In this document: positions 1-38,820 of the stretch, in pieces | How positions within the stretch are numbered: position 1 is the stretch's first letter | Layout: each line of letters opens with the position of its first letter | IMG/VR virus record: IMGVR_UViG_2908572912_000003 | From: a virus | Taxonomy: Duplodnaviria > Heunggongvirae > Uroviricota > Caudoviricetes | Length of the DNA stretch: 38,820 bases | Direction: 5' to 3' (one strand) | Program-made: the position numbers and the translations under genes | The notes under the pieces: model-generated | Database searches by the model: none | What the model was told of the DNA's origin: nothing | Seen by the model: the letters and a program-made list of their open reading frames with translations, nothing else

Positions 1-265
<265 letters not shown>

Positions 266-273
<8 letters not shown>

Positions 274-553
274 GCGTCCTGTCTCCCCGGTCTTTCTGCT
301 GGGCGAGAAAATCGCGGCACAGGCCTTTGGCTTTCAGCTCATTCAGCACAAAATCAATATCTTCATTCAGGTAGCTGAAAATATGCGGAATGTAGAGCTG
401 ATGCAGGCCGGAGAGTTCACGGTGAATCAAATCACCCCCAACAAACTGGGATACGGCGCTGGCGCGGTTGAGCTTATGGTAAGCCTCAATGCTGAGGTGT
501 TCACGGGCGTCATGACGCGCTGAGACGGTCTGAGGGGCTTTTTTATTACGCAC
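266..553 (-). CDS. Hypothetical small protein (95 aa) of the satellite leftward operon
   Basis: GTG start at 553-551 preceded by GGAGG at a 6-nt spacing; the start lies 5 nt upstream of the Icd-like stop, consistent with translational coupling; charged, protein-like composition. Confidence 0.45.
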
Positions 554-743
554 GGGACACCTCCACCACCGGCAGACGGGCAGCAAGGGAGAGCACATAG
601 TCACGGACAAGGGAACGGCGGGCACTGCGTTCATCACCGGCGACGGTGCGAAGCATGCAGATACGGGGATGACGGTCTGCGCGACGGACAGCCGCAAACA
701 CAAAGACAAATTCAGGGTGTGAGGGGGTAAGGGTTGTAGCCAT
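546..743 (-). CDS. icd: Host cell division inhibitor Icd-like protein (P1 Icd / P4 Kil-like)
   Basis: 65-aa [24 protein letters not shown]...; ATG at 743 preceded by AAGGAGG at an 8-nt spacing. The frame is open upstream to an ATG at 881 ([14 protein letters not shown]...), so a longer Ash-family product (546..881) is an alternative. Confidence 0.55.
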
Positions 744-1096
744 GATGGCAGCCTCCTTGAAGTAACAGTTACAGCTACCACTGGAGTTCCTACGCTCATG
801 GGTGGTAGCCCGGACGGGGGTAGGAATACCGGCCTTCAAGGAAACCGGCCAGCCCGAAGGCTGCCCCGCCCGGACCACCATTATCTGACAGAGGCTACGG
901 TTTAAAAAACACAGCCAGAAAAACAGGTGTGCCGAAGCAACGACGTAAAAAAAGACGCATGGCGCGTCATATGTCGCCTTGAAGTAACTCGGGTTCCTAC
1001 GCCCGGCTGCCGATTTTGCGGCAGCGGGAAAACTATATCCGCAAATGCCGGAAAAAGGCAAGCCAGAAAAAGGGACTTTTTGCAGGATGGGTATCA

Positions 1097-1363
1097 TCAC
1101 GCGTCGTACCCCCGTTTGCGTCCGGCAATGCGCCCGGCCATCCATGCGGTGACTTCAGAGTGCAGCCAGGCCACATTTTTACCGCCAAGACTCACCTGCG
1201 GCGGAAATTCCCCCTTACGGATGAGTTCATAGATGGTCGAGCGTGACAGGCCGCACAGGTGCATCACTTCCGGCAGACGTAAAAAACGCTCCTGCGTGAT
1301 GTCCGGCAGCGGCATCAGTGGCGTCACAGGGGCGGGAGACGGGGAAGAAAAAACAGCTTGCAT
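1097..1363 (-). CDS. alpA: AlpA-family phage transcriptional regulator (Vis/excisionase-like helix-turn-helix)
   Basis: 88-aa ORF containing ...[45 protein letters not shown]..., as recalled for AlpA/Vis-type regulators; ATG with GAGGT upstream. Confidence 0.8.
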
Positions 1364-1641
1364 CGGGCTACCTCGTTAATGTCCATACAGCACCGGATAA
1401 GTCCGTCCGGCTTCGGGTAGCGCTTTATTTTGTGAATATTTTCAGCAGACGCAACAGGGGGGATTTGTTCCGGCAGCCTTACAATGGCTGTGTGTTTTTT
1501 GCACATCAGCGCCAGATAGCTTTAAAACGCTCTGGAAGGAGCTGGAAAAAATTATAGTGAAATGCAAATTGTTTTTTCTTATTTATTTCAGTTAATTAAT
1601 AAAAATAAAAAGTAATAAACAGCACAAAAAGTCCATCCACG

Positions 1642-1746
1642 GGTGAACAGTGGTGAACAGACGGTGAACAGTCATTACTGCGATTGTTCACCCTTTAACT
1701 TACTGTATTACTTATCTTTTTTCTTAAGGTGAACAGAGGTGAACAG
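1642..1746. repeat. P4-type iteron cluster (ori/crr-like alpha-protein binding sites)
   Basis: Five direct copies of GGTGAACAG (1642-1671 and 1728-1746) plus one inverted copy (TGTTCACC at 1685-1692) in the AT-rich alpA-sid intergenic region; the core matches the recalled P4 type I iteron TGTTCACC. Confidence 0.6.
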
Positions 1747-1824
1747 TAAAATATAAAAAAACAAACAGTAAGCCGGTTTTTCCTGCGACCTTTTCCTGGC
1801 TTGCCGGTCTGAGGATGAGTCTCC

Positions 1825-1842
1825 TGTGTCAGGGCTGGCACA
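1825..1842 (+). promoter_or_regulatory. Putative Ogr/Delta activator site (TGT-N12-ACA) of the sid late promoter
   Basis: TGT gtcagggctggc ACA dyad lies about 80 bp upstream of the sid ATG, which would place the start site near 1888 if centred at -55; a TCACAAT -10-like element follows. Confidence 0.4.
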
Positions 1843-1914
1843 TCTGCAATGCGTCGTGTTGTTGTCCGGTGTACGTCACAATTTTCTTAACCTGAAGTGA
1901 CGAGGAGCCGGAAA

Positions 1915-2649
1915 ATGTCTGACAACACCATCCCTGAATATCTGCAACCCGCGCTGGCACAACTGGAAAAGGCCAGAGCCGCCCATCTTGAGAACGCCCG
2001 CCTGATGGATGAGACCGTCACGGCCATTGAACGGGCAGAGCAGGAAAAAAATGAGCTGGCGCAGGCCGACGGAAACGACGCTGACGACTGGCGCACGGCC
2101 TTTCGTGCAGCCGGTGGTGTCCTGAGCGACGAGCTGAAACAGCGCCACATTGAGCGCGTGGCACGCCGGGAGCTGGTACAGGAATATGACAATCTGGCCG
2201 TGGTGCTGAATTTTGAACGTGAACGCCTGAAAGGGGCGTGTGACAGCACGGCCACCGCCTACCGGAAGGCACATCATCACCTGCTGAGTCTGTATGCAGA
2301 GCATGAGCTGGAACACGCCCTGAATGAAACCTGTGAGGCGCTTGTCCGGGCAATGCATCTGAGCATCCTGGTACAGGAAAATCCGCTCGCCAACACCACC
2401 GGCCATCAGGGCTACGTCGCGCCGGAAAAGGCTGTCATGCAGCAGGTGAAATCATCGCTGGAACAGAAAATAAAACAGATGCAAATCAGCCTCACCGGCG
2501 AGCCGGTTCTCCGGCTGACCGGACTGTCAGCGGCAACACTCCCGCACATGGATTATGAGGTGGCAGGCACACCGGCACAGCGCAAGGTGTGGCAGGACAA
2601 AATAGACCAGCAGGCAGCAGAGCTGAAGGCCAGAGGGCTGCTGTCATGA
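1915..2649 (+). CDS. sid: Capsid size determination protein Sid (P4-like external scaffold)
   Basis: 244-aa ORF, matching the recalled P4 Sid length; ATG at 1915 with GAGGAG at an 8-nt spacing; stop overlaps the delta start (ATGA); sid-delta-psu order. Confidence 0.7.
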   Translation: MSDNTIPEYLQPALAQLEKARAAHLENARLMDETVTAIERAEQEKNELAQADGNDADDWRTAFRAAGGVLSDELKQRHIERVARRELVQEYDNLAVVLNFERERLKGACDSTATAYRKAHHHLLSLYAEHELEHALNETCEALVRAMHLSILVQENPLANTTGHQGYVAPEKAVMQQVKSSLEQKIKQMQISLTGEPVLRLTGLSAATLPHMDYEVAGTPAQRKVWQDKIDQQAAELKARGLLS

Positions 2650-3146
2650 TTTACTGCCCGTCGTGTGGACATGTTGCTCACACCCGTCGCGCACATTTCA
2701 TGGACGATGGCACCAAGATAATGATTGCACAGTGCCGGAATATTTATTGCTCTGCGACATTTGAAGCGAGTGAAAGCTTTTTCTCTGACTGTAAAGATTC
2801 AGGAATGGAATACATTTCAGGCAAACAGAGATACCGCGATTCACTGACGTCAGCCTCCGGCAGCATGAAACGCCCGAAAAGAATGCTTGTTACCGGATAT
2901 TGTTGTCGGAGATGTAAAGGCCTTGCACTGTCAAGAACATCGCGGCGTCTGTCTCAGGAAGTCACCGAGCGTTTTTATGTGTGCACGGATCCGGGCTGTG
3001 GTCTGGTGTTTAAAACGCTTCAGACCATCAACCGCTTCATTGTCCGCCCGGTCACGCCGGACGAACTGGCAGAAAGCCTGCATGAAAAACAGGAACTGCC
3101 GCCAGTACGCTTAAAAACACAATCATATTCGCTGCGTCTGGAATGA
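2646..3146 (+). CDS. delta: Late gene activator Delta (tandem Ogr-like zinc-finger domains)
   Basis: 166 aa with two Ogr-type zinc-finger modules (MIYCPSCGH...CRNIYC and YCCRRCKG...YVCTDPGCG). Confidence 0.85.
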   Translation: MIYCPSCGHVAHTRRAHFMDDGTKIMIAQCRNIYCSATFEASESFFSDCKDSGMEYISGKQRYRDSLTSASGSMKRPKRMLVTGYCCRRCKGLALSRTSRRLSQEVTERFYVCTDPGCGLVFKTLQTINRFIVRPVTPDELAESLHEKQELPPVRLKTQSYSLRLE

Positions 3147-3219
3147 GGGCTGCCGGTTAACACCGGCCGTCGCCGCACACCGTATTTTTATTCTTCAGCA
3201 TGATGAGAAAGAGATAACG

Positions 3220-3792
3220 ATGGAAAGCACAGCCTTACAGCAGGCCTTTGACACCTGTCAGAATAACAAAGCAGCATGGCTGCAACGCAAAAATGAGCTG
3301 GCAGCGGCCGAACAGGAATATCTGCGGCTTCTGTCAGGAGAAGGCAGAAACGTCAGTCGCCTGGACGAATTACGCAATATTATCGAAGTCAGAAAATGGC
3401 AGGTGAATCAGGCCGCCGGTCGTTATATTCGTTCGCATGAAGCCGTTCAGCACATCAGCATCCGCGACCGGCTGAATGATTTTATGCAGCAGCACGGCAC
3501 AGCACTGGCGGCGGCACTGGCACCGGAGCTGATGGGCTACAGTGAGCTGACGGCCATTGCCCGAAACTGTGCCATACAGCGTGCCACAGATGCCCTGCGT
3601 GAAGCCCTTCTGTCCTGGCTTGCGAAGGGGGAAAAAATTAATTATTCCGCACAGGATAGCGACATTTTAACGACCATCGGATTCAGGCCTGACGCGGCTT
3701 CGGTGGACGACAGCCGTGAAAAATTCACCCCTGCGCAGAACATGATTTTTTCGCGTAAAAGTGCGCAACTGGCATCACGTCAGTCTGTGTAA
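3220..3792 (+). CDS. psu: Polarity suppression protein Psu (capsid decoration / Rho antagonist)
   Basis: 190 aa, matching the recalled P4 Psu length; sits immediately after delta and before the cos-like site. Confidence 0.8.
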   Translation: MESTALQQAFDTCQNNKAAWLQRKNELAAAEQEYLRLLSGEGRNVSRLDELRNIIEVRKWQVNQAAGRYIRSHEAVQHISIRDRLNDFMQQHGTALAAALAPELMGYSELTAIARNCAIQRATDALREALLSWLAKGEKINYSAQDSDILTTIGFRPDAASVDDSREKFTPAQNMIFSRKSAQLASRQSV

Positions 3793-3828
3793 AATTTCCC
3801 GAAAATCCGCCTGTTTTTACTGAAAAAA

Positions 3829-3853
3829 GCCATGCATCGATAAGGTGCATGGC
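3829..3853 (+). terminator. Possible terminator hairpin after psu
   Basis: GCCATGCA...TGCATGGC inverted repeat followed by TTT; the U-tract is weak. Confidence 0.3.
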
Positions 3854-3956
3854 TTTGCATGCGTTTCCCTGCCTCATTTTCTGCAGACCGCGCCATTCCC
3901 GGCGCGGTCTGAGCGTGTCAGTGCAACTGCATTAAAACCGCCCCGCAAAGCGGGCG

Positions 3957-3975
3957 GGCGTGGCGGGGAGAGCAT
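3957..3975. other. P2/P4-type cohesive end (cos) site, variant
   Basis: GGCGTGGCGGGGAGAGCAT matches the recalled 19-nt P2/P4 cos GGCGAGGCGGGGAAAGCAC at 16 of 19 positions and lies downstream of psu as in P4. Confidence 0.4.
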
Positions 3976-4136
3976 TGCGCGCTGCCTGCAGAGCTAAATT
4001 ATTTTATTCATCCAATTTTAGTGATGGTTGGGACGGGCTGAATTTCGTGAATTTCCGAAAAAGAGTTAAAGTTTTCATCCCAATTAACATAAAACTATAT
4101 TGCGGATGTTTGCTTTAGCCCTTTCTCTCGTAAGAT

Positions 4137-6368
4137 TCATAAAAGTATTGGCCCTTTATTAAAATCATTGGTTTTGAAGTTTATTTCAAAGTGTTTGTAT
4201 ATTCGAGCCGGTTTTTCAGCAAAAAGTTCGTTTGCAGTTACGATGAATGCCGGGATATCCAGTTCTTTAGCATTAAGATACTCTATTGTTTTAATGATTC
4301 GCTCATCCTCCTTGCTGAGGAGACATGAAAACATAATAAAGTCACAATTCACCAGTGCGGCTATCTTGAGAAGTTCGTCGATTTGCTTGGTGCTGAATGT
4401 AGCATTAGACTTGCATTCGCATAGGCCCAATTTATGACCAATCTTCACAAAAACATCGATGTCAGATATTAGTTTTGTTTCTTTAAATACTTCATAGTTG
4501 GATTCATAACTAAAATGGTTATAGCCTTGTTTATTAATGTAATTTATTAATAATAAAGTGGCTAATTGACCTTGGTCTACCGCGCGGGCTACTAGTTGAT
4601 TTAACTTATAGTGGTCGTTTAGTACTTTCCCGTTATCGAATAAAGGTATGTTAATCACGTTCCCACATTCGACGCAGTGGTTTATCCGTTGTAAGGTTTC
4701 CAAGGGAAACCATAGCATTGCTGAACAATGCTCACATTGGAAATGCTTCCCTCTTAATAAAATGTTTGCATTATATAAGTTTTGCAACTTCCCTTGGTAG
4801 AGTGCGGGTGATGTGTTTTTGTCTTTTAATTTATTCTCTATGGTTTCCATAGGAATAATGGTGGATGATAACGATATGTCGCCTCGCTCTTTTAGAGTGC
4901 CAATGTGAGAAATTAAGTCATCGTGTGAAATATTATCTTCAAGATTAGGAAATGCCTTTTTAACAAGTCGTTCTGTCCTTGTATGCGGGGTCAGCGATAC
5001 CAATAAATCAAATATTTTTTTGTCGCTAATTAATTTAGCGTTATCAACTCCGCCGAGTAGTTGTATTAATTGCTCTAAAATAAACGTTTTTGCTGTTTGC
5101 TTTAATGTGAGACTATAATGGTGAAAATGTGAGTGTAGTAAATCAACAAATGAAGGTAGTTTGAATGTTTCAGTTATTCCTGATGTGCTGTAAGGAGAGA
5201 AATGTTTGAAGTACTTGGATAACCCCTTCTTGGATAAGCGTGTAAAGTGGTGCGAAAACATTGAGTTATCTACGAGGTTATCAGAAAAACAATGGCCTAA
5301 AAAATATTTTTTGGGATAGGATAGTTCTGCTGGCCCTCTAACTTCAAAAACAAATCCTCCTCCAAAACCTATATCAGCGAATGTCTTTTCATTAGGGTGA
5401 GTTAGGGTTTTGATGTCTGATGGGTCTGTGAGATATTGGTTATGTTCAAAATTGGTCCATCTTTCTTTATTACTTGGGAAGTAGTATTTGTCAGCAATAA
5501 TATATTCATTGCTTGAAAGGTTAGACGGTAATTTATTTATTTCGTTTTCATTGCTTACGACCAATATGGTTTCATTAGATATTATCTCTCCATATCTCTC
5601 AATTTCTTCAAGCGGCAACCAAGCTAATTTGGCATAGTTATAGCTGTTTCTGGTGTTCCAAAAGTAAAGAATGAAATTGAAGTCAGACGAGTGTGAGATA
5701 AACAGATAATCCTTGTCTTTATCTGCAAAAAAACCTTTATTATTATGGTTTTTGTCATAGATACTTGATGATGTATATGCAGAGCCTATAGCGTTGGTTA
5801 AATTGTGATATTTTGTTTTGTTTTCGAATATATTTGATTTTATTTTATTAGGGTCGGCGATGCATGAAATGGTTACATCTTGAAAAATTGATGGCATTCT
5901 CTTTAAGTGGACATAGTTTCTTTTATCTATTACACCAAAGTTTAAAGCGAGGAATAACGAGTTGGCAGTATATTCAATATTTGATGATGCATAAACTTTA
6001 CTAGGTATTAATGTTGGGTCTTTTGTGGCTAAATAAGGAGTGCTAGAGAACGTAAAAATTGGAGAGCAAAAGTTTAGTAAATTATAGTTAGTTGACTTGG
6101 AATTGTAAGTTATAGCATTAAAGAATTCTGAAATGGTTTCATCTTCAAGGTTTGAATAGTTGAGTACAACATCAGGATCATAGCTATCAACAAGTGTCTT
6201 GTTTATTTCTGAAAGCAATGAATTATCATTTTTTAAAATTAAATTTAGGATGCCATCAATATCTTGCATTAACGACATGAATATTGATAGGAATATTTCA
6301 TGATCATCTTCGATGATAAACAACTTTCGAATGGGACGGACTTTGGTTGTAACAAATGAATTATACAC
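4137..6368 (-). CDS. Large uncharacterised cargo protein (743 aa) with a C-terminal zinc ribbon and PD-(D/E)xK-like nuclease motifs; candidate anti-phage defence protein
   Basis: Uninterrupted 2.2-kb ORF, visibly AT-rich against GC-richer flanks; GTG start at 6368 with AAGGAA upstream, 25 bp downstream of the integrase stop; CEHC (4725-4736) and CVEC (4665-4676) cysteine pairs; DIDVFV followed by ECK (4410-4418). No Walker A motif seen. Confidence 0.75.
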   Translation of the reverse strand: MYNSFVTTKVRPIRKLFIIEDDHEIFLSIFMSLMQDIDGILNLILKNDNSLLSEINKTLVDSYDPDVVLNYSNLEDETISEFFNAITYNSKSTNYNLLNFCSPIFTFSSTPYLATKDPTLIPSKVYASSNIEYTANSLFLALNFGVIDKRNYVHLKRMPSIFQDVTISCIADPNKIKSNIFENKTKYHNLTNAIGSAYTSSSIYDKNHNNKGFFADKDKDYLFISHSSDFNFILYFWNTRNSYNYAKLAWLPLEEIERYGEIISNETILVVSNENEINKLPSNLSSNEYIIADKYYFPSNKERWTNFEHNQYLTDPSDIKTLTHPNEKTFADIGFGGGFVFEVRGPAELSYPKKYFLGHCFSDNLVDNSMFSHHFTRLSKKGLSKYFKHFSPYSTSGITETFKLPSFVDLLHSHFHHYSLTLKQTAKTFILEQLIQLLGGVDNAKLISDKKIFDLLVSLTPHTRTERLVKKAFPNLEDNISHDDLISHIGTLKERGDISLSSTIIPMETIENKLKDKNTSPALYQGKLQNLYNANILLRGKHFQCEHCSAMLWFPLETLQRINHCVECGNVINIPLFDNGKVLNDHYKLNQLVARAVDQGQLATLLLINYINKQGYNHFSYESNYEVFKETKLISDIDVFVKIGHKLGLCECKSNATFSTKQIDELLKIAALVNCDFIMFSCLLSKEDERIIKTIEYLNAKELDIPAFIVTANELFAEKPARIYKHFEINFKTNDFNKGPILL

Positions 6369-6393
6369 TTTTTCGCATTCCTTTTATTGTTTT

Positions 6394-7596
6394 TTAATTA
6401 CTGGCTGATAGTGACTTAACGTAATTCCCCCACCAACTCATTAGCTCTATCCTTTGTTCTAAATAAATTGAACGATTATAAGCTCTACGTACTTCATTTT
6501 TATCTGTGTGCGCTAATGCTGACTCTATGACATCCGCATTCATCCCCGCTTCATTCATCGCTGTACTCGCAATAGACCTTAAACCATGAGCAACAAGCTT
6601 TCCACCATATCCAATTCTCTTCAGCGCAGCATTAGCCGTCTGGCTATTCATTGGTTGCTTTGGGTCATTCCTGCTCGGAAAAACGTGCTCTCGATTGGCA
6701 CTAATAGGTTTCATCACTTCGAGAATCTCTAATGCCTGAGTTGAGAGAGGAACTATGTGCTCACGTTTAGCCTTCATTCGTTCGGCCGGAATCGTCCATA
6801 GCTTTGTTTCGAGATCGATTTCAGCCCACCGAGCACCGGAGGCCTCAGAAGGGCGCACAAGGGTCAGGAGTTGCCATTCGATTAGACAGCGAGTCGGAAC
6901 AGACAGATTTGACATGACTAAAGAACGCATCAGCTTCGGCAATTCTTCTGGCCGCAACGTCGGCATGTTTTGCTTTTTGGGCTTCTCAAAGGCCATGCCA
7001 ACACCGGATGCTGGATTGGCATCAATCAGACCAGTGTTTACGGCATAAATCATGATTTCGTTAATACGCTGCACCAGTCGACGTACAGTCTCAAGCGCCC
7101 CACGTGCTTTTATTGGCTCAAGGGCTTCAACCAAAGTTCGGGCTTTGATTTGCTGAACGGGGATCTCACCGATGGCAGGGAATACATCTTTCTCCAGTGA
7201 ACGCCAAATGTCTTTTGCGTAATCAGGGGTAACGCTTTTGCTTTTGAGATGGAACCAGTTAGCGGCGACCGTTGAAAAAATACTGTCCAGAGCGATTTGC
7301 TGCTGTTCCTCTGCAACTTCGGCCTGAATTTGTGGGTCAATTCCGTTGGCTAACAAGGCAAGGTAATCCGCTCTTAACCCTCGGGCGTCAGCAAGTGAAA
7401 GGGCGGGGAAAGCACCTAGCCCCATCATTGTCCGCTGTTTTGTCGCCGGACGTTGATAACGGAAACGCCAGAGCTTTTTCCCGCTGGTTTTCACTATCAG
7501 GAAAAGGCCATCGCCATCATGCAGCGTTAGATCCTTCTCTAACGCTTTAGCGCGCAGAACTTCGGTGTTGGTCAGGGGGCGTGTTGTCCGTGCCAC
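6394..7596 (-). CDS. int: P4-type tyrosine integrase
   Basis: 400 aa; N-terminal arm-binding region (GLFLIVKTSGKKLWRFRYQ) and C-terminal catalytic region (HGLRSIAST...AHTD...RAYNR); GTG start with AAGGAG upstream; adjacent to the att core. Confidence 0.9.
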   Translation of the reverse strand: MARTTRPLTNTEVLRAKALEKDLTLHDGDGLFLIVKTSGKKLWRFRYQRPATKQRTMMGLGAFPALSLADARGLRADYLALLANGIDPQIQAEVAEEQQQIALDSIFSTVAANWFHLKSKSVTPDYAKDIWRSLEKDVFPAIGEIPVQQIKARTLVEALEPIKARGALETVRRLVQRINEIMIYAVNTGLIDANPASGVGMAFEKPKKQNMPTLRPEELPKLMRSLVMSNLSVPTRCLIEWQLLTLVRPSEASGARWAEIDLETKLWTIPAERMKAKREHIVPLSTQALEILEVMKPISANREHVFPSRNDPKQPMNSQTANAALKRIGYGGKLVAHGLRSIASTAMNEAGMNADVIESALAHTDKNEVRRAYNRSIYLEQRIELMSWWGNYVKSLSASN

Positions 7597-7618
7597 TGTG
7601 GTCGCTCCTTCATGAATT

Positions 7619-7666
7619 GGTATACGCTTTTAGGTATACATCCTACCGTATACCTAAACGTATACC
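7619..7666. promoter_or_regulatory. Cluster of GTATAC-core repeats in the integrase upstream region (possible Int or regulator binding sites)
   Basis: GGTATAC at 7619-7625 and 7633-7639, and CGTATACC at 7647-7654 and 7659-7666, within 70 bp upstream of the int start. Confidence 0.3.
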
Positions 7667-7712
7667 AATAATCACCGGATTTAGCCGGATGTTCTCGGAC
7701 AACGACAGACAC

Positions 7713-7744
7713 AAAAAAGCCCGCAGGGCTTATGCCGTGCGGGC
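7713..7744 (-). terminator. Rho-independent terminator following the tmRNA-like 3' end
   Basis: GCCCGCA...TGCGGGC hairpin (7719-7744) with an A-run on the plus strand (7713-7718), giving a U-tract on the minus strand just downstream of the att core. Confidence 0.5.
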
Positions 7745-7780
7745 TTTCTGTACTTCACTGGACGTATCCGGATCATGATT

Positions 7781-7808
7781 TGGTGGGCTGGCGGGAGTTG
7801 AACCCGCG
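7781..7808 (-). other. Attachment-site core: 3'-terminal 28 nt of a tmRNA (ssrA)-like gene, not a complete RNA gene
   Basis: Minus strand reads CGCGGGTTCAACTCCCGCCAGCCCACCA, nearly identical to the recalled E. coli ssrA 3' end (GCGGGTTCAACTCCCGCCAGCTCCACCA); the sequence 5' of it is AT-rich and not RNA-like. Confidence 0.55.
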
Positions 7809-7937
7809 TTCTATTAATGGTAAATAACTGTAATTTATAGCTTTTATTTGAAGTAGATCACATGCGTATCCTTTGTGGATACTTGAGGTATATGTTATAT
7901 ATAAAACATATATTTACATGAAGTAAATGGATGTTTT

Positions 7938-8561
7938 ATGACAATACAGGAAATAATTCAGCAACGTAATATTCGTAGCTTGTTTCATTTTACACATAGC
8001 GATAATCTAACTTCCATTTTAGATAATGGCCTTATGTCTCGTTCAGAACTTGATAATGAAAATAATGAATATAATTATAATGATGAAGAAAGGATTGATG
8101 GTCATCCAGATGCGATTTGTTTGTCCGTAAGTTACCCTAATGCAAAAATGTTTTATAAATATAGATGTTTAAAGCCTGGGGACTGGGTTATATTAGAAAT
8201 CAATCCATCTGTTCTTTGGGCTAAGGATTGCGCTTTTTATCCTACCAACGCAGCTTCGAATAACGTTCGTTTTATAAATCTTGATTTGATGAAAGGAGCT
8301 GAGGCATTTAGTGCTTTGTTTTCAGAGAATGTTTTTGGGATTCAGAGAGATGTAAACCTTCCAAGTGAGTATACGACGGATGTTCAAGCTGAAATACTGG
8401 TATTTGAAAAAATTCCTCCCTCATATATTATAAGCACTTTTCACCCTAACAAAGAATCTGCTGAACATTTCAAGAGATTATATCCACAGACAATACAGAG
8501 ATCTTATGATAATCTTAATGCTAGAACATTTTATTCTCAGAGGCATTATTATTTAGGATAA
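7938..8561 (+). CDS. DarT-like DNA ADP-ribosyltransferase toxin (DUF4433-like)
   Basis: 207 aa, AT-rich; N-terminal LFHFTHSDNLTSILDNGLMS resembles the recalled DarT NAD-binding motif; candidate catalytic Glu in AEILVFE near residue 150-155; a partner ORF follows 4 bp downstream. Confidence 0.5.
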   Translation: MTIQEIIQQRNIRSLFHFTHSDNLTSILDNGLMSRSELDNENNEYNYNDEERIDGHPDAICLSVSYPNAKMFYKYRCLKPGDWVILEINPSVLWAKDCAFYPTNAASNNVRFINLDLMKGAEAFSALFSENVFGIQRDVNLPSEYTTDVQAEILVFEKIPPSYIISTFHPNKESAEHFKRLYPQTIQRSYDNLNARTFYSQRHYYLG

Positions 8562-8564
8562 GTT

Positions 8565-9254
8565 ATGGCCGTTAGACCTGTTTTCGTCCCTACAAACGCA
8601 GGGAACTTACTATCGATCACGAAGGATGTGGATTTTCCTTGGGCTCCTGGTATGTCTAAAACGCAAAAGCAAAAATCGATCAGGGCGTTACATACAGCAG
8701 CGAATGAGCAGGGATTGAACTCTTTGTTGGAAATTTCTAGTAAATCCGAAGATGCGCTGGGGGTAGCACTTAGTGCATTTAATCTAAGAATAAAGACGAA
8801 AAGACTTGGGAAAGAGTTTACAGTTGAATCTGCATTTCAAGCAAGTAAAGTATTTGAAATGGGAGGACCATATGTCGATATCTTAGATAAAAGCTCGATA
8901 GAAGCAAAAAAAGATATGAGATTAAAGGAATCTGGGGGATTAGTTAACTTCAAATTTTATAATACAATATGGCCCATTGTCCCCAGGACTGCTTTTTATG
9001 ATTGGTTATATTTGAGTGCGCTCAATCAAAACAAAAATCTAGCACTCCATCTATTAAATTTTGATGGATTTACTGATATTGAATTTAATCCAGCGAAATC
9101 TATTAATTGCCAAGCCAGAGCAGCTGCACTTTTTGTCTCTTTAGTAAGACGAAATATGTTAGATGATGTTTTATCTTCAAAGGATGGTTTTTTATCAAAA
9201 TTAGCATCTCATTATGGTGTTGAAAATTATTCTATTCAACATACATTGATATGA
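8565..9254 (+). CDS. Partner of the DarT-like gene; possible NADAR (YbiA-like) domain antitoxin
   Basis: 229 aa with AGGA ribosome-binding site; LSAFNLRIKTKRLGKEFTVESAFQASKVF resembles the YbiA/NADAR segment FSNFAAWPIKVDGKTWPTSEHYFQAQKF; no macrodomain motifs (NAAN/GGGV) found. Confidence 0.4.
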   Translation: MAVRPVFVPTNAGNLLSITKDVDFPWAPGMSKTQKQKSIRALHTAANEQGLNSLLEISSKSEDALGVALSAFNLRIKTKRLGKEFTVESAFQASKVFEMGGPYVDILDKSSIEAKKDMRLKESGGLVNFKFYNTIWPIVPRTAFYDWLYLSALNQNKNLALHLLNFDGFTDIEFNPAKSINCQARAAALFVSLVRRNMLDDVLSSKDGFLSKLASHYGVENYSIQHTLI

Positions 9255-9256
9255 AT

Positions 9257-9280
9257 AATGGCCTGTAAAGGCCATTTTTA
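9257..9280. terminator. Bidirectional terminator between the convergent DarT-partner and integrase genes
   Basis: AATGGCC tgtaaa GGCCATT hairpin flanked by T-runs, filling the 32-bp gap between the two stop codons. Confidence 0.5.
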
Positions 9281-9286
9281 TCTAAA

Positions 9287-10456
9287 TTAATATCTATTTT
9301 TTCTATTTAAAGATGTATTTCCATCATATTCTTTGAGGTATGAGCCATAATGTCTAAATAACATCTCTGGTCCTTTATGACCCATTTGAACCGCAAGCCA
9401 AAACAGGTTTGCTCCCCGGCTGATATGGCTGGTGGCGAATGTATGTCTGGTTTGATATGGGTTTCTGTAACGAATACCTGCTTTCCGCAATGTTGGCACC
9501 CATGCTTTTTTTCTAATTGCATCAGCACTTGCCCAAGGCTTATTGGTCTTTGGATCTTCAAAGACTGTAGCATCCTTCATGAATGTAAATGGCTTCTGAT
9601 TTATCAGCGCCAACATTGCATCTTCTGTCAGTTCAACTTTACGAGTACCGGCTTTTGTCTTTGTTCCTTTGATAACACCGACAACACTTGCGCTCTGGAC
9701 ATGGGCAGTTTTTCCAACAAAGTCGATATCACGCCATCGAAGGGCACATAATTCAGAACTACGCAGGCCTGTATGTATAGCGAACCGGAACAGATTCTCC
9801 CATTGTTTGTTTCCGGCTGCTGCTAGTAATGCATCAACTTCTGCTGGTGATAGCGGATCAACCACGTAGCTGCTTTCTGCTTCTGACTTATCACTTTGGT
9901 AGCGCGAAGCAGTTACCAACGATACGGGGTTAATTTGAAGTACCCCATCGGTTACGGCTTCATCAAGTGCTGACCGCAGGAAAGATAACTGGTTGCGAAT
10001 TGTTTTTAAGGTCGTTTTCTGGCTTTGAATCCACGCTTTCAGGATTGCTGGTGTTAATTCACTTGCAGGGCAAATGTGGAGTGAGGCTAACGCACTACGG
10101 CATTTTTTATAACCACCAATCGTAGATGGTGAAAGTTTTCTCGTTTCGCAGATTTCAAGGTATTCGTCCAGGTACATTTTTACCGTTTTGCCTGCAGCAG
10201 CATTACCAAAAATTTTCAAACGAGCAGAACGGGGAAAATATTCCGCATAAATGAATGTTCCCCTTTCGATCTTATTATGAATTTCGCCGAGTGTGCGCTC
10301 GGCGTATTTAATGTTCTTTGGTGTTACTTCCAGATTGGAAAGAGGCTCACGACATCTAACTCCTTTGTAGGTGAAAGTTATATTGATCGTTTCGCCCTGG
10401 CGGTGTTTCCTGATTGTTACGCCGCGCGGTAGTTTGAGCAGTTTTGTCTGGCCCAT
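9287..10456 (-). CDS. int: Prophage tyrosine integrase
   Basis: 389 aa; catalytic region motifs (HTGLRSSELCALRW, HTFATSHI, GHKGPEMLFRHYGSY). Confidence 0.9.
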   Translation of the reverse strand: MGQTKLLKLPRGVTIRKHRQGETINITFTYKGVRCREPLSNLEVTPKNIKYAERTLGEIHNKIERGTFIYAEYFPRSARLKIFGNAAAGKTVKMYLDEYLEICETRKLSPSTIGGYKKCRSALASLHICPASELTPAILKAWIQSQKTTLKTIRNQLSFLRSALDEAVTDGVLQINPVSLVTASRYQSDKSEAESSYVVDPLSPAEVDALLAAAGNKQWENLFRFAIHTGLRSSELCALRWRDIDFVGKTAHVQSASVVGVIKGTKTKAGTRKVELTEDAMLALINQKPFTFMKDATVFEDPKTNKPWASADAIRKKAWVPTLRKAGIRYRNPYQTRHTFATSHISRGANLFWLAVQMGHKGPEMLFRHYGSYLKEYDGNTSLNRKNRY

Positions 10457-10623
10457 TTTGCAACCTCACTAAGATCAATCCACCTCTCCTTAACGCCTTC
10501 AACCTTTAAAACCTGAACACCTTCACGCCAAACACCGCGCTGTACACGTTTGTTTATTGCTTCAGGAGTTTCGCCAGTTTCTTTGCAATAAGTTGAGATT
10601 GGAACACAATCGAGGTTCAGCAT
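10417..10623 (-). CDS. xis: Excisionase-like protein
   Basis: 68-aa ORF immediately upstream of and overlapping the integrase; ATG at 10623 with GGAG upstream; a GTG at 10635 is an alternative start. Confidence 0.45.
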   Translation of the reverse strand: MLNLDCVPISTYCKETGETPEAINKRVQRGVWREGVQVLKVEGVKERWIDLSEVAKWARQNCSNYRAA

Positions 10624-10682
10624 ATGTTTCTCCACTTAGCCCGCTGCACACGGGCAGTAATATCAAATTCCAGTCCTGATAA

Positions 10683-10898
10683 TTAATTTTGTTCCCTGGT
10701 TGCTACCTGTTTTATTGGCCTGATGCTGTCCAGTAGCAGACGGCGACGCATGTTAGGTGCCCCCCAACGGTAACCAGTCTTTTTGTCGTAGGATTCACAA
10801 CGTCCGGCAACCCAGGACGTTTCAGTGGAATGTAATTTCATCCGCTTTTCACCGTCTCGGGTGATAACAATTCCTGTATGAGTTTTTATCACGCTCAT
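10683..10898 (-). CDS. Hypothetical phage early protein
   Basis: 71-aa ORF; ATG overlaps the stop of the upstream gene (ATGA). Confidence 0.45.
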   Translation of the reverse strand: MSVIKTHTGIVITRDGEKRMKLHSTETSWVAGRCESYDKKTGYRWGAPNMRRRLLLDSIRPIKQVATREQN

Positions 10899-11257
10899 TT
10901 CTTAGTCTCTGGTGCTTTCGGCATTACTGCCCAGTGAGTGATATTGACGTTTTCAAGGTCCCCGACCTGAAATGTCCACTGCCATTCTCCGGTTTCTTTT
11001 TGCCCCCAGGTGTACCAGAGAGAACGCCAGCCAATTAGCCAGCCTTCTCCGTTAGCATCGAATAACAAAACACTTTCATTTGCTGGTGGCAGTTCAGTTG
11101 ACACTGGTATTGCTTTGTTTTCCTGTGCTGCACATTTAGCTTCAAGCGCATCGAATTTGCGCACCAGGTATTCAGCATCTGTTTCATTCACTTTCAGATC
11201 TCGCGGTACACATCTCCCACGAAGAAACCCTTCCATTTCGAAAACATTCATGCACAT
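10895..11257 (-). CDS. Hypothetical phage protein with Trp-rich C-terminus (DUF551-like)
   Basis: 120-aa ORF in an operonic chain with its neighbours; C-terminal GWRSLWYTWGQKETGEWQW segment. Confidence 0.45.
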   Translation of the reverse strand: MCMNVFEMEGFLRGRCVPRDLKVNETDAEYLVRKFDALEAKCAAQENKAIPVSTELPPANESVLLFDANGEGWLIGWRSLWYTWGQKETGEWQWTFQVGDLENVNITHWAVMPKAPETKK

Positions 11258-11784
11258 TTGCGTAACTCCGATAACTCGTTAAAACGTTCCATAAACATCC
11301 CGTAGGCATGGCCCGGTGCCAGTGGAATCACGTTGAACATCTCTGTTGCGGGGATGCCTTCCAGTACAGGCCAGAAAGAGCCATCATCAAGCCCGAGATC
11401 GCGGCGTTCGGTTGCCAGCATGATGAGATCGGCATATTTCACAGGCGTGCTCATAACCGGGGGTAACCCGTATTTCTCACGGATTACGGCGTCTATTTTT
11501 TCTTCCATCCGTTTATAGTCAGGAAGAAGGCGTTTCAGTGGCGCGGGGATGTCCTGACAATAAGCTTCTGTTGCATCATGCATTAACGCTTCAAAAGCAA
11601 ATTCCTGCGGCACCAACTGGCTGCAAAGAACCGCATGTTGGGCGACGCTGTAGAAGTGCGAAAGATGACCGGCAAAGCGACAGATATTTGAAAGGGAAAC
11701 CGCGATATCGTTAATATCGATGTCGTCTTTATTTATCCTGTCATAATAAAAATGCTTCCCGGAAAAAGTTTTAATAAATGACAT
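11248..11784 (-). CDS. HD-domain phosphohydrolase (YfbR-like 5'-deoxynucleotidase family)
   Basis: His...HD metal-binding pattern (SVAQHAVL...ALMHDATEAY); ATG at 11784 with GGAG upstream (the longer ORF from 11811 starts with GTG). Confidence 0.6.
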   Translation of the reverse strand: MSFIKTFSGKHFYYDRINKDDIDINDIAVSLSNICRFAGHLSHFYSVAQHAVLCSQLVPQEFAFEALMHDATEAYCQDIPAPLKRLLPDYKRMEEKIDAVIREKYGLPPVMSTPVKYADLIMLATERRDLGLDDGSFWPVLEGIPATEMFNVIPLAPGHAYGMFMERFNELSELRKCA

Positions 11785-11911
11785 TTTGTTCTCCACGTAT
11801 ATGCGCTGCACCGCGCTGAATTCTGGTAAAAAGAATCCCTCACCATCCGGCGATTATTGAGTAAATTACGTTTCCATAAATGCCCCCGCAGGGGCATTTG
11901 CAGTAATGAAA

Positions 11912-12736
11912 TCAGGCGGTGAAAGTACCAATAAAGGTTTCTACTTTGCTGTCCTTGAATTTCTCAACAAGCAGATCACGAAATTCGTTAGCCATTTCTT
12001 CCTGCACCGCCTCCAGCTGAATAATGCGCAGAACCAGTACAGGACGATCGCCAGTGATAATACTGAGGCGTAATTTAAACGGACGTTCTTTCAGACCTTC
12101 AAACGGAACGCATTTAAATTCAAATGCCACTGGCATAATGTCTTTGGTCTTCGCTTCGACAGACTCCATCAGGGAGCGTTTGCCGCTGAAGTCATTATCT
12201 TCAAAATCAGCGGTCTGGTTTGCTTCAATCGTGATTTTACGGACAGCCGCAGCCGCTTTTGTTGCCTGAATAGCGTCACCATTAGCATCAAAGCCCACAA
12301 GATAGTCGGCCCAGTCTTCAATCCATTCTGCCAGTGACTTCTGGGAGTTACGCTCGCCGTTAACAGACAACAGAGCAGAGAACGGTGCTGTCTTTTTCAG
12401 TTTGAGTGTGGCGGTGTTATCTGCGTGACCTGGTTCATCAATAGTACCCAGGTTAAGCACACTGACGGCACGCATATTATCAGCATCGATAAAGCAGCGG
12501 GTGCCTTCATCTGCAAGATCTTTAGAATAACGGGTAAAGTCATCGATGCTGGCAGTGGAAAGCGCACCACGGAAACGGAAGCGATTTAAATTAAATTTTT
12601 CCAGATCATGAATGCGGAAATTCTCAGGCAATGCCACAGCATCGGCACCAATCTTACTGATAATTTCATTAACACCCTGAGCAGAAATAAGGGCATGGAT
12701 TTGATTAATTGAGGTTGCGTCTAAGTTCTGAGACAT
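11912..12736 (-). CDS. Phage early protein, YfdQ-like (DUF2303)
   Basis: 274-aa ORF, ATG with GAGGA upstream; sequence recalled as similar to CPS-53 yfdQ-type prophage proteins. Confidence 0.5.
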
Positions 12737-12801
12737 AATAAGTCCTCACTATATAAAGATATTCAGTGATGAGATAAATAATCAGTTAATTAAAAACGAT
12801 A

Positions 12802-13164
12802 TTAACGACCTGCTGCGCGGAGTTTTCCGTCAGGTTCACCGGCAAGAGTCAGTAACTGTCCCTGGTCTTCCTGCAGAATAGTCAGGCGACCACCGCGATT
12901 GACATACATCGGCGTTTCGGTGGTGTCTTCTTCGGAAATTTTCCCGCGGTTAGTCGGGCGAACATATGAGAGTTTGTGTTTGATTTTCACACGGTTCTCA
13001 TCAAATGGTTCGATTTCCAGGTTGAGTGAGACCTTACCTTTGGTTTTCGTGTTCATCACACCGGAAGCGACTTCACTGAGAACTGCGCCGATTTTGGTTT
13101 CAAATACGCCGCCGTCCAGCTCCCCGATAAATGCCTGCACGTCAGTACTGCGTTCGCTAGCCAT
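12802..13164 (-). CDS. Hypothetical phage early protein
   Basis: 120-aa ORF starting MASERSTDVQ... with GAGGAG upstream; the longer upstream extension to 13482 has junk-like composition. Confidence 0.5.
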   Translation of the reverse strand: MASERSTDVQAFIGELDGGVFETKIGAVLSEVASGVMNTKTKGKVSLNLEIEPFDENRVKIKHKLSYVRPTNRGKISEEDTTETPMYVNRGGRLTILQEDQGQLLTLAGEPDGKLRAAGR

Positions 13165-13632
13165 TTTGCTGCTCCTCATCATATCGACCCTGCAAGGCCG
13201 ATTAGTTTCTCCACAAAACAGAGAAGAACACCTGCGGTGGCAGCCGCCCGGATGGATTGGGTTATGAGCCCGTCGTCCGGTGATGCTCTTCTCTGTTTTG
13301 TAAAAAGGACGGTACCAGCCGGAAGCAAGGGTACAAACTGGTACCGCCAGGACTACACACAGCATAAAGTTGTGGTGCCGGGTGCCTCCCGGTGCCTGGC
13401 GAAGGTTGCACACCAGGCGGGTGGGTATCCACAGAAGGTCGACTGTCAGCCTCAACCTTAACCCGCGTGCGCTGAGCCGCATTCACCACAACGCTAAGGA
13501 TTCTCTCTGGTTGAAAATACTTAGCTGTTATGTGCCTGCTTTTAGCCACATCAGGCGAGGTGGACCTAGTTATTCCCCAACAACAAGGATTCGGTTAATC
13601 TGGTTATCCCCAACAACGCAAAAGGAAAAGAA

Positions 13633-14067
13633 ATGTCCGGTAATATCTATACGCTGTACAAATCCCACTGTGAAAATGTTGGAAAGTATCGGGGCATTGA
13701 AATCAGTGGGGTAGTGTCATCAGCCGAAATAAGCAAAGTTGAATCAAGGGCAACATTACTTACTCTTTTGGACCTTGTCTTACATGAGCACCGGAAGAAA
13801 TTCGGCACTCCCTATAATCAGTTGAATGGGAAAAAGGCTCTGGTTCACCTTATTCTGATGAAGCATCACTGGATGCCAAAACAGATTAATGAGATGAAAT
13901 TTGATGAACTTCTTCTTTCAATTCAGGATGAACTCACACTTGATAAAATAAGCGTAACCGCCCAGAAATTTTTAGATTATCGAGACTGGAGATCACAAAT
14001 TCATCACTTTGATGATTTTGACGAAAATGAATGGGATCCTAATTTGTCTGCACAATATCTAAAGTAA
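13633..14067 (+). CDS. Hypothetical acidic protein (144 aa), opposite strand to the early operon
   Basis: AT-rich ORF with AAGGAAAAG ribosome-binding site; ends 5 bp before the IS1 left end; no recognisable motifs. Confidence 0.5.
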   Translation: MSGNIYTLYKSHCENVGKYRGIEISGVVSSAEISKVESRATLLTLLDLVLHEHRKKFGTPYNQLNGKKALVHLILMKHHWMPKQINEMKFDELLLSIQDELTLDKISVTAQKFLDYRDWRSQIHHFDDFDENEWDPNLSAQYLK

Positions 14068-14127
14068 CATCCGGTGATGCTGCCAACTTACTGATTTAGT
14101 GTATGATGGTGTTTTTGAGGTGCTCCA

Positions 14128-14403
14128 GTGGCTTCTGTTTCTATCAGCTGTCCCTCCTGTTCAGCTACTGACGGGGTGGTGCGTAACGGCAAAAGCACCG
14201 CCGGACATCAGCGCTATCTCTGCTCTCACTGCCGTAAAACATGGCAACTGCAGTTCACTTACACCGCTTCTCAACCCGGTACGCACCAGAAAATCATTGA
14301 TATGGCCATGAATGGCGTTGGATGCCGGGCAACTGCCCGCATTATGGGCGTTGGCCTCAACACGATTTTACGTCACTTAAAAAACTCAGGCCGCAGTCGG
14401 TAA
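14128..14403 (+). CDS. insA: IS1 InsA
   Basis: [43 protein letters not shown]... matches recalled IS1 InsA. Confidence 0.85.
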
Positions 14404-14825
14404 CCTCGCGCATACAGCCGGGCAGTGACGTCATCGTCTGCGCGGAAATGGACGAACAGTGGGGATACGTCGGGGCTAAATCGCGCCAGCGCTGGCTGTT
14501 TTACGCGTATGACAGGCTCCGGAAGACGGTTGTTGCGCACGTATTCGGTGAACGCACTATGGCGACGCTGGGGCGTCTTATGAGCCTGCTGTCACCCTTT
14601 GACGTGGTGATATGGATGACGGATGGCTGGCCGCTGTATGAATCCCGCCTGAAGGGAAAGCTGCACGTAATCAGTAAGCGATATACGCAGCGAATTGAGC
14701 GGCATAACCTGAATCTGAGGCAGCACCTGGCACGGCTGGGACGGAAGTCGCTGTCGTTCTCAAAATCGGTGGAGCTGCATGACAAAGTCATCGGGCATTA
14801 TCTGAACATAAAACACTATCAATAA
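14322..14825 (+). CDS. insB: IS1 InsB reading frame (expressed as the InsAB' transposase by -1 frameshift)
   Basis: ...[36 protein letters not shown]... matches recalled IS1 InsB. Confidence 0.8.
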
Positions 14826-14840
14826 GTTGGAGTCATTACC

Positions 14841-15011
14841 GGCAAAACCATTCCGGGTAACGATGATGTGGTGAAGCCCGTCAAAGAGCAGGCGGAAAAC
14901 AAAATCGATGGTGCAGTTGCGCTGATTATGGCGGTTGGCAGAGCCATGCTGTACGAGAAAGAAGACACGCTGTCTGACCACATTGAGTCCTATGGGATCC
15001 GCTCGCTTTAA
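14841..15011 (+). pseudogene. 3' remnant of a terminase large-subunit-like gene, truncated by IS1
   Basis: Frame is open from the first base after IS1 (…[24 protein letters not shown]…, 56 codons) and ends just before the portal gene; no start codon or N-terminal portion present. Confidence 0.4.
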
Positions 15012-15022
15012 CTGAGGTAATT

Positions 15023-15205
15023 ATGATCATGCTGATTCTCGCGCCTCTGGTGGGCGTGCTGGGGGCGCTTTTGCTGGCGTATGGTGCCTGGCTGATTTAT
15101 CCCCCGGCGGGGTTTGTTGTTGCCGGGGCGTTGTGCCTGTTCTGGTCGTGGCTGGTGGCGCGATATCTCGACCGTACACAGTCGTCTGTCGGCGGAGGTA
15201 AATAG
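15023..15205 (+). CDS. Small hydrophobic (membrane) protein
   Basis: 60-aa ORF with GAGGT ribosome-binding site; predominantly hydrophobic; abuts the portal start. Confidence 0.4.
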
Positions 15206-16446
15206 TGTTCTTTTCGGGATTATTTCAACGAAAAAGTGACGCACCGGTGACCACGCCAGCAGAGCTGGCGGATGCTATCGGGTTGTCCTACGACACCTAT
15301 ACCGGAAAGCAGATCAGCAGCCAGCGGGCCATGCGACTGACGGCGGTTTTTTCCTGTGTCAGGGTGCTGGCAGAGTCGGTCGGGATGTTGCCCTGCAATC
15401 TGTATCACCTGAACGGCAACCTGAAACAGAGAGCCACCGGCGAACGTCTGCATAAGCTGATCTCCACGCATCCCAATGGCTATATGACGCCGCAGGAGTT
15501 CTGGGAGCTGGTGGTCACCTGTCTGTGCCTGCGGGGCAACTTTTACGCCTACAAAGTGAAAGCATTTGGCGAAGTGGCTGAACTGCTGCCCGTCGATCCC
15601 GGTTGTGTGGTACCGAAGCTTAACAGTCGCTGGGAGCCGGTCTATCAGGTCACATTCCCGGACGGCTCCACGGATGTACTGAGCCAGGAAGATATCTGGC
15701 ATGTGCGCACGCTGACGCTGGACGGTCTGGTGGGACTGAATCCCATCGCCTATGCCCGCGAGGCAATATCGCTGGCAGCTGCGACCGAAGAGCACGGGGC
15801 CAGACTGTTCAGCAATGGTGCGGTGACGTCCGGTGTGTTGCGTACAGAGCAGACGCTGTCGGATCAGGCTTATGAGCGCCTGAAGAAAGATTTTGAGGAG
15901 CGTCACACCGGGCTTGGCAATGCTCACCGCCCGATGATCCTTGAGATGGGGCTGGACTGGAAGTCGATGGCGCTGAACGCCGAGGACAGCCAGTTCCTGG
16001 AAACCCGCAAGTTTCAGCTTGAAGAAATCTGTCGTCTGTTCCGGGTGCCATTGCACATGGTGCAGAACACCGATCGCGCCACCTTCAACAATATCGAAGA
16101 GCTGGGGCTGGGATTTATCAACTATTCACTGGTGCCGTATCTGACCCGCATCGAACAGCGGATCAACACCGGACTGGTACGAAAAAGTAAGCAGGGCGTT
16201 TATTACGCCAAATTTAACGCCGGGGCGTTACTGCGCGGGGATATGAAGTCCCGTTTTGAAGCCTACGCCACCGGGATCAACTGGGGAATTTACTCTCCCA
16301 ATGACTGCCGCGATCTGGAAGATATGAATCCGCGTCCCGGTGGTGATGTCTATCTCACACCGATGAACATGACCACGAAACCCTCCGATGGCAGTAAAGC
16401 CGGTAAGCAGAAGGATAACGCCAATGCAGACGAAACAACGTCTTGA
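15205..16446 (+). CDS. Phage portal protein (HK97 family)
   Basis: 413 aa; GTG start with GGAGG upstream; position upstream of the protease and major capsid genes. Confidence 0.8.
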   Translation: MFFSGLFQRKSDAPVTTPAELADAIGLSYDTYTGKQISSQRAMRLTAVFSCVRVLAESVGMLPCNLYHLNGNLKQRATGERLHKLISTHPNGYMTPQEFWELVVTCLCLRGNFYAYKVKAFGEVAELLPVDPGCVVPKLNSRWEPVYQVTFPDGSTDVLSQEDIWHVRTLTLDGLVGLNPIAYAREAISLAAATEEHGARLFSNGAVTSGVLRTEQTLSDQAYERLKKDFEERHTGLGNAHRPMILEMGLDWKSMALNAEDSQFLETRKFQLEEICRLFRVPLHMVQNTDRATFNNIEELGLGFINYSLVPYLTRIEQRINTGLVRKSKQGVYYAKFNAGALLRGDMKSRFEAYATGINWGIYSPNDCRDLEDMNPRPGGDVYLTPMNMTTKPSDGSKAGKQKDNANADETTS

Positions 16447-17074
16447 TGTACCGCTGAGTCTGAAGTCTGTCAGTGACTCCGGTGAGTTTGAAGGGTATGG
16501 CTCCGTCTTTGGTGTAAAGGACAGCCACGATGATGTGGTGATGTCCGGGGCATTTGCCGCCTCCCTGCGGGCGTGGAGTGACAGAAAAGCGTTACCTGCG
16601 CTGCTCTGGCAGCACCGCATGGATGAGCCCATCGGTGTTTACACCGAAATGAAGGAAGACGATGTCGGGCTTTACGTCAGGGGGCGGTTGCTCATTGATG
16701 ATGATCCCCTGGCAAAACGCGCACATGCACACATGAAGGCCGGTTCGTTAACCGGCCTTTCTATTGGGTACGTCCTGAAAGACTGGGAGTACGACCGGAC
16801 GAAAGAAGCCTTTCTGCTGAAAGAAATCGACCTCTGGGAAGTCAGTCTGGTGACGTTCCCGTCTAACGACGAGGCGCGGATCAGCGACGTCAAGAACGCG
16901 CTGGCCCGCGGGGAAATCCCCGAACAGAAAAAAATCGAAAGGGTCCTGCGTGATGTCGGACTCTCCCGTACCCAGGCCAAAGCATTCATGGCCGGGGGCT
17001 ATGGCGCACTGTCCCTGCGCGACGCTGAGGATGTGAGCTCTGCACTGAATGCACTGAAAAATCTGAACTTCTAA
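16424..17074 (+). CDS. Prohead protease (HK97 family)
   Basis: ATG at 16424 with AAGGA upstream, overlapping the portal 3' end; sits between portal and major capsid genes. Confidence 0.75.
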   Translation: MQTKQRLDVPLSLKSVSDSGEFEGYGSVFGVKDSHDDVVMSGAFAASLRAWSDRKALPALLWQHRMDEPIGVYTEMKEDDVGLYVRGRLLIDDDPLAKRAHAHMKAGSLTGLSIGYVLKDWEYDRTKEAFLLKEIDLWEVSLVTFPSNDEARISDVKNALARGEIPEQKKIERVLRDVGLSRTQAKAFMAGGYGALSLRDAEDVSSALNALKNLNF

Positions 17075-17088
17075 TCAGGAGAAATACG

Positions 17089-18294
17089 ATGGCGGTAGAT
17101 ATTAAAGATGTCGAACAGGTCGCGCAGGAGCTGCAGCAGAAGTTTGACGACTTCAAAGCAAAGAACGACAAGCGCGTGGATGCGATTGAGCAGGAAAAAA
17201 GCAAGCTTGCCGGGCAGGTGGAAACCCTGAACGGAAAACTCAGCGAGCTGGAAAACCTCAAAAGCGATCTTGAAAAAGAGCTGCTTGAGCTGAAACGTCC
17301 GGCAGGTGGTGCGCAAAATAAACTGACCACCGAGCATAAAGAAGCGTTTGTGGGCTTCCTGCGTAAAGGCCGTGAAGATGGTCTGCGCGATCTGGAGCGC
17401 AAGGCATTACAGGTGGGCACCGATGAAGACGGCGGCTATGCCGTGCCGGAAGCGCTGGATCGCAACATTCTGACCTTGCTGAAAGATGAAGTGGTGATGC
17501 GTCAGGAAGCCACGGTGATCACCATTGGTGGTTCCGACTACAAAAAACTGGTGAATCTGGGCGGCACGGCTTCCGGATGGGTTGGCGAGACTGACGCGCG
17601 CTCCCAGACTGCCACCTCAAAACTGGGCCTGATTGAACCTTTCATGGGGGAAATCTACGGTAACCCGCAGGCCACCCAGAAAATGCTGGATGATGCCTTT
17701 TTCAACGTGGAAGCATGGATCAACAGCGAGCTGGCAACCGAATTTGCCGAACAGGAAGAAATTGCCTTTACCACCGGCGATGGTACCAAGAAGCCGAAAG
17801 GGTTCCTGGCGTATGAATCCACTGATGAAACCGATAAGGTCCGGGCGTTCGGCAAACTTCAGCATATTGTATCCGGCGAAGCGACGGCGGTGACCGCAGA
17901 CGCCATTATCAAACTGATTTACACGCTGCGTAAGGCACACCGCATCGGCGCGAAGTTCATGATGAACAACAACAGCCTGTTTGCCATCCGTCTGCTTAAA
18001 GACAGCGAGGGTAACTATCTGTGGCGTCCGGGGCTGGAACTGGGGCAGCCGTCCTCTCTGGCGGGTTACGGTATCGCTGAAAACGAACAGATGCCGGATA
18101 TCGCCGCTGATGCGAAAGCCATTGCATTTGGTAACTTCAAACGGGGTTACACCATCGTTGACCGTATCGGCACCCGCATTCTGCGTGACCCGTACACCAA
18201 TAAACCGTTTGTCGGTTTTTATACCACCAAGCGCACCGGCGGGATGCTGGTCGATTCGCAGGCCATCAAACTGCTGAAGATTGCAGCGGCGTAA
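17089..18294 (+). CDS. Major capsid protein (HK97 fold) with N-terminal coiled-coil delta domain
   Basis: 401 aa; coiled-coil N-terminus (ELQQKFDDFKAKNDKRVDAIEQEK...) followed by the capsid domain; AGGAG ribosome-binding site. Confidence 0.85.
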   Translation: MAVDIKDVEQVAQELQQKFDDFKAKNDKRVDAIEQEKSKLAGQVETLNGKLSELENLKSDLEKELLELKRPAGGAQNKLTTEHKEAFVGFLRKGREDGLRDLERKALQVGTDEDGGYAVPEALDRNILTLLKDEVVMRQEATVITIGGSDYKKLVNLGGTASGWVGETDARSQTATSKLGLIEPFMGEIYGNPQATQKMLDDAFFNVEAWINSELATEFAEQEEIAFTTGDGTKKPKGFLAYESTDETDKVRAFGKLQHIVSGEATAVTADAIIKLIYTLRKAHRIGAKFMMNNNSLFAIRLLKDSEGNYLWRPGLELGQPSSLAGYGIAENEQMPDIAADAKAIAFGNFKRGYTIVDRIGTRILRDPYTNKPFVGFYTTKRTGGMLVDSQAIKLLKIAAA

Positions 18295-18301
18295 TCACTC
18301 A

Positions 18302-18322
18302 GGGGCGCGGAACCGCGCCCCC
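18302..18322 (+). terminator. GC-rich hairpin after the major capsid gene (possible attenuator)
   Basis: GGGGCGCGG aa CCGCGCCCC perfect palindrome directly after the capsid stop; the following T-tract is weak. Confidence 0.3.
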
Positions 18323-18343
18323 TGTTCTGACGGGTGAAGAATC

Positions 18344-18544
18344 ATGATCCTGAAACAAGATCTGAAATGGTCACCGGACGGTATGCGTGTTGAGGTCATT
18401 CGGGCCGGTGAGTATGACGACGGGGCGCTTCCTGCCCGGGTGCAGGAGATTGCACTTCAGGCCGGGTTAGCAGAGCGCGGAATCAGTGCAAAAAGCAGTA
18501 AAGCGGCAAAAGAGAAAAAAGCCACGACCAGTAAAGAGGGCTGA
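18344..18544 (+). CDS. Hypothetical small head-region protein
   Basis: 66-aa ORF between the capsid and connector genes. Confidence 0.4.
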   Translation: MILKQDLKWSPDGMRVEVIRAGEYDDGALPARVQEIALQAGLAERGISAKSSKAAKEKKATTSKEG

Positions 18545-18546
18545 GT

Positions 18547-18870
18547 ATGCTTCTGACAATGGAAGAGATTAAAGCCCAACTCCGGCTGGATGAGGATTTC
18601 GATGCTGATGACCGCCATCTGCAACTGCTGGCCTGTGCGGCACAAAAGCGGACGGAAACGTATCTGAACCGGAAGCTCTATGCACCGGATGAAACCATTC
18701 CGGACAGCGATCCGGACGGGCTGCACCTGCCGGATGATATTCGTCTGGGGATGCTGATGCTTATCAGCCATTTTTACGAAAACCGCTCGTCGGTTACGGA
18801 AGTGGAGAAACTCGACATGCCGCAGAGTTTTGGCTGGCTTGTCGGCCCGTACAGGTACTTTCCGCAATGA
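18547..18870 (+). CDS. Head-tail connector protein (gp6-like)
   Basis: 107-aa ORF with GAGGG ribosome-binding site in the expected position of the morphogenesis cluster. Confidence 0.55.
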   Translation: MLLTMEEIKAQLRLDEDFDADDRHLQLLACAAQKRTETYLNRKLYAPDETIPDSDPDGLHLPDDIRLGMLMLISHFYENRSSVTEVEKLDMPQSFGWLVGPYRYFPQ

Positions 18871-19277
18871 AAATTCGTCAGGCGCAGACCAGCGCAACCT
18901 ACATTCTGCCGGACCCCGGTGAACTGAATAAACGCGTCCTGATCCGCCTGCGGGTGGATATGCCCGCGGATAACTTTGGCGTGGAGCCTCAATACCCGGT
19001 TACGTTCCGGACATGGGCGAAGGTTATCCAGACCAGTGCCACCACCTGGCAGGAAACCGCGCAGACCGGGGACGCCATCACCCATTACATCACCATTCGT
19101 TACCGCCGGGGGATCACCGCTGATTATGAGGTGGTCTGCGGTGACAGTGTGTACCGGGTGAAACGTCAGCGCGATCTGAACGGGGCGCGGCGCTTTCTGC
19201 TGCTGGAGTGTACGGAGCTGGGCGAATGTAGGCAGAGTCACGGAGGCAACAATGACGACTTCCTTTTTGCACGTTGA
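18867..19277 (+). CDS. Head closure / head-tail adaptor protein
   Basis: 136-aa ORF, start overlapping the upstream stop; assignment by position. Confidence 0.45.
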   Translation: MKIRQAQTSATYILPDPGELNKRVLIRLRVDMPADNFGVEPQYPVTFRTWAKVIQTSATTWQETAQTGDAITHYITIRYRRGITADYEVVCGDSVYRVKRQRDLNGARRFLLLECTELGECRQSHGGNNDDFLFAR

Positions 19278-19758
19278 TTTTCAGCAGCCCGCGGAGATGC
19301 GCTTTAACCGCGCCCGTGTCCGGCGGGCGTTTGTCACGATTGGTCAGCGTCATATGCGTGATGCCCGTCGGCTGGTGATGCGCCGTGCGCGGTCGGCACC
19401 GGGTGAAAACCCCGGTTATCAGACCGGACGCCTGGCTCGTTCAATTGGTTACATGGTACCCAGAGCCAGTAAACATCGCCCTGGTTTTATGGCACGTATA
19501 GCCCCTAACCAGCGTAATGGAGAGGGAAACCGCCGTATCACCGGTGATTTTTATCCGGCTTTTTTGTTCTATGGCGTGAGGCGAGGGGCAAAGCGTCGTC
19601 GCAGCCATCATCGTGGTGCATCCGGTGGCAGCGGCTGGCGACTGGCTCCACGTAATAACTTCATGGTGGAAACTCTTGAAAAGAACCGCAGCTGGACACG
19701 CTATTTTCTGGCGCGGGAATTGCGTAAATCACTGAAGCCGGAGCGACGACACAGATGA
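19252..19758 (+). CDS. HK97 gp10-like neck / tail completion protein
   Basis: 168-aa basic protein with GGAGG ribosome-binding site; assignment by position. Confidence 0.45.
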   Translation: MTTSFLHVDFQQPAEMRFNRARVRRAFVTIGQRHMRDARRLVMRRARSAPGENPGYQTGRLARSIGYMVPRASKHRPGFMARIAPNQRNGEGNRRITGDFYPAFLFYGVRRGAKRRRSHHRGASGGSGWRLAPRNNFMVETLEKNRSWTRYFLARELRKSLKPERRHR

Positions 19759-20315
19759 AACTGACGCCTGTTATTGCTGCACTGCGTGCCCGCTGTCCGT
19801 ATTTTGAAAACCGGGTTGCAGGCGCGGCCCAGTTCAAAAATCTGCCGGAGGTCGGAAAGCTGAAACTCCCGGCGGCATATGTTGTACCGGGTGATGATTC
19901 TCCGGGAGAAAACAAAAGCCAGACCGACTACTGGCAGGAGCTGAAAGAGGGTTTCTCCGTGGTTGTCATACTGAGTAACGGGCGTGATGAGCGCGGTCAG
20001 TTTGCCTCGTATGATGTGGTGGACGATGTCCGGCAGATGCTCTTTAAGGCTCTGCTGGGCTGGAACCCGGAGGCGTGCGGTAACCCGATTACCTATGACG
20101 GCGGCACGCTGCTGGATCTGAATCGTCATGAGCTGATTTATCAGTTCGATTTTTCGGTCATCAGCGAGCTAACCGAAGACGATACCCGCCAGCAGGATGA
20201 GCTGAACAGTCTGGATGAACTGCGAACGCTGGCGATTGATGTTGATTATCTCGATCCCGGTAACGGGCCTGACGGCGATATCGAACATCACACCGAAATA
20301 CCCCTTCCTTCCTGA
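19755..20315 (+). CDS. Phage tail-proximal structural protein (tail terminator-like)
   Basis: 186-aa ORF, overlapping start, immediately upstream of the sheath gene. Confidence 0.4.
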   Translation: MKLTPVIAALRARCPYFENRVAGAAQFKNLPEVGKLKLPAAYVVPGDDSPGENKSQTDYWQELKEGFSVVVILSNGRDERGQFASYDVVDDVRQMLFKALLGWNPEACGNPITYDGGTLLDLNRHELIYQFDFSVISELTEDDTRQQDELNSLDELRTLAIDVDYLDPGNGPDGDIEHHTEIPLPS

Positions 20316-20323
20316 GGATCCTC

Positions 20324-20494
20324 ATGTTTGTTAAACCTGTTAAAGGGCGGTCAGTGCCTGACCCTGCCCGCGGCGACCTTTTGCCCGCCGAAGGGCGAAA
20401 TGTTGACGAGAACAACTACTGGCTGCGCCGTGAAGCAGCGGGTGATATCCGGCGCGTGAATAAAAAGGTGAATACCGATGACGATAAGCTTTAA
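20324..20494 (+). CDS. Small conserved phage protein (DUF2635-like), not in the supplied ORF track
   Basis: 56-codon ORF (MFVKPVKGRSVPDPARGDLLPAEGRNVDENNYW...) found by hand; its 3' end overlaps the sheath start. Confidence 0.35.
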   Translation: MFVKPVKGRSVPDPARGDLLPAEGRNVDENNYWLRREAAGDIRRVNKKVNTDDDKL

Positions 20495-21974
20495 CACCAT
20501 TCCGTCGAATACGCTGGTTCCGTTGTTTTATGCGGAAATGGATAACTCGGCGGCGAATACTGCACAGGACAGCGGAGCATCGCTGCTGATTGGTCATGCC
20601 AATAACGGTGCAGAGATTGTTGCCAACAGTCTGGTACTGATGCCGTCGGCAGACTATGCACGCCAGATTTGTGGTGCGGGAAGTCAGCTGGCGCGTATGG
20701 TCGAGGCTTATCGCCAGACTGACCCGTTTGGCGAGCTGTATGTGATTGCCGTTCCTGAATCCACCGGCGCGGCGGCAACGGTTACGCTGACGGTGACCGG
20801 GGCGGCAACCGAAACCGGCACGGTGAATGTGTATGTGGGACGTACCCGCGTGCAGGCACCGGTGACTAACGGCGATAACGTCACGATGATTGCCAGCAGT
20901 ATCCAGGATGCCATCAATGCCGTTCCGACCCTGCCGTTTACGGCTTCATCTTCGGCAGGCGTGGTCACACTGACCGCGCGTCATAAGGGGCTTTGCGGGA
21001 ATGAAATTCCTGTCAGCCTCAATTACTACGGCTTTGGTGGGGGCGAAGTGCTGCCAGCGGGCGTACAGATTGCCGTGGCGACGGGTACCGCCGGAACGGG
21101 TGCTCCGGTTCTCACCGGCGCGGTGGCTGCAATGGCGGATGAGCCGTTTGATTATATCGGCCTGCCGTTCAACGACACGGCCTCCGTTAACACGCTGGTG
21201 ACCGAGATGAACGATACCAGCGGTCGCTGGAGCTATGCGCGTCAGCTGTATGGTCATGTGTATACGGCAAAGATCGGCACGCTGTCAGAACTGGTGACCG
21301 CAGGTGACCAGTTTAACCAGCAGCACATTACCCTGGCGGGGTACGAAAAAGAGACCCAGACGCCTGCCGACGAGCTGGCGGCAAGCCGTACCGCCCGCGC
21401 GGCGGTGTTTATCCGCAACGATCCGGCACGTCCCACGCAGACCGGTGAGCTGGTGGGTATGCTGCCTGCGCCGAAGGGGAAACGGTTCACGATGACCGAA
21501 CAACAGACCCTGCTGTCTCATGGCGTGGCAACGGCGTATGTCGAAAGCGGGGTACTGCGCATTCAGCGTGATGTCACCACGTACAGGAAAAACGCTTACG
21601 GGGTTGCGGATAACAGCTACCTCGACAGCGAGACTCTGCATACCAGCGCGTATGTACTGCGCAAACTGAAATCCGTCATTACCAGTAAGTACGGGCGTCA
21701 CAAGCTTGCCAGTGACGGTACCCGCTTTGGGCCCGGTCAGGCGATTGTCACCCCGGCGATGATCAAAGGGGAACTGCTGGCAACCTACCGTCAGCTCGAG
21801 CGTGCGGGGATCGTGGAAAACTACGAACTGTTCAAGCAGTACCTGGTTGTGGAGCGTGATGCCAGCGATCCGAACCGCCTGAACACGCTGTTCCCGCCTG
21901 ACTATGTTAACCAGTTGCGTGTCTTTGCCGTGGTTAACCAGTTCCGTCTTCAGTATTCAGAGGAGTCTGCATAA
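20478..21974 (+). CDS. Contractile tail sheath protein (Mu gpL-like)
   Basis: 498 aa, Gly/Thr/Ala-rich; followed by tube, chaperone and tape measure genes in the Mu-like myovirus order. Confidence 0.8.
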   Translation: MTISFNTIPSNTLVPLFYAEMDNSAANTAQDSGASLLIGHANNGAEIVANSLVLMPSADYARQICGAGSQLARMVEAYRQTDPFGELYVIAVPESTGAAATVTLTVTGAATETGTVNVYVGRTRVQAPVTNGDNVTMIASSIQDAINAVPTLPFTASSSAGVVTLTARHKGLCGNEIPVSLNYYGFGGGEVLPAGVQIAVATGTAGTGAPVLTGAVAAMADEPFDYIGLPFNDTASVNTLVTEMNDTSGRWSYARQLYGHVYTAKIGTLSELVTAGDQFNQQHITLAGYEKETQTPADELAASRTARAAVFIRNDPARPTQTGELVGMLPAPKGKRFTMTEQQTLLSHGVATAYVESGVLRIQRDVTTYRKNAYGVADNSYLDSETLHTSAYVLRKLKSVITSKYGRHKLASDGTRFGPGQAIVTPAMIKGELLATYRQLERAGIVENYELFKQYLVVERDASDPNRLNTLFPPDYVNQLRVFAVVNQFRLQYSEESA

Positions 21975-22330
21975 TGGCCCGTATCGGGGGAACCTGTTAT
22001 TTCAAAATTGACGGTCAGCAGCTATCGCTGACCGGCGGCATTGAGGTGCCCATGAACAGGACGGTCAATGATGACATCATCGGCCTGGACGGTTCAGTGG
22101 ACCGCAAGGAAACTCACCGTGCGCCTTATGTCAAAGGGACCTTCAAGGTGCCGAAGAATTTTCCGGTGAGCAAAATCACCTCATCTGATGAGATGACCAT
22201 CACTGCCGAGCTGGCGAACGGTCAGGTCTATGTACTGTCGTCTGCCTGGCTGCACGGCGAAGCGAACCATAATGCCGAAGAAGGCACGGTCGATCTTGAG
22301 TTCCACGGTGAAGAAGGGGATTACCAGTAA
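21974..22330 (+). CDS. Tail tube protein
   Basis: 118-aa ORF directly after the sheath gene. Confidence 0.7.
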   Translation: MARIGGTCYFKIDGQQLSLTGGIEVPMNRTVNDDIIGLDGSVDRKETHRAPYVKGTFKVPKNFPVSKITSSDEMTITAELANGQVYVLSSAWLHGEANHNAEEGTVDLEFHGEEGDYQ

Positions 22331-22599
22331 TGAAAGAGCTTGAGTTAAAGAAACCGATTACCGCTCATGGCGAGACACTCTCCGTACTGGAGTTTGATGA
22401 GCCCACCGGGAAAGATGTCCGCGAGCTGGGGTATCCCTACCAGATGAATCAGGATGAGTCCGTCAGACTTCTGGCGCATGTGGTATCGAAATACATTGTG
22501 CGGCTGGCGAAAGTGCCGCAAAGCTCTGTCGACCAGATGTCTCCGGCAGACTTGAATGCAGCGGCGTGGCTTGTGGCTGGTTTTTTCCTCCAGGCCTGA
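22330..22599 (+). CDS. Tail assembly chaperone, with a probable -1 frameshifted extension to 22748
   Basis: 89-aa ORF upstream of the tape measure gene; T_TTT_TTC slippery heptamer near 22580-22587; the -1 frame stays open to 22748. Confidence 0.6.
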   Translation: MKELELKKPITAHGETLSVLEFDEPTGKDVRELGYPYQMNQDESVRLLAHVVSKYIVRLAKVPQSSVDQMSPADLNAAAWLVAGFFLQA

Positions 22600-22740
22600 C
22601 GGCTGAATACCTCACTGATCGCTTCTTTGACTGCGCCAGCTACTGGCGCATTAATCCCTTCGAATTGCTGAATATGCCGATCAGTGAAATTCCCTTGCTG
22701 GTCAGTCAGGCAAACAGGATAGAGCAGGAGAAACGCACAC

Positions 22741-24582
22741 ATGGCTGAATTTGAGCTTAAGGCGTTGATCACCGGTGTCGACAGGCTTTCTCCCGCGCTG
22801 TCGAAAATGCAAAAGAAAATCCGGGGATTTAAACGCCAGGCGGAAGAAGCGTCACAGGGTGGGCTGGCGCTTGGTGGCGGACTGGCAGCGGGTCTGACGC
22901 TTTCTCTGAAATCTTATGCCGATCAGGAAAACGCCGCCACCGGGCTGAAAGTCGCCATGATGGATGCGAACGGCGAGGTTGGAAAGAGCTTTCAGGACAT
23001 CAATAAACTGGCTATTGGCCTGGGTAACCAGCTACCCGGTACAACAGCTGATTTTCAGAACATGATGCAGATGCTGGTGCGTCAGGGGATCCCGGCAGAA
23101 AACATTCTTGGCGGTGTGGGTAAAGCGACAGCTTTTCTTGCGGTACAACTGAAAAAAACACCGGAAGCGGCTGCTGAGTTTGCCGCAAAGATGCAGGATG
23201 CTACCGGAACGGCGTCAGAAGACATGATGGGGCTGTTCGACACTATCCAGAAGGCGTTTTATCTGGGCGTTGACGATACCAACATGTTGTCCTTCTTCAC
23301 TAAAACCAGCTCTGTTCTGAAGATGGTGAACAAGGACGGTCTTCAGGCTGCACAGAGCCTTGCCCCCATCAGCGTCATGATGGATCAGATGGGGATGAAC
23401 GGGGAGTCGGCAGGTAATGCCCTGCGAAAAGTTATCCAGTCCGGATTAAGCGTTAAGAAAATCAGGGACGTCAATAAAGTTATGGCCCGTCAGAAACTCG
23501 GGGTACAGCTCGATTTTACTGACGGCAAAGGAAGTTTTGGCGGTCTTGATAACATGTTTAAGCAACTGGCAAAGCTGCGAAAACTTACCGACGTTAAGCG
23601 AACAGGTGTACTTAAGGCAATATTTGGTGATGATGCCGAAACCCTTCAGGTGGTCAATGCGCTGATCGATAAAGGAAAGGATGGTTACGATCAGATCCAG
23701 CAAAAGATGAATAAACAGGCCAGCCTGAATAAACGTGTTCAGGCACAGCTTGGTACGCTGTCCAACCTGTGGGAGGCAATGACGGGGACCGCAACTAACG
23801 GCCTTGCGGCTATTGGCGGCGCATTTTCTGGTGACGCCAAAAATATCACGCAATGGCTGGGGGAGTTGGGGGAAAAATTCACGAAGTTTGCGGATGAAAA
23901 TCCCCGGGTTATTCGCGGCGTCGTCGGGCTTGCTGCCGGTCTTGCGATTCTGAAACTGGGATTGATGGGCGTGGGCAGTGCCATCAGCATTGTCAGCAGG
24001 ATCATGTCGATGACGCCGATTGGCATGATTGCGACGGCGATAGCCCTGGCTGCGGGATTAATTATCACTAACTGGGATGTTGTCGGACCTTATTTCAAGA
24101 AGCTCTGGGAAACCATTGGTCCTTATTTTGAGGCTGGCTGGGAACTCCTTAAGAAAGTTTTTGCCTGGTCGCCGATGGGGATGGTGATCAATAACTGGGG
24201 GCCGGTTGTTAAGTGGTTTCAGGATATGTGGGACAAGCTGAAGCCAATTATTGAGTGGTTTACCGACAGTTCCGGTGACACGGTCGATGCCATTAACTCT
24301 GCGCAGTGGGGCGCGGGTGCTTATGATGCTTATGGGACGGGAATACCGGCACGGGGATACACTCCTTATCCGGCGGTGGATCCGGCTCAGGCAAACAACG
24401 CCTCCGATGCCACAGGCCCGAATCCCTTCATGATTAATAAAGCTTCTGCGCCAAAAGTTGATGGTGAGATCAAGGTATCTTTTGTGAATTCGCCTCCGGG
24501 TATGCGGGTTATGGAAACGCGATCCAGCGGTATCGACGTGAATCACGACGTTGGCTACACCCGATTTGGTATGGGGGGCTGA
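22741..24582 (+). CDS. Tail tape measure protein
   Basis: 613 aa; helical N-terminal part, hydrophobic Gly/Ala-rich central segment (GVVGLAAGLAILKLGLMGVGSAISIVS...). Confidence 0.85.
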   Translation: MAEFELKALITGVDRLSPALSKMQKKIRGFKRQAEEASQGGLALGGGLAAGLTLSLKSYADQENAATGLKVAMMDANGEVGKSFQDINKLAIGLGNQLPGTTADFQNMMQMLVRQGIPAENILGGVGKATAFLAVQLKKTPEAAAEFAAKMQDATGTASEDMMGLFDTIQKAFYLGVDDTNMLSFFTKTSSVLKMVNKDGLQAAQSLAPISVMMDQMGMNGESAGNALRKVIQSGLSVKKIRDVNKVMARQKLGVQLDFTDGKGSFGGLDNMFKQLAKLRKLTDVKRTGVLKAIFGDDAETLQVVNALIDKGKDGYDQIQQKMNKQASLNKRVQAQLGTLSNLWEAMTGTATNGLAAIGGAFSGDAKNITQWLGELGEKFTKFADENPRVIRGVVGLAAGLAILKLGLMGVGSAISIVSRIMSMTPIGMIATAIALAAGLIITNWDVVGPYFKKLWETIGPYFEAGWELLKKVFAWSPMGMVINNWGPVVKWFQDMWDKLKPIIEWFTDSSGDTVDAINSAQWGAGAYDAYGTGIPARGYTPYPAVDPAQANNASDATGPNPFMINKASAPKVDGEIKVSFVNSPPGMRVMETRSSGIDVNHDVGYTRFGMGG

Positions 24583-24586
24583 TACC

Positions 24587-25925
24587 CATAAGCGCTAACT
24601 TAAGGGTTGAACCATCTGAAGAATGCGACGCCTCGGTGCCTCGTTAAGACGATGCCTCGCGTTCTTCAATTGCGTTTTGTAGGCTGTCAGGGATACTGTC
24701 CCACGAATGGCCACCTGTAAGCTCCAGATGACCATTTTTGTTATTCTCCACAACGAGTTAGTTCTTCTTTTCGGATCCGGCACTTCTGGGGGGGAAATCC
24801 AGCGATGGCTGGATTATGTCGTCAATTAAAAATGCGGCGAGTAGATTAGCAAATATCCACGCTTTCGCGAGTTCAGGTTCCTTTGCACGCAAAGCATCCA
24901 GGTGCAGCAAACTTTTGAGCCGCTTAAAAGCCAGTTCAATTTGCCATCGCAGACGGTAACAATCAGCCACTTGCTCTGCTGAATATTCATCTTCCGGTAA
25001 TGATGTTAGCAATAGCACATGGCCCGCTGCTTCCAGCGTTTCCGCCTGAACTACTCGTCCTTTTCGACGATTCTCGCTGAGCAGTCGGGTTTTACTGATT
25101 AATGCTTTTTCGGGAGGAAGTGATACGGCAATGAGACGTGCCGGAAAGGGAGCTCCGGCTTTTTTATTACCTGAATTGCCTATCATTACAGTGGTTTCAC
25201 CGTTCTTACCGCAATCCAGCCCGCGCAGAAAACCCATCATGTCAAAGCGCATTCCTTCTGCAGTTAACCAGCGCAATCCTCGCCAGTGAACCCGGACGAT
25301 ATAATCAGCTTCTCCAAAAGCAAGTGAGCGGATACATTCGGGACGCGAACCGAATCCCCGGTCAGCAATGCGTATCTCGTCTGCCGTTTGCGCAAATCGG
25401 TCCAGCCGTTCAGCGTCTCTGCTGTCGGTTAGCTCAAAATCAGTGAACTGACAGGTATGAGGATCATATCCCATATGTAGTCGCCATTCAGCGCTGCCGC
25501 CCCCGGGCGCACTGATTGCTGTTCCATCGACAAGACGCAATCTCTTTCCGCTTGTACAACCCGTAACTGCGGCGCGTACAGCAAGTGTTTGTGCGGCAAG
25601 TATGCCAAACCAGTCGGCGGCATTCCGCAGCCGCTTCAGGAGAGCCACGTCAGATAATGTTGCAACGTCATGGAGCTGAGCCCATGCAGTGACTTCACGT
25701 AATGACATCCCCCCGGGGCCGTAAGCCAGCCCCAGACGTAGCAGAGTTGCAGCATCACGAATTTCGCGGCGGCGGGTTAGAGCCCCGGCATTACGTGCCG
25801 AAGTATCCAGTTCTTCGGGCTTACCAATATGGGCCAGAATTGCTGACCAGTTATCGTGAGAGTAATTCATCGGCACGTTAAATCATATCAGGCGTAATAC
25901 CACAACCCTTAAGTTAGCGCTTATG
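24587..25925 (-). mobile_element. IS186 (IS4 family) insertion
   Basis: Terminal inverted repeats CATAAGCGCTAACTTAAGGGTTG (24587-) and CAACCCTTAAGTTAGCGCTTATG (-25925); direct repeats GGCTGATACC(C) on both flanks; 1339 bp. Confidence 0.85.
24758..25876 (-). CDS. insL: IS186 transposase (InsL-like, IS4 family)
   Basis: 372 aa containing MNYSHDNWSAILAHIGKPEELDTSARNAG..., matching recalled IS186 transposase. Confidence 0.85.
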   Translation of the reverse strand: MPMNYSHDNWSAILAHIGKPEELDTSARNAGALTRRREIRDAATLLRLGLAYGPGGMSLREVTAWAQLHDVATLSDVALLKRLRNAADWFGILAAQTLAVRAAVTGCTSGKRLRLVDGTAISAPGGGSAEWRLHMGYDPHTCQFTDFELTDSRDAERLDRFAQTADEIRIADRGFGSRPECIRSLAFGEADYIVRVHWRGLRWLTAEGMRFDMMGFLRGLDCGKNGETTVMIGNSGNKKAGAPFPARLIAVSLPPEKALISKTRLLSENRRKGRVVQAETLEAAGHVLLLTSLPEDEYSAEQVADCYRLRWQIELAFKRLKSLLHLDALRAKEPELAKAWIFANLLAAFLIDDIIQPSLDFPPRSAGSEKKN

Positions 25926-26012
25926 GGCTGATACCCCGCTTAAACACGGGTTTTGTCGTTTAGCAGGTTCTTGGTAGGATTAGTCCGATACTTTAATGAT
26001 GGGAATAGGGAT

Positions 26013-26690
26013 ATGAAAGTCTTAACAATTTATTCAGTTGTCGGCATGGCTCTTTTACTCGGGGGATGTACCTCTCCGAAGTACAATTATTTACCAAAAA
26101 CAGAAAATTATAGTGAACCTCCTGTAGGAAGCATTAATACAGCTTATGTCGGTGATTCAATGATTAAGCAGGGGGTGTCACAGAGGTTTGAAGGTCTGAA
26201 GGTTAATGCTCCTGCGAGAATTTCCTGGGCGTATACGATCACTCCGGGGATGCTGAAAAAGGTTGGTGAGGATAACAAGGCTGATTATTACTTTCTCACA
26301 AACGGTGCTGATTCAGCCAATGTGGAAAAGGCAGCCCTTGCCGATATGTGGCAGGGCATCATGGTAGAAAAGAAAAAGAATGCCTTATGTGTAATAACAG
26401 TTTTCGGTGTTACCAACTGTGAAACTAACATGCCTATCGAAAAGGTTACTCTGAATATCAGTGGTGATTCATCTTTCCAGCAAGCTCTGCTTTACAACGG
26501 AAGGGTCGGAAACAAAATCAACATTGGATATCGTGAATTTTCATCGAATACAGCACGCCCGGCCTTCAACAACGATGTTGAGTATGATCTCGCGGAGTCT
26601 AAAACAATTGGCTATAAAGGGGCTAAATTCGAAGTACTTGATGCGAGTAACCAAAGCATAAGGTATCGGGTAATAAGTAACTTTAGATAA
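26013..26690 (+). CDS. Lipoprotein (phage accessory gene)
   Basis: 225 aa; signal peptide with lipobox (MKVLTIYSVVGMALLLGGC); AGGGA ribosome-binding site; its own terminator follows. Confidence 0.65.
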   Translation: MKVLTIYSVVGMALLLGGCTSPKYNYLPKTENYSEPPVGSINTAYVGDSMIKQGVSQRFEGLKVNAPARISWAYTITPGMLKKVGEDNKADYYFLTNGADSANVEKAALADMWQGIMVEKKKNALCVITVFGVTNCETNMPIEKVTLNISGDSSFQQALLYNGRVGNKINIGYREFSSNTARPAFNNDVEYDLAESKTIGYKGAKFEVLDASNQSIRYRVISNFR

Positions 26691-26704
26691 GCGATAATTT
26701 AATG

Positions 26705-26728
26705 AAACCCGCTTCGGCGGGTTTTTTT
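26705..26728 (+). terminator. Rho-independent terminator after the lipoprotein gene
   Basis: AAACCCGC ttcg GCGGGTTT hairpin followed by a T-run. Confidence 0.6.
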
Positions 26729-26743
26729 ATATCCGGAGTTTAT

Positions 26744-28072
26744 ATGACGTGGAAAGACAGACTTCAGGACGCGTCATTTCGCGGCGTGCCGTTTAAGGTT
26801 GAAGAAGAAAGTGCGGGAACCGGTCGCCGTGTGGAAACACACGAATACCCGAACCGCGACAAACCCTATACCGAAGACCTGGGGAAAATCACTTTCCGCC
26901 CGTCCATCACGGCTTATGTGGTGGGAGATGACTGCTTTGACCAGCGTGATCGCCTGATTGAAGCGCTGAATAAACCCGGTCCCGGCACGCTTGTCCACCC
27001 GACATACGGTGAGCTGAAAGTCTGTGTTGACGGGGAAGTTCGGGTCAGCACATCGAAGAGTGAAGGGCGTATTGTCCGCTTTGACCTGAAGTTTGTCGAA
27101 GCGGGAGAACTCTCTTACCCCACATCAGGCGCGGCGACGGCGCAGACGCTGATGTCATCCTGTTCTGCGCTGGATGACTGCATCAGTGACAGCTTCAGTG
27201 GTTTCAGTATCGATGGCGTGGCGGATTTCGTACAGAACGACGTTATTGGTAATGCCAGCACAATGCTGGGGTATGTTTCTGATGCGATGAAAGTGGTGGA
27301 TTCTGCCGTATCGGATGCCGCCAGGCTGTTGCAGGGGGATATCTCGGTACTTCTGCCGCCGCCATCGTCAGGAAAAAATTTCGTTGAGCAGGTGCAGAAA
27401 ATGTGGCGTACCGGGAAGCGCCTTTATGGTAACGCCAGCGACCTGGTCACCATGATCAAAACGCTTTCTGGTGTCAGCCTCGGCAGCGATCTGCAACCGC
27501 GCGGCGTCTGGAAAACGGACAGTAAAACCACCGTCACGGCGACGCAGCAGCGTAACGTGGTTGCCAGCACCCTTCGTACGACCGCAATCAGCGAAGCGGC
27601 GTATGCCATCACCCGATTGCCTGCGCCAACAATTTCCGCGGTGATGCAGAATGCCGCAGTGGGGCAGTCAACAACACCCGCGCAGAGCACCGGCTGGCCT
27701 TCCGTCATGCATCCGGCACTGAACAATGCACCGGCGGTGAAAAACACGGTTGACCTGCCGACGTGGGAAGAACTGACTGACATTCGCGACACACTGAATA
27801 CGGCAATTGATAAGGAGTTGTCCCGTACAACCAGTGATGCGCTGTTTCTGGCGCTGCGCCGGGTGAAAGCAGATCTGAATGCGGATATCAACACGCGCCT
27901 TGAACAGTCTGCACGGATCATTCAGCGCACGCCGGATGAGGTCTTACCCGCGCTGGTGCTGGCGGCGACCTGGTTTGATAACGCGGCGCGTGACGCGGAC
28001 ATTATCCGGCGTAATGCCATTACGCATCCCGGCTTTGTGCCGGTGATCCCTCTGAAGGTGCCAGTGCTATGA
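26744..28072 (+). CDS. DNA circulation protein (Mu gp43-like), N-terminal domain family
   Basis: 442 aa; ATG with GGAG upstream; follows the tape measure gene as in Mu-like tail modules. Confidence 0.65.
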   Translation: MTWKDRLQDASFRGVPFKVEEESAGTGRRVETHEYPNRDKPYTEDLGKITFRPSITAYVVGDDCFDQRDRLIEALNKPGPGTLVHPTYGELKVCVDGEVRVSTSKSEGRIVRFDLKFVEAGELSYPTSGAATAQTLMSSCSALDDCISDSFSGFSIDGVADFVQNDVIGNASTMLGYVSDAMKVVDSAVSDAARLLQGDISVLLPPPSSGKNFVEQVQKMWRTGKRLYGNASDLVTMIKTLSGVSLGSDLQPRGVWKTDSKTTVTATQQRNVVASTLRTTAISEAAYAITRLPAPTISAVMQNAAVGQSTTPAQSTGWPSVMHPALNNAPAVKNTVDLPTWEELTDIRDTLNTAIDKELSRTTSDALFLALRRVKADLNADINTRLEQSARIIQRTPDEVLPALVLAATWFDNAARDADIIRRNAITHPGFVPVIPLKVPVL

Positions 28073-29148
28073 ATGATAAAGTCACGCTACGGGTAAATGG
28101 CCGGGAGTGGAATGGCTGGACATCGGTGCGCATCGGTGCCGGTATTGAACGGCTGACGCGGGATTTCAGTGTGGAGATCACCCGCCAGTGGCCGGGAGAT
28201 GAGGGTATCACCACGCTTCAGCCGCGTATTAAAAACGGTTCAAAAGTGGAAGTGCTGATTGGTGATGAGCTGGTGATCACCGGCTGGGTGGAGGCGACTC
28301 CCGTTCGTTACGATGCCCGTTCGGTCAGCACCGGTATTGCTGGGCGTAGTCTGACCGCTGACCTGATTGACTGTGCAGCCGAACCGACACAGTTTAACGG
28401 ACGATCGCTGGTTCAGATTGCGCAGGCGCTTGCTGCGCCTTTCGGCATTGAGGTGGTGAACAGCGGTGCGCCGTCTGGTGTTATTCCTGATGTCCAGCCT
28501 GATCACGGTGAAACGGTGATTGAGGTGATCAACAAAATACTCGGTCAGCAGCAGGCGCTGGCTTACGACGACCCGCACGGCAGGCTAGTGATTGGCGGTA
28601 TTGGCTCAACGCGGGCACATACCGCGCTGGTACTTGGGGAAAACATCCTTTCCTGCGATACGGAGAAGAGTATCCGGGAGCGGTTTTCAGTTTACCAGGT
28701 GGCGGGGCAGCGTGCCGGAAATGACGATGATTTCGGTGAGGCCACCACCACCGCGCTGCGGGCCCGCACAGAAGACGCATTTATTGCCCGTTACCGTCCG
28801 ATGTATATCAGGCAGACAGGGCAGGCTACGGGGGCAGGCTGTATTGCCCGTGCGGACTTTGAAGCCCGGCAACGGGCGGCGCGGACGGATGAAACCACCT
28901 ATGTGGTGCAGGGCTGGCGACAGGGTAACGGTACGCTGTGGCAGCCCAACCAGCGGGTGATTGTCTTCGATCCGGTCTGTGGTTTCGACAATACCGAACT
29001 GCTTGTCTCGGAAGTCACGTTTACTCAGGACCAGAACGGCACCCTGACGGAAATCCGAGTCGGCCCACCTGATGCTTATCTGCCTGAACCCGAAGCCCCC
29101 GGCGCGCGGAAAAAGAAAAAAGCCAGAGTACAGGAGGACCCGTTCTGA
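28069..29148 (+). CDS. Baseplate hub protein (Mu gp44 / P2 gpD-like)
   Basis: 359 aa; start overlaps the upstream stop; assignment by position. Confidence 0.6.
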   Translation: MNDKVTLRVNGREWNGWTSVRIGAGIERLTRDFSVEITRQWPGDEGITTLQPRIKNGSKVEVLIGDELVITGWVEATPVRYDARSVSTGIAGRSLTADLIDCAAEPTQFNGRSLVQIAQALAAPFGIEVVNSGAPSGVIPDVQPDHGETVIEVINKILGQQQALAYDDPHGRLVIGGIGSTRAHTALVLGENILSCDTEKSIRERFSVYQVAGQRAGNDDDFGEATTTALRARTEDAFIARYRPMYIRQTGQATGAGCIARADFEARQRAARTDETTYVVQGWRQGNGTLWQPNQRVIVFDPVCGFDNTELLVSEVTFTQDQNGTLTEIRVGPPDAYLPEPEAPGARKKKKARVQEDPF

Positions 29149-29696
29149 TGAGGACGATTGAAGCCATGCAGCGACAACTCCTCGGCCTGATTGGGCGGGC
29201 CGTGGTGAAAAGCATCAGTGCCGCCACGAAATGTCAGACCGTGGATGTGTCCCTGATTGCCGGTGAACCCAAAGCCGGGGTTGAACATCTTGAACCCTAC
29301 GGTTTTACCGCAAGGGCAAACAGCGGTGCGGAAGCGGTGGTGTTGTTTCCGGATGGCGATCGTTCTCATGCGGTGGTTGTTACGGTGTCGGACCGGCGCT
29401 ACCGCCTGAAAGGGCTGCAGACGGGTGAGGTGGCTGTCTATGACGATCAGGGGCAGTCCGTGACGCTGACCCGGGAGGGGATCGTGGTGGACGGTGCAGG
29501 TAAAACGATCACGTTTCGCAATGCACCTGAAGCACGTTTTGAAATGGACCTTGAAGTGACCGGACAGGTGAAAGACCTGTGCGACTCCGGCACCACCACC
29601 ATGTCAGCGATGCGGCTTGCCTATAACGGGCATCGTCACAGAGAGAACGGTCAGGGCAGTAACACCGACAAACCTGATAAAGCGATGGAGGCATGA
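29148..29696 (+). CDS. Baseplate assembly protein V (spike, Mu gp45-like)
   Basis: 182 aa in conserved order. Confidence 0.6.
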   Translation: MRTIEAMQRQLLGLIGRAVVKSISAATKCQTVDVSLIAGEPKAGVEHLEPYGFTARANSGAEAVVLFPDGDRSHAVVVTVSDRRYRLKGLQTGEVAVYDDQGQSVTLTREGIVVDGAGKTITFRNAPEARFEMDLEVTGQVKDLCDSGTTTMSAMRLAYNGHRHRENGQGSNTDKPDKAMEA

Positions 29697-30121
29697 TGGA
29701 ACTGTGGCTGACGGTGAACGGTAAACGCACCTGCGCCAGCGCACCGCTGGATCCGCTGACCCGCGCCGTGGTGATTTCCCTGTTTACCTGGCGGCGGGCG
29801 GAGCCTGATGACAATGTCGACGTCCCGATGGGATGGTGGGGGGATACCTGGCCTACGGTACAGAATGACCGTTACGGCTCCCGACTGTGGCTGCTTCAGC
29901 GCAGCAAACTGACCAATCAACTGGTGCAGACGGTAAGGGGGTATATCCGCGAATGCCTGCAATGGATGATTGATGACGGCGTGGTGTCCCGCATTGATCT
30001 GGATATCCGCCGCACCGGGATTAATGAACTGGGTAACAGTATCGCTCTCTGGCGTCGTGACGGACCGGTAATGATTTCTTTTGATGATCTGTGGAGTGCG
30101 ATAACGCATGGCGGACAGTGA
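29693..30121 (+). CDS. GP46-family baseplate protein
   Basis: 142 aa in conserved order. Confidence 0.6.
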   Translation: MMELWLTVNGKRTCASAPLDPLTRAVVISLFTWRRAEPDDNVDVPMGWWGDTWPTVQNDRYGSRLWLLQRSKLTNQLVQTVRGYIRECLQWMIDDGVVSRIDLDIRRTGINELGNSIALWRRDGPVMISFDDLWSAITHGGQ

Positions 30122-31166
30122 ATTTCAGCGCCCGACGCTGGCAGAAAATATCAGTATGCTCCGTAACGATTTATTCGCCAGGCTGGACGTCAGCGACACG
30201 CTCCGGCGCATGGATGAAGACGTGCGGGCAAAGGTGTATGCGGCGGCGCTGCATACGGTTTACGGGTACATCGATTATCTGGCAATGAACATGCTGCCTG
30301 ACCTGTGCGATGAGTTCTGGCTGGCGCGACATGCTGCGATGAAACGGTGTCCGCGCAAGGGAGCCACGGTTGCCAGCGGGTATATGCGCTGGGAAGGTGT
30401 CAGCGATGGCCTGAAGGTGACTGCCGGGAGTGTTATTCAGCGCGATGACCTGGTGCAGTACACGACAACTGACGATGCAATCAGCTCCGGTGGTGTCCTG
30501 CGCGTGCCGATCGCCTGCTCAAGTGCAGGTGCGGTCGGTAACGCTGACGACGGTACGGCATTAATCCTGGTCACGCCGGTGAATGGTCTGCCGTCTTCCG
30601 GTGTGGCTGACACCCTGACAGGCGGATTTGATACTGAAGAGCTGGAAACGTGGCGCGCCCGCGTCATTGAGCGGTATTACTGGACGCCGCAGGGCGGGGC
30701 TGACGGGGACTATGTCGTCTGGGCTAAAGAAGTGCCTGGCATTACCCGCGCATGGACATACCGACACTGGATGGGAACGGGGACTGTCGGTGTGATGATT
30801 GCCAGCAGTGACCTGATTAATCCCATTCCGGAAGAATCAACGGAAACGGCGGCAAGACAACATATCGGGCCACTGGCCCCGGTGGCAGGCTCTGATTTGT
30901 ATGTGTTCAGGCCGGTGGCACATACGGTGGATTTTCATATCCGTGTGACGCCGGACACTCCGGAAATACGGGCTGCCATCACCGCGGAGTTGCGTTCGTT
31001 CCTGCTGCGTGATGGTTATCCGCAGGGAGAACTGAAGGTATCGCGTATCAGTGAGGCGATTTCCGGTGCGAACGGGGAATACAGCCATCAGTTGCTTGCA
31101 CCGGCAGACAATATCTCCATTGCAAAAAATGAACTGGCGGTACTGGGGACGATTTCATGGACGTGA
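30108..31166 (+). CDS. Baseplate J-like protein (Mu gp47)
   Basis: 352 aa in conserved order. Confidence 0.65.
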
Positions 31167-31741
31167 CAAACGATGATTACATCCGTCTGTTGTCGGCACT
31201 GTTGCCCCCCGGTCCGGCGTGGTCAGCCAGCGATCCGGCGATTGCCGGTGCGGCACCGTCATTAACCCGCGTTCATCAGCGTGCGGATGCCCTGATGCGG
31301 GAGCTGGATCCGCGCACCACCACCGAACTGATAAACCGCTGGGAGCGTCTGTGCGGCCTGCCGGATGAATGTATTCCGGCAGGGACGCAGACCCTTCGCC
31401 AGCGTCAGCAACGGCTGGATGCGAAGGTTAACCTGGCGGGCGGCATCAATGAGGATTTTTACCTTGCGCAGCTTGCTGCCCTGGGCAGACCAGATGCCAC
31501 CATCACGCGATACGACAAAAGCACGTTCACCTGCTCATCGGCCTGTACTGACGCGGTGAATGCGCCGGAATGGCGGTATTACTGGCAGGTCAATATGCCA
31601 GCTGCCACCAACACCACCTGGATGACATGTGGCGATCCCTGCGATTCCGCACTGCGTATCTGGGGGGACACCGTTATCGAGTGCGTGCTTAACAAACTCT
31701 GCCCGTCGCATACCTACGTAATTTTTAAATATCCGGAGTAA
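31157..31741 (+). CDS. Tail protein, Mu gp48 / YmfQ-like (DUF2313)
   Basis: 194 aa; N-terminal ...[15 protein letters not shown]... motif recalled from YmfQ-like proteins. Confidence 0.6.
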
Positions 31742-31744
31742 TCC

Positions 31745-32671
31745 ATGCATCGTATAGACACGAAAACCGCGCAAAAGGATAAGTTCGGCGCGGGTAAGAA
31801 CGGTTTTACCCGTGGTAACCCCCAGACAGGCACGCCTGCCACCGATCTGGATGATGACTACTTTGACATGTTGCAGGAGGAACTTTGCAGTGTTGTGGAG
31901 GCATCCGGTGCCAGTCTGGAGAAGGGGCGGCACGATCAGTTGCTTACCGCACTTCGCGCGCTGCTGTTAAGCCGCAAGAATCCGTTTGGCGATATCAAAT
32001 CGGACGGCACGGTGAAAACGGCTCTCGAAAACCTTGGTTTGGGAGATACAAGCGGATACGTGGGACGCTGGGTGAATACCCGGGTTTTCACGTCATCAGG
32101 TACGTACACCCCGACGCCAGGAACAAAACGGATCAGGGTCACAATAACGGGCGGCGGTGGCGGAGGGGGCGGCTGTAAGGCTATATCCAATAATGAAACG
32201 TTTTTCGGTGCTGGCGGCGGGGCAGGTGGGACAGTAATCACCACGCTGATCCTGACGAAGGATAGTTATCCTGTCACTATCGGCGCAGGTGGGGCCGGCG
32301 GCGTTAGTGCGACGAACGGCCTCAAGGGCGGTGATAGCTCGTTCGGATCGGTAATAGCCCCTGGTGGTGAAGGTGGTGGAAAATCAGGAGTCACAAACAC
32401 GAACGGTGGTAACGGCGGTGTGCCAAGTACTGGCGGTATCAACATCATTGGTGGAAATGGAGGCGACGGTCAGTCCGGAAATATCGGCGTCAGCGGTGAA
32501 GGCGGAACATCGTACTGGGGGGGCGGTGGACGCGCAGGCGCTGGCGGTGGTGTTAGTGGTAAGGCATATGGTTCAGGTGGCGGTGGCGCATACGATGCCG
32601 GTTATAGCGGAACCAGTATGACAGGCGGGAAAGGTGCTGCTGGGATTTGTATTATCGAGGAGTTTGCATAA
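31745..32671 (+). CDS. Tail fibre protein, glycine-rich C-terminal region
   Basis: 308 aa; conserved N-terminus ([22 protein letters not shown]) then GGxGG-rich repeats. Confidence 0.65.
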
Positions 32672-33087
32672 TGAATGCGTCATATGCAGTTATTGAAAAT
32701 GGGATGGTTGTGAATGTCATTGTCTGGGATGGCGAGGCTGAATTCACAGTGCCGGATAATCAGCAGCTCATTGATATTTCTGATATCAGTGAGCATCCCG
32801 GAATCGGCTGGGGGTATTCAGACGGGGTATTTACTGCGCCGCTCCCTCCGGAACGTTCTCATGATGAACTGGTAGCTGACGCTGAACAGAAAAAACAGTC
32901 GCTGATAGACGCAGCAATGGCCAATATCAGCGTGATTCAGTTAAAGCTGCAGGCCGGGCGCAAACTGACGCAAGAAGAAACTACCCGACTTAACGTTGTG
33001 CTGGATTATATCGAGGCTGTGACGGCAACAGATACCAGCATTGCACCGGATTTTGAGTGGCCGGATGAACCGTGCTTCGCTGAGTAA
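32671..33087 (+). CDS. Tail fibre assembly protein (Tfa-like)
   Basis: 138 aa; ATG overlaps the fibre stop; N-terminal AVIENGMVVNVIVWDG motif. Confidence 0.6.
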   Translation: MNASYAVIENGMVVNVIVWDGEAEFTVPDNQQLIDISDISEHPGIGWGYSDGVFTAPLPPERSHDELVADAEQKKQSLIDAAMANISVIQLKLQAGRKLTQEETTRLNVVLDYIEAVTATDTSIAPDFEWPDEPCFAE

Positions 33088-33347
33088 AGTCTGTTGAGGA
33101 GAAGCGGTTTAATTGTAACTCAATTCTTTTTGTGTAATAAAAGTAGGACAAAACTGTGACACATAAAGCCTCGCAATGGTTTGCAAGGCTTTGAACGCTT
33201 CTATATTGAGGATGTGACGCGGTTTCGTTTATTTCCATTCTATATATTGATGTCGATTTTTATGAATATAGAGCATACGGATAAACTGCAGTGTGATTAG
33301 AGTCAAAGTAATAGTTGTTGACTCTAATCATTGCAAAGTGACTTTAC

Positions 33348-34415
33348 TTAATGAAATTTATCTCGGATGAATTGTTGCGATGGTTTTTCAATGAATATAT
33401 ATGACATATAGCTAATTGCCATTAATGTAAGCATGAATAAAATGAATACCTTGGGGCTGTAAAAAAGATCGCGTCCATAGCCAATCTTGTCAGCTAAATA
33501 AACAACAATGATTTGCAAAGGAAAATGTAAAAGATAAGATGAATAACTGATATCGCCCAACCATTCAATTTTTTTCCCAAAATCGTTTCGTATTGCGCTA
33601 ATTGATACAAGGAAAAATATTATGGAGGTAAATCCGAATAAGATAATTGAGAATATATCTGCTACTTGCAGGGTAAATATAACTCCCCATGAGATCAATA
33701 GAAAAACACAAGCAAAAATAAAAAATAACTTTGCGCTAATATTTTTTATGGCCGCAATCGTAATTTTATAAGTCAGACCACCAATAAAGAAAGAGAATGC
33801 GCCGATCATTATGGGATTGTTAATTTTGAAAAAGTAGTACGATAATGCAACTATTAAAATTGATATGAATGTTGTTTTTGATGTGAACTTGCATAATATA
33901 AAAAATATCATGTACATAAGTACTTCAATCGACACGGACCATGTCGGGGCGTTGAAGGACCAACCTCGCTCAAATCCCCATGATTGAATCATCAATAAAT
34001 TCAGAATGGCATGGTAAATGTCATTCATAGGATAAACAAAAAAATAATTATGACTTTTAAAGAAAATAATTTGTAATATTGCCACGACAGCAAATGTAAA
34101 TATATAAAGTGGATATAATCTACTGACACGGTTAACTATAAAAGTTTTTGCTGAGGTTTTATTGCTGTGTATATTGTCAGCGTATAGATAAAAAAATATG
34201 AATCCAGAAATCATAAAAAATAATTCGACAGCATATAAACCGTAATGATAAAAGACGGAAAAAAATTCATAAAAAGGTTGGCGGTTTATGATTATGTCAG
34301 ATGCAGCATTCTTTTTCATAAAAAAATGTTGCCAATGCCATAACACAACGGAAAGTGCGGCAAATCCTCTCAGAACATCCAGGGTATATATTCTCTTCCC
34401 AAAAACATTCGTCAC
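33348..34415 (-). CDS. Acyltransferase family 3 membrane protein (probable O-antigen/LPS acetyltransferase)
   Basis: 355 aa, polytopic membrane protein with N-terminal DVLRGFAALSVVLWH motif; strongly AT-rich; GTG start with GAGG upstream; located after the tail fibre genes. Confidence 0.8.
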   Translation of the reverse strand: MTNVFGKRIYTLDVLRGFAALSVVLWHWQHFFMKKNAASDIIINRQPFYEFFSVFYHYGLYAVELFFMISGFIFFYLYADNIHSNKTSAKTFIVNRVSRLYPLYIFTFAVVAILQIIFFKSHNYFFVYPMNDIYHAILNLLMIQSWGFERGWSFNAPTWSVSIEVLMYMIFFILCKFTSKTTFISILIVALSYYFFKINNPIMIGAFSFFIGGLTYKITIAAIKNISAKLFFIFACVFLLISWGVIFTLQVADIFSIILFGFTSIIFFLVSISAIRNDFGKKIEWLGDISYSSYLLHFPLQIIVVYLADKIGYGRDLFYSPKVFILFMLTLMAISYMSYIFIEKPSQQFIRDKFH

Positions 34416-34886
34416 AACGAACCTCTTTTAATAAAGTCAAGTGATAATGAAAGATAAATATTGTAAACGAAAAAACACTGGACTGGAACATATATCTCTG
34501 CCTGTAATTTAACCAGGATAATTTTACTAACGCAGTCATAATTCGTTCATGTATACCAGATGAAAGTACATGTTCTATGAAATAGGGTTTTGCCTGGAGT
34601 TTGAAGGTTTTTAACGATTATACCTGTTTAATCGACTCCCCATGTTTTTTGACATTATCCACCGCACACGATACTGGATGCCAGGTAAACTGATTTGCTG
34701 GCATAAAGTCACTGAGAATTTTTTACCAACAATATCTTGCCACATCTTTTCCCGCACAGTTTCGGCAATAGAATCAGCGGGCAGCGGACATCAATATTCA
34801 CCAGACATTGATCTGCCGCACTATCTGACCGGTGTCCTGCTGAGAATACTAATTTCTTTTTTTTGCAAGTGCTGTCCAATCATGAT

Positions 34887-34916
34887 TGGGGGGGGCCGGC
34901 GGAGTTGAAACCGCAG
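34887..34916 (-). other. Degenerate tmRNA 3'-end-like sequence (possible older att remnant)
   Basis: Minus strand CTGCGGTTTCAACTCCGCCGGCCCCCCCA shares the GGCGG(G)AGTTGAA(C)CCGC core with the att core at 7781-7808. Confidence 0.3.
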
Positions 34917-34966
34917 ACACGTTGTATGCAATAACGTGCTGCGGTTTAATCTTATCAATTGAATAC

Positions 34967-35836
<870 letters not shown>

Positions 35837-36143
35837 CTAAGCCTTTGAATTTACAGAGTACAAAAAAGATACTTTTCCTCATAATGTGAGCTAATTTTAT
35901 GTTTCGTTTGATGATTGGACCGGTCTCGAAAACCGTAGGCACGTAGTATGCGTTAATTTATGAACAAACTACTTGTCTGCTGTTTTTCTGTCATTAGTCG
36001 TATATAGAATGATTCTCTATGCCTAACAAAGCATCACCAGTGCTAGATTACGTTGTAGTCACTGTTTAAATATCCAGATAAAACATTTCCTTCTGGGTTG
36101 AATGAGTGATAAAGTTTCACCCATTAGACCCCTTGGAGGAATT

Positions 36144-37577
36144 ATGTCTGAATTTGAAGTGTTGGCACAGCATCTGCTGAAGGAAGCCGAGGCGGAAGAA
36201 AAGCTGCGACAGGAAAATGATAAAAAGCTTATCGAGAAAGTGCTGGAAATCTATGATCAGAAGTATGTGGCTGAATTACTGAGAAAAGTCGGAAAAAATG
36301 AGTGGAGCCGTGAAACCATTAACCGCTGGATTAATGGCAAGTGTTTACCAAAATCGTTGACTTCAGTAGAAGAGTCTCTTCTGCGTAAGATGCTACCAGA
36401 ACCACCTGCAAACCATCCGGAATATGCTTTCCGCTTCATTGACTTATTTGCTGGAATTGGAGGGATACGGAAAGGTTTTGAGGCCATTGGAGGCCAGTGT
36501 GTTTTTACCAGTGAATGGAATAAAGATGCTGTGCGTACATACAAGGCCAACTGGTTTAACGATGAACAGGTGCATAAATTCAATCTCGATATTCGGGAAG
36601 TCACGCTGAGTGATAAAACCGATGTATTGGAAACGGATGCTTATGCATATATTGATGAGCATGTGCCGGATCATGATGTGCTTCTTGCGGGGTTCCCGTG
36701 CCAGCCATTTAGCCTTGCTGGTGTTAGTAAGAAAAACTCACTTGGTCGTGCGCATGGTTTTGAATGTGAAGCACAAGGAACACTTTTTTTTGACGTGGCA
36801 CGTATTATACGAGCAAAAAAACCGGCAATTTTTGTGCTGGAAAATGTCAAAAATCTGAAGAGCCATGATAAGGGTAAAACTTTCAAAGTCATTATGGAGA
36901 CCCTTGACGAGCTGGGCTACGAAGTTGCCGATGCTGCAGAAATGGGAAAAAACGATCCAAAGATTATCGATGGGAAGCATTTTTTGCCTCAGCATCGTGA
37001 ACGCATTGTTCTGGTCGGATTTAGACGAGATCTGAATATTCACAAGGGGTTTACCTTGCGTGATATCAGTCGTTTTTATCCGGAACACCGCCCATCATTT
37101 GGTGAATTGCTGGAGCCTGTAGTCGACAGTAAATATATACTTACGCCAAAACTATGGGAGTACCTTTATAACTACGCCAAAAAGCATGCAGCCAAGGGGA
37201 ATGGTTTTGGCTTTGGGTTGGTCAATCCTGAGAATAAGGAAAGCATTGCACGCACACTTTCTGCCAGATATCACAAAGACGGATCAGAAATTCTTATTGA
37301 TCGTGGTTGGGATATGGCAACGGGAGAGGCTGACTTTATGAATGAGAGTAACCAGGCTCGTCGACCACGCAGGCTGACTCCCCGAGAGTGCGCACGCCTT
37401 ATGGGGTTTGAAAAACCTGGAGGGAAACCATTCCGTATTCCGGTTTCAGATACTCAGTCATATCGGCAGTTCGGTAACTCCGTTGTGGTGCCAGTATTTG
37501 AAGCCGTTGCCAGACTTCTGGAACCCTATATCCTCAAAGCTGTTTCTGCTGATGCTGGTAAGACTGGGCAGCCTTGA
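36144..37577 (+). CDS. ecoRIIM: DNA cytosine-5 methyltransferase, M.EcoRII/Dcm type (CCWGG)
   Basis: Motif [14 protein letters not shown] catalytic motif ([10 protein letters not shown]), ENV motif (FVLENVKNL); closely resembles recalled Dcm/M.EcoRII; ATG at 36144 with GGAGGA upstream (the track ORF starts 42 nt earlier). Confidence 0.9.
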
Positions 37578-37611
37578 GAACACCTCCCGGCCTTTTAAGC
37601 CGGGAGTCAGC

Positions 37612-38820
37612 CTATGATAGTTCAGTGTAAAGTTCTATCAGCTCAGTAATGAATGCTCCGAGCGTTATTAATTCTTCTCTAACTGCTTCTGGGTATTTTT
37701 TATGTAAAGTTGATGGTACAACGAGTCTGACACCCGCATCTTTCATTTCTCGGTATTGTGCTGAAGAAACACCTTCTTGCAGCGTAAATAAATGTACCTG
37801 ATGGATTTTATCTGCTTCATTCAGTATCTGACGCCAGCGATCTTTGCAGGTGGTCTTTACTGCCAGCATACGTAAGTTTTCTACAGGAAATTCAGCGTTA
37901 TGATATGCCTCTGCTGAAGGAAACAGGAAATCTGGTTTTTTATTACCTTCAGTAACTGCCTGAGTGGAGAAATGCCGTAGTCCGTGCTCGATAAAAAGCT
38001 TCTCTAGGTGAAGTTCAAGTGATTTACCTGCCCTTGATTTACGTCGATTACTGACAGAGTTGGCTAATGCAATAAACTCATCTACAGAATCGAACCCTTT
38101 CTTAATAATATCAAGAACATGTAATTCCTCGACGAGTAGAAAAATATCATACTCGACACGCCGACGGTCAATCAGTTGCTCATCTGGATCCTTGGAGTTT
38201 TTAGCATAATGGCCAGCAGCATATTGAATAATTTCGTTTCCAGAAGGAAAACGCTTCTTCCAGTCTTCAGGAATAACATATTTATGATTTACTGGAGTTT
38301 GCTGAAGAGACAATCCGCCCAAAATTTGTCCGGCAGGGCCGGAAATTAGGGTTCCAGGTATGATTTCGCCAATAGCAGACTCGATGATATCCTCTTCATC
38401 GGGATTGACGCAGACCCATATATCTACCTCGGAACAGTCAGTGTTCTGTTCGTTTAACCTGAAAGCAAGAATTGTGAGGGCTCCTGTATTTTCAGGGTTC
38501 TGTAATGGACTTCCTCTCCCCCAGCGCGTAATTCTTTTTTCGTTTCGGGTCTTACCAAAATAACGGTTGTTGTAATAAATTGCGCGTGCTTGGGTATCAG
38601 GGCAATCATGGGATGATACATGCGCAGTAAGGAAGACTGAAGGGTTCAGTTCGCGAGTATGATTGATAGATGGAAAAAGCTTTTCAACGATATTTGAGGG
38701 GATATAAAGTCCGACCTGATGGCCACCTGTTGCGCCTGTGTCGTTTGCAGAAAGGCGTTTGATGTAGATAAAGTAATTCCCGCTTGCGATATCAAGCAGC
38801 CAGTTATGAAAAACCGACAT
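37612..38820 (-). CDS. ecoRIIR: Type II restriction endonuclease EcoRII
   Basis: 402 aa starting MSVFHNWLLDIASGNYFIYIKRLSANDTGATGGHQVGLYIPS..., near-identical over long stretches to recalled R.EcoRII; convergent with the methyltransferase; the start codon is the last three bases of the window. Confidence 0.9.
   Translation of the reverse strand: MSVFHNWLLDIASGNYFIYIKRLSANDTGATGGHQVGLYIPSNIVEKLFPSINHTRELNPSVFLTAHVSSHDCPDTQARAIYYNNRYFGKTRNEKRITRWGRGSPLQNPENTGALTILAFRLNEQNTDCSEVDIWVCVNPDEEDIIESAIGEIIPGTLISGPAGQILGGLSLQQTPVNHKYVIPEDWKKRFPSGNEIIQYAAGHYAKNSKDPDEQLIDRRRVEYDIFLLVEELHVLDIIKKGFDSVDEFIALANSVSNRRKSRAGKSLELHLEKLFIEHGLRHFSTQAVTEGNKKPDFLFPSAEAYHNAEFPVENLRMLAVKTTCKDRWRQILNEADKIHQVHLFTLQEGVSSAQYREMKDAGVRLVVPSTLHKKYPEAVREELITLGAFITELIELYTELS

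Follow-up and report, generated by a model that had tools for sequence, protein, structure and literature searches.

A P4-type antisense-RNA immunity region whose recognition boxes differ from those of P4

The window, the whole 38.8 kb stretch of DNA that we analysed, carries on its minus strand all the immunity features described here (Table 1). Their gene order is that of P4: vis/orf88 (1363-1097), the reading frame that old records call "cI/ash", epsilon and orf151. Neighbouring frames overlap, the stop codon of vis with the start of eta and the GTG of epsilon with the kil stop; in the late (PLL) transcript vis comes first, and epsilon is the next gene in the controlled operon. The Icd-like frame that a first-pass annotation had recognised is real; it lies at 743-546 on the minus strand, and its 65-aa product scores 76.1 bits against NCBIfam phage_ICD_like (NF033153; cutoff 25); a Pfam search with Kil alone gave no match. 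By this score the kil product is a predicted member of the Icd-like cell division inhibitor family. The protein is identical to P4's, with one synonymous base difference in the gene. The same annotation had placed a ribosome-binding site at 743. A Shine-Dalgarno sequence AAGGAGG does exist, but it sits at 758-752, 8 nt before the ATG (743-741) of a gene whose stop is at 548-546; position 743 thus belongs to the start codon.

Table 1. Features of the immunity region and the adjoining genes, in window coordinates
Feature	Position	Strand	Evidence or detail
vis/alpA homologue (P4 orf88, 88 aa)	1097..1363	-	Pfam Phage_AlpA 74 bits; ~99% identical to P4 orf88
eta reading frame, 183-184 aa	546..1100	-	GTG 1100 or ATG 1097 to stop 546; frame conservation, Pfam Phage_ASH
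PLE-like constitutive promoter (putative), inside eta	1032..1061	-	TTGCCT, 18 nt, TATAGT
seqA, upstream target region (c4-a1b1)	986..1038	-	RF03163, box coordinates, covariation
Box b1 CUUCAAGG, upstream target of C4 loop	977..984	-	box complementarity, covariation
Intrinsic terminator, P4 t1 equivalent (predicted)	947..968	-	terminator scan; GACGC-GCCAU-GCGUC then U7
Variable spacer, t1 to RNA gene	886..946	-	alignment; divergent, in frame
C4/CI-type antisense immunity RNA gene (predicted)	798..885	-	RF01695, 86.1 bits, fold, stem covariation with P4
RNA box b' UCCUUGAAG	842-834	-	loop of hairpin 2
RNA box a' UUCCUAC	826-820	-	single-stranded bulge
seqC, downstream target	752..793	-	box complementarity; a2 GUAGGAA 793-787, b2 CUUCAAGGA 762-754
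kil (Icd-like, 65 aa), end part of eta	546..743	-	NCBIfam phage_ICD_like, near-identity to P4
epsilon (helper derepression protein, 95 aa)	266..553	-	ORF, P4 identity; GTG start
orf151 start, ~37 codons	163..273	-	P4 orf151, broken at ~163-165

The relation to P4 is close. Window positions 500-1500 align with the P4 records X51522, X02534 and NC_001609 at 94% nucleotide identity, the figure against X51522 over vis to epsilon is also 94%, and in pairwise alignment the flanking genes vis, kil and epsilon are ~99% identical to those of P4. In the phage collection that we searched, P4 records alone cover at least 80% of the query. The likeness to P4 (X51522) extends to the order of all elements, the promoter sequence, a t1-type terminator, the Kil protein and an eta frame that starts at the vis stop. 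The differences from P4 cluster in three short places and are coordinated among them. The element belongs to the P4 immunity system proper and does more than resemble it; the one feature in which it fails to agree is P4's own specificity. The window allele is common in sequenced E. coli: 122 complete E. coli genome records contain its 306-nt core with at least 99% identity, and a homologue of some kind is present in 1,712 of 5,426 genomes.

The first-pass annotation had also suggested that the GC-rich interval upstream of kil is a leader encoding an immunity RNA of the C4/CI kind, and had proposed an Infernal search with the C4 model and a comparison with the P4 cI region as checks. Both came out in its favour. 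The C4 antisense RNA family (RF01695) matches 885-798 over its full length (model 1-87) at 86.1 bits, with a gathering threshold of 45 and an E value of 9e-17, and two further families match the same strand above threshold: isrK (RF01394) at 1025-948, with 73.4 bits against 50, and the c4-a1b1 targets (RF03163) at 1038-986, with 51.3 bits against 46.7. The P4 cI region, which has been characterised experimentally, gives C4 and isrK matches at the aligned positions when it is scanned with Rfam. In the literature IsrK has been equated, as a structural homologue, with seqA, and C4 with the CI RNA (PMC4825925, PMC3632133). The RF01394 match is what the window has in common with IsrK of Salmonella Gifsy-1, which is defined as an Hfq-dependent small RNA that activates in trans; here, however, the element is the 5' target/attenuator of a P4 leader, and nothing points to the trans-activation of anrP known from Salmonella.

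The 88-nt RNA has a predicted folding energy of -53.3 kcal/mol (z = -5.0), none of 200 shuffled sequences folds equally well, and the minimum free energy (MFE) structure is the same as the centroid and agrees with the C4 model. A closing stem of 17 bp surrounds two inner hairpins and leaves exposed a loop, which holds box b', and a bulge, which holds box a'. The stable GGCAGCC hairpin that had been noticed in this interval is indeed present: as GGCAGCC-UUCG-GGCUGGCC at 865-847 it forms the first of the two inner hairpins in the C4 RNA. Compared with P4, one pair of the closing stem has changed on both sides (A-U to G-C, fully compensatory) and several others by wobble, and in an alignment of 49 distinct leaders from related loci the 17 stem pairs are 100% paired, with 2 compensatory and 6 one-sided pairs. 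Past the closing stem the 3' tail reads CCCAU in the window and CCAUC in P4, so that RNase P or 3' processing could differ. On the 5' side the spacer is divergent and 45 nt shorter than that of P4 but keeps the frame, the window type and P4 being separated by indel blocks of 6, 3 and 42 nt.

How does this RNA find its targets? Exact complements of its two boxes, 7, 8 and 9 nt long, lie at 1000-994 and 984-977 in the upstream target and at 793-787 and 762-754 in the downstream one. SeqA forms two hairpins, with box a1, GUAGGAA (1000-994), in the loop of the second. In seqC, box b2 overlaps the kil Shine-Dalgarno sequence and covers 5 of its 7 bases. This complementarity to an upstream target and to a target at the kil ribosome-binding site, together with the RF01695 match, bears out the proposal of a C4/CI immunity RNA leader. 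The composite pattern GTAGGAA-N(5-35)-CTTCAAGG occurs 3 times in the 38.8 kb, with 0.00 occurrences expected; the three sites are the two targets and, on the opposite strand, the RNA gene itself. The pattern search found no extra trans copies of the box pair in the window, for example in the neighbouring prophage.

These boxes differ from those of P4 at all three sites, which predicts a specificity other than that of P4. In the RNA, box a' is UUCUCAC in P4 and UUCCUAC here, and box b' is CCUGUGAA in P4 and (U)CCUUGAAG here; in both copies of the target, box a changes from GUGAGAA to GUAGGAA and box b from UUCACAGG to CUUCAAGG(A). Two positions thus differ in the a boxes and 4-5 in the b boxes. 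The predicted cognate duplexes have energies of about -20 kcal/mol with seqA and about -23 kcal/mol with seqC, as against -6 and -9 kcal/mol when the window RNA is placed on the seqA and seqC of P4. Since the boxes of the RNA and of both targets have changed together, we predict that the element is heteroimmune to P4 while being immune to itself and to others of its own type. Heteroimmunity through box changes is known in principle from P1 and P7, and it is known for P4 and phiR73 as well. Our literature searches on the immunity of phiR73/retronphage gave nothing relevant.

Related loci allow the pairing to be examined across the family. With Kil as the query, at least 5 loci were obtained from GTDB genomes (Kosakonia, Enterobacter, Phytobacter, Kluyvera, Mixta) and 80 from IMG/VR, which with GTDB makes 85. 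At least 14 combinations of b' and a' occur among these loci, and the targets are complementary to the RNA boxes in 98-100% of cases; the combination of the window is found again in 8 of the IMG/VR loci. For the covariation count we used the alignment of the 49 distinct leaders, with the pairings between sites entered as pseudoknots. There 99.7-99.9% of cells are paired, falling to 33-47% in a control in which the partners were slid by 1-3 columns, and changes on both sides are seen in 6 of the 7 a-pairs and, for the b-pairs, in 6 of 8 with seqA and 6 of 9 with seqC. We regard this as strong comparative evidence that the three sites recognise one another by base pairing. The exceptions are instructive: two loci (L063 and L077) combine a seqA of one type with an RNA and a seqC of another, and in two more (L022 and L067) the b boxes are degenerate.

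The RNA and its targets lie within a protein-coding frame. The kil frame had been described as open for a further 400 nt upstream, and it is: the mechanical open reading frame starts at ATG 1145 inside vis, extends 402 nt upstream of the kil ATG and encodes 199 aa. We rejected ATG 1145 as the start of eta: it is 48 nt into vis, and in P4 and 76 related loci the frame begins at the vis stop; the opening as far as ATG 1145 is probably irrelevant. At the vis stop the window has GTG(1100)-ATG(1097), where P4 has ATG-ATG-ATG (ATGATGATG). From there the frame encloses the promoter, seqA, t1, the C4 RNA gene, seqC and kil, and Eta has 183-184 aa in the window as against 197-199 in P4 because the window has 45 nt less between t1 and the RNA. 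We counted frames in the 79 loci in which both landmarks were located by a best-match, substitution-only search. In 76 of them the vis stop and the kil ATG are 402, 393, 390, 381 or 357 nt apart, all multiples of 3, and the kil frame is open throughout in 76 of the 79, whereas the other two frames are open in one and in none. Within this conserved frame, the N-terminal part of Eta is conserved at the protein level only where RNA elements lie and diverges in the spacer, a pattern that would fit a need for ribosomes to pass through rather than for a particular peptide.

The long upstream frame is no oddity, since it is P4's known dual-use eta gene. According to PMC10111431, which summarises Forti et al. 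1999, P4 kil is the terminal 65 codons of a longer gene, eta, whose start precedes the constitutive promoter and whose translation is coupled to that of the alpA/vis homologue. By this account P4 eta is translated from the late promoter only, its translation preventing termination.

Could the interval simply encode a protein? A functional Ash-Icd fusion of 183-199 aa, with the GC-rich hairpins incidental, would account for the conserved frame and for the presence in one ORF of a Phage_ASH match (PF10554; 115 bits, residues 37-146 of the 199-aa ORF) and an Icd-like domain; moreover, the PGAP annotation of other genomes treats the entire ORF as a protein. We consider this reading hardly credible. 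Three Rfam families match above threshold, and the boxes covary as base pairs among three sites, which coding for protein cannot explain; the confinement of N-terminal conservation to the RNA elements, with a diverging spacer, argues in the same direction. For P4 itself, cI has been demonstrated to be an RNA, as stated in those passages of PMC4825925, PMC3632133 and PMC3177188 that cite the work. The stretch matched by Phage_ASH, the family behind the label 'ash family protein', results from translating seqA, t1, the spacer, the C4 RNA and seqC; its counterpart in the P4 records is an old ORF labelled 'put. ash / cI gene product (aa 1-137)'. The "Ash-like" segment that had been read from an ATG (881-879) does exist as a 14-letter peptide, but it is a translation of the RNA gene: what looks Ash-like is the RNA gene and its targets read in the eta frame and no independent protein domain. 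The first-pass annotation had set an RNA leader against a full-length Ash-Icd protein. The covariance-model match speaks for the leader, but the choice was a false one, as the full frame is conserved too; RNA leader and full-length protein both hold and are not alternatives.

The remaining elements of the leader are a promoter and terminators. The PLE-like promoter is the sole sigma-70-like site found between 400 and 1900; its sequence is identical to that of P4, and the P4 record X02534 annotates a -10 at the equivalent place. The t1 equivalent is the 3' end of the isrK-like element (1025-948); a single loop base (C in P4, T here) separates it from the P4 terminator, and it has one compensatory pair in the leader alignment. 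The equivalent of timm, the Rho-dependent terminator fragment of P4 (X51522 8365-8209; PMC3177188), is the first 157 nt of kil, 743-587, and is one base off P4. In predicted folds of the leader the t1 hairpin forms in both the MFE and the centroid structure even without the antisense RNA, and a search for other leader structures that could account for CI-dependent termination at t1 found none. Since t1 forms without the antisense RNA, the sequence does not explain how pairing with seqA would enhance termination. In P4, the roles of t1, t4 and timm are reportedly those worked out by Briani et al. (1996/2000) and Sabbattini et al. (1995).

We propose that this interval serves a P4-type satellite prophage as its immunity region and very probably acts as such a region does in P4. 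The membership of the RNA families, the structure of the RNA, the complementarity and covariation of three sites, the conservation of the eta frame and the near-identity to P4 are all direct observations on which such a proposal can build. The constitutive promoter within the eta frame (1061-1032) would make a leader transcript, from which an RNA of ~88 nt of the C4/CI family (885-798) would be excised; in that family RNase P and PNPase process the leader to a stable small RNA, the agent of immunity. With b' in its hairpin loop and a' in its bulge, this RNA would pair with a1/b1 of seqA (1000-977) and also with a2/b2 of seqC (793-754), where it would cover the kil ribosome-binding site. Pairing with seqA would favour termination at t1 (968-947), so that the RNA would be autoregulated; pairing with seqC would block kil translation, and the untranslated transcript would then be terminated, including by Rho at timm within kil. 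Through seqC pairing and termination, kil, epsilon and the replication genes would be off in the lysogen. Once the late promoter upstream of vis is on, ribosomes coupled from vis would translate eta through the RNA gene and kil, and this translation would suppress termination, making the late transcript insensitive to immunity. In this model RNA processing, the termination steps and the phenotypes of kil and of immunity are presumed to be as in P4 and P1, and are carried over from work on those phages.

P1 also suggests another scheme. The immI regions of P1/P7 and D6 have an RF01695 RNA with a' and b' boxes, an isrK-like element upstream, and targets that lie upstream as well as at the ribosome-binding site of their Icd-like gene, and from C4 to the icd start they are ~70% identical to the window in nucleotide sequence. 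If the logic here were of the P1 type only, the C4 RNA would solely block translation of the icd-like gene, with Rho polarity acting on a downstream antirepressor, and the P4 terminators and the eta bypass would be idle. In favour of it, the P1-like phage D6 has a member of this Rfam family and an Icd-like gene as well, arranged as isrK-like, C4, icd, ant; b2 in the window does overlap the ribosome-binding site; and epsilon is an antirepressor, as is Ant. Kil, however, shares only 35% identity with D6 Icd over 40 residues, and what follows it is P4 epsilon and the truncated replication operon, with no Ant/KilA-type antirepressor, whereas the P1 type has ant translationally coupled downstream of icd and in D6 icd is followed by ant. 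In contrast to the immI regions, moreover, the RNA gene of the window lies inside a longer eta frame that is coupled to vis, present and conserved, and neither the t1 terminator nor the timm fragment differs in essence from P4's. A P1-type scheme on its own thus strikes us as improbable, and we retain the full P4 mechanism.

What state the element is in is a separate matter. Of the P4-type synteny, in which orf151 is followed by cnr and alpha, the window shows vis, eta/kil, epsilon and the start of orf151 on one strand and sid, delta, psu and a P4-type integrase on the other. Past psu there is an ORF of 743 aa with neither Pfam nor PADLOC matches, then the integrase, and beyond it a DarT/NADAR pair, a second integrase and a myovirus-type prophage. 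At its other end, in contrast to P4, the operon breaks off in orf151 at codon ~37. The junction is at ~163-165, and positions 1-165 of the window match an interior stretch of a transposase gene, IS5-like and of the ISKpn26 family, at 100% identity. None of the complete E. coli genomes searched spans this junction. The replication gene alpha is absent from the window, the operon being broken at the window edge, and the satellite may be defective or merely interrupted.

A relic is accordingly conceivable, in which the cassette is intact but the satellite remnant is defective, so that the cassette controls nothing of consequence or just excludes satellites of the same type. The disruption of orf151 at codon ~37 by the transposase fragment, the lack of alpha in the window and a junction shared by no complete E. 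coli genome would all suit such a state. Against it, the RNA elements, promoter, terminator, kil and epsilon are all intact and matched as well as in other loci, the side with sid, delta, psu and int is present, and the remainder of the element could lie past the window edge. We hold the relic to be a possible but rather unlikely state, and it concerns the biological condition of the element, not its mechanism, so that it is compatible with the P4-type explanation given above.

Thus the region is an instance of a well-studied antisense-RNA immunity system, in an allele whose recognition sequence is other than that of P4. In P4 and P1 the mechanism has been settled since the 1990s, and the Rfam models already detect the system; for the window, the chief value of the analysis is a correction of annotation, since behind the labels "Ash family protein" and "Icd-like protein" stands an RNA-based immunity switch. 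Mild novelty lies only in the combinatorial diversity of the two boxes across the family; our searches of the literature found no systematic catalogue of box combinations or immunity types of P4-type elements. We tentatively suggest that immunity in P4-type satellites could follow a two-box combinatorial code, in which at least 5 alleles of a and at least 7 of b reassort independently, giving the at least 14 combinations seen in 85 loci, with each change mirrored at three sites (seqA, RNA and seqC). The window is one uncharacterised combination, with GUAGGAA as a and CUUCAAGG as b. If such a code were true, the chimeric loci L063 and L077 would mark a recombination route to new types.

More generally, the differing boxes predict that the satellite of the window and P4 would not exclude each other, which bears on the question of which satellites are able to coexist or to superinfect in one strain. 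Moreover, the three-site covariation of this family provides a clean natural data set on the specificity of RNA-RNA recognition.

Near the left edge of the window the satellite, the P4-type prophage, is broken within orf151. Window 1-165 matches, at 100% identity, the interior of an IS5-like transposase gene (ISKpn26 family) and not an IS end, and P4 orf151 is joined to this segment at codon ~37 (junction ~163-165). The junction is absent from all 5,426 complete E. coli genomes compared, so it is either a private deletion or rearrangement or else an assembly artefact.

Farther into the satellite, the AT-rich stretch between vis and sid carries repeated GGTGAACAG motifs (window 1600-1760), whose counterpart in P4 is the set of ori type 1 repeats annotated in GenBank record X51522. 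The interval between psu and the P4-type integrase, which is the satellite 'defence hotspot' position, is occupied by a 743-aa ORF with no match in Pfam or PADLOC. Beyond the satellite integrase lies a DarT/NADAR pair, flanked on its other side by a second integrase. A second, myovirus-type prophage (window ~11000-38820), which also encodes a DUF2303 protein, directly adjoins the satellite.

Features of the satellite and of the adjoining prophage (window coordinates)
Feature	Position	Strand
743-aa ORF	4137-6368	minus
Satellite integrase	6394-7596	
DarT ssDNA ADP-ribosyltransferase (207 aa), then NADAR-DarT1 antitoxin (229 aa)	7938-9254	
Second integrase	9287-10456	
Portal, myovirus-type prophage	15205-16446	
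Major capsid, myovirus-type prophage	17089-18294	
Tail sheath, myovirus-type prophage	20478-21974	
Tape measure, myovirus-type prophage	22741-24582	

Among the related P4-like loci retrieved with Kil as query (L-numbers), five have decayed variants of the immunity region. L078 (IMGVR_UViG_2513237361_000014) is without the entire leader and RNA, and its kil ATG is replaced by CTG; the b boxes are degenerate in L022 and L067, and 1-nt frameshifts interrupt eta, the long frame ending in kil, in L067, L074 and L084. Two IMG genomes, 2529293142 (L032/L033) and 2531839450 (L011/L081), each hold a pair of P4-like elements; in one genome the pair shares an immunity type, in the other the two types differ.

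The immunity regions of two further loci (L063:1164-1512 and L077:1164-1512) are chimeric: the boxes of seqA, the upstream target, are of one type, and those of the RNA and of the downstream target, seqC, are of another. This arrangement suggests that a recombination event separated seqA from the RNA gene in these loci and that, with a mismatched seqA, self-recognition would be only partial.

What the first reader, a model, noticed from the sequence alone, without database searches (positions are those of the whole stretch)
1560..1900. Satellite control region: iteron cluster between divergent operons and a Delta-type site
Six GGTGAACAG-family repeats (five direct, one inverted) lie in the AT-rich interval between the leftward alpA operon and rightward sid, about 150 bp from a TGT-N12-ACA dyad upstream of sid. 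In P4 these repeats would be alpha-protein binding sites of ori/crr. Their placement inside the divergent promoter region suggests coupling of replication-protein binding to late and early transcription.
Basis: partly seen in the sequence, partly recalled or inferred. Interest (0 to 1): 0.45.

Follow-up and report, generated by a model that had tools for sequence, protein, structure and literature searches.

The report
Phage P4 replication origin, orphaned copy
The repeat cluster is the well-known replication origin of satellite phage P4 next to its known late-promoter activator site, almost base-for-base identical to P4, so it is ordinary, and in this copy the replication gene and second origin element that it needs are missing from the window.

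Summary
Six GGTGAACA(G) repeats lie at 1642, 1652, 1663, 1684-1692 (inverted), 1728 and 1738, in AT-rich DNA between vis/alpA and sid. A TGT-N12-ACA dyad lies at 1825-1842.

It is not new. Window 163-3956 is 97% identical to phage P4. The six repeats align one-to-one with the six "ori type 1 repeat" features inside the annotated P4 origin, and 1640-1920 differs from P4 by one base. Sixteen distant satellites (Sid 58-67% identical) from at least eight genera keep the iterons (consensus RGTGAAYAGT) and the dyad at near-constant offsets from sid.

- Both flanking promoters are late, Ogr/Delta-type (PLL dyad 1466-1483; Psid dyads 1825-1842 and 1863-1880). The early promoter lies beyond vis.
- The iterons lie well upstream of both promoters, and nothing supports coupling of replication-protein binding to transcription.
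- This copy is orphaned. P4 homology is broken at base 163 by an internal IS5-family fragment, and the window holds no alpha, cnr or crr.

Side observation: P4's "type 2 repeats", which are P2 Cox boxes, are replaced here by a common alternative allele. Other genera carry phage-186 Apl-like TGGCAA repeats at that position.

The parts
1642..1650 (+). type-1 iteron 1 (GGTGAACAG)
   Evidence: aligns with the P4 'ori type 1 repeat' at 9310-9317
1652..1660 (+). type-1 iteron 2
   Evidence: P4 9320-9327
1663..1671 (+). type-1 iteron 3
   Evidence: P4 9331-9338
1684..1692 (-). type-1 iteron 4, inverted (TTGTTCACC on the + strand); forms an 11-bp inverted repeat with iteron 3
   Evidence: (repeat I7); P4 9353-9360
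1728..1736 (+). type-1 iteron 5
   Evidence: P4 9396-9403
1738..1746 (+). type-1 iteron 6
   Evidence: P4 9406-9413
1561..1640 (.). AT-rich tract (21% GC) left of the iterons; the sequence is poorly conserved (0.68 mean column identity); candidate unwinding region (inferred)
1693..1727 (.). conserved AT-rich spacer between iterons 4 and 5 (CTTTAACTTACTGTATTACTTATCTTTTTTCTTAA)
   Evidence: 0.85 mean column identity across 16 satellites
1825..1842 (.). Ogr/Delta dyad TGT-N12-ACA of Psid (the -55-type site)
   Evidence: identical to P4; present in all 16 distant satellites; consensus from PMC3931495
1863..1880 (.). second TGT-N12-ACA dyad, 38 bp downstream of the first and overlapping the core Psid promoter; an exact match only in close relatives of P4
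1466..1483 (.). TGT-N12-ACA dyad of the leftward late promoter PLL
   Evidence: present in P4 at the same offset
1502..1556 (.). variable patch that replaces P4's three 'ori type 2 repeats', which are P2 Cox boxes; no Cox box is present here
1097..1363 (-). vis/alpA (ORF88), first gene of the PLL operon
   Evidence: Pfam Phage_AlpA; 87/88 residues identical to P4 Vis
1915..2649 (+). sid (capsid-size scaffold)
2646..3146 (+). delta (two Ogr/Delta zinc-finger units), the activator that reads the dyads
   Evidence: Pfam PF04606, two matched stretches
3220..3792 (+). psu
   Evidence: Pfam Psu
1..162 (+). internal fragment of an IS5-family (ISKpn26-like) transposase gene, cut about 300 bp before the IS end; marks the break in P4 collinearity
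163..273 (-). remnant of orf151 (first 40 codons); the alpha, cnr and crr that should follow are absent

Best explanation
Window 1419-1914 is the P4-type origin of replication (ori), embedded between the two divergent late promoters PLL (leftward, vis operon) and Psid (rightward, sid-delta-psu).

How it works in an intact P4-like satellite:
- The alpha protein has a DnaG-type primase domain, an SF3 helicase domain and a C-terminal winged-helix origin-binding domain. It binds the six TGTTCACC/GGTGAACA iterons here and the same octamers in crr, a second element required in cis about 4.5-5 kb away beyond the alpha gene.
- Alpha then opens the adjacent AT-rich DNA and primes replication.
- Separately, Delta (or the helper's Ogr) binds the TGT-N12-ACA dyads and switches on Psid and PLL.

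In this window the origin and the late operon are intact. The replication module (alpha, cnr, crr) has been cut away at base 163, where an internal IS5-family fragment is fused to orf151. The origin is therefore most likely a non-functional relic of a decaying satellite integrated at ssrA.

What is shown: sequence identity with the annotated P4 ori, the iteron arrangement, conservation across genera, and the absence of alpha and crr from the window. What is taken from established knowledge or inferred: alpha binding, DNA opening, the cis requirement for crr, and the promoter start sites.
For: - Window 163-3956 matches P4 7785-11624 at 97% identity.
- The six repeats coincide with the six annotated 'ori type 1 repeat' features inside the rep_origin feature 9086-9809. 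Only one mismatch separates window 1640-1920 from P4.
- The cluster is far beyond chance.
- In 16 satellites from Scandinavium, Enterobacter, Mangrovibacter, Citrobacter, Klebsiella, Raoultella, Buttiauxella and others (Sid 58-67% identical), the six iterons keep their order, orientation and offsets (-272, -262, -251, -229 inverted, -186, -176 from the sid ATG). The consensus is RGTGAAYAGT. Column identity is 0.92-0.99 in the iterons against 0.68-0.86 in the flanks.
- Complete satellites have a second iteron cluster (crr) beyond alpha, 4.3-6.7 kb upstream of sid. An intact close relative in E. coli R1 has alpha and crr.
- Alpha is 74-84% identical overall, and 75-93% in its C-terminal domain, in those satellites.
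- The alpha domain organisation comes from PMC2777425. crr as 'cis required region for replication' comes from the GenBank note and a 2026 bioRxiv preprint on engineering P4 satellite particles.
- The dyad consensus for Ogr-dependent promoters comes from PMC3931495. delta is present with two Ogr/Delta units.
- tblastn and blastn find no alpha, orf106 or crr in the window. The IS5 junction is shown.
Against: - No experiment on this copy exists.
- I could not see the DNA to the left of the window, so an alpha/crr segment displaced beyond the IS fragment cannot be excluded.
- The primary papers on alpha-iteron binding and Delta footprints are not held in the library. Those mechanistic steps rest on database annotation, secondary citations and my own knowledge.
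- The PLL and Psid start sites are inferred from the -55 rule, not mapped here.
Confidence: 0.9

Rival explanations
1. One reading: alpha bound to the iterons also regulates PLL and/or Psid, by looping, by topology or by contact with Delta, so that replication and late transcription are tied together.
For: The iterons and the Psid dyad form a rigid block. The distance from iteron 1 to the dyad is 179-183 bp in all satellites examined, and the DNA between them is well conserved (0.85-0.86 column identity). By contrast, the side towards PLL varies in sequence and length. The origin lies between divergent promoters, where transcription would introduce negative supercoiling (inference only).
Against: From inferred start sites, the iterons lie about 143-247 bp upstream of the Psid start and about 220-325 bp upstream of the PLL start, outside both the activator sites and the core promoters. 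A constant spacing is equally expected from dense functional packing. The regulators of these promoters that I know of or retrieved are Delta/Ogr, the helper's Cox (PMC3936717) and Vis (own knowledge); no retrieved source names alpha. This copy encodes no alpha at all.
Confidence: 0.07
2. The origin is still used: alpha supplied in trans by another P4-like satellite in the same genome fires this origin despite the local loss of alpha and crr.
For: The iterons are identical to those of P4. E. coli genomes hold up to four copies of this region. Alpha's origin-binding domain is highly conserved among E. coli elements.
Against: crr is described as required in cis (GenBank note; preprint), and no second iteron cluster exists anywhere in the 38.8-kb window.
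Confidence: 0.08
3. The cluster is crr, or an unrelated repeat or operator array, rather than ori.
For: The same octamer builds crr in P4.
Against: crr lies beyond the 3' end of alpha, as two 120-bp direct repeats with a different iteron order. This cluster has the ori arrangement (3 direct, 1 inverted, 2 direct), the ori position between vis and sid, and near-identity to the P4 ori. Rfam finds no RNA family here.
Confidence: 0.01

Closest known systems
Phage P4 origin of replication (ori; X51522/NC_001609, 9086-9809, with six type-1 repeats at 9310-9413)
   Same: Position between ORF88/vis and sid. Six TGTTCACC octamers in the same order, orientation and spacing. One base different over 280 bp.
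   Different: The three 'type 2 repeats' at the left edge (P4 9176-9205) are replaced by unrelated sequence. The cognate alpha and crr are not linked to this copy in the window.
P4 crr (cis replication region, 4291-4590)
   Same: Built from the same octamer, so it is presumably bound by the same protein.
   Different: crr consists of two 120-bp direct repeats with five octamers each, and lies next to attP and the 3' end of alpha. No such cluster is in the window.
Ogr/Delta-dependent late promoters of P2 and P4 (P2 PP, PO, PV, PF; P4 Psid and PLL)
   Same: TGT-N12-ACA dyad upstream of a weak core promoter. The activator gene delta is encoded just downstream.
   Different: Psid here, as in P4, carries two dyads 38 bp apart. 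The second is an exact match only in close relatives of P4.
Iteron origins of plasmids and of other phage satellites (my own knowledge: for example pSC101, R6K and P1 oriR; SaPI/PICI ori)
   Same: Short direct repeats that bind the element's own initiator, placed next to AT-rich DNA.
   Different: The initiator is a single primase-helicase-origin-binding polypeptide (PMC2777425), and a second distant iteron cluster is needed in cis.

Membership tests
P4-type origin (ori) | Six TGTTCACC type-1 octamers arranged as 3 direct, 1 inverted and 2 direct | tested here: met
P4-type origin (ori) | Location between vis/ORF88 (PLL) and sid (Psid), with sequence homology to P4 9086-9809 | tested here: met
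P4-type origin (ori) | Cognate alpha primase-helicase with a C-terminal origin-binding domain encoded by the same element | tested here: not met
   tblastn with P4 alpha finds nothing in the window. P4 homology stops at base 163. DNA to the left of the window was not available.
P4-type origin (ori) | A second iteron cluster (crr) in cis | tested here: not met
   Only two isolated octamers occur elsewhere in the window. crr is present in P4, in E. coli R1 and in 11 of the 12 other satellite loci scanned (no cluster was detected in L015).
P4-type origin (ori) | Alpha binds the iterons and replication starts here | not testable with these tools
   Needs EMSA or footprinting and a replication assay.
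Ogr/Delta-activated late promoter (Psid) | TGT-N12-ACA dyad upstream of the promoter | tested here: met
   1825-1842; conserved in 16 distant satellites. The position at about -55 is inferred from a putative -10 element, CACAAT, at 1877-1882.
Ogr/Delta-activated late promoter (Psid) | An Ogr/Delta zinc-finger activator is available | tested here: met
   delta at 2646-3146, Pfam PF04606 with two matched stretches
Ogr/Delta-activated late promoter (Psid) | Activator-dependent transcription | not testable with these tools
   Needs promoter mapping or reporter assays.
P4-like satellite (core set: int, psu, delta, sid, alpA, epsilon, alpha; PMC8628076) | All seven core components present in the conserved order | tested here: not met
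   Six of seven are present: int 6394-7596, psu, delta, sid, alpA, epsilon. alpha is absent. By that scheme this is an incomplete variant.
P2 Cox operator upstream of PLL (P4 'type 2 repeats') | Tandem Cox boxes TTAAA(G/C)NC(A/C) at 10-11 bp spacing | tested here: not met
   P4 has Cox boxes at 9180, 9190 and 9200. The window has none, only one reverse-orientation match with one mismatch, which is the background rate. Consensus from PMC3936717 and PMC5009727.

The most novel reading that the evidence does not exclude
The vis-sid control region may be modular. One part is a rigid, conserved block: ori plus Psid. Next to it lies a swappable cassette, P4's 'type 2 repeats', that holds operators for the helper phage's excisionase-regulator. 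This cassette would decide which helper can derepress PLL.

Evidence for three kinds of cassette:
- P4 carries P2 Cox boxes there.
- Satellites of Klebsiella, Raoultella, Enterobacter and Citrobacter carry 3-4 phased TGGCAA repeats at that position. These look like the Apl operators of phage 186.
- The window carries a third common allele (372 E. coli complete genomes) whose ligand is unknown.

Probability: 0.35. Interest if true: 0.45.

Novelty: already known. Interest (0 to 1): 0.12.

Why it matters
As a finding it adds nothing to P4 biology. The iterons, the origin and the Delta/Ogr site have been annotated in the P4 GenBank record for decades, and the same region occurs in about a fifth of the complete E. 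coli genomes searched (1069 of 5426).

It is useful in three ways:
- As annotation: it marks a P4-like satellite remnant at ssrA that keeps its immunity region, late operon and cos but has lost its replication module.
- As comparative evidence: the ori-Psid block is one of the most conserved non-coding parts of P4-like satellites across Enterobacterales.
- As a lead: the neighbouring variable patch could give a handle on helper specificity if the cassette idea holds.

Tried and rejected
- Phage Wphi Cox operator as the ligand site for the window's patch allele. The best ungapped match was 12 of 16, and 77 of 300 shuffles did as well. Rejected as chance.
- blastn of the patch (1490-1570) against 50,697 phage records gave only chance hits (E >= 0.7) in unrelated phages.
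- Linkage between cos type and patch type. E. coli R1 has the window's patch allele but a P2-type cos. Satellites with Apl-like patches carry either cos type. No linkage.
- Search for the IS5/orf151 junction, to see what lies to the left of the window. No complete E. coli genome covers it. Exact 30-mer scans of IMG/VR and JGI metagenomes found nothing.
- Literature. The primary P4 replication and Delta papers are not held. The searches returned noise. in particular found no paper in the library linking P4-like satellites to Apl or Cox operator diversity.
- RNA gene or terminator reading of the region. Rfam has no hit in 1364-1914. The terminator-like hairpin at 1663-1692 is simply iterons 3 and 4 in inverted orientation.
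- A strict scan for phased TGGCAA clusters elsewhere in the satellites, as a test of a Vis-site rival, found none. The same strict pattern also misses phage 186's own degenerate Apl operators, so this test is uninformative.

Full report
**1. What is in the sequence**

- Exact GGTGAACAG occurs at 1642, 1652, 1663, 1728 and 1738 on the + strand. An inverted copy lies at 1684-1692 (TTGTTCACC as read on the + strand).
- The octamer GGTGAACA/TGTTCACC occurs only twice more in the 38,820-base window (23325, 28455). Six copies in 105 bp is therefore far beyond chance: 0.005 expected, Poisson P about 1e-16. No shuffle reached the total count.
- The interval is AT-rich: 21% GC for 1561-1640 and 31% for 1560-1775, against 49% overall.
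- A TGT-N12-ACA dyad lies at 1825-1842. As a bare pattern it is not enriched in the window (11 seen, 9.6 expected).
- Three of the 11 copies fall within the 551-bp spacer between vis and sid: 1466-1483, 1825-1842 and 1863-1880.

**2. What it is**

- megablast against phage records shows window 163-3956 matching phage P4 (X51522/NC_001609) 7785-11624 at 97% identity.
- The P4 record annotates "origin of DNA replication" at 9086-9809, with six "ori type 1 repeat" features at 9310-9413 and three "ori type 2 repeat" features at 9176-9205.
- In the pairwise alignment the six window repeats coincide one-to-one with the six type-1 repeats. From window 1640 to the sid start codon there is a single mismatch.
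- The flanking genes are the P4 genes:
  - vis/ORF88 at 1097-1363 (-), 87 of 88 residues identical to P4, Pfam AlpA;
  - sid at 1915-2649;
  - delta at 2646-3146, with two Ogr/Delta zinc-finger units;
  - psu at 3220-3792.
- Rfam places the P4 immunity RNA (family C4) at 798-885, and its targets and isrK at 948-1038, all on the - strand.
- A sigma-70-like site at 1061-1032 (-) fits the early promoter PLE.
- The finding is therefore the P4 ori, sitting between the divergent late promoters PLL and Psid.

**3. Conservation**

- A Sid alignment retrieved 20 loci from GTDB species genomes. One of them (L005) is nearly identical to P4.
- Sixteen distant satellites (Sid 58-67% identical) had enough upstream sequence. 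They come from Scandinavium, Enterobacter, Mangrovibacter, Citrobacter, Klebsiella, Raoultella, Buttiauxella and a genome record titled Vagococcus sp.
- In these satellites the iterons keep their number, orientation and offsets from the sid ATG: about -272, -262, -251, -229 (inverted), -186 and -176. The dyad lies at -85 to -93 in every one.
- Over 96 iterons the consensus is RGTGAAYAGT. Positions 3-6 and 8 are invariant, and position 2 is G in 95 of 96.
- Mean column identity is 0.92-0.99 in the iterons. It is 0.68 in the left AT-rich tract and 0.76-0.86 elsewhere.
- The region is common: blastn finds it in 1069 of 5426 complete E. coli genomes, always on chromosomes.

**4. How it works**

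- Alpha combines a DnaG-type primase, an SF3 helicase and a C-terminal winged-helix DNA-binding domain (PMC2777425).
[quoted passage not shown] 1993, as cited in PMC8628076).
- crr is the "cis required region for replication" (GenBank note; a 2026 bioRxiv preprint on engineering P4 satellite particles).
- TGT-N12-ACA is the consensus of Ogr-dependent P2 late promoters (PMC3931495).

From my own knowledge of the P4 literature, not retrievable here:
- Alpha binds the type-1 octamers in both ori and crr.
- Delta footprints at about -55 on Psid and PLL, with a second site near -18.
- Vis represses PLL and stimulates Psid.

How the sequence fits:
- The two Psid dyads are 38 bp apart.
- Placing the first dyad at -55 puts the transcription start near 1889, after a CACAAT -10 element at 1877-1882.
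- The same rule puts the PLL start near 1420-1428.
- These start sites are inferred, not mapped.

Supporting data from complete satellites:
- They carry a second iteron cluster (crr) beyond alpha, 4.3-6.7 kb upstream of sid.
- Their alpha is 74-84% identical to P4 alpha overall, and 75-93% in the C-terminal domain. That is clearly more conserved than Sid, as expected for a protein that reads an almost invariant iteron.

**5. This copy is orphaned**

- P4 homology begins abruptly at base 163, inside orf151; only the first 40 codons remain.
- Bases 1-162 are an internal piece of an IS5-family (ISKpn26-like) transposase gene, cut about 300 bp short of the IS end. This is a deletion or rearrangement joint, not a simple insertion.
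- tblastn with P4 alpha and ORF106/cnr, and blastn with the whole P4 genome, find neither gene and no crr in the window. There is no second iteron cluster.
- A 98.8% identical relative in E. coli R1, integrated at ssrA, shows what is missing: alpha, DUF5375/cnr, orf151 and a crr cluster.
- On the other side, the window keeps cos (3957-3975), a 743-residue hotspot gene, an integrase (6394-7596, 36% identical to P4 Int) and about 30 bp of the ssrA 3' end.
- Since crr is needed in cis and alpha is absent, the origin is most likely a relic. I could not read the DNA to the left of the window, and the junction was not found in any collection searched.

**6. The coupling idea**

- The leftward promoter next to the origin is the late promoter PLL, not an early one.
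- From the inferred start sites, the iterons lie about 143-247 bp from the Psid start and about 220-325 bp from the PLL start, outside the core promoters and the activator sites.
- In favour of the idea, the distance from the iterons to the Psid dyad is nearly constant (179-183 bp), while the PLL side varies. Dense packing explains that equally well.
- No retrieved source reports alpha acting on these promoters. I rate the idea at about 0.07.

**7. A side observation just outside the given coordinates**

- The only strongly divergent stretch between the window and P4 is 1502-1556. It replaces P4's three "type 2 repeats".
- Those P4 repeats are three tandem matches (two exact, one with a single mismatch) to the P2 Cox-box consensus TTAAA(G/C)NC(A/C), 10 bp apart.
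- P2 Cox binds upstream of PLL to derepress P4, and Wphi Cox does not activate P4 (PMC3936717 and PMC5009727).
- The window has no Cox boxes there. Its allele is common: 372 complete E. coli genomes, against 439 for the P4 allele.
- In most of the distant satellites the same position holds 3-4 TGGCAA-type repeats about 10-11 bp apart. This is the same motif and spacing as the annotated Apl operators of phage 186.
- This suggests a swappable helper-sensing cassette. The ligand for the window's allele is unidentified:
  - a match to the Wphi Cox repeat is at chance level;
  - no phage record resembles the patch;
  - the cos type does not track the patch type.

**8. Verdict**

The finding is real and correctly recognised as P4-like, but it is the textbook P4 origin and Psid activator site. 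It is already known and of low interest. The mechanistic extrapolation (coupling) is unsupported, and in this copy the origin has lost the genes and the cis partner it needs.

Noticed in passing
window 1-273: An internal fragment of an IS5-family (ISKpn26-like) transposase gene is fused at base 162/163 to codon 40 of P4 orf151, with 3-4 nt of microhomology (GCA). The satellite's alpha, cnr and crr are missing from the window. This junction is absent from 5,426 complete E. coli genomes, from IMG/VR and from JGI metagenomes.
   Followed up: yes
window 1502-1556 (P4 9169-9223); L006-L024 at about -415 to -360 from sid: P4's 'ori type 2 repeats' are three P2 Cox boxes. The window carries a different, common allele without Cox boxes (372 E. 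coli genomes, against 439 for the P4 allele). Satellites of other genera carry phased TGGCAA repeats there, like the Apl operators of phage 186. This may be a swappable helper-sensing cassette upstream of PLL.
   Followed up: partly
window 3957-3975: The cos cohesive-end 19-mer is GGCGTGGCGGGGAGAGCAT. It has three differences from P2/P4/Wphi (GGCGAGGCGGGGAAAGCAC) and one from phage 186, and it is identical to the cos of several non-E. coli satellites. Homology to P4 ends exactly here, although psu just upstream is P4-like.
   Followed up: partly
window 4137-6368 (-): A 743-residue, low-GC ORF lies in the psu-int defence hotspot and has no Pfam, PADLOC or NCBIfam hit. By eye, its C-terminus has a CxxC...CxxC zinc-ribbon motif followed by a D...ExK (PD-(D/E)xK-like) motif. 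Relatives of this satellite carry NACHT, SIR2 or ABC-three-component genes at this position.
   Followed up: partly
window 7780-10456: About 30 bp of the ssrA 3' end (att core) follows the satellite's integrase, but no tmRNA gene is in the window. Next come a DarT toxin (7938-8561) with its NADAR antitoxin (8565-9254), a second integrase (9287-10456, -) and a lambdoid prophage. This looks like a tandem array of elements at ssrA.
   Followed up: partly
window 798-1038 (-): Rfam places C4 antisense RNA (the P4 CI immunity RNA, 86 bits), isrK and the c4 a1/b1 target family here. The immunity region of the remnant therefore looks intact.
   Followed up: no
window 1778-1798: A direct repeat TTTTCCTG occurs twice, 13 bp apart, between the last iteron and the Psid dyad. 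It sits in a block that is well conserved across genera (TTTTCCTGAGACCTTTCTCTGGC). Its function is unknown to me; it could be a regulator site such as a Vis site.
   Followed up: no
L006-L023 (iterons and alpha C-terminus): Satellites whose iterons mostly start with G (GGTGAACAG) have alpha C-terminal domains 90-93% identical to P4. Those with several AGTGAACAG iterons have 75-79%. This hints at co-variation between iteron position 1 and the origin-binding domain.
   Followed up: no

What the first reader, a model, noticed from the sequence alone, without database searches (positions are those of the whole stretch)
4137..6368. 743-aa AT-rich cargo protein with zinc ribbon and PD-(D/E)xK-like motif in the satellite psu-int slot
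The psu-int slot of P4-like satellites is a recognised hotspot for anti-phage systems. Here it holds a single large ORF, visibly AT-poorer in GC than its flanks, starting 25 bp after the integrase stop. I see no NTPase motif and recognise no family for the roughly 540-residue N-terminal part. The C-terminal 200 residues carry CEHC...CVEC followed by E..., DIDVFV..., ECK, a classic restriction-endonuclease-like signature. This would fit a standalone sensor-nuclease defence or abortive-infection protein that I cannot assign to a named system.
Basis: partly seen in the sequence, partly recalled or inferred. Interest (0 to 1): 0.88.

Follow-up and report, generated by a model that had tools for sequence, protein, structure and literature searches.

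The report
Unnamed satellite-borne zinc-ribbon nuclease, likely antiphage
A rare, unnamed 743-residue protein in the variable cargo slot of a P4-like phage satellite ends in a DNA-cutting domain most like that of the CRISPR helper nucleases Can2/Card1 and starts with a conserved 400-residue module of unknown type, which makes it a good untested candidate for a new one-gene phage-defence system.

Summary
A 743-aa ORF (4137-6368, minus strand, GC 0.34 against about 0.5 in the flanks) starts 25 nt after a P4-type integrase and lies before psu/delta/sid.

It is a real gene: dN/dS is 0.11-0.13 in every domain. Homologues are full length, but close relatives are rare (2 of 5426 complete E. coli genomes; 8 loci in 100,044 species genomes). 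A deep profile search finds 1764 distant relatives.

Pfam, NCBIfam, PADLOC, PHROGs and PDB sequence searches name nothing.

- **Context:** neighbours are P4 hotspots, ICE/conjugative islands and a type I R-M operon. No partner gene is conserved.

Best reading: a self-contained sensor-nuclease defence protein of a new family. The nuclease fold is shown; the trigger and the phenotype are inferred.

The parts
4137..6368 (-). Whole 743-aa cargo ORF (GTG start at 6368, stop codon 4137-4139)
   Evidence: ORF list. Identical gene annotated 'hypothetical protein' WP_086676113.1 in 2 E. coli genomes. dN/dS 0.11-0.13.
5769..6368 (-). Residues 1-200: first Rossmann-like alpha/beta domain, with conserved R11-P12, D64-P65-D66, N70, S72 and G145
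5469..5768 (-). Residues 201-300: second small Rossmann-like (2x2) domain with the F236-W237-N238-T-R240 motif (W237 invariant in 63 diverse members)
5154..5468 (-). Residues 301-405: beta-rich domain (H324-P325, E342 and R377 invariant in the close family)
   Evidence: No specific fold match.
4764..5153 (-). Residues 406-535: helical region. Residues 460-530 are low confidence (pLDDT 50-60) and are probably a flexible linker.
   Evidence: pLDDT blocks and DSSP.
4617..4763 (-). Residues 536-584: Cys4 zinc ribbon (C545, C548, C565, C568 plus W553, all invariant; Cys codons at 4665-4736)
   Evidence: Weak Pfam zinc-ribbon hits in many members.
4140..4616 (-). Residues 585-743: PD-(D/E)xK nuclease domain of Can2/Card1 type. 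Catalytic motif D636-x-D638...E651-x-K653 lies at 4410-4463.
6369..6393 (-). 25-nt spacer between the integrase stop and the cargo start, with an AAAGGAA ribosome-binding-like run. No terminator is predicted, so co-transcription with int is likely.
   Evidence: The same tight int-to-cargo spacing (6-34 nt) is seen in homologous loci.
3938..3957 (-). Terminator-like GC hairpin followed by a T run, 180 nt downstream of the cargo stop
   Evidence: consensus scan only.
6394..7596 (-). P4-type tyrosine integrase bounding the hotspot
   Evidence: 96.5% identical to the Citrobacter element integrase, which matches Arm-DNA-bind_3, Phage_int_M and Phage_integrase.
3220..3792 (+). psu (polarity suppression protein), the other border of the hotspot
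   Evidence: The Citrobacter homologue matches Pfam Psu at E 1.6e-87.
7791..7808 (-). tmRNA (ssrA) 3'-end-like fragment beside int (T-arm; the acceptor and CCA continue to about 7780). It is the presumed att core of the satellite.
   Evidence: Rfam tmRNA positions 346-363, E 0.006. Sequence read. Related satellites sit directly next to ssrA.

Best explanation
The ORF encodes a self-contained anti-phage effector of a previously unnamed family, carried as the exchangeable cargo of an ssrA-integrating P4-like satellite and probably transcribed with the integrase.

**Effector (fold shown, activity inferred).** The C-terminal third is a Cys4 zinc ribbon followed by a metal-dependent PD-(D/E)xK nuclease homologous to the nuclease domain of the CRISPR ancillary nucleases Can2, Card1 and Can1. 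By analogy it nicks or degrades DNA, and possibly RNA, without sequence specificity.

**Regulatory part (inferred).** The N-terminal 405 residues form two Rossmann-like domains plus a beta-rich domain. A flexible helical linker joins them to the nuclease. This part takes the place of the CARF sensor of Can2 and would keep the nuclease inactive until an infection cue is bound.

The strongly conserved pocket-type motifs are R11-P12, D-P-D 64-66, G145 and W237-N-x-R240. They favour a small, conserved ligand or nucleic-acid feature over a variable phage protein.

**Outcome (inferred).** Activation then destroys phage DNA, host DNA or both, giving direct immunity or growth arrest/abortive infection.
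For: **Gene reality**
- Purifying selection in every domain.
- Full-length conservation from Enterobacterales to Legionella, Telluria and Bacteroidota.
- 1764 profile hits, with the whole architecture kept.

**Nuclease**
- Confident AF2 model (pLDDT 84.2, pTM 0.83).
- The broad family profile hits Can2, VC1899 and Cdn1 as the top three PDB sequences. It aligns D636-x-D638...E-C-K with Can2 E276-L-D278...E-C-K.
- Can2 E276/D278 are the mutated active-site residues in PMC7969007.
- D638, E651 and the four Cys are invariant and K653 is 99% conserved.
- Weak CARF_PDDEXK/Csx1-nuclease PADLOC hits and Card1_endonuc Pfam hits occur in distant members.

**Defence context**
- The psu-int slot of P4-like satellites is occupied. 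Related elements carry other defence cargo there.
- 11 of 19 close-family loci lie directly after a P4-type integrase.
- Other loci lie in an ICE-like island with AbiE and Mrr, in a conjugative element with ArdC, abutting a DUF4365 nuclease gene beside an integrase, and inside a type I R-M operon.
- A 2026 preprint reports that 6 of 8 randomly chosen unannotated P4 hotspot loci gave phage resistance (10.64898/2026.02.27.708500).

**Single-gene status**
- No neighbour is conserved across loci.
Against: - No phenotype, nuclease activity or ligand has been tested.
- The N-terminal module has no recognisable sensor fold, so 'sensor' is only an architectural argument.
- The sequence-level link to Can2/Card1 is below curated thresholds (E 0.005-0.01).
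- The gene is absent from sequenced phages and plasmids and is rare. This fits hotspot cargo but gives little comparative power.
- One homologue (Pectobacterium fontis) appears frameshifted.
- The satellite in this window is truncated by an IS5-family element, so expression here is not assured.
Confidence: 0.6

Rival explanations
1. It is a direct restriction-type enzyme, type IV-like or type IIS-like without a methylase. The N-terminal domains would bind a DNA feature typical of phage genomes (modified bases, unusual structures or free ends), and the nuclease would cut that DNA directly. No allosteric small-molecule trigger and no host killing would be involved.
For: - The zinc ribbon next to the nuclease could bind DNA.
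- A related satellite carries a 913-aa 'restriction endonuclease' in the same slot.
- A distant member sits inside a type I R-M operon.
Against: - No SRA, PUA, EVE, YTH or other modified-base reader, and no known DNA-recognition fold, is found in residues 1-405.
- The nuclease is closer to the signal-activated Can2/Card1 group than to any restriction enzyme.
- No Pfam or PADLOC restriction-enzyme model matches.
Confidence: 0.15
2. It is an orphan signal-activated effector. The N-terminal Rossmann-like module would be a new kind of nucleotide-second-messenger receptor, functionally replacing CARF or SAVED. The protein would respond to a signal made elsewhere, by another defence system, the host or the phage.
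For: - The nuclease domain is of the Can2/Card1 type, whose known members are all ligand-gated.
- The N-terminal domains are Rossmann-like, the fold class of CARF and SLOG sensors.
- N-terminal motifs stay ≥90% conserved at 16-20% overall identity, which suggests one conserved ligand.
Against: - No cyclase, TIR or other signal-making gene is linked in any locus.
- No type III CRISPR or CBASS association was seen.
Confidence: 0.1
3. It has a non-defence role. It could be a nuclease serving the mobile element itself (addiction or toxin function, interference with the helper phage, recombination or repair), or a decaying passenger gene.
For: - PD-(D/E)xK nucleases with N-terminal zinc ribbons also occur in non-defence proteins such as CoiA. 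There are weak CoiA_N hits in 3 members and NERD hits in 5.
- The satellite here is a remnant cut by an IS element.
- One homologue is frameshifted.
Against: - The gene is variable cargo, not core. A related integrase is in 374 of 5426 E. coli genomes, but this gene is in only 2.
- It also occurs outside satellites, in ICEs and in an R-M operon.
- Strong purifying selection acts on all domains.
- No antitoxin-like partner is present.
Confidence: 0.1

Closest known systems
Can2 / Card1 / Can1 / Cdn1 (CARF-PD-(D/E)xK CRISPR ancillary nucleases; Pfam Card1_endonuc, formerly DUF1887, including orphan VC1899)
   Same: - It is also the best sequence-profile match in the PDB.
- The catalytic (E/D)-x-D ... 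E-C-K motif is the same.
- The overall logic is the same: an N-terminal regulatory module followed by this nuclease.
   Different: - There is no CARF domain. The N-terminal 405 residues form a different three-domain module of unknown type.
- A Cys4 zinc ribbon is inserted before the nuclease.
- The protein is twice the size.
- There is no type III CRISPR linkage. It is carried alone in satellite hotspots and other islands.
- Sequence similarity is below Pfam and PADLOC thresholds.
Cap4 (CBASS SAVED-nuclease effector) and other ligand-gated PD-(D/E)xK effectors
   Different: No SAVED domain and no linked cyclase are present. The structural similarity is much weaker than to Can2.
Single-gene defence nucleases with a variable N-terminus plus a PD-(D/E)xK domain (Shedu SduA/DUF4263; HamA of Hachiman)
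   Different: No PADLOC Shedu or Hachiman model matches. There is no helicase partner. The nuclease subtype differs, and the N-terminal module is conserved rather than variable.
Modification-dependent and type IIS restriction enzymes (MspJI, AspBHI, FokI, EcoT38I)
   Different: No SRA-like or other DNA-recognition fold was detected, and no sequence family matches.
Known cargo of the P4 psu-int hotspot (Rousset et al. 2022, PMC9122126; Moura de Sousa et al. 2026 preprint)
   Same: It has the same genomic position and the same single-operon cargo style, with low GC compared with the satellite core.
   Different: It is not one of the systems described or tested there. The text and File S3 were read, and three 21-23-nt strings from the 5' end of the ORF were not found in the supplements, including the synthesised sequences.

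Membership tests
Can2/Card1 family (CARF + Card1_endonuc) | C-terminal PD-(D/E)xK nuclease domain of Card1_endonuc type with a catalytic E/D-x-D...E-x-K motif | tested here: met
   [not shown]
Can2/Card1 family (CARF + Card1_endonuc) | N-terminal CARF domain that binds cyclic oligoadenylate | tested here: not met
   [not shown]
Can2/Card1 family (CARF + Card1_endonuc) | Genomic association with type III CRISPR-Cas | tested here: not met
   No cas genes appear in any of about 20 loci examined.
PD-(D/E)xK nuclease superfamily | Alpha-beta-beta-beta-alpha-beta core with D on strand 2 and (D/E)-x-K on strand 3 | tested here: met
   [not shown]
P4-like satellite hotspot cargo (psu-int slot) | Located between psu (or delta) and the P4-type integrase of a P4-like element, with different genes at the same slot in related elements | tested here: met
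   Rfam C4 RNA, synteny in 5 further elements and alternative cargos.
Validated anti-phage defence system | Confers phage resistance when expressed in a sensitive host | not testable with these tools
No paper mentions the protein accession.
Known named defence systems (PADLOC-DB v2.0.0) | Significant match to a system HMM | tested here: not met
   The window protein gets 0 PADLOC hits at E ≤ 10.
Type IV / modification-dependent restriction enzymes | Modified-base reader domain (SRA, PUA or EVE-like) or an NTPase translocase | tested here: not met
   No such fold was found in residues 1-405. No Walker A motif is present.
Toxin-antitoxin or multi-gene system | Conserved partner gene | tested here: not met
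   Neighbours differ between loci. Only the upstream integrase recurs, and only in satellites.

The most novel reading that the evidence does not exclude
The conserved N-terminal 405-residue module may be a new class of ligand-binding receptor that gates a Can2-type nuclease outside CRISPR. It consists of two Rossmann-like domains plus a beta-rich domain and carries the R-P, D-P-D, G and W-N-x-R motifs. Under this reading the protein is a stand-alone effector that senses a conserved small molecule or nucleic-acid signature of infection, such as a phage-made or stress-made nucleotide, without any dedicated signal synthase. That would define a new sensor domain family with about 1,700 members.
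Probability: 0.15. Interest if true: 0.8.

Novelty: new variant of a known kind. Interest (0 to 1): 0.57.

Why it matters
- **A concrete candidate.** If it defends, it adds a one-gene, cloneable system to the P4 hotspot repertoire.
- **Reuse of the Can2/Card1 nuclease module.** It would show that this module, so far tied to cyclic-oligoadenylate signalling in type III CRISPR, has been reused with a completely different, still unidentified control module.
- **An unstudied family.** The control module has no structural or sequence relatives but is conserved over about 1,700 proteins across distant phyla. Identifying its trigger could reveal a new way for cells to sense infection.
- **If it turns out ordinary.** Even as a plain restriction-like enzyme, it would still fill an unannotated family that current defence finders (PADLOC, Pfam, NCBIfam) miss.

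Tried and rejected
- **Single-sequence searches.** Pfam, PADLOC, NCBIfam and PDB gave nothing meaningful.
- **Close-family profile (A1) against PDB.** Only noise came back, for example the B12-binding domain at E 0.14 and worse. I rejected these as chance matches.
- **PHROGs.** No hits.
- **BFVD viral fold search.** Nothing at E < 1e-3.
- **afdb50 Foldseek.** The library was not available.
  - I considered DHH (D-x-D), Toprim and ANL-like readings. I rejected them because the aligned lengths are short and the other defining motifs are missing.
- **N-terminal profile (A2) against PDB sequences.** Nothing.
- **NCBI name of the Buttiauxella homologue.** 'ABC transporter substrate-binding protein' is not supported by any domain hit.
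- **UPF0515 (Shiftless family) weak hits.** 13 of 63 members hit, most likely through the zinc ribbon. I did not pursue this.
- **Second and third word-indexed homologue searches.** They added almost nothing.
- **tblastn against plasmid and phage collections.** No matches.
- **Literature.** Searches for the accession and for Can2-like orphan nucleases found nothing. The gene is not among the systems of the 2026 P4/P2 preprint.
Full report
**Observation**

The P4-type integrase ORF ends at 6394, leaving a 25-nt spacer with an AAAGGAA ribosome-binding-like run.

The ORF has GC 0.34 (GC3 0.33), against 0.49 for int, 0.53 for psu and 0.49 for the window. The quoted motifs are present: CEHC at 545, CVEC at 565, DID at 636 and ECK at 651. 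There is no Walker A motif.

The element is a P4-like satellite:
- sid, delta and psu lie at 1897-3792 (RefSeq annotation of the identical locus in E. coli AR_0369).
- Rfam finds the P4 immunity RNAs: C4 at 798-885, and isrK plus c4-a1b1 at 948-1038.

**Is it a real gene?**

Yes.
- Nei-Gojobori dN/dS is 0.13 against the Citrobacter copy and 0.11 against the Brenneria copy. It is 0.07-0.20 in each of six segments, so every domain is under purifying selection.
- Homologues are all full length, about 745 aa.
- They start with the same N-terminal residues.

**Distribution**

The gene is rare.
- An identical copy is found in only 2 of 5426 complete E. coli genomes.
- The exact protein is seen on about 50 contigs from E. 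coli, Citrobacter and Salmonella, always named 'hypothetical'.
- There are 24 homologue clusters at 90% identity.
- Only 8 loci turn up in one genome each of 100,044 species. The hosts are Citrobacter, Buttiauxella, Pectobacterium, Legionella, Telluria, Chryseobacterium and two Bacteroidota MAGs.
- No copy is found in the plasmid or phage collections.

A profile search of 1.84 billion representatives shows a much larger, deeply diverged family: 1764 hits at E ≤ 1e-3 and 712 at E ≤ 1e-10. Most are 740-830 aa.

**Family searches**

Pfam, NCBIfam, PADLOC, PHROGs and PDB sequence searches with the protein or the close-family profile give nothing above noise.

**Structure**

AlphaFold2 with the 23-sequence alignment gives a confident model (pLDDT 84.2, pTM 0.83). 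The domains are:

| Residues | Description |
|---|---|
| 1-200 | Rossmann-like alpha/beta domain |
| about 220-295 | small second Rossmann-like domain |
| 300-405 | beta-rich domain |
| 406-535 | helical region, low confidence in 460-530 (probably a flexible linker) |
| 536-584 | zinc ribbon |
| 585-743 | alpha-beta-beta-beta-alpha-beta PD-(D/E)xK core |

**The nuclease domain**

- They align over 197-228 residues.

A 101-sequence family profile then recovers Can2, VC1899 and Cdn1 as the three best PDB sequences (E 0.0099-0.086). The alignment runs exactly over the catalytic strands: family 'DiDlvf...lgEcK' against Can2 'ELDVVF...IECK'. Can2 E276/D278 are the residues mutated to kill its nuclease (PMC7969007), so D636/D638 and E651/K653 are the predicted active site.

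Conservation across 101-114 full-length homologues, many only 16-20% identical overall:
- D638, E651, W553 and all four Cys are invariant.
- K653 is 99% conserved.

Distant members give weak PADLOC hits to the nuclease part of CARF_PDDEXK/Csx1 models (best E 8e-6). They also give weak Pfam Card1_endonuc hits (11 of 63 members).

It can be sharpened to a Can2/Card1-type nuclease preceded by a zinc ribbon.

**The N-terminal part**

- No CARF, SAVED, SRA/PUA, TIR or NTPase fold appears.
- Profile searches are empty for this region.

The module is nevertheless not a fast-evolving specificity region. R11-P12, P65-D66, G145, W237 and R240 are ≥90% conserved across the whole diverged family. That pattern suggests a conserved binding or catalytic pocket.

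What this module does is the main unknown.

**Genomic context**

Related satellites use the same slot for other cargo.
- A related integrase (80-95% DNA identity) occurs in 374 of 5426 E. coli genomes.
- In three I inspected, all sitting next to ssrA, the psu-int slot holds a 913-aa restriction endonuclease, a 294-aa hypothetical protein, or an ABC-three-component system.
- So the slot is a true swapping hotspot and this gene is one rare occupant.

Among about 19 close-family loci, 11 place the gene immediately downstream of a P4-type integrase, 6-34 nt away on the same strand. These elements also carry ogr/delta, sid-like, alpA, icd and primase genes, usually at smpB-ssrA.

The other loci are:
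- a Legionella island with TraM, Mrr and AbiEi/AbiEii;
- a conjugative element with ArdC and a coupling protein;
- an integrase-flanked locus where a DUF4365 nuclease gene abuts it;
- loci with transposases or a caspase-like neighbour;
- one with an anti-Pycsar-like lactamase-fold neighbour.

A distant member sits between hsdS and hsdR of a type I R-M operon. No partner gene is conserved, so the protein acts alone.

**Mechanism**

| Status | Statement |
|---|---|
| Shown | Gene under selection |
| Shown | Hotspot cargo |
| Shown | Zinc ribbon plus Can2/Card1-type PD-(D/E)xK fold with an intact, invariant catalytic motif |
| Shown | No NTPase, no CARF, no partner gene |
| Inferred from Can2/Can1/Card1 biochemistry | Metal-dependent, sequence-nonspecific nicking or degradation of DNA (possibly RNA), with activity gated by the N-terminal part through the flexible linker |
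| Inferred from context | Anti-phage function, as direct immunity or abortive infection. A preprint reports 6 of 8 random unknown P4 hotspot loci protecting against phages. |

I put about 0.6 on this reading. The rivals are:
- a direct restriction-like enzyme recognising a phage DNA feature (0.15);
- an orphan second-messenger-gated effector with a new receptor domain (0.10);
- a non-defence or selfish-element role (0.10).

**Comparison with known systems**

It works like Can2/Card1 or Cap4, with a regulatory module fused to a PD-(D/E)xK effector. It is not a member of the Can2/Card1 family. The CARF domain and the CRISPR linkage were tested and are absent, and sequence similarity is subthreshold.

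It matches no PADLOC system. It is not among the systems named in the two P4-hotspot papers I could read.

I therefore class it as a new variant of a known kind: a single-protein sensor-nuclease defence candidate from a new family.

**Limits**

- No coordinates could be inspected, so I could not check whether the conserved N-terminal residues form one pocket or whether the nuclease site is occluded.
- Only the top 150 of the 1764 relatives could be seen.
- No phenotype can be tested here.

Noticed in passing
window 7938-8561 (+) and 8565-9254 (+): A DarT1 ssDNA ADP-ribosyltransferase toxin and its NADAR antitoxin (RefSeq names) sit between the P4-type integrase and a second, CPS-53-like integrase (9287-10456, minus strand). 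The pair is a known anti-phage toxin-antitoxin system. It has low GC (0.33-0.37) and forms a second defence cargo right next to the first.
   Followed up: partly
window 7780-7808 (-): A tmRNA (ssrA) 3'-end-like fragment, GCGGGTTCAACTCCCGCCAGCCCACCA (Rfam tmRNA positions 346-363, E 0.006). It is probably the att core of the ssrA-integrating satellite. No complete tRNA or tmRNA is present in the window, so the elements appear stacked or rearranged away from ssrA.
   Followed up: partly
window 798-1038 (-): The P4 immunity region is present: C4 antisense RNA (86 bits), isrK (73 bits) and c4-a1b1 targets (51 bits).
   Followed up: no
window 1-180 and L001 7200-8042: The satellite is truncated on its left side by an IS5-like ISKpn26 pseudogene. 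No alpha primase/helicase is present, so this copy is probably an immobile remnant.
   Followed up: no
L014 5647-7882 and L029 5123-7358 (Pectobacterium fontis element): The homologue is split into two overlapping tblastn segments (residues 1-236 and 214-743) and two ORFs of 245 and 367 aa. This indicates a frameshift, so it is either a pseudogene or a sequencing error.
   Followed up: partly
protein cluster P0025/P0188: A paralogous enterobacterial subfamily about 47% identical to the window protein is more common. It has 485 member sequences in E. coli, Salmonella Saintpaul and Klebsiella, all named 'hypothetical' and many cut at contig ends. Its context could not be looked up, and it is not on known plasmids.
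   Followed up: partly
family alignment A4 (63 members): 13 members give weak Pfam hits to UPF0515 (best E 5.8e-5), which I recall to be the eukaryotic Shiftless/C19orf66 family. The hits most likely come from the zinc-ribbon region. The matching region was not located.
   Followed up: no
L012 (Citrobacter) against the window: Divergence within one satellite is modular. The integrase is 96.5% identical at protein level and the cargo 88.7%, but psu is only 62% and sid 66%. This suggests recombination that keeps int and cargo together.
   Followed up: no
L011 1857-3161: In the type I R-M operon that holds a distant family member, an unannotated 434-aa gene lies between hsdS and that member. It could be a partner or a separate embedded defence gene.
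   Followed up: no

Follow-up and report, generated by a model that had tools for sequence, protein, structure and literature searches.

Two stacked elements at the tmRNA gene of Escherichia coli AR_0369 and a relic attachment site inside prophage cargo

How many integrated elements are lined up downstream of ssrA, the tmRNA gene, in Escherichia coli AR_0369, and where does each of them begin and end? Tandem island arrays at tRNA and tmRNA genes were reportedly described by Williams in 2003 ("Traffic at the tmRNA gene"); islands stacked at ssrA have by now been amply documented, and the arrangement considered here is of this well-known kind. The tmRNA gene is the most enriched target among integration sites. 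In E. coli and Salmonella, it also belongs to the most diverse ones (PMC3603311). The window, that is, the whole stretch of DNA analyzed, comprises 38,820 nt and corresponds to positions 3193289–3232108 of the AR_0369 chromosome. An earlier note, made from this sequence, had proposed an array of integrated elements at ssrA, with the intact gene past the right edge. Indeed, ssrA is found on the minus strand at record positions 3232343–3232705 (window coordinates 39055–39417), 235 nt beyond the edge and next to smpB, and the elements are stacked downstream of it. Their number in the window is two, not three. Very probably, the locus consists of a P4-like satellite and an LLS-like prophage stacked at ssrA, each with its own integrase, and the second of two ssrA-like cores is an internal relic that was imported by homologous recombination.

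The first core (core 1, minus strand, 7772–7809) is a displaced ssrA 3′ end. Its 29 nt at 7781–7809 equal the last 30 nt of ssrA of the same genome minus one T, and the nine nucleotides that follow the CCA at 7772–7780, AATCATGAT, are likewise common to core 1 and ssrA. The 22-nt T-arm/acceptor sequence of ssrA, CGCGGGTTCAACTCCCGCCAGC, has a single exact match in the window (7787–7808, minus strand) and none in 100 shuffles. ARAGORN detected no tmRNA body at core 1, nor did Rfam at the gathering score; a permissive Rfam search returned only a 5′-truncated tmRNA match (7781–7950, E 2.5e-5). Hence, the tmRNA 3′-end-like sequence with a terminator but no RNA body, which the earlier note had placed beside the satellite integrase, is borne out.

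To the left of core 1 lies the truncated P4-like satellite (163–7780, minus strand), recognized by Rfam matches to C4 and isrK, by annotation, and by synteny with strain 2020S05-235. From the P4-type set, it holds int, psu, delta (delta/ogr), a sid-like and an Icd-like gene, and the C4/isrK RNAs, in addition to an HTH regulator and a cargo ORF of 743 aa. The primase, present in the 2020S05-235 relative, is absent here: the satellite is truncated on the primase side by an IS5-family element lying at the left window edge. The tyrosine integrase (6394–7596, minus strand; Pfam Arm-DNA-bind_3, Phage_int_M, and Phage_integrase) is of the P4/CP4-57 IntA type and 62% identical to IntA of CP4-57 from K-12. 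Between integrase and core 1, the ssrA-proximal arm of the satellite carries an intrinsic terminator (7716–7746, minus strand), a strong hairpin with a T-run that folds with −31.4 kcal/mol (z −5.0). It is homologous to the post-ssrA terminator at attL of CP4-57 in K-12, produces a match to the 3′-terminal part of the Rfam IsrM model, and would end ssrA transcription wherever the satellite abuts the gene.

Such an abutting satellite exists. In 2020S05-235, which has no prophage at this site, the same satellite arm is fused directly to the intact ssrA, and, save for the missing T, window positions 7600–7809 are an almost exact counterpart of its stretch between the ssrA T-arm and the integrase start codon. 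The complete satellite of that strain is syntenic with the one described here at 91–97% DNA identity. Core 1 serves as attR, the distal junction, for the prophage and was formerly attL for the satellite; it separates the two elements just as had been proposed. The junction of terminator, core 1, and the DarTG genes is common to 472 genomes; this and the other genome counts given here are BLAST summaries together with a handful of inspected loci.

The defective LLS-like myovirus prophage starts directly after core 1 at 7810 and extends through the window end at 38820 to the window-equivalent position 39054, as delineated by annotation, by comparison with the phage of strain AH02, and by the LLS synteny int–xis–...–yfdR–yfdQ–yfdP. 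At its left end, a DarT/DarT1-associated NADAR antitoxin pair (7938–9254, plus strand; Pfam DarT and NADAR-DarT1) forms cargo between attachment site and integrase, in a slot that holds other genes in LLS and phiNP. Integrase (9287–10456; Pfam Arm-DNA-bind_2 and Phage_integrase) and excisionase (10417–10623; PHROG match, 7.7e-44) follow on the minus strand (9287–10623), the former being 86% identical to LLS Int over 383 aa. An IS1 copy (14128–14825) marks the loss of most of the terminase as well as of the lysis, replication, and immunity genes, and IS421 (24758–25876) lies further inside. Past the tail-fibre genes, low-GC cargo (GC 35%) encodes an Acyl_transf_3 acyltransferase (33348–34415, minus strand; Pfam). 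This is followed by core 2, a GIY-YIG nuclease (34967–35740, minus strand; PADLOC PD-T4-3, 3.5e-140), and, by annotation, a Dcm-type methyltransferase (36144–37577, plus strand) and an EcoRII-type endonuclease (37612–38820, minus strand), which together occupy 36144–38820.

Does the prophage end at core 2 or at ssrA? The sequence from EcoRII to ssrA, a 125-nt flank plus the terminator GCCCGCTTATGCGGGC, corresponds to the attP arm that lies on the ssrA side in the free phage LLS; therefore, the prophage reaches the intact ssrA. Since it thus spans from core 1 to the gene, the GIY-YIG (PD-T4-3), Dcm, and EcoRII genes are prophage cargo and no separate island. The Dcm/EcoRII pair adjoins this arm, and identical proteins occupy the same position in other ssrA prophages, in which the EcoRII/GIY-YIG genes are flanked by the tail-fibre/pinE genes on one side and ssrA on the other; in 261 genomes, one site matched at least 80% of a query made of EcoRII, terminator, flank, and ssrA 3′ end. 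The 125-nt arm was also considered as purely phage sequence, which was rejected: it is the native downstream flank of ssrA, present in 4319 of 5426 genomes and also at psaA of K-12, of which the phage holds a copy.

These boundaries agree with the features by which Islander (PMC4383910) recognizes arrays. The intact target gene stands at one end; a distal 3′ fragment in the same orientation is given for the prophage by core 1 at 7781–7809, whereas that of the satellite is not visible, its end having been cut by the IS5-family element; and exact att junctions with and without the prophage are provided by 2020S05-235. Satellite (6394–7596) and prophage (9287–10456) each bring their own integrase, but none is annotated in the GIY-YIG/EcoRII segment (34910–39054), and therefore the array in the window has two members. 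Short-word BLAST over a 132-kb region revealed no further ssrA-like copies near ileY, at the far left end of the array. As in tRNA/tmRNA island arrays in general (Islander/TIGER), the intact target lies at one end, 3′ fragments share its orientation, and there is one integrase per element; unlike in these, core 2 is situated inside an element and has no integrase of its own.

The earlier note had instead taken the GIY-YIG/EcoRII genes for a third island. According to this reading, satellite, prophage, and GIY-YIG/EcoRII segment were acquired independently by successive integrations at ssrA, with core 2 as the last junction. It draws on the fact that core 2 and its flank directly repeat the 3′ end of ssrA with its flank, and do so in the correct orientation, and on the homology of most genomes on the GIY-YIG side, which breaks within 2–3 nt of the T-loop-equivalent position. 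Yet the 4.1-kb segment carries no integrase, and the arm next to EcoRII is an LLS-type phage arm. The comparison with strains lacking islands, suggested at the time, yielded the prophage-free 2020S05-235 for the prophage, whereas no sampled genome exhibits presence/absence polymorphism of the GIY-YIG/EcoRII segment. Moreover, the entire block is carried by a phage integrated elsewhere: acyltransferase, core 2, GIY-YIG, Dcm, and EcoRII follow one another without interruption in a 43.6-kb circular phage as well as in its dusA prophage of strain AH02.

What, then, is core 2? The earlier note had described a degenerate core at 34887–34916. Its homology to ssrA is real, but the ssrA-derived part only covers 34887 to about 34909 (TCAACTCC-GCCGGCCCCCCCC versus TCAACTCCCGCCAGCTCCACCA), and the homology extends leftward, which had been missed: about 85 nt (approximately 34803–34889) align to the sequence downstream of the intact ssrA. 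The relic attachment site hence occupies 34803–34909 on the minus strand, being a decayed ssrA 3′ end (34887–34909) plus flank. It keeps the 7-nt T-loop sequence TTCAACT intact, and its flank contains the perfect palindrome CCAATCATGATTGG at 34876–34889. A mere chance likeness to the tmRNA 3′ end may be suspected, given that, taken by itself, the ssrA-like stretch is short and degenerate (agreement at about 17 of 22 positions, plus one gap) and that part of the originally described core is an unrelated hairpin stem. Such an origin is practically excluded by the 85-nt flank homology, by a local score of 75 for core and flank against a shuffle mean of 16.6 and maximum of 28, and by the alignment of the same unit with psaA of K-12, attP of LLS, and a second copy in AH02. 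Aligning both cores with the full ssrA, the check proposed originally, thus places both above chance.

The right third of the originally described core belongs to a 40-nt bidirectional terminator hairpin (AAACCGCAG...CTGCGGTTT, 34907–34947), which borders the GIY-YIG module in hundreds of genomes; in comparisons with other genomes, the homology breaks off at 34906–34908. Its stem supplies the "GCGGTTT" that had been counted as core. An assignment of this stretch to the ssrA T-arm of core 2 was rejected, as the hairpin also occurs where no ssrA-like sequence follows, a point that speaks against core 2 as an island junction as well. In some phage contigs, a hairpin of this type directly precedes an intact ssrA 3′ end, and because of these fusions a common ancestry of hairpin stem and ssrA T-arm is possible. 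On the other side, directly downstream of the relic flank, lies a decayed C-terminal fragment of the YedK/SRAP family (34624–34822, minus strand) with stops and a frameshift. It matches yedK at 79–81% on the DNA level and YedK residues 150–220 in tblastn (E 1e-8). In none of the sampled E. coli genomes does the core 2-type flank adjoin a genuine ssrA; the yedK-like pseudogene fragment is met instead. Only about 41 E. coli genomes have the acyltransferase beside core 2, and a scan of species-representative genomes for it beside a live ssrA gave only distant relatives (21–48% identity). The closer of these relatives sit in Planctomycetes.

The way by which core 2 entered is indicated by the GIY-YIG gene, which is chimeric. 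In sliding-identity comparisons, window positions 34907–35300 are 94–96% identical to prophages of the pinE/tfa type versus 98.5–99.5% to the core 2-bearing locus of Z0117EC0116. Past about 35500, the pattern is reversed, and the window is closer to the pinE/tfa type. The 3′ half of the gene thus goes with core 2 and the 5′ half with the Dcm–EcoRII–ssrA side, with the crossover probably located at about 35300–35500. This switch inside a single gene shows that core 2 arrived by homologous recombination and not by integration at the present ssrA, which makes three successive integrations very improbable. Core 2 is an internal fossil in phage cargo and no island boundary today. Of the bracketing by cores described in the earlier note, core 1 stands as the junction between prophage and satellite; core 2 does not bound the prophage.

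Where core 2 ultimately came from is a different matter. In the streptococcal ICE/CIME model, cis-mobilizable elements accrete beside integrative elements. By analogy, an att-flanked cassette or remnant without integrase (PD-T4-3 with or without the restriction–modification genes) might have been situated between ssrA and a prophage; excision using the outer sites would have joined it to the phage, with core 2 remaining as an internal scar. The order hairpin–core–flank is the form expected for an internal junction, phage contigs with the same junction and an intact ssrA 3′ end occur, some of them beside CP4-57-like island genes, and arrays at ssrA reach three elements, with up to six flank copies per genome. 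One such array, in strain H2, reads ssrA, P2-like element, 45-nt fragment, LLS-like remnant, core 1, and P4-like element. Against this, a free-standing cassette was seen in none of the sampled genomes, in hundreds of genomes the hairpin simply delimits a module, with pinE or tfa beside it and no ssrA-like sequence, and the shortening of the core 2 flank by the yedK-like fragment points to further illegitimate events. Neither a partner att site nor a matching integrase was found near core 2 in the Z0117EC0116 locus. The att-like scar between an integrase-less cargo block and an integrase-bearing element resembles ICE/CIME accretion; in contrast to that model, the block shows no sign of own movement, and its immediate entry was by homologous recombination within a gene. 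We consider ancestral accretion possible but rather doubtful. It bears solely on the first origin of core 2 and does not conflict with the stacking of two elements preferred for the present locus.

Both elements have well-studied counterparts. In CP4-57 of K-12, the ssrA 3′ end is likewise followed, past a homologous terminator and at a distance of about 200 nt, by a P4-type integrase gene, and at attR (psaA) a displaced piece of the ssrA 3′ end, devoid of the T of the G3·U pair, precedes the same 125-nt flank. The element described here is set apart from CP4-57 by being a P4-like satellite (with psu, delta, sid-like and Icd-like genes, and C4 RNA); its integrase is only 62% identical, and the element is detached from the ssrA body and lacks its distal end. 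Phage LLS (PQ299149), a viable phage called lambdoid by its authors, was deduced by them, by homology, to integrate at the ssrA 3′ end (Genome Res 2025, PMC12315714). Its layout is tail fibres, cargo, flank, tmRNA pseudogene/attP, cargo, int, xis, and, further on, yfdR/Q/P. The prophage shares with it Int, xis, the yfdR/Q/P-like early genes, the cargo slots on either side of attP, and the makeup of attP, in which about 29 nt from the 3′ end of ssrA are joined by the flank and the same terminator. It differs from LLS in being defective, in its sheathed tail and e14/Mu-like structural genes, and in its cargo, which comprises DarTG, PD-T4-3, the EcoRII restriction–modification genes, the acyltransferase, and the relic second att site. 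Judging from the Int homologue with adjacent excisionase and from an attP arm that would restore ssrA on integration, the prophage is predicted to be of the LLS-like, ssrA-integrating type.

Taken together, the two stacked elements suggest the following history. Each would have been inserted by its own tyrosine integrase, recombining within the last ~30 nt of the tmRNA gene. The satellite, with its integrase related to CP4-57 IntA, once probably adjoined the ssrA body, and its ssrA-proximal arm would then have supplied the 3′ end of the gene and the terminator. A temperate myovirus related to LLS, whose attP presumably carried the last 29–30 nt of ssrA, ~125 nt of native downstream flank, and the terminator, came to lie between the ssrA body and the satellite arm by recombination somewhere within the 31-nt identity block ACGCGGGTTCAACTCCCGCCAGCTCCACCAA. 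The phage copy would since have completed a functional ssrA, with the old copy (core 1) left ~31 kb away by the satellite integrase. The most parsimonious order puts the satellite first and the phage second. In the reverse order, which is also possible, the satellite would have entered the displaced fragment; its own distal end has been lost to the IS5-family element. Later, the prophage was apparently crippled by IS1 and IS421. Defense cargo occupies both of its ends—DarTG at the integrase end, PD-T4-3 and the EcoRII restriction–modification pair at the ssrA end—and core 2 with the acyltransferase module probably entered the phage lineage by homologous recombination within the PD-T4-3 gene.

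None of these findings changes the current understanding; their value is mainly practical, the locus being a clean worked example of how element boundaries are read at the busiest integration site of E. coli. Target-gene fragments can persist inside prophage cargo and travel along with it, reaching even phages with dusA as their integration site; hence, a boundary caller relying on fragments only would split one prophage into two islands. The psu–int slot of the satellite and both ends of the ssrA prophage serve as cargo slots for defense genes, and the locus illustrates how defense cargo may be exchanged by homologous recombination inside a shared defense gene. As the T-loop heptamer is intact and the palindrome is kept, it is conceivable, albeit very unlikely, that core 2 is still a weak substrate for an LLS-type integrase and that the 4.1-kb PD-T4-3/EcoRII cassette is a cis-mobilizable unit, able to loop out or to be exchanged among ssrA phages through site-specific recombination. 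If so, relic att sites in prophage cargo would represent a general route by which phages gain defense modules.

The window matches the chromosome of E. coli AR_0369 (NZ_CP027140.1, 3193289–3232108) with 100% identity. As the earlier note had presumed, an intact ssrA lies beyond the right edge: it is annotated at record positions 3232343–3232705 (−), 235 nt outside, with smpB next to it. Leftwards, about 55 kb of foreign DNA extends up to an annotated tRNA-Ile gene (record 3177473–3177548) and comprises the P4-like satellite, IS elements, a lactate-utilisation block, and a CP4-57-like remnant. Within the window, no tRNA or tmRNA was found by ARAGORN, and the sole Rfam hits at gathering score were the satellite RNAs C4 and isrK. 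Upon integration into a tRNA or tmRNA gene, the gene is restored and a displaced fragment is left behind; the textbook case at ssrA is CP4-57 of K-12 with its fragment psaA. Each member of a tandem array is recognized by its own fragment and its own integrase.

The first fragment (core 1) lies beside the satellite integrase. Its ssrA-derived part, 7781–7809 (−), corresponds to the last 30 nt of the AR_0369 ssrA minus one T, the partner of G3. The sequence CGCGGGTTCAACTCCCGCCAGC occurs once in the window, at 7787–7808 (−), with matches in 0 of 100 shuffles, and nine more shared nucleotides, AATCATGAT, come after the CCA end. A strong terminator (~7716–7746, −) lies alongside, and a permissive Rfam search yielded a 5′-truncated tmRNA match and nothing fuller. 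The description of a near-identical tmRNA 3′ end with a terminator and without an RNA body was correct. The T opposite G3 is likewise missing from K-12 psaA, and the copy in strain H2 is intact. Since core 1 does not contain this T, the tmRNA remaining after precise prophage excision would probably lack the G3·U identity pair.

The integrase itself (6394–7596) has a P4-type domain set and 62% identity to IntA of CP4-57, and in K-12 a homologous terminator is present between ssrA and intA. The decisive comparison is with strain 2020S05-235, in line with the suggestion in the earlier note to examine strains lacking an island. Here, a complete syntenic satellite (primase, Icd-like, HTH, sid-like, delta, psu, a cargo gene, and integrase) lies directly against an intact ssrA with no prophage in between, and between the ssrA T-arm and the start codon of the integrase, the sequence hardly differs from window 7600–7809 except for the missing T. 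Core 1 and its terminator are therefore the ssrA-proximal arm of the satellite, now severed from the ssrA body.

The same arm gives a weak, 5′-truncated Rfam match to the Salmonella island sRNA IsrM at 7713–7950 (−; 26.5 bits, gathering score 376), which depends on the T-arm–like stretch and the terminator; the H2 version of this terminator agrees better with the consensus of IsrM. A displaced ssrA fragment and a P4-type att-arm terminator thus appear to have given rise to the 3′ part of this sRNA. The psu–int cargo slot of the satellite contains a 743-aa ORF (4137–6368, −) of 33 to 36% GC without a match in Pfam, NCBIfam, PHROGs, PADLOC, or PDB sequences; in the related 2020S05-235 satellite, the slot is occupied by a restriction endonuclease. 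Possibly a defence gene that is not yet characterised, the ORF is probably the unknown of greatest interest in the window.

The second element is a prophage whose integrase (9287–10456, followed by an excisionase) has 86% identity to the Int protein of LLS, which is known as a free temperate phage. The prophage itself is defective: relative to the 43.6-kb circular phage of strain AH02, it has no lysis, replication, or immunity genes and little of the terminase. An IS1 (14128–14825) marks the deletion of the entire early region and of the larger part of the terminase, and an IS421 (24758–25876) is inserted after the tape-measure gene. Between the integrase and the distal att site lies a pair of DarT and a DarT1-associated NADAR antitoxin (7938–9254, +); LLS and phiNP have different genes here, so that the position acts as a slot for variable cargo.

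The integration site of LLS was deduced by its authors to be the ssrA 3′ end (PMC12315714). Its annotated attP region has the order tail fibres, invertase, cargo, flank, “tmRNA pseudogene,” cargo, int, xis, exonuclease, and yfdR/Q/P-like genes. Both the 125 nt downstream of the AR_0369 ssrA and the subsequent terminator GCCCGCTTATGCGGGC align with the LLS attP arm, which indicates that the DNA adjoining the intact ssrA is the phage's own arm. The EcoRII endonuclease, the Dcm methylase, and the GIY-YIG protein (3.5e-140 versus PADLOC PD-T4-3) consequently sit in the cargo slot at the ssrA end of the prophage. Other ssrA prophages confirm this assignment: that of RM13322 runs baseplate, tail fibres, pinE, GIY-YIG, Dcm, EcoRII, ssrA; viral contigs have the same gene order; and a query of EcoRII, terminator, flank, and ssrA 3′ end is covered to at least 80% at one place in 261 genomes. 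The prophage thus extends from 7810 to the window equivalent of 39054, about 31 kb.

For the crossover, the unoccupied target was taken from 2020S05-235, and attP was rebuilt from both prophage ends and checked against LLS. Comparison of target and attP with the two junctions locates strand exchange within a 31-nt identity block, ACGCGGGTTCAACTCCCGCCAGCTCCACCAA, and, as is usual for this class of site, the crossover presumably falls within the T-loop. In K-12, the 125-nt flank also follows psaA, at the distal end of CP4-57, and it occurs in 4319 of 5426 E. coli genomes, mostly attached to ssrA and in up to six copies per genome. The “arm” is thus native sequence, of which the phage carries a copy extending ~155 nt beyond ssrA at roughly 93% identity. 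A perfect 14-bp palindrome, CCAATCATGATTGG, overlaps the CCA end at the intact ssrA (positions 224–237 of the retrieved segment L002) and recurs at 34876–34889. It is unbroken in all full copies examined (live ssrA, K-12 psaA, LLS attP, core 2, and a second AH02 copy), even amid decayed surroundings, and might be a protein-binding or RNA-processing site.

Core 2, the decayed copy at this second position, had been taken for a degenerate core at 34887–34916. The resemblance is real and better than chance: over ~115 nt, the local alignment with the ssrA 3′ end and flank scores 75, as opposed to a shuffle mean of 16.6 and maximum of 28. The ssrA-like part, however, ends at about 34909, and 34907–34947 is a 40-nt bidirectional terminator hairpin. 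The ssrA-like part has neither an ACCA end nor a G3·U partner and, judged by these features, could not function; it has a one-C deletion in common with K-12 psaA. Its flank homology stops after ~85 nt inside a decayed C-terminal fragment of a YedK/SRAP-family gene (34624–34822, −), which is interrupted by stop codons and a frameshift and immediately follows the relic flank. On the strand opposite to ssrA, Rfam gives a weak match to CssrB, an sRNA of Shigella (34828–34943, +; 19.9 bits, E 0.046), that takes in the relic flank, core 2, and the hairpin.

Core 2 had also been proposed to separate the prophage from a GIY-YIG/EcoRII island, which is not supported. No integrase is annotated between core 2 and ssrA. 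In the circular AH02 phage, acyltransferase, core 2, hairpin, GIY-YIG, Dcm, EcoRII, flank, and a second decayed core are contiguous, as they are in its chromosomal copy, which lies at dusA beside a different integrase. Only about 41 to 51 genomes carry core 2; at the inspected loci, it lies between the acyltransferase module and the GIY-YIG gene, and no sampled genome has its flank attached to a genuine ssrA. Homology to the GIY-YIG side starts at 34906–34908 in every sampled row of 842 matching records, other than rows in which the core 2 side is present as well and a single short match of 91 nt. Left of the hairpin, the two genomes inspected (RM13322 and H2) have pinE or a tail-fibre assembly gene and no ssrA-like sequence.

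The most telling evidence is an identity switch within the GIY-YIG gene. Window 34907–35300 has a sliding identity of 94 to 96% to pinE/tfa-type ssrA prophages and 98.5 to 99.5% to the core 2 locus of Z0117EC0116, where an AAA ATPase, not Dcm–EcoRII, comes after the GIY-YIG gene. Right of ~35300–35500, the pattern flips to 98 to 100% and 90 to 96%, respectively. The GIY-YIG gene is therefore a recombinant, inside which homologous recombination joined the acyltransferase–core 2 module to the Dcm–EcoRII–ssrA side. Core 2 hence appears to be no live boundary.

The acyltransferase (Acyl_transf_3; 33348–34415, −) has a GC content of 35%. Among one-genome-per-species representatives, its closer relatives (31–48% identity) are mostly Planctomycetes (Novipirellula, Rhodopirellula, and Pirellula), with none from enterobacteria. 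In Z0117EC0116, the core 2–GIY-YIG–AAA ATPase block has as its neighbour a satellite-like element (segment L143, 3584–12661) that encodes an integrase, an HTH protein, an antirepressor, ash, and a TOPRIM/DUF927 primase. Genes for phage DNA ejection adjoin this element, which could be a satellite residing within a prophage.

As to the origin of core 2, the junction (hairpin, TTCAACTCCCGCCAGCTCCACCA, flank) occurs in intact form on viral contigs, one of which (L125) has CP4-57-like island genes beside it. Core 2 is therefore the decayed copy of a genuine att junction. It may first have become internal by accretion of stacked elements or, alternatively, by recombination at the shared hairpin. None of the sampled genomes showed a free-standing cassette.

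Arrays at ssrA are frequent: 472 genomes have the junction of terminator, core 1, and DarTG. In strain H2, it involves a different P4-like element with the T undeleted, and the LLS-like remnant is separated from ssrA by a P2-like prophage, which left an ssrA fragment of 45 nt; three-element arrays with differing crossover positions therefore exist at ssrA. A reverse-transcriptase gene at the ssrA end of this P2-like prophage (segment L012, 15358–16131) looks like retron-type cargo. By fragment and integrase, the window is a two-member array. The array, core 1, and the intact ssrA proposed in the earlier note stand, and the third member does not, as the GIY-YIG/EcoRII segment qualifies neither by integrase nor by presence/absence polymorphism; the observation is confirmed and its interpretation partly supported. 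The tmRNA gene is the most enriched integration target (PMC4383910) and, in E. coli and Salmonella, among the two most diverse integration sites (PMC3603311). Stacking of elements at ssrA is an already known phenomenon.

What the first reader, a model, noticed from the sequence alone, without database searches (positions are those of the whole stretch)
7938..9254. DarT-like ADP-ribosyltransferase with a non-macrodomain, NADAR-like partner
Two AT-rich genes with a 4-bp gap sit between the att core and the integrase stop, with their own AT-rich promoter and a shared terminator. Gene 1 has DarT-like motifs (HFTH...NLTSIL...GL, candidate catalytic Glu). Gene 2 lacks macrodomain motifs but has a YbiA/NADAR-like block (LSAFN...IKT...GK...T.E..FQA.K.F). 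That matches the recently described guanine-directed DarT1-NADAR toxin-antitoxin/defence pairing rather than canonical DarTG, here carried as a prophage accessory gene pair beside int.
Basis: partly seen in the sequence, partly recalled or inferred. Interest (0 to 1): 0.8.

Follow-up and report, generated by a model that had tools for sequence, protein, structure and literature searches.

The report
Known DarT1–NADAR (DarTG1) phage-defence pair
The two genes are a real toxin–antitoxin pair, a DNA-modifying DarT1 toxin and its NADAR antidote, but they are almost letter-for-letter the E. coli C7 DarTG1 system that already has crystal structures, biochemistry and phage-defence data, so the finding is correct and ordinary.

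Summary

- **Gene 1:** window 7938-8561 (+, 207 aa) matches Pfam DarT (E=3e-24). It differs at only 3 residues from E. coli C7 DarT1, whose crystal structures are PDB 8BAQ/8BAR/8BAS.
- **Gene 2:** window 8565-9254 (+, 229 aa) matches Pfam 'DarT1-associated NADAR antitoxin' (E=1.4e-89). It is 100% identical to the biochemically characterised E. coli C7 NADAR.
- **Catalytic residues:** all experimentally defined residues are intact, including DarT1 E152 and NADAR E88/K95/D171.
- **Existing annotation:** the window is E. coli AR_0369 chromosome, and RefSeq already names both genes.
- **Published function:** the C7 pair ADP-ribosylates guanine in ssDNA, NADAR reverses this, and the system defends against phage when expressed from its native promoter.
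- **Context claims:** these mostly hold. The 'att core' is a copy of the ssrA 3' end (7772-7810). The pair is AT-rich (33-36% GC against 49% for the window), converges on the prophage integrase, and is followed by a hairpin terminator.
- **Corrections:** the intergenic gap is 3 nt, not 4, and no consensus promoter was found.

Two extras came out of the context work. The att–int slot holds different cargo in related prophages; DarTG1 fills it in about 29 of 396. The neighbouring P4-like satellite carries an unannotated 743-aa protein whose predicted fold resembles Can2/Card1 nucleases.

The parts
7772..7810 (-). attL: displaced partial copy of the ssrA (tmRNA) 3' end, marking the left boundary of the prophage
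   Evidence: Aligns to the 3' end of the intact ssrA of the same genome, with an exact 23-bp core. Occurs once in the window, 0 expected by chance. AR_0369/C7 homology begins inside it.
7811..7937 (+). AT-rich (about 26% GC) upstream region that presumably holds the native darTG1 promoter
   Evidence: 100% identical to E. coli C7. GC content. No consensus sigma-70 hit. Promoter activity is inferred from published native-promoter constructs.
7900..7940 (+). Predicted 5'-leader hairpin that pairs the SD-like GGA and the AUG of darT1; a candidate translational brake on the toxin (inference)
   Evidence: 17-nt inverted repeat, 88% complementary. RNA fold -12.6 kcal/mol, z=-4.5, 0 of 200 shuffles fold as well. 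No covariation test was possible.
7938..8561 (+). darT1: guanine-specific ssDNA ADP-ribosyltransferase toxin (207 aa)
   Evidence: Pfam DarT E=3e-24. PDB 8BAQ/8BAR/8BAS E. coli C7 DarT1 E=2e-138. Differs from native C7 only at Y47C, S189Y and F198L. F18, D49, R52, D54, S63, M71, F72, N104 and E152 are all present.
8565..9254 (+). nadar (darG1): NADAR-family ADP-ribosylglycohydrolase antitoxin (229 aa)
   Evidence: Pfam NADAR-DarT1 E=1.4e-89. 100% identical to E. coli C7 NADAR WP_032219797.1. 8BAT E=3.5e-71. E88, K95, K115, D171 and E173 present.
9257..9283 (+). Intrinsic terminator-like hairpin plus T-run between the converging nadar and int genes
   Evidence: 8-bp stem, 4-nt loop, TTTATCT tail.
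9287..10456 (-). Prophage tyrosine integrase (context); its stop codon faces the cassette
   Evidence: Pfam Arm-DNA-bind_2 plus Phage_integrase. Homology with other E. coli prophages breaks just past its stop codon.

Best explanation
This is a DarTG1 (DarT1–NADAR) type IV toxin–antitoxin anti-phage system. It is an allele of the E. coli C7 model system, carried as the first cargo inside the attL end of a defective prophage integrated in ssrA. DarT1 uses NAD+ to attach ADP-ribose to the N2 of guanine in single-stranded DNA, which blocks replication. The co-transcribed NADAR hydrolase removes the modification and keeps uninfected cells viable. On phage infection DarT1 activity prevails and phage DNA is modified, which stops phage replication. 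Shown here: gene structure, family membership, near-identity to the characterised proteins, intact catalytic residues, and prophage placement. Taken from the literature on the near-identical C7 proteins: enzymatic activity, toxicity and rescue, and phage defence. Inferred: a promoter in 7811-7937, and a leader hairpin that may limit darT1 translation.
For: - Pfam DarT 86.3 bits and NADAR-DarT1 299.6 bits, both far above their cut-offs.
- DarT1 is 204/207 identical to native C7 DarT1, and the PDB construct 8BAQ differs additionally only by the engineered E152A.
- NADAR is 229/229 identical to C7 NADAR and carries the same RefSeq accession in both genomes.
- Only 5 nt differ over the 1317-nt cassette, and the upstream region is identical.
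- All residues probed by mutagenesis in PMC11543638 are conserved.
- PMC11543638 shows that C7 DarT1 is lethal and is rescued by its cognate NADAR, that it ADP-ribosylates guanine in ssDNA but not dsDNA, and that NADAR reverses this.
- Native-promoter darTG1 defends against RB69 and other T-even phages.
- RefSeq annotates both genes accordingly in 15 of the 15 top genomes listed.
Against: - Nothing in the sequence contradicts this reading.
- The three DarT1 substitutions (Y47, S189, F198) are untested in this allele.
- The NCBIfam DarT equivalog model scores far below its cut-off (29.1 against 150), and PADLOC's DarT model matches only partly, with no NADAR model in that release. Both are expected, since those models were built around thymidine-specific DarT2 and DarTG2.
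- No consensus promoter was detected.
- The host prophage is defective (IS1 and IS421 insertions), so expression in this strain is unproven.
Confidence: 0.95

Rival explanations
1. The pair acts mainly as an addiction or stabilisation module that retains the prophage at ssrA, rather than as an anti-phage system.
For: It sits directly inside attL next to int. The host prophage is decayed yet the cassette is intact. It is a genuine toxin–antitoxin pair.
Against: The near-identical C7 system gives measurable phage defence from its native promoter in a chromosomal, non-prophage context. The same slot in related prophages holds other defence-like cargo rather than addiction modules only. The two roles are not mutually exclusive.
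Confidence: 0.1
2. This is an inactivated remnant: the three substitutions relative to C7 DarT1 have killed the toxin, and the pair is drifting.
For: Y47C, S189Y and F198L differ from the characterised protein. The surrounding prophage is degraded.
Against: Both ORFs are full length. All nine DarT1 residues tested by mutagenesis are conserved. NADAR is 100% conserved at the protein level, with only synonymous changes. The substitutions lie outside the tested active-site set.
Confidence: 0.04
3. This is a canonical thymidine-specific DarTG2 system (DarT2 plus macrodomain DarG).
For: RefSeq's product name for gene 1 still reads 'ssDNA thymidine ADP-ribosyltransferase family protein'.
Against: Gene 2 has no Macro hit at E<=1 and is a NADAR. 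Gene 1 is the guanine-specific C7 DarT1. The DarT2–DarG fusion 7OMU matches only at E=0.0013.
Confidence: 0.01

Closest known systems
E. coli C7 DarTG1 (DarT1–NADAR); PDB 8BAQ/8BAR/8BAS; Schuller et al., Mol Cell 2023 (PMC11543638)
   Same: Same species, same locus type (att–darT1–nadar–int at ssrA), and the same 3-nt-spaced operon. NADAR is 100% identical and DarT1 98.6% identical. The upstream region is identical and all catalytic residues are conserved.
   Different: Three DarT1 substitutions (Y47 vs C, S189 vs Y, F198 vs L). The left neighbour differs: an intact P4-type integrase and satellite here, a decayed integrase in C7. The prophage is more degraded here.
Geobacter lovleyi DarT1–NADAR (NADAR structure 8BAT)
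   Same: Same family and architecture. NADAR aligns over residues 1-212 at E=3.5e-71. It is also a validated toxin–antitoxin pair.
   Different: A divergent orthologue from a distant, thermophilic host, not prophage-borne as far as is known here.
DarTG2 (DarT2 plus macrodomain DarG; Thermus aquaticus, M. tuberculosis, EPEC)
   Same: A DarT-family ART toxin that modifies ssDNA, an enzymatic (type IV) antitoxin that erases the mark, and a phage-defence role.
   Different: The target base is thymidine, not guanine. The antitoxin is a two-domain macrodomain protein, not a NADAR. No Macro domain is present here.
Phage AdfN (T4 gp30.3) orphan NADARs (PMC11825919)
   Same: NADAR-fold guanine-ADPr hydrolases, and the closest relatives of DarG1-type NADARs.
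   Different: They are phage counter-defence genes without a toxin partner and lack the N-terminal extension. Gene 2 here has the full DarT1-associated profile (positions 1-210 of 212) and a toxin partner.

Membership tests
DarT1 (toxin of DarTG1; Pfam PF14487 DarT) | Sequence match to the DarT ADP-ribosyltransferase profile above the curated threshold | tested here: met
   86.3 bits against a cut-off of 22.5, E=3e-24, residues 16-182.
DarT1 (toxin of DarTG1; Pfam PF14487 DarT) | ART fold with catalytic Glu (E152) and the NAD+/guanine-contacting residues F18, D49, R52, D54, S63, M71, F72 and N104 | tested here: met
   All nine residues are present. The protein is 98.6% identical to the crystallised protein 8BAQ.
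DarT1 (toxin of DarTG1; Pfam PF14487 DarT) | Operon partner is a NADAR protein, not a macrodomain DarG | tested here: met
   The downstream gene, 3 nt away, matches PF22397 NADAR-DarT1 and has no Macro hit at E<=1.
DarT1 (toxin of DarTG1; Pfam PF14487 DarT) | ADP-ribosylates guanine N2 in ssDNA and is toxic when expressed alone | not testable with these tools
   Shown experimentally for the C7 protein, which differs at 3 residues (PMC11543638).
DarT1-associated NADAR antitoxin (DarG1; Pfam PF22397) | Full-length match to the NADAR-DarT1 profile, including the N-terminal extension | tested here: met
   299.6 bits against a cut-off of 27; protein residues 2-211 on profile positions 1-210 of 212.
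DarT1-associated NADAR antitoxin (DarG1; Pfam PF22397) | Catalytic E88, K95 and D171, and the DarT1-NADAR-specific K115 | tested here: met
   All are present. The protein is identical to C7 NADAR.
DarT1-associated NADAR antitoxin (DarG1; Pfam PF22397) | Hydrolyses guanine-ADPr and rescues DarT1 toxicity | not testable with these tools
   Shown for the 100% identical C7 protein (PMC11543638).
DarTG2 (DarT2 plus macrodomain DarG) | The antitoxin contains a macrodomain | tested here: not met
   No Macro family hit for gene 2 at E<=1. The only PDB match is a NADAR.
Anti-phage defence system (DarTG1) | Reduces phage plating when expressed from its native promoter | not testable with these tools
   Reported for the C7 system. 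The primary paper, LeRoux 2022 (PMC9250638), is not held.

The most novel reading that the evidence does not exclude
The cassette itself is known. The most novel reading still open concerns its setting. (i) The attL–int slot of this ssrA-integrating prophage family may be a hotspot for exchangeable defence cargo; I did not find it described in the few papers I checked. DarTG1 fills it in only about 7% of integrase carriers, and the rest hold other, partly uncharacterised cassettes. (ii) A leader hairpin that occludes the SD and AUG of darT1 may restrain its translation.
Probability: 0.35. Interest if true: 0.3.

Novelty: already known. Interest (0 to 1): 0.1.

Why it matters
As a discovery it adds little. 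The system is the published E. coli model for guanine-directed DNA ADP-ribosylation and its reversal, and public annotation already names both genes. Its value is as a positive control for the scan: a tool-less reader identified DarT1–NADAR correctly from motifs alone. The context also shows how such systems travel, as swappable cargo between att and int of an ssrA prophage, next to a P4-like satellite with its own hotspot gene.

Tried and rejected
- **NCBIfam:** only a sub-threshold hit of gene 1 to the DarT equivalog (29.1 against 150 bits) and nothing for gene 2. I read this as a model built on DarT2, not as evidence against membership.
- **PADLOC v2.0.0:** a partial DarT hit only, and no NADAR model.
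- **PHROGs:** no hit for either protein.
- **Megablast against 50,697 phage records:** no match for the cassette, so no sequenced free phage carrying it was found.
- **ARAGORN:** no tRNA or tmRNA in the window. The att is only a 3' fragment, and the intact ssrA lies just outside the window.
- **Consensus promoter scan:** no + strand hit upstream of darT1. By eye there is an extended -10-like TGtTATATA at 7893-7901, which is not evidence.
- **LeRoux et al. 2022 (PMC9250638):** not held. The phage-defence evidence is therefore cited second-hand from PMC11543638 and PMC11825919.
- **Structure prediction of the two proteins:** judged unnecessary, because a crystal structure exists for a 98.6% identical DarT1 and a close NADAR homologue.

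Full report
**Observation.** No competing ORF of 40 aa or more lies on the other strand. The quoted motifs are present. The gap between the genes is 3 nt (GTT), not 4. The cassette is AT-rich, at 33.2% and 35.9% GC, with 26% in the 131-nt stretch 7807-7937 upstream. The whole window is 49.0% GC. A hairpin and T-run terminator sits at 9257-9276, between the converging nadar and int stops. The consensus scan found no sigma-70 promoter upstream on the + strand.

**Identity.** Gene 1 matches Pfam PF14487 DarT (E=3e-24, 86.3 bits, cut-off 22.5). Gene 2 matches PF22397 'DarT1-associated NADAR antitoxin' (E=1.4e-89, 299.6 bits, cut-off 27) and has no macrodomain hit at E<=1. Against solved structures, gene 1 hits 'E. 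coli C7 DarT1' (8BAQ/8BAR/8BAS) at E=2e-138, and gene 2 hits Geobacter lovleyi NADAR 8BAT at E=3.5e-71.

The window is 100% identical to E. coli AR_0369 chromosome NZ_CP027140.1. E. coli C7 carries the same att–darT1–nadar–int arrangement at 98.1% identity. A direct comparison gives the following:
- Only 5 nucleotide differences over the 1317-nt cassette.
- NADAR is 229/229 identical, with the same accession WP_032219797.1 in both genomes.
- DarT1 differs at Y47C, S189Y and F198L.
- The region from the att core to the darT1 start is 100% identical.

Every residue probed by mutagenesis in the C7 proteins is conserved. For DarT1 these are F18, D49, R52, D54, S63, M71, F72, N104 and E152. For NADAR they are E88, K95, K115, K116, R119, K121, D171, E173 and K178. 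RefSeq already names both genes.

**Mechanism (from the literature on the C7 proteins).** PMC11543638 shows the following:
- C7 DarT1 is lethal in E. coli and is rescued by its cognate NADAR.
- It ADP-ribosylates guanine (distal-ribose C1 to guanine N2) in ssDNA but not in dsDNA.
- E152 is the catalytic glutamate.
- NADAR hydrolyses guanine-ADPr using E88, K95 and D171.

C7 DarTG1 was the representative system used to show phage defence. Native-promoter darTG1 restricts RB69 and other T-even phages unless they carry AdfA or AdfN counter-defences. These activities are inferred here from 98.6% and 100% identity; they were not tested.

**Context.** Window 7772-7810 is an imperfect copy of the ssrA 3' end, with an exact 23-bp core. 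The intact ssrA lies 235 nt past the right end of the window. AR_0369 and C7 diverge to the left of the core and are identical to its right. The core is therefore the prophage attL, and the cassette is the first cargo inside it, converging on the integrase (Arm-DNA-bind_2 plus Phage_integrase).

The prophage has an HK97-type head and a contractile tail. It is defective, with IS1 inserted in the terminase gene and IS421 after the tape-measure gene. To the left lies a truncated P4-like satellite.

Of 5,426 complete E. coli genomes, 396 carry this integrase, but only 28-29 carry the cassette. In the rest, homology stops just past the int stop codon, and the slot holds other genes:
- Dam-type methylase plus an AAA ATPase in strain AR17.2B.
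- A three-gene set that includes a STAS-like protein in strain SF-166.
- A single 265-aa hypothetical protein in strain 3985.
- AAA_15 plus RloB in a Yersinia locus.

The slot behaves as a variable cargo site. No sequenced free phage carries the cassette.

**Minor new detail.** A 17-nt inverted repeat (7901-7917 and 7923-7939) folds as RNA at -12.6 kcal/mol (z=-4.5). It pairs the SD-like GGA and the AUG of darT1. It may limit toxin translation. There is no covariation data, because the available copies are identical.

**Verdict.** The system is already known and is in effect the published model system, so interest is low.

**Passing observation.** The 743-aa ORF at 4137..6368 (-) has about 30% GC. 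It lies between psu and the P4-type integrase, which is the documented P4 defence hotspot (PMC9122126).
- It has no hit in Pfam, PADLOC, PHROGs, NCBIfam or PDB sequences.
- It defines a small family of 24 clusters, each about 745 aa, in Enterobacterales, Legionella and metagenomes.
- Invariant residues are C545, C548, C565 and C568, which look like a zinc ribbon, and D638, E651 and K653, which look like a PD-(D/E)xK nuclease motif.
- The AlphaFold model is confident (pLDDT 87, pTM 0.85).
- A Yersinia homologue sits in the same P4 slot at ssrA. A Legionella homologue lies beside AbiE and Mrr genes.

This ORF is a better candidate for something new than the assigned finding, but it lies outside that finding.

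Noticed in passing
[not shown]
   Followed up: partly
window 7811-9286; loci L008 2206-4918, L009 3102-4972, L010 4139-4936, L004 2353-4361: The slot between the ssrA att core and the stop codon of this prophage integrase holds variable cargo. 396 of 5,426 E. coli genomes have the integrase, but only about 29 carry DarTG1. Others carry a Dam methylase plus AAA ATPase, a three-gene set with a STAS-like protein, a lone 265-aa hypothetical, or (in Yersinia) AAA_15 plus RloB.
   Followed up: partly
window 7900-7940 (+): A predicted leader hairpin (-12.6 kcal/mol, z=-4.5) pairs the SD-like GGA and the AUG of darT1. It could act as a translational brake on the toxin. It is identical in E. coli C7, so no covariation test was possible.
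   Followed up: partly
window 33348-38820: The right end of the prophage, next to ssrA, carries a second cargo cluster. It comprises an acyltransferase (33348-34415, -), a LEM-3-like GIY-YIG protein (34967-35740, -), a DNA cytosine methyltransferase (36144-37577, +) and a type II restriction endonuclease (37612-38820, -). Both prophage ends therefore carry defence-type genes.
   Followed up: no
window 14128-15011 and 24758-25870: The prophage is defective. IS1A is inserted next to a terminase fragment, IS421 lies after the tape-measure gene, and the immunity and replication region present in strain C7 is missing here.
   Followed up: no
window 798-1038 (-): Rfam finds C4 antisense RNA (798-885), isrK (948-1025) and c4-a1b1 (986-1038). 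This is the immunity RNA region of the P4-like satellite, overlapping the Icd-like CDS. The satellite is cut off on its left by an IS5-like element.
   Followed up: no
window 7938-8561 (+): The RefSeq product name for gene 1 is 'DarT ssDNA thymidine ADP-ribosyltransferase family protein', although this subfamily (DarT1) is guanine-specific according to PMC11543638. The inherited family name is misleading.
   Followed up: yes

Follow-up and report, generated by a model that had tools for sequence, protein, structure and literature searches.

A conserved, structured minus-strand RNA region ahead of the leftward early operon of an SfIV/SfV/e14-like prophage of Escherichia coli

What occupies the gap of about 470 bp between yfdP and a divergent 144-aa ORF in this prophage, and does it act as RNA, as protein or as DNA? 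The window, the whole 38,820-nt stretch of viral DNA that was analysed (IMG/VR record IMGVR_UViG_2908572912_000003), is an SfIV/SfV/e14-like E. coli prophage cut off by IS1. A sequence-only reading had described the gap as GC-rich, ORF-free and structured, with an inverted repeat and direct repeats, and had proposed a regulatory or antitermination RNA, an sRNA or binding sites for a translational regulator. The region is real, structured and conserved far above chance. Its GC content (0.55-0.59, versus 0.36-0.47 in the flanks) and both kinds of repeat were confirmed; "ORF-free" proved to be a loose description, and the central element, a minus-strand gene for a structured RNA (~13522-13300), had been missed.

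The region is homologous to other phage loci in sequence and structure, its helices covary, it is read from the minus strand, its place, with the repressor region on one side and the first leftward gene on the other, is constant, and it does not encode a protein. It is probably a leader that precedes the leftward early operon on the minus strand, codes for no protein and is made of two conserved RNA modules, an sRNA gene (domain D with its terminator, T1) and a terminator-gated, hairpin-processed leader (hairpin H).

Prophage setting and the ymfH annotation

The 601 bp used as a query (13100-13700) are 100% identical to E. coli AR_0369 and ~99% identical to the Shigella phages SfIV and SfV. 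The gap is flanked by yfdP on the minus strand (ATG at 13164), the product of which matches phrog_204, and by an ECs1072-family ORF on the plus strand. As annotated, IS1 separates this ORF from what is left of the terminase gene, its C-terminal part, so that the window lacks everything from cI up to the beginning of terminase. In SfIV, SfV, ST64B, 118970_sal3, phiES15 and e14, the homologous stretch lies between a cI-like repressor region and the first leftward early gene. The leftward early operon, with the order yfdP-yfdQ-yfdR-...-xis-int in this prophage, terminates in xis-int in the intact relatives. The features at the two ends of the gap are as follows.

13633..14067, plus strand: ECs1072-family ORF of 144 aa (phrog_5286), divergent from the RNA
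13203-13184, minus strand: small hairpin of 8 bp, from folding
13177-13172, minus strand: Shine-Dalgarno sequence GAGGAG of yfdP, with the start codon at 13164-13162 (sequence and PGAP)

Mechanical ORFs of 74-226 aa cross the region, and PGAP marks 13180-13490 on the minus strand as a hypothetical protein, frameshifted. In e14 of E. coli K-12 the same stretch (89.7% identity) is annotated as ymfH, with an intact 103-aa ORF, and a ymfH clone triggered the retron-Sen2 toxin in a screen (bioRxiv 10.1101/2020.06.22.160242). The label, the intact ORF and the phenotype are what would favor a decayed protein gene, a pseudogene of a ymfH family, and this explanation is very improbable. The K-12 ORF is open because its copy lost one base of the invariant RNA core (GGGAGGCA became GGGGGCA), a deletion that falls within the ymfH frame, and a second change altered CCCGGC to CCCGAC in the same core. 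The frame is not intact across homologues and is shifted in the window. The ymfH ORF would traverse helix P1, the pseudoknot, T1 and H, described below. Helix substitutions among homologues are compensatory, and lengths of D taken modulo three are spread 22/20/14 family-wide, with no multiple-of-three pattern. The ORFs of the region have no Pfam match, and the 95-aa minus-strand ORF, the sole one scanned against PHROGs, has no match there either.

The core deletion, the compensatory changes and the modulo-three spread thus argue against a decayed remnant of a protein gene, one of the findings that the sequence-only reading had named as its own refutation, and the observation stands. An overexpressed ymfH clone, such as that of the retron screen, necessarily overexpresses the D-T1-H RNA too. 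"ymfH" and the "frameshifted" copies in many E. coli genomes that have this region are an RNA locus, not a protein gene, and the annotation should be corrected to RNA.

Domain D, an STnc100/PasD-type RNA with its own terminator

The central element is a pseudoknotted RNA domain followed by an intrinsic terminator, with a promoter candidate ahead of it.

13527..13554, minus strand: putative weak sigma-70 promoter, inferred by eye (-35 CTGATG at 13554-13549, 16-nt spacer, -10 CATAAC at 13532-13527)
13369..13492, minus strand: domain D, STnc100-like structured RNA (Rfam match, invariant core, covariation of P1 and pseudoknot)
13492-13484 with 13377-13369, minus strand: helix P1 of D
13483-13481, minus strand: junction AAU of D
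13480-13478 with 13467-13465, minus strand: helix P2 of D
13459-13453 with 13408-13402, minus strand: pseudoknot of D, AAGGUUG with CAACCUU
13417-13411 with 13401-13395, minus strand: helix P5 of D
13392-13378, minus strand: hairpin P6 of D, CCGGG-AGGCA-CCCGG, invariant
13302..13348, minus strand: intrinsic terminator T1, a 13-bp GC-rich stem (13348-13336 with 13320-13308) followed by C and UUUUU (13306-13302)

Rfam was silent in the region at the gathering threshold. A scan by E-value revealed a match to STnc100 (RF02076) at 13522..13300 on the minus strand that spans the full model (1-206 of 206; 43.1 bits, E 5e-8). This score is below the STnc100 gathering score of 47, so the window copy falls outside the family as defined by threshold. 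The score is low because P2 in the subfamily of the window is GCGGCUNAGCGCACGCGG, GCG/CGC rather than CCCC/GGGG, which marks a sister subfamily. The sister copies of SfIV, ST64B, phiES15, sal3 and the P1-like RCS47 score 35-41 bits, and core-bearing copies with a canonical CCCC/GGGG-type P2 score 52-161 bits. The motifs of STnc100 are present in the window: the invariant core CCGGGAGGCACCCGGCACC at 13392-13374 and the 5' motif GGUGAAU at 13487-13481. The 19-nt core was found in at least 120 loci in a scan of viral contigs, and the matches listed were reduced to 57 diverse representatives. P6 adjoins the 3' strand of P1, and its sequence is without variation across the family.

Covariation supports the fold. 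At the outer positions of P1, pairs 5-8 exchange GC with AU and UA with CG (pair 6: GC 41, AU 26; pair 7: UA 26, CG 20), and 87% of P1 cells are paired in alignment A1, compared to 43-52% with slid partners. In nearly all representatives the strand that follows P2 can pair with the loop of P5, and the complementary sequences are many and unrelated. Among these pairs are AAGGCUGG with UCAGCCUU in phiES15, UGGUUAU with AUAACCA in RCS47, and CCAGUC with GACUGG, GUGAUACCA with UGGUAUCAC and AGACUGACAAA with UUUGUCAGUCU in other representatives. This pseudoknot is a feature defined here and not by Rfam, and the text of a recent paper on the family makes no mention of it (bioRxiv 10.64898/2026.05.13.724894). 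MAFFT failed to register P5 and the pseudoknot; hence cognate partners were compared with permuted partners. The mean cognate score was 16.96, versus 12.87+/-0.37 for permuted partners, and none of 5000 permutations reached it.

The proposal of an sRNA or regulatory RNA is therefore upheld by the RNA family scan that had been suggested along with it: at its core the region carries an STnc100/PasD family member with strong covariation. What differs from the earlier picture is the direction, as the RNA gene lies on the minus strand and points toward yfdP, away from the 144-aa ORF.

STnc100 is a known family, and few other annotated sRNA families are as abundant in bacterial genomes (PMC9029176). 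Enterohemorrhagic E. coli (EHEC) EDL933 alone has 11 copies; expression of family copies is documented, with a Northern blot signal for one of them in EHEC (PMC5331693). PasD, which was judged to be of common origin with STnc100, is abundant in RIL-seq of EPEC, a method that captures Hfq-bound RNAs (bioRxiv 10.64898/2026.05.13.724894). A discrete transcript of ~160-210 nt and association with Hfq are thus documented for other copies of the family (PMC5331693; bioRxiv 10.64898/2026.05.13.724894). A link to IpeX in DLP12 of K-12 was considered, but no ncRNA is annotated there, and a literature search for sRNAs of ST64B returned nothing relevant. A sigma-54 promoter was considered for the GGCACC of the core and was rejected by eye on spacing.

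The window copy resembles STnc100/PasD in its full-model match, the core, GGUGAAU, P1, P5, the pseudoknot pattern, the trailing terminator and the host setting, lambdoid prophages of enterobacteria. It differs from canonical STnc100 in its sub-threshold score, its GCG/CGC P2, the sequence of its pseudoknot and its coupling to H. The genomic setting differs as well. D of the window heads a leftward early operon beside the repressor, whereas canonical copies are found in the late region, directly after phage tRNA clusters, often 2-4 in tandem, and also downstream of stx2B.

D needs its own promoter because a rho-independent terminator is annotated directly upstream of it, on the same strand, in SfV, and because the upstream gene is on the other strand in the window and in SfIV. 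The candidate at 13554-13527 was not called by a consensus promoter scan. The block that bears it (13565-13523) recurs in conserved form in SfV and e14, whose upstream neighbors are different. In K-12, a promoter upstream of ymfH was active in one condition and in one replicate only, and an operon termed intE-xisE-ymfH is part of the YmfT iModulon with other e14 genes (PMC12132413). At the other end, T1 folds with -20.5 kcal/mol (z = -4.2) and aligns to the terminator of the STnc100 model, so that D is followed by a 3' terminator as expected for the family. T1, with a loop of 15 nt and five U's, was not called by a consensus terminator scan.

Hairpin H and its initiator tRNA-like tip

The inverted repeat reported in the sequence-only reading belongs to a second element that begins at the U-tract of T1.

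13208..13306, minus strand: leader hairpin H, ~100-nt three-way junction (fold and covariation)
13272-13259, minus strand: tip of arm A of H, CGGGCUCAUAACCC, with the loop CUCAUAA at 13268-13262 and CAU at 13266-13264
13250-13235, minus strand: arm B of H

The repeat is real and longer than the 17 bp first noted, with 25-nt arms (13213-13237 and 13277-13301) that are 84% complementary. As a structure it was confirmed; it is not part of the sRNA but the basal stem of H, a separate element. The minus-strand RNA forms 25 consecutive basal pairs (-51.2 kcal/mol, z = -6.5 versus shuffles), and the fold of the plus strand is weaker (z = -4.4). Pairs between the U-tract of T1 and GGAG are G.U or U.A, which are workable on the minus strand only, so the transcribed strand is the minus strand. 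Among 18 diverse copies of H, 86% of cells are paired, versus 40-55% in slid controls. Pairs changed on both sides number 18, compared to 8.7 in shuffles, and 0 of 500 shuffles reach 18. Covariation extends to every helix except the invariant 3-bp apex stem. The structure was supplied by hand; RNAalifold on a MAFFT alignment recovered arm A alone because divergent copies of H were misaligned. The covariation analysis across homologues that had been proposed for this region thus detects covariation in both D and H.

These patterns also bear on whether the repeats act as DNA, be it as a palindrome bound by a protein, as an origin or as a site of recombination. Such a role would suit inverted and direct repeats that are intergenic, lie beside immunity and integration modules and have module breakpoints nearby. 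However, the helices are kept by G.U pairs, which would turn into A.C mismatches on the opposite strand or within a cruciform, and stem sequences differ widely among copies while pairing is kept. The pseudoknot of D covaries as well. These are signatures of single-stranded RNA rather than of a protein-binding DNA site, and a DNA-level function is highly improbable.

H has no match to an Rfam family and is uncatalogued there, and is thus new to Rfam. It was searched for by its apical motif and, independently of the apex, by its 5' arm, and also in one genome per species. Besides viral contigs, the searches found H in species representatives from at least 13 genera of the Enterobacterales: Escherichia, Citrobacter, Enterobacter, Kosakonia, Mixta, Yersinia, Trabulsiella, Buttiauxella, Leclercia, Phytobacter, Pseudescherichia, Pseudocitrobacter and Erwinia. 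Two arrangements were found. One has the order terminator, H, small hairpin, ribosome-binding site and first gene, and this first gene can be any of several that are unrelated; of 106 distinct loci, 78 have a U-tract ahead of H. In the window, H directly follows T1, and the start codon of yfdP lies ~45 nt beyond it. In the other arrangement H is fused directly 5' of D, and the 3' arm of H supplies the 5' strand of P1, as in RCS47 (twice) and three further loci (L025, L262 and L315).

The tip of H, CGGGCUCAUAACCC, is identical to 14 consecutive residues (28-41) of E. coli tRNA-fMet, for which a published sequence was used (PMC8887418). The shared part comprises the three G-C pairs that mark initiator tRNA and the loop CUCAUAA. 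In a sample of H copies selected independently of the apex, CGGGCTCATAACCCAATCC is identical in 112 of 125. Divergent tips read GUCAUAU or UUCAUAU; across divergent copies the equivalents of U33, C34-A35-U36 and A37 are fixed, and positions 32 and 38 are variable. In the decayed copy of e14, CAU has changed to AAU. Only the anticodon arm is mimicked, and the rest of H is without tRNA-like sequence. ARAGORN detected no tRNA or tmRNA in 12800-14000, and Rfam gave no tRNA match in the region.

An sRNA that acts by ordinary base pairing, or a hairpin that serves processing alone, does not account for the extreme invariance seen in the 19-nt core and at the tip of H, and neither the leader model nor an antitermination role explains it. 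Operators that mimic tRNA are known, the thrS leader being an example. It is conceivable, although unlikely, that H is a previously undescribed cis-regulatory RNA with a tip that functions in imitation of the anticodon arm of tRNA-fMet. The tip would engage a host factor that recognizes tRNA-fMet and thereby gate the leftward operon, including xis and int. The pseudoknotted STnc100-type D, with its interchangeable interiors, would then be a partner module and not an ordinary base-pairing sRNA. Candidate partners of the tip would be the 30S P site with IF3, MetRS and a VapC-type nuclease. VapC of Shigella and Salmonella is an anticodon nuclease specific for tRNA-fMet.

Direct repeats, proposed control of the leftward operon and related systems

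The remaining feature of the gap is the pair of direct repeats next to the 144-aa ORF.

13567..13623: direct repeats, GUUGUUGGGGA(A)UAAC in minus-strand reading, a degenerate form of the P1/junction motif GUUGUGGUGAAU

The repeats are present as had been described, as TATTCCCCAACAAC at 13571-13584 and TTATCCCCAACAAC at 13604-13617, and the 14-mer has 3 matches in the window versus 0.28 expected by chance. The repeat family (D1, D2) includes 13481-13503, the closing-helix strand of D, and the 3' arm of H carries a further copy of the motif, GUUUUGUGGAGAAAC.

The repeats, possibly as plus-strand RNA, might be operator sites that regulate translation or transcription of the ECs1072 ORF, as the sequence-only reading had suggested. 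The second repeat ends 10 nt ahead of the start codon and abuts the ribosome-binding site, and two copies at a spacing of 33-34 nt would be suitable for a protein that binds as a dimer or cooperatively. No copy linked to ECs1072 shows any variation in the repeats; this is an ORF nearly always found next to D in viral contigs. However, this invariance means that covariation cannot test them, and the ECs1072 homologues in viral contigs are all ~99% identical, so the conservation of the repeats is uninformative. The motif does not recur in the cI/cro region of SfIV, where operators are located, and the repeats resemble the P1 motif of the opposite strand. The repeats give no sign of being an operator, and such a role in the control of ECs1072 is unsupported and improbable. 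ECs1072 has no match in Pfam or PADLOC, and a literature search for ECs1072/Z1337 gave nothing relevant. A type III toxin-antitoxin system, for which tandem repeats of ~34-45 nt directly upstream of a toxin gene were the criterion, was considered and rejected: TRF found no tandem array at the direct repeats, the similar part of each ~34-nt repeat period is 14-16 nt, and ECs1072 lacks the matches noted above.

The simplest reading is that the direct repeats are vestiges of a duplication of the unit that may serve as recombination joints between phage modules. Homology with other phages breaks at 13563, 13603 or 13617, at the edges of the direct repeats, which would fit recombination scars. It also breaks at ~13175-13202, just 3' of H, where the first gene is swapped, and at 13349, just 5' of T1. 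Between 13349 and P1, other phages have different interiors under the same P1 (GUUGUGGU.../...ACCACAAC). In the mEp460-type interior the loop of P2 can pair with that of P6 (GCUGAU with AUCAGC); there are at least three further interior types.

Taken as a leader built of an sRNA gene and a processed hairpin, the region may work as follows. Transcription would start at the weak candidate promoter at ~13554-13527. The first module is a divergent STnc100/PasD sRNA gene, in which P1 encloses a multi-helix pseudoknotted domain with P6 stacked on P1, followed by T1. Most transcripts would end at T1 and free an sRNA of ~220 nt, as documented for other members of the family. The second module is the ~100-nt three-way hairpin H, 3' of T1. 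In transcripts that read through, H would form the 5'-UTR of yfdP...xis-int, and its 25-bp stem is a likely site for processing or stability control by a double-strand RNase of the RNase III type, which would set expression of the downstream operon. The direct repeats would be vestigial copies of the P1 motif that mark recombination joints.

It is also possible, but unlikely, that nascent D and/or H RNA, with or without a phage protein, is an antitermination or attenuation device by which RNA polymerase reads past T1 and later terminators of the left operon, and that the sRNA is a by-product. Its role would then match that of nutL/N in lambda and of put RNA in HK022, and the sRNA would arise like StxS from the terminated pR' transcript. 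The element lies close to the promoter of a long operon, in phages for which no N is annotated, and a terminator is built into the unit. The invariant core and H tip suggest binding to a conserved host machine, and P6, a 5-bp stem with a pentaloop, reads as boxB-like in geometry. A terminated leader that serves as an sRNA (PMC7547250) and put RNA (PMC9378689) are precedents. However, the mid-operon position of canonical copies, after tRNA clusters or stx2B and 2-4 in tandem, fits independent sRNA genes better. H is upstream, not downstream, of D in P1-like phages, there is no evident partner protein, and the neighboring genes vary. No family motif was found in a single stretch of HK022 (22000-30000, not anchored to the position of put). 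A leader with an sRNA gene and a processing hairpin remains the preferred reading.

The analysis extends the STnc100 family to a subfamily below the Rfam threshold. D, with a covarying pseudoknot and an invariant hairpin on its closing helix, is more elaborate than a typical Hfq sRNA with a seed and a terminator, and in phages of the SfV/e14/ST64B type it lies at the start of the operon running to xis and int. H, with its initiator tRNA-like tip, is a testable handle on the control of early-left transcription in such prophages.

The layout of the locus may be compared with known leaders. The lambda N leader contains nutL and an RNase III hairpin, with antitermination by nutL and N, and the metY-nusA-infB leader of E. 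coli consists of a tRNA gene, terminators, an RNase III hairpin and the mRNA. By analogy, the region would have the same order: a promoter-near RNA element or gene, a terminator, a long perfect hairpin and a long operon. There is no sequence relationship to either leader, and N or nut boxes were not identified at the locus. StxS is an Hfq sRNA derived from the terminated pR' transcript (PMC7547250), and the put RNA of HK022 is a leader RNA that acts on a promoter-proximal terminator (PMC9378689). Put was defined here as a two-stem element of ~70 nt, sequence-related to putL/putR, that acts via the zinc-binding domain of the RNA polymerase beta' subunit. HK022 put thus has ~70 nt and two stems, whereas D has ~125 nt and a pseudoknot. 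Like the proposed leader RNA described here, StxS and put are transcribed at the head of lambdoid operons and either end at a terminator close to the promoter or act on it.

The ymfH gene of K-12 e14

What K-12 annotation gives as a protein gene, ymfH, is a decayed copy of the D-T1-H RNA, in which an STnc100-like structured domain (D) is followed by an intrinsic terminator (T1) and the leader hairpin before yfdP (H). In the K-12-type e14 locus, ymfH (4002-4313) is homologous to about 13180-13490 of the window, and its reading frame is open solely through a 1-base deletion in the invariant RNA core. According to a published screen, overexpressing 'ymfH' sets off the retron-Sen2 toxin RcaT (bioRxiv 10.1101/2020.06.22.160242). 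Because ymfH is an RNA locus, triggering of RcaT by the 'ymfH' clone could be an effect of the RNA.

Insertion sequences and neighbors of the prophage

Two insertion sequences lie within the prophage. The first sits immediately after the ECs1072-family 144-aa ORF and borders on what is left of the terminase gene, its C-terminal part; everything from cI up to the beginning of terminase is thus missing from the prophage. The second interrupts the tail region. A P4-like satellite adjoins the prophage, and a DarT/NADAR pair, annotated in the identical region of E. coli AR_0369, lies between the satellite on one side and the prophage integrase on the other.

Mobile elements and adjoining genes in the window
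1-7600: P4-like satellite, annotated with genes for, among others, an Icd-like protein, an ogr/Delta-like zinc finger, the polarity suppression protein and an integrase
798-1038, minus strand: C4 antisense RNA, isrK and c4-a1b1 target sites (Rfam), within the satellite
7938-9254, plus strand: DarT ssDNA ADP-ribosyltransferase and DarT1-associated NADAR antitoxin
about 14080-14850: IS1A
24758-25876: IS4-like IS421

The H tip and canonical STnc100 in other genomes

The apical motif of H, ACGGGCUCAUAACCCAAUC, is present in metagenome-assembled genomes far outside Enterobacterales, where it sits on an unrelated local closing stem, and neither site listed here has a matching Rfam family. Canonical STnc100 copies (77-161 bits at the four loci listed below) are found immediately 3' of phage tRNA clusters of two or three genes, in tandem runs of up to four copies.

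Loci with the H apical motif or with canonical STnc100 and a tRNA cluster
L354, Acidobacteriaceae, about 5401, minus strand: motif
L347, Deltaproteobacteria, about 5753, minus strand: motif
L026, 2795-3798: STnc100 and tRNA cluster
L009, 8044-8560: STnc100 and tRNA cluster
L017, 2265-4160: STnc100 and tRNA cluster
L018, 1142-1942: STnc100 and tRNA cluster

H-D fusions and other interiors closed by P1

In the P1-like phage RCS47 (L006, 3677-4130, minus strand), H is joined directly upstream of D, and the same fusion occurs in L025, L262, L315 and L365. In these fusions the 3' arm of H doubles as the 5' strand of P1, the closing helix of D; P1 and the base of H thus cannot form at the same time, and this pairing overlap may constitute a conformational switch. 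In other phages (L213, L206, L230, L224, L239), P1 (GUUGUGGUG/CACCACAAC) encloses a different, unrelated interior in the same slot, with at least four such types. In the type found in phage mEp460 (L213, 2760-2900, minus strand), the P6 loop AUCAGC is complementary to the P2 loop GCUGAU, which suggests a loop-loop contact between P2 and P6 resembling the elbow of tRNA.

What the first reader, a model, noticed from the sequence alone, without database searches (positions are those of the whole stretch)
13633..14067. Orphan 144-aa acidic protein facing the early operon, adjacent to the IS1 junction
An AT-rich ORF on the opposite strand to the early genes, with a good ribosome-binding site and no recognisable motifs, ends 5 bp before IS1. 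Opposite-strand accessory genes in early regions are often superinfection-exclusion or abortive-infection functions. Because IS1 has no target-site duplication, the gene may have been brought into this context by an IS1-mediated rearrangement.
Basis: inference. Interest (0 to 1): 0.5.

Follow-up and report, generated by a model that had tools for sequence, protein, structure and literature searches.

The report
Conserved antisense prophage cargo gene, partner lost
The 144-codon gene is real and conserved, but it has no known function: it belongs to a family of temperate-phage accessory genes that always sit backwards inside a phage's lytic operons next to a small partner gene, and here an IS1-linked deletion has removed the partner and the phage's control region.

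Summary
The ORF at 13633-14067 (+) is real. It has 144 codons, an AAGGA ribosome-binding site 6 nt upstream, 38% GC against 53% for the prophage, and it stops 5 bp before IS1. It is neither an orphan nor clearly acidic (pI 6.4). It matches NCBIfam NF033230 (ECs1072 family) and PHROG 5286, both of unknown function. It differs by one residue (A31V) from Shigella phage SfIV gp36 and occurs in 416 of 5,426 complete E. coli genomes.

IS1 did not bring the gene here. Its upstream neighbours are the native SfIV ones. The IS1 junction marks a deletion of about 13.7 kb that removed the repressor, replication, lysis and most terminase genes.

The AlphaFold model is confident (pLDDT 92) and all-helical, with no match in Pfam, PADLOC, PDB or BFVD.

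New here: in four phage operon contexts the gene lies antisense to lytic transcription. In 9 of 13 lineages its 3' end overlaps a small lytic-strand gene that carries a shared motif and is YdfC-like in SfIV. The two genes swap as one cassette into a slot that matches the position of lambda sieB.

The best guess is a lysogen-expressed exclusion function (about 0.35). This is inferred from position only and is untested.

The parts
13633..14067 (+). Gene A: ECs1072-family phage-associated protein. It is 144 aa, soluble and all-helical, and differs from SfIV gp36 by one residue (A31V).
   Evidence: ORF listing. NF033230 at 158.3 bits against a cut-off of 70. PHROG 5286 at E = 4e-90. tblastn to SfIV and relatives at 99.3%. 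AF2 pLDDT 91.8. No transmembrane segment, with a maximum 19-residue Kyte-Doolittle hydropathy of 0.84.
13622..13626 (+). Ribosome-binding site AAGGA, 6 nt before the ATG.
   Evidence: Read directly from the sequence.
13564..13621 (+). Conserved leader and probable promoter region of the + strand cargo slot. It contains two direct repeats of GTTAT(T)CCCCAACAAC at 13569-13584 and 13603-13617. A weak candidate promoter is TTCCCC-16-TAATCT (-10 at 13595-13600).
   Evidence: The region is shared almost unchanged with prophages that carry unrelated cargo genes, up to 10-30 nt before the start codon. A block of about 50 nt is about 76% identical to locus L006, where synonymous sites of the gene are saturated. 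The consensus scan found no canonical sigma-70 promoter, and the predicted RNA structure is weak at -4 kcal/mol. The promoter call is inference.
14039..14072 (-). Last 34 nt (3' end) of partner gene B, a YdfC-like 68-aa protein in PHROG 1744. The rest of B was deleted. 29 nt overlap the 3' end of gene A.
   Evidence: SfIV B spans 28097-28303 on the - strand, and the window is collinear with SfIV only up to 28130-28136.
14073..14840 (+). IS1 (768 bp, insA/insB on the + strand) without a target-site duplication. It is the junction of a deletion of about 13.7 kb relative to SfIV.
   Evidence: The element is 99.2% identical to, and in the same orientation as, the IS1 copy in SfIV at 35186-35953. 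The flanks correspond to SfIV 28130-28136 and 2121.
14841..15011 (+). C-terminal remnant (56 codons plus the stop) of the terminase large subunit. This is the right edge of the deletion.
   Evidence: Window 14840-22367 matches SfIV 2121-9659 at 95%, and SfIV terL spans 559-2292. One search lists only the 47-aa GTG-initiated part of this frame (14868-15011).
13300..13522 (-). STnc100/PasD-like structured RNA element, divergent from gene A. It overlaps the ORF that RefSeq annotates as ymfH or as a frameshifted hypothetical protein.
   Evidence: Rfam RF02076 scores 43.1 bits (gathering score 47), E = 8e-8. The same family scores 108 bits directly upstream of the gene A homologue in Klebsiella phage KPP5665-2.
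12802..13165 (-). yfdP, the first retained protein gene of the early-left operon and the native left neighbour of gene A.
   Evidence: Annotated as YfdP in collinear E. coli prophages and in SfIV.

Best explanation
Shown. The ORF is a genuine gene, called A here, of the ECs1072 family of temperate-phage accessory proteins. It sits in its native place in a defective SfIV-like prophage.

In intact relatives A is a + strand transcription unit set inside the leftward early operon. Transcription from the PL-like promoter first reads a small gene B (68 aa, YdfC-like), then runs antisense across A, then continues into the STnc100-like element and yfdP/Q/R. A's stop lies inside B, with a 29-nt convergent overlap. 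A's intrinsic terminator lies just beyond B's start codon, so the A transcript is antisense to the whole of B.

A and B are exchanged together as one cassette of about 0.68 kb. The slot they occupy has a leader and a terminator that are fixed parts of the phage backbone. The position matches that of lambda sieB, which lies antisense next to N.

In this window an IS1-associated deletion of about 13.7 kb removed B (except its last 34 nt), the terminator, PL, the repressor, cro, and the replication, Q, lysis and terS genes, plus most of terL. A is left intact but without its partner.

Inferred. A is made in the lysogen from its own weak promoter and interferes with lytic development of incoming phages, acting as a cytoplasmic exclusion or abortive-infection function. 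When the carrier phage itself goes lytic, transcription from the lytic promoter silences A through antisense collision and produces B, which counteracts A. This is the logic of P22 sieB/esc/sas.

I put identity, native context and the deletion history at 0.9 or higher. The exclusion mechanism is about 0.35.
For: Family membership and conservation.

Native context and deletion.

Antisense placement in four operon contexts:
- Immunity-left slot (L002, L003, L007-L009, L017-L019, L023).
- Early-right operon between the cII-like gene and the replication gene in Sakai Sp4 (ECs1072, now ECs_5703).
- Between Q and holin in ST64B and Klebsiella phages.
- P2-like early operon in Pantoea.

Partner gene B:
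- A convergent, 3'-overlapping ORF with the motif P-x-[ILF]-[VIFYW]-x-x-G-x-[TSN]-x-x-[EQ]-[LI]-x-x-W-[ML] is present in 9 of 13 lineages.
- The motif occurs nowhere else in 370 kb read in six frames. It was derived from these same sequences, so that count is not an independent test.
- The SfIV-type B is PHROG 1744 and is 38-39% identical to ydfC-annotated genes.

Cassette behaviour: the A+B ORFs are replaced together, while the leader and the + strand terminator are shared with prophages carrying unrelated 170-aa, 171-aa or ymfI cargo. Those prophages lack the B motif.

Promoter and terminator geometry in SfIV: a - strand TTGACA-16-CATAAT promoter with GTAC repeats sits at 28498-28471, and a + strand terminator at 28362-28381. 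That terminator is conserved in L007 and L008. ST64B and the Klebsiella phage instead have a + strand terminator inside B.

Positional precedent: lambda sieB (34482-35036, +) abuts N (35037-35438, -). A Pfam SieB gene sits between A and the repressor in a Yersinia prophage.

Foreign base composition.

Expression: a probe for the distantly related Sakai gene (ECs1072, the family's name-giver) changed 2.13-fold at a growth transition in an uninduced lysogen culture (PMC2241611). This is weak evidence.

Against: A is soluble, whereas SieB is a membrane protein, so any similarity is positional only.

No canonical sigma-70 promoter was found upstream of A, so expression in the lysogen is not shown for this gene.

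B-like (YdfC family) genes also occur without A. A occurs without a recognisable B in L006 and L024, and with only doubtful positional equivalents in L019 and L023.

The window shows that A is tolerated without B. A is therefore not a constitutively toxic protein that needs B as an antidote, unless it is not expressed here.

Confidence: 0.35

Rival explanations
1. A and B form a kil/anti-kil or toxin-antitoxin-like pair that serves the phage itself. B is a lytic-phase small protein acting on the host, like other early-left products such as Kil or DicB. A, together with the antisense A transcript that covers B, keeps leaky B expression harmless in the lysogen. On this reading A has no role against other phages.
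For: The A transcript unit covers B completely in antisense. A and B move together as one cassette. B is always co-oriented with lytic transcription, and in SfIV it is the first gene after PL. B belongs to the YdfC family of the dicB-type early operon. The window shows that A without B is tolerated, as expected if B is the harmful partner.
Against: YdfC-like genes exist in many phages with no A-like antisense gene, so B does not generally need A. No toxicity of B is known. The convergent arrangement of two protein genes does not fit any described toxin-antitoxin type. A occurs without B in L006 and L024.
Confidence: 0.2
2. A is a lysis-lysogeny regulator. Either the protein modulates the S24-type repressor or an early-left function, or the act of transcribing A against PL damps the early-left operon by transcriptional interference and so stabilises lysogeny.
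For: In most lambdoid contexts A lies within about 0.5-1 kb of the S24 repressor gene and faces PL. The convergent promoter geometry is described. The conserved leader has direct repeats that could be operator sites.
Against: The same gene also occurs between Q and holin, between cII and the replication gene, and in a P2-like early operon. All three are far from the repressor. In the same backbone the slot holds unrelated cargo genes, which is unusual for a core regulator. No DNA-binding domain was detected.
Confidence: 0.15
3. A is an early lytic or counter-defence protein, made on infection to inhibit a host defence or other host function.
For: A is a small soluble phage protein of unknown fold with an acidic C-terminal third. 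Many such phage proteins are inhibitors.
Against: A is antisense to the lytic operon in every phage context examined, so lytic transcription would oppose its expression. Its overall pI of 6.4 is not that of a DNA mimic. It has its own terminator.
Confidence: 0.08
4. One reading: the gene is foreign to this prophage and was carried in by an IS1-mediated rearrangement.
For: IS1 lacks a target-site duplication, and the gene is AT-rich compared with its neighbours.
Against: The gene and 2.7 kb to its left are collinear with SfIV at 99% identity. The same arrangement is found in 412-416 IS1-free E. coli loci. On the right of IS1 the sequence resumes inside SfIV terL, which is the signature of a deletion. 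No complete E. coli genome shares this junction.
Confidence: 0.02

Closest known systems
NCBIfam NF033230 'ECs1072 family phage-associated protein' / PHROG 5286 (both of unknown function); SfIV gp36 (YP_008766900.1)
   Same: Full-length matches above the curated cut-off (158 bits against 70; E = 4e-90). One residue differs from SfIV gp36. The length of about 145-155 aa and the conserved R54, H72, W80 and W134 are shared.
   Different: Nothing differs. The gene is a member. Neither resource assigns a function, and I found no paper on the family. Searches for the ECs1072 locus tag (one microarray table), the WP accession and the PHROG id gave nothing else.
Lambda and P22 sieB (superinfection exclusion B; Pfam PF14163), with the P22 esc/sas self-escape
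   Same: Both are genes set antisense in the early-left operon, converging on the first PL gene beside the immunity region (lambda sieB + strand against N - strand). In both cases lytic PL transcription is antisense to the gene. A Yersinia prophage has a true SieB gene beside the A homologue on the same strand.
   Different: There is no sequence or Pfam similarity. A has no transmembrane segment, whereas SieB is a membrane protein. In P22 the escape factor Esc is an in-frame product of sieB itself (own knowledge, Ranade and Poteete 1993), not a separate convergent gene. No function has been shown for A.
Morons of lambdoid phages (Juhala et al. 2000, own knowledge) and swappable cargo hotspots such as those of P2 and P4
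   Same: A differs in base composition from the phage. It is present or absent among otherwise near-identical prophages. The slot has its own terminator, and alternative unrelated cargo genes occupy the same slot.
   Different: The cargo here is a two-gene convergent cassette (A plus B). The same pair recurs in four different operon positions, always antisense to lytic transcription. The promoter is not identified.
YdfC (Qin prophage dicB operon) / PHROG 1744, the family of partner gene B
   Same: SfIV-type B is 38-39% identical over 97% of its length to genes annotated ydfC or YdfC family, and it lies in an early-left operon like ydfC.
   Different: YdfC itself has no known function, and in YdfC-type phages there is no A-like antisense gene. 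B is absent from this window except for its last 34 nt.
BstA-type abortive-infection genes placed next to prophage repressors, with a self-immunity element (Owen et al. 2021, own knowledge)
   Same: The concept is the same: a prophage gene beside the repressor that blocks other phages, together with a linked device that spares the carrier phage.
   Different: There is no sequence relationship (PADLOC negative). BstA is a large DNA-binding protein, and its self-immunity element is a DNA sequence rather than a convergent protein gene. This is an analogy only and was not tested.

Membership tests
NCBIfam NF033230 (ECs1072 family phage-associated protein) | Whole-protein HMM score at or above the curated cut-off of 70 bits, over the full length | tested here: met
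   158.3 bits, residues 4-144 against profile positions 2-142 of 142. Homologues from Sakai, ST64B, Klebsiella and Pantoea also pass, at 105.7, 167.5, 168.7 and 73.9 bits.
PHROG 5286 | Significant full-length HMM match | tested here: met
   E = 4.3e-90, residues 1-144 against 1-144 of 144.
SieB superinfection exclusion (Pfam PF14163) | Match to the SieB profile | tested here: not met
   No Pfam family matched, even at E up to 10. None of 51 family members hit SieB.
SieB superinfection exclusion (Pfam PF14163) | Membrane-spanning segments | tested here: not met
   Maximum 19-residue Kyte-Doolittle hydropathy is 0.84 and GRAVY is -0.48. The AF2 model is a soluble helical bundle.
SieB superinfection exclusion (Pfam PF14163) | Gene lies antisense within the early-left operon, next to the first PL gene and the immunity region | tested here: met
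   Lambda sieB/N geometry compared with SfIV A/B/PL geometry.
SieB superinfection exclusion (Pfam PF14163) | Aborts lytic growth of superinfecting phage in lysogens | not testable with these tools
   This needs phage challenge assays.
Moron (autonomous accessory transcription unit in a prophage) | Base composition differs from the surrounding phage genes | tested here: met
   38.2% GC against 52.8% for the prophage.
Moron (autonomous accessory transcription unit in a prophage) | Present or absent among otherwise closely related phages | tested here: met
   About 2,780 E. coli genomes share the upstream region, and 416 of them carry the gene. Other cargo genes occupy the slot in the rest.
Moron (autonomous accessory transcription unit in a prophage) | Own transcription terminator | tested here: met
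   A + strand stem-loop with a T-run lies at SfIV 28362-28381 and is conserved in L007 and L008. An alternative + strand terminator lies inside B in ST64B and the Klebsiella phage. In the window itself the terminator is deleted.
Moron (autonomous accessory transcription unit in a prophage) | Own promoter | tested here: inconclusive
   No consensus sigma-70 site was found upstream. There is a conserved leader block with a weak TTCCCC-16-TAATCT candidate.
Moron (autonomous accessory transcription unit in a prophage) | Expressed from the repressed prophage | not testable with these tools
   The only evidence is a microarray signal for the Sakai gene ECs1072, a distant family member.
Known anti-phage defence systems (PADLOC-DB v2.0.0) | Match to any defence-protein model | tested here: not met
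   No families matched at E up to 10.
HEPN-type RNase toxins (they appeared among the non-significant Foldseek hits) | R-x(4-6)-H catalytic motif in a four-helix bundle, with a significant fold match | tested here: not met
   Conserved R54 and H72 are 18 residues apart. Foldseek matches to HEPN toxins have E of 3.3 or more and TM-scores of 0.26 or less.
Type II toxin-antitoxin pair | Two small genes co-transcribed in one operon | tested here: not met
   A and B are convergent, with overlapping 3' ends.
IS1 | 768-bp element with terminal inverted repeats and insA/insB, flanked by an 8-9 bp target duplication after simple insertion | tested here: met
   Length, ends and the insA/insB ORFs are present, and the element is 99.2% identical to the SfIV IS1 copy. 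The target duplication is absent, which fits an IS1-associated deletion rather than a simple insertion.

The most novel reading that the evidence does not exclude
A and B together are a previously unrecognised, mobile two-gene prophage module. A is a new-fold cytoplasmic protein made in the lysogen that blocks development of incoming phages. B, together with the antisense transcription that reads through the pair from the carrier phage's lytic promoter, is a built-in off switch that spares the carrier phage. The module can insert, always backwards, into early-left, early-right, late or P2-type early operons.
Probability: 0.25. Interest if true: 0.7.

Novelty: new member of a known kind. Interest (0 to 1): 0.4.

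Why it matters
Temperate phages carry many small genes of unknown function in fixed slots, and several of these slots have turned out to hold anti-phage functions. This family has a clear genomic signature. It is always antisense to lytic transcription, it has a convergent overlapping partner, it travels as a swappable cassette, and in the SfIV-type phages it sits where lambda keeps sieB. The predicted fold is confident and has no solved relative. It occurs in about 8% of complete E. coli genomes and in Shigella, Salmonella, Klebsiella, Yersinia, Pectobacterium, Lonsdalea and Pantoea prophages. That makes it a cheap, well-defined candidate for a phage-challenge test.

For this window specifically the finding is more modest. 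The gene is a leftover of a truncated cassette in a dead prophage, and IS1 explains the truncation rather than the gene's presence.

Tried and rejected
Homology searches gave no function:
- Pfam on the protein and on 51 family members.
- PADLOC.
- PDB sequence search with a profile; the only hit was myoglobin at E = 0.83.
- Foldseek against the PDB and BFVD, all E above 0.5.
- The AlphaFold database library was not available.

A HEPN-like reading was considered because HEPN toxins appeared among the weak Foldseek hits. I rejected it on the motif spacing and the scores.

Alternative cargo genes of the same slot (YmfI, the 171-aa and the 170-aa proteins) are not remote homologues of A, with hhalign probability about 0.1%. 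They have no Pfam or PADLOC assignment either.

The search for related loci failed with the deep alignment. With the shallow alignment it returned only two near-identical loci.

A structured RNA leader upstream of A was tested and not supported, with a consensus energy of -4 kcal/mol and one covarying pair.

Literature searches for ECs1072, WP_000016389 and phrog_5286 found only one microarray table. Roberts et al. 2007, on SfV termination-mediated immunity, covers the homologous SfV region but could not be read. SfV itself lacks gene A.

The idea that STnc100-like RNA always accompanies A was rejected. It is adjacent only in the SfIV-like and Klebsiella contexts.

dN/dS could not be computed as a ratio because dS is saturated.

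Full report
**Observation**

It runs from 13633 to 14067 on the + strand, starts with ATG and encodes 144 aa. AAGGA lies 6 nt before the start codon.

- Composition: 38.2% GC, against 52.8% for the rest of the prophage.
- Neighbours: the retained early genes to its left (yfdP, yfdQ, yfdR and onwards to the integrase) are all on the - strand.
- IS1 junction: the stop codon is followed by 'catcc' and then a 768-bp IS1 at 14073-14840. Its 9-bp flanks (gtaacatcc and ggcaaaacc) are not a target duplication.

Two descriptors do not hold.

- 'Acidic': pI is 6.4 with a net charge of about -2. Only the last third is acidic.
- 'Orphan': the protein matches NCBIfam NF033230 (ECs1072 family phage-associated protein) at 158 bits against a cut-off of 70. 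It also matches PHROG 5286 over its full length.

**It is a real, conserved gene**

- An exhaustive HMMER search of 1.84 billion representatives found 76 clusters at E below 1e-3. Most full-length members are stand-alone proteins of about 145-155 aa.
- A 51-sequence alignment has near-invariant L50, R54, L64, G66, H72, W80 and W134.
- Between lineages that are 52-57% identical, synonymous sites are saturated while dN is 0.32-0.48.
- AlphaFold2 with that alignment gives a confident all-helical model of seven helices (pLDDT 91.8, pTM 0.86).
- The protein has no membrane segment.

**History of the locus**

The window protein differs from Shigella phage SfIV gp36 by one residue, A31V. Three alignments to SfIV define the locus.

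| Window | SfIV | Identity |
|---|---|---|
| 10904-14078 | 24962-28136 | 99%, no gaps |
| 14073-14840 (IS1) | 35186-35953 (SfIV's own IS1 copy, same orientation) | 99.2% |
| 14840-22367 | 2121-9659 | 95% |

- IS1 therefore marks a deletion of about 13.7 kb relative to SfIV. The lost genes are a small 68-aa gene, the S24 (LexA/UmuD-like) repressor, cro, the cII-like gene, the replication genes, Q, the lysis genes, terS, and all but the last 56 codons of terL.
- The same yfdP/intergenic/ORF arrangement, without IS1, occurs in 412-416 of 5,426 complete E. coli genomes. No complete E. coli genome has this IS1 junction.
The missing target duplication reflects an IS1-associated deletion.
- One or two adjacent deletions from an IS1 copy at the SfIV position would explain the result, but that is inference.
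- The flanking early genes are also intact and 99% identical to SfIV, so the deletion looks recent. The intactness of the ORF says little about selection.

**No functional assignment by similarity**

- Pfam (protein and 51 relatives): negative.
- PADLOC: negative.
- PDB sequence profile search: only a myoglobin hit at E = 0.83.
- Foldseek against the PDB and viral models: all E above 0.5.
- The AlphaFold database library was unavailable.
- I found no paper on the family. The Sakai gene ECs1072, a distant member that gives the family its name, appears in one microarray table. It changed 2.13-fold at a growth transition, which at least suggests transcription in an uninduced lysogen culture.

**What the surroundings show**

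(1) *Orientation.* In every phage context I could retrieve, the gene (A) lies on the strand opposite to the surrounding lytic operon. There are four different contexts.

| Context | Loci |
|---|---|
| Between the early-left operon and the S24 repressor | Escherichia, Shigella, Yersinia, Pectobacterium, Lonsdalea |
| Between the cII-like gene and the replication gene of Sakai Sp4 (original ECs1072, now ECs_5703; 105.7 bits; hhalign probability 97%) | E. coli O157 Sakai |
| Between the Q antiterminator and holin (an unannotated 144-aa ORF in ST64B) | ST64B, Klebsiella phages |
| Inside the cox-to-replication early operon of P2-like prophages | Pantoea |

(2) *Partner gene.* In 9 of 13 distinct lineages a small ORF (B, 67-119 aa) on the lytic strand overlaps the 3' end of A convergently. 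The overlap is 29-194 nt, and up to about 320 nt for the unannotated Sakai ORF.

- B carries the N-terminal motif P-x-[ILF]-[VIFYW]-x-x-G-x-[TSN]-x-x-[EQ]-[LI]-x-x-W-[ML].
- That motif occurs nowhere else in 370 kb of fetched DNA read in six frames. It was derived from these same sequences, so this count is not an independent test.
- The SfIV-type B is PHROG 1744 and is 38-39% identical to genes annotated ydfC.
- The profile comparison of SfIV-type and ST64B-type B is weak on its own (P = 4e-4).
- YdfC-like genes also occur without A.
- A occurs without a recognisable B in two loci. Two further loci have only doubtful positional equivalents.

(3) *Cassette behaviour.* In otherwise near-identical E. 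coli prophages the slot holds A+B, an unrelated 171-aa gene, an unrelated 170-aa gene, e14 ymfI/ymfJ, or - strand genes.

- Homology to the backbones with other cargo ends 15-30 nt before A's start codon. It resumes just before a + strand intrinsic terminator beyond B's start.
- The A and B ORFs are therefore exchanged together, while the leader and the terminator belong to the slot.
- Loci with other cargo lack the B motif.

(4) *Transcription geometry in SfIV.*

- A strong - strand promoter (TTGACA-16-CATAAT), flanked by GTAC-containing repeats like those between cI and cro, lies at 28498-28471.
- B is the first gene downstream of it.
- The + strand terminator at 28362-28381 ends the A unit after it has crossed the whole of B in antisense.
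- Lambda shows the same topology: sieB (+) abuts N (-) just left of PL.
- A Yersinia prophage has a Pfam SieB gene between A and the repressor.

(5) *Leader.*

- The 50-70 nt before A, including two GTTAT(T)CCCCAACAAC repeats at 13569-13584 and 13603-13617, are conserved. A block of about 50 nt is about 76% identical to locus L006, although synonymous sites of the gene are saturated.
- The predicted RNA structure is weak, and no consensus sigma-70 promoter is found.
- A weak TTCCCC-16-TAATCT candidate is my inference.

**Most likely mechanism**

Shown: A is a native accessory gene of an SfIV-like prophage. It is half of a mobile A+B convergent cassette placed antisense to lytic transcription, and here it has lost its partner through an IS1-associated deletion.

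Inferred: A is expressed in the lysogen and interferes with lytic development of incoming phages. The carrier phage's own lytic transcription silences A by antisense and produces B to counter it, as P22 does with sieB, esc and sas (own knowledge, Ranade and Poteete 1993). I put this at about 0.35.

Rivals:

| Rival | Confidence | Main weakness |
|---|---|---|
| B is a lytic host-directed protein, and A plus its antisense transcript is its lysogenic brake | 0.2 | YdfC-like genes usually have no such brake |
| A regulates the lysis-lysogeny switch | 0.15 | The gene also sits far from the repressor, and the slot takes unrelated cargo |
| A is an early counter-defence protein | 0.08 | It is antisense to lytic transcription |
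| IS1 imported the gene | 0.02 | Refuted by collinearity with SfIV |

The window adds one constraint. A is tolerated without B, so A is not a constitutively toxic protein that depends on B, unless it is not expressed here.

**Comparison with what is known**

- Membership of NF033230 and PHROG 5286 is established. Both are labelled function unknown.
- The gene is not a SieB family member: there is no profile match and no membrane segment. The resemblance to sieB is positional.
- It meets the compositional, presence/absence and terminator criteria of a moron. The promoter is unresolved and expression was not tested.
- It matches no PADLOC defence model and does not fit a type II toxin-antitoxin or HEPN pattern.

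**Verdict**

The gene is a catalogued but uncharacterised prophage cargo gene. The added value here is the consistent antisense placement, the linked partner gene, and the sieB-like slot. Together these make the family a reasonable candidate for a new exclusion function. In this window it is only a truncated remnant in a dead prophage. Interest 0.4.

Noticed in passing
window 13300-13522 (-): An STnc100/PasD-like structured RNA element lies in the GC-rich intergenic region between yfdP and the ORF. It scores 43.1 bits against Rfam RF02076, just under the gathering score of 47, at E = 8e-8. RefSeq annotates the same stretch as ymfH or as a 'frameshifted hypothetical protein', which suggests a non-coding RNA miscalled as a gene. 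The same family scores 108 bits directly upstream of the homologous gene in Klebsiella phage KPP5665-2 (L016 3528-3723).
   Followed up: partly
window 1-7596: A P4-like satellite. It contains C4 antisense RNA (798-885), isrK (948-1025) and the a1/b1 targets (986-1038). It also has Ash and derepression-protein genes, an Ogr/Delta gene (2589-3146), psu (3220-3792), and an integrase (6394-7596). A 743-aa ORF with no Pfam domain (4137-6368, -) sits between psu and the integrase, where P4-like elements usually carry defence cargo.
   Followed up: partly
window 7938-9254 (+): A DarT (ssDNA thymidine ADP-ribosyltransferase) gene followed by its NADAR antitoxin, that is a DarTG1-type toxin-antitoxin and defence pair. 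It is wedged between the P4-like integrase and the prophage integrase.
   Followed up: no
window 24758-25876 (-): A DDE transposase ORF (PF01609) lies inside the tail module, in a stretch (22367-26756) that does not align with SfIV. This is a second IS-type disruption of the prophage, which is therefore doubly defective.
   Followed up: no
window 33348-38820: Right of the prophage tail-fibre genes lie an Acyl_transf_3 gene (33348-34415, -), which may be an O-antigen acetylase and so a serotype-conversion gene, and a GIY-YIG protein (34967-35791). After these come a Dcm-type C5 methylase (36102-37577) and an EcoRII-type endonuclease (37612-38820, running to the end of the window). The whole window is a stack of mobile elements and defence genes.
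   Followed up: no
L015 3281-3715 (Salmonella phage ST64B NC_004313, record 36435-36869, record - strand): ST64B has an intact but unannotated 144-aa ECs1072-family gene (167.5 bits). It lies antisense between sb50 and the holin gene sb51, and it overlaps the 3' end of sb50 by 71 nt.
   Followed up: yes
L026 29117-29852 (E. coli O157 Sakai, NC_002695 about 1169116-1169851): The family's name-giving gene ECs1072 has been re-tagged ECs_5703. It lies antisense in the early-right operon of prophage Sp4. An unannotated + strand ORF with the partner-gene motif (PHIWRGGLSDVELAEWL) overlaps it convergently.
   Followed up: yes
L029 3417-3449 and 3600-3896 (phage SfV NC_003444): SfV shares the intergenic region up to window position 13563. 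It then has an annotated - strand terminator and orf33 in place of the + strand cargo. This may be the region studied as 'transcription-termination-mediated immunity' in SfV (Roberts et al. 2007), which I could not read.
   Followed up: partly
window 13569-13584 and 13603-13617 (+): Two direct repeats of GTTAT(T)CCCCAACAAC lie 34 bp apart, just upstream of the ORF. They are conserved in prophages whose slot carries other + strand cargo and in a divergent lineage (L006). They may be a promoter or an operator.
   Followed up: partly

Follow-up and report, generated by a model that had tools for sequence, protein, structure and literature searches.

The window, by which we mean the whole stretch of 38,820 nucleotides of DNA analysed here, holds a P4-like satellite with sid, delta, psu and integrase genes (1-7800) and, integrated beside it at ssrA, a prophage whose right-end cargo genes adjoin ssrA. 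The prophage is of the temperate SfIV/SfII/SfV/phiP27 type, with an HK97-like head, a contractile tail and cos packaging. The main references for its gene content are the Shigella phage SfIV (NC_022749) and two intact prophages at the same ssrA locus, those of E. coli FREC5 (NZ_CP180702) and EC1722-1 (NZ_CP081192), both complete genomes. From left to right, the features of the prophage are as follows.

9287-10456, minus strand: integrase of the prophage, at its left end; Pfam Arm-DNA-bind_2 and Phage_integrase; 98.4% amino-acid identity to the FREC5 integrase (ssrA)
10420-13164, minus strand: early-left genes (two small ORFs, a yfdS-like gene, yfdR, yfdQ/DUF2303 and yfdP), full length, 93-100% amino-acid identity to FREC5
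13633-14067, plus strand: ORF for an ECs1072-family phage-associated protein of 144 aa, so annotated in E. coli relatives; equivalent to SfIV gp36 (27691-28125) and the last gene kept before the junction
14064-14072: left 9-bp flank GTAACATCC, equal to SfIV 28122-28130
14073-14840, plus strand: complete IS1 of exactly 768 bp, with left inverted repeat (14073-14095), insA (14128-14403), A6C site (14377), insB' frame (14322-14825) and right inverted repeat (14818-14840)
14841-14849: right 9-bp flank GGCAAAACC, aligning with SfIV 2122-2130, with the same bases in FREC5 and EC1722-1
14841-15011, plus strand: 3' remnant of the large terminase gene (terL), codons 522-577 plus the stop, that is, 56 sense codons aligning with TerL residues 522-577 of 577
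15023-24582, plus strand: intact head and proximal tail genes (ymfR, portal, protease, capsid, connector, head closure, terminator, sheath, tube, assembly chaperone and tape measure), each aligning with its FREC5 homologue as one block (97-100% amino-acid identity)
26702-32671, plus strand: intact distal tail and baseplate genes, matching FREC5
33348-34415: Acyl_transf_3 acyltransferase, right-end cargo
34967-35791: LEM-3-like GIY-YIG protein, right-end cargo
36102-37577: C-5 cytosine methyltransferase, right-end cargo
37612-38820: EcoRII-type restriction endonuclease, right-end cargo, reaching the end of the window

Several other elements of the neighbourhood deserve mention in their own right. 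In the variable region of the satellite, between psu and the integrase gene, an ORF of 743 aa (4137-6368, minus strand) without a match in Pfam or PADLOC is a candidate for an uncharacterised defence gene; EC1722-1 carries an nSTAND NTPase at this position, and relatives carry defence-type genes there. Between the satellite and prophage integrases lie a DarT ssDNA ADP-ribosyltransferase (7938-8561, plus strand) and, directly after it, a DarT1-associated NADAR antitoxin (8565-9254, plus strand; Pfam E=1e-89), in place of which EC1722-1 has a RloB/AAA ATPase pair (position of window 7938-9254). Within the tail region, an insert at 24570-26698 sits between the tape-measure and DNA-circularisation genes. 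It contains IS421 of the IS4 family (about 24585-25927), with a 372-aa DDE_Tnp_1 transposase, perfect inverted repeats of 25 bp and the direct repeat GGGCTGATA(CCC), and beside it an ORF of about 225-245 aa (25953-26690) that belongs to no Pfam family. This 2.1-kb insert is absent from FREC5 and EC1722-1 and 99.9-100% identical in five other E. coli genomes, one of the five matches being in a prophage at argW; sharing as patchy as this implies module exchange between prophages.

The element at 14073-14840 has the features by which IS1 is recognised, namely a length of about 768 bp, imperfect 23-bp terminal repeats, an insA/insB' pair with an A6C frameshift site, and a DDE domain. Its left inverted repeat, GGTGATGCTGCCAACTTACTGAT, begins at 14073 and is found a single time in the window, where chance would predict no occurrence. 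The right inverted repeat, in complement reading, is GGTAATGACTCCAACTTATTGAT and lies at the exact end of the element, whose right terminus (...GTTGGAGTCATTACC) ends at 14840. The two 23-bp termini agree at 18 of 23 positions, as they do in canonical IS1. InsA matches the Pfam families Zn_ribbon_InsA and HTH_Tnp_IS1, and the InsB frame matches DDE_Tnp_IS1 (E=2e-78); the A6C frameshift motif at 14377 is TTAAAAAACTC, and the insB' frame is at -1 relative to insA. This is the only IS1 copy in the window. It is 99.2-99.6% identical to copies in SfIV and in E. coli chromosomes, which carry the RefSeq label IS1A family. The alignments span 768 bp at 99.2-99.3% for the copies of SfIV and E. coli S1-INA-02-B, and 769-770 bp at 98.0-99.6% for those of strains 3359 and E4.

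Simple insertion of IS1 generates a flanking target-site duplication of 9 bp, or rarely of 8-14 bp. At the window IS1, the left and right 9-bp flanks, GTAACATCC and GGCAAAACC, are alike at five of nine positions. A hidden duplication was sought and rejected: no direct repeat of 7-11 bp was found around the element, moving either IS1 end by up to 3 bp yielded no flank pair with at least 6 of 9 matches, and the only k-mer of at least 5 bases shared by the 30-nt flanks was GTAAC, in non-adjacent positions. The same test recovers the perfect 9-bp duplication CCAATTGCT at the IS1 of phage SfIV and the direct repeat of the window's own IS421, so the absence at the window IS1 is real. A duplication marks simple insertion and does not belong to the definition of the IS1 element; its absence is evidence of a rearrangement. 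The first-pass annotation had noted intact IS1 ends next to unlike 9-bp flanks and had taken them to indicate deletion or rearrangement by IS1 and not simple insertion. That reading is borne out by the canonical ends, the absence of a duplication and the position of the two flanks 13,749 bp apart in SfIV, and the direct repeats of 8-9 bp that realignment of the ends might have brought to light fell within the 7-11 bp search and were not found.

Two further readings of the junction were discarded. Microhomology at the left junction was suggested by a BLAST alignment that ran 6 nt into IS1, where SfIV has TGTGAT and IS1 GGTGAT, an incidental match at five of six positions that does not shift the junction. 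Secondly, IS1 might have landed in a deletion junction that already existed. Such a later insertion at an old junction would have left a 9-bp duplication, and since none is present, IS1 took part in the deletion.

On the left side, the window runs collinear with SfIV as far as position 28130, with 99.0% nucleotide identity over SfIV 24962-28130, and the stop codon of the ECs1072-family gene lies 5 nt before IS1. The protein encoded by this gene matches no family in Pfam or PADLOC. The module to which it belongs (window 13564-14072, compared with 13402-13900 of locus extract L016) occurs in SfIV and in some of the E. coli prophages, but the otherwise closest relatives, FREC5 and EC1722-1, have a different small gene in its place, which is ordinary mosaicism. 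Because these two prophages differ at the module, the exact left end point can be mapped only on references of the SfIV type. The AT content is 63-66% at the left site and 43-52% at the right (terL) site, compared with 49.7% for the whole phage.

On the right side, the sequence from 14841 onward is 98.2% identical to SfIV over 3,460 bp and 95-98% identical to SfII, SfI, ST64B and several E. coli phages. It begins at SfIV 2122, the first base of codon 522 of the 577 in terL (SfIV 559-2292), and the remnant aligns alike with the TerL C-termini of SfIV, FREC5 and EC1722-1. What stands to the right of IS1 is therefore, as had been proposed, the last 56 codons of a terminase gene. In Pfam, the remnant covers only positions 254-284 of the 286 in the TerL_nuclease profile, scoring 21.7 bits, below the 24-bit cut-off. 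The TerL_ATPase domain is gone from the window; intact relatives have both TerL_ATPase and TerL_nuclease in a protein of 577 aa. The sole internal start codon in the remnant, a GTG at 14868, would give a product of 47 aa. A fusion of InsB with the terminase tail was ruled out, because the stop codon of insB' (TAA, 14823-14825) is in the frame of the remnant, so that no fusion protein results.

Alignment with intact relatives, the check that had been recommended, maps the missing interval to SfIV 28131-39758 followed, in prophage order, by 1-2121, in total 13,749 bp; in the same-locus prophages FREC5 and EC1722-1, the two flanks are about 14 kb apart. In SfIV, this block contains the UmuD/LexA-like repressor gene cI, cro, a cII-like gene, replication genes, the Q antiterminator gene, the genes for holin, endolysin, spanins and an HNH protein, cos, terS, and the part of terL for TerL residues 1-521. 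The cos site of SfIV is at the end of the linear map, adjoining terS (PMC3851460), which places it inside the lost block. The gene classes previously listed as absent between the early genes and the portal gene are thus those of the mapped block: immunity, replication, lysis, cos, terS and most of TerL.

These genes have not moved to another part of the window. When 18 SfIV proteins from the lost block were compared with the whole window by tblastn, 17 had no match and TerL matched through its C-terminal tail only. Likewise, the 21 FREC5 genes that follow the early-left module, up to and including terS, had no match anywhere in the window, and FREC5 TerL gave a C-terminal match only, with residues 517-577 in the alignment. 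No terminase, terS, lysis, replication or repressor gene was found elsewhere in the 38,820 nucleotides; in particular, a complete terminase gene, the presence of which would have contradicted the earlier reading, is absent from the window. Both flanks keep the parental order and strand, at SfIV 28130 and 2122, both on the plus strand, and likewise in FREC5 and EC1722-1. A single inversion or translocation was ruled out on these grounds, as the flanks have the order and strand of every intact relative, and the event was a deletion.

The remainder of the prophage is well preserved. In a gene-by-gene comparison in which 54 FREC5 proteins were searched against the window, the genes outside the lost block were all present (32/32), in single alignment blocks, essentially at full length and with 93-100% amino-acid identity. 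Within 15023-24582, all genes are full length relative to FREC5 except that for the tape measure, which aligns over 610 of 611 residues. At the nucleotide level, FREC5 is collinear with window 9305-13563 (97.1% identity), 14840-24569 (97.9% over 9,730 bp) and 26699-38820 (98.2%), and its unmatched stretch between the first two of these segments amounts to about 14.0 kb. The intactness of all other genes points to a single, clean deletion, and the loss of one block with no other detectable decay suggests that the event was probably recent.

The prophage shares its gene order with SfIV, SfII, SfI, SfV, ST64B and phiP27 and with the intact ssrA prophages of FREC5 and EC1722-1, and with this group it has 95-99% nucleotide identity and full collinearity over the early-left and portal-to-baseplate genes. 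It differs from the group in lacking the whole block from cI to TerL codon 521. It differs from SfIV further in its integrase and attachment site, which in SfIV are of the thrW type, and in carrying an acyltransferase and an EcoRII-type restriction-modification system where SfIV has gtrABC. With FREC5, in turn, it has the ssrA locus and the cargo genes in common, as well as the integrase (98.4% amino-acid identity). The cryptic prophages e14 and CPS-53 (KpLE1) of E. coli K-12, which we take to be decayed members of the same broad phage group, are far more eroded than the window prophage with its one clean deletion and otherwise intact genes. The names ymfL, ymfQ, ymfR, yfdP to yfdT and intS in RefSeq annotation are the names of K-12 remnants applied to homologues.

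The window prophage is not the only one of its kind to have lost DNA next to an IS1. In E. coli 3359 (NZ_CP103739), S1-INA-02-B (NZ_CP145662) and E4 (NZ_CP104516), the early-left prophage region likewise carries an IS1, oriented as in the window, at the following places.

4980-5747 of locus extract L003: IS1 of strain 3359, about 100 bp to the right of the window junction site
4856-5623 of locus extract L004: IS1 of strain S1-INA-02-B, 218 bp to the left of the junction site, within the ECs1072-family gene
4002-4769 of locus extract L002: IS1 of strain E4, lying between yfdP and the HD-hydrolase (yfdR-like) gene; the yfdQ stretch, window 11738-12784, is lost

None of these three IS1 copies has a target-site duplication, and all adjoin missing phage DNA. 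In 3359 and S1-INA-02-B, the deletion reaches the tail-fibre genes, unlike that of the window, whereas E4 loses only yfdQ. Since both the insertion points and the deletion ends differ, the events are independent of one another. Together with the window, four independent cases of IS1 plus deletion have been seen, three of them within about 220 bp of each other.

The exact junction of the window, by comparison, was found in none of the collections searched. A search of 5,426 E. coli genomes did not detect it, and its exact strings are absent from GTDB species representative genomes and from metagenome contigs; among complete E. coli genomes, none has one place that covers at least 80% of window 13000-16000. 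A look-up of the portal protein returned intact relatives only. That of the 47-aa ORF in the terL tail led to contigs in which the context is different (another remnant, a frameshifted assembly and adapter-led reads), and the IS1 junction of the window was in none of them.

The prophage has lost about 13.7 kb as one contiguous block, from 5 nt past the ECs1072-family gene to codon 521 of terL, and the junction is occupied exactly by a complete IS1. The end state that is common to the three deletion routes considered below, a deletion marked by IS1 in a defective prophage, can be regarded as established with little room for doubt. As to how it arose, the likeliest route, which we would hold at about even confidence, is the classical IS1 "adjacent deletion". 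IS1 would first have inserted at one of the two sites. In a round of intramolecular replicative transposition, the transposase InsAB' would then have linked one end of the element to another target on that DNA molecule, and the intervening DNA would have left as a circle with one copy of IS1, to be lost subsequently. The chromosome would have kept one IS1 with new DNA on one side, and the 9-bp flanks would no longer match. IS1 has a regional preference for AT-rich DNA. The AT-rich left site is weakly favoured as the starting point, because this would require the fewest events, because it is AT-rich and because IS1 has been seen there repeatedly in other strains. Sister strains lend no support to this order of events or to the site of origin, since no presumed precursor, IS1 with a 9-bp duplication at either site, turned up among 5,426 E. 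coli genomes.

IS1-promoted adjacent deletions were reportedly given their classical description by Reif and Saedler in 1975, in the gal region of E. coli, and Turlan and Chandler are said to have described intramolecular replicative deletions by IS1 in 1995. The window shares the traits of such deletions: the insertion sequence survives whole at the junction, one of its ends is the exact starting point of the deletion, the DNA beyond is collinear with that of the undeleted parent, and no duplication surrounds the retained copy. There is no substantive difference, apart from the fact that the substrate is a prophage and that the event is inferred by comparison and not observed.

A realistic alternative, though one that we consider less probable, is that IS1 inserted twice in the same orientation, once after the ECs1072-family gene and once at terL codon 521/522, and that RecA-dependent recombination between the 768-bp copies then removed the interval together with one IS1, so that the remaining hybrid IS1 kept the left flank of one copy and the right flank of the other. 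This predicts exactly what is seen, namely an intact IS1, mismatched flanks and collinear flanking DNA, and indeed one-step transposition and recombination between two direct copies have an identical end-product sequence, by which the window cannot separate them. IS1 is also abundant in E. coli, where the median genome has about 10-11 matching places, and the related phage SfIV carries an IS1 with its duplication inside the interval (35186-35953). In E. coli RR1, IS1-mediated recombination removed about 20 kb (PMC5379014). However, recombination between two copies calls for two independent insertions and a third event, compared with one insertion and one event for an adjacent deletion. Moreover, synthetic junction queries of 109 nt that represented the precursor, IS1 with a 9-bp duplication at either site, detected neither simple insertion among the 5,426 E. 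coli genomes. The right site, in addition, is not AT-rich and is from established knowledge a less typical primary target of IS1.

It is improbable that the IS1 started from within the interval, for instance from its SfIV place between Q and the lysis genes, and produced adjacent deletions in two successive steps, the leftward one ending at SfIV 28130 and the rightward one at SfIV 2122. Adjacent deletions may, as is well established, start from either end of the element, and the SfIV copy at 35186-35953 has the same orientation and lies within the deleted interval. Yet this course needs two deletion events, no IS1 was found in the interval of FREC5 or EC1722-1, and the window IS1 resembles unrelated chromosomal copies (99.3-99.6%) at least as closely as the SfIV copy (99.2%).

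Finally, the collapse of two IS1 copies during assembly, or the transfer of the interval to another place by an IS1-mediated rearrangement, is very improbable: the 768-bp repeat does exceed short-read length, IS1 is multicopy in the species and the view is that of a 38.8-kb window, but both flanks lie on one contiguous sequence in the right order and orientation, the window crosses the IS421 repeat cleanly with its duplication included, similar deletions anchored by IS1 occur in this prophage region in independent complete E. coli genomes, and even a relocated segment would leave the prophage without cos, terS and an intact terL in cis.

Whether the block was removed by adjacent deletion, the favoured route, or otherwise, the consequences for the prophage can be read from the modules that remain. 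Of those present in an inducible SfIV-like phage, immunity, replication, antitermination, lysis, cos and terS are absent, while head, tail, integrase and early-left modules are present and collinear. The loss of cI and cro, the replication genes, Q, the lysis genes, cos, terS, the TerL ATPase and most of the nuclease implies a defective prophage. Judged from its gene content, it should be unable to replicate, to switch on its late genes, to package DNA or to lyse its host, and it would thus persist as a locked-in remnant which retains its integrase, early-left, head, tail and cargo genes in intact form. With int and xis retained, excision might still take place. For annotation, this means that the prophage is to be labelled defective, the terL tail of 47-56 codons a pseudogene fragment, and the IS1 a deletion junction. 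It also means that the acyltransferase, EcoRII-type restriction-modification and GIY-YIG genes, along with the neighbouring DarT-NADAR pair, would be fixed in the chromosome and could not leave it with the phage.

The phenomenon itself is already known, both IS1-promoted deletion and IS-driven prophage decay being textbook matters. What is mildly interesting is that independent deletions anchored by IS1 recur near one place in related prophages. On the evidence of the genomes compared here, IS1-anchored deletion is evidently a common fate in the SfIV-like phage family. A more specific proposal can be offered only tentatively, and we consider it rather unlikely: that the AT-rich boundary between the early-left and repressor regions of SfIV/CPS-53-like prophages may be a recurrent landing site for IS1, from which deletions repeatedly extend rightward. 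If this were true, IS1 would act as a systematic and lineage-independent means of disarming SfIV-like phages in E. coli and Shigella, with their cargo being kept.
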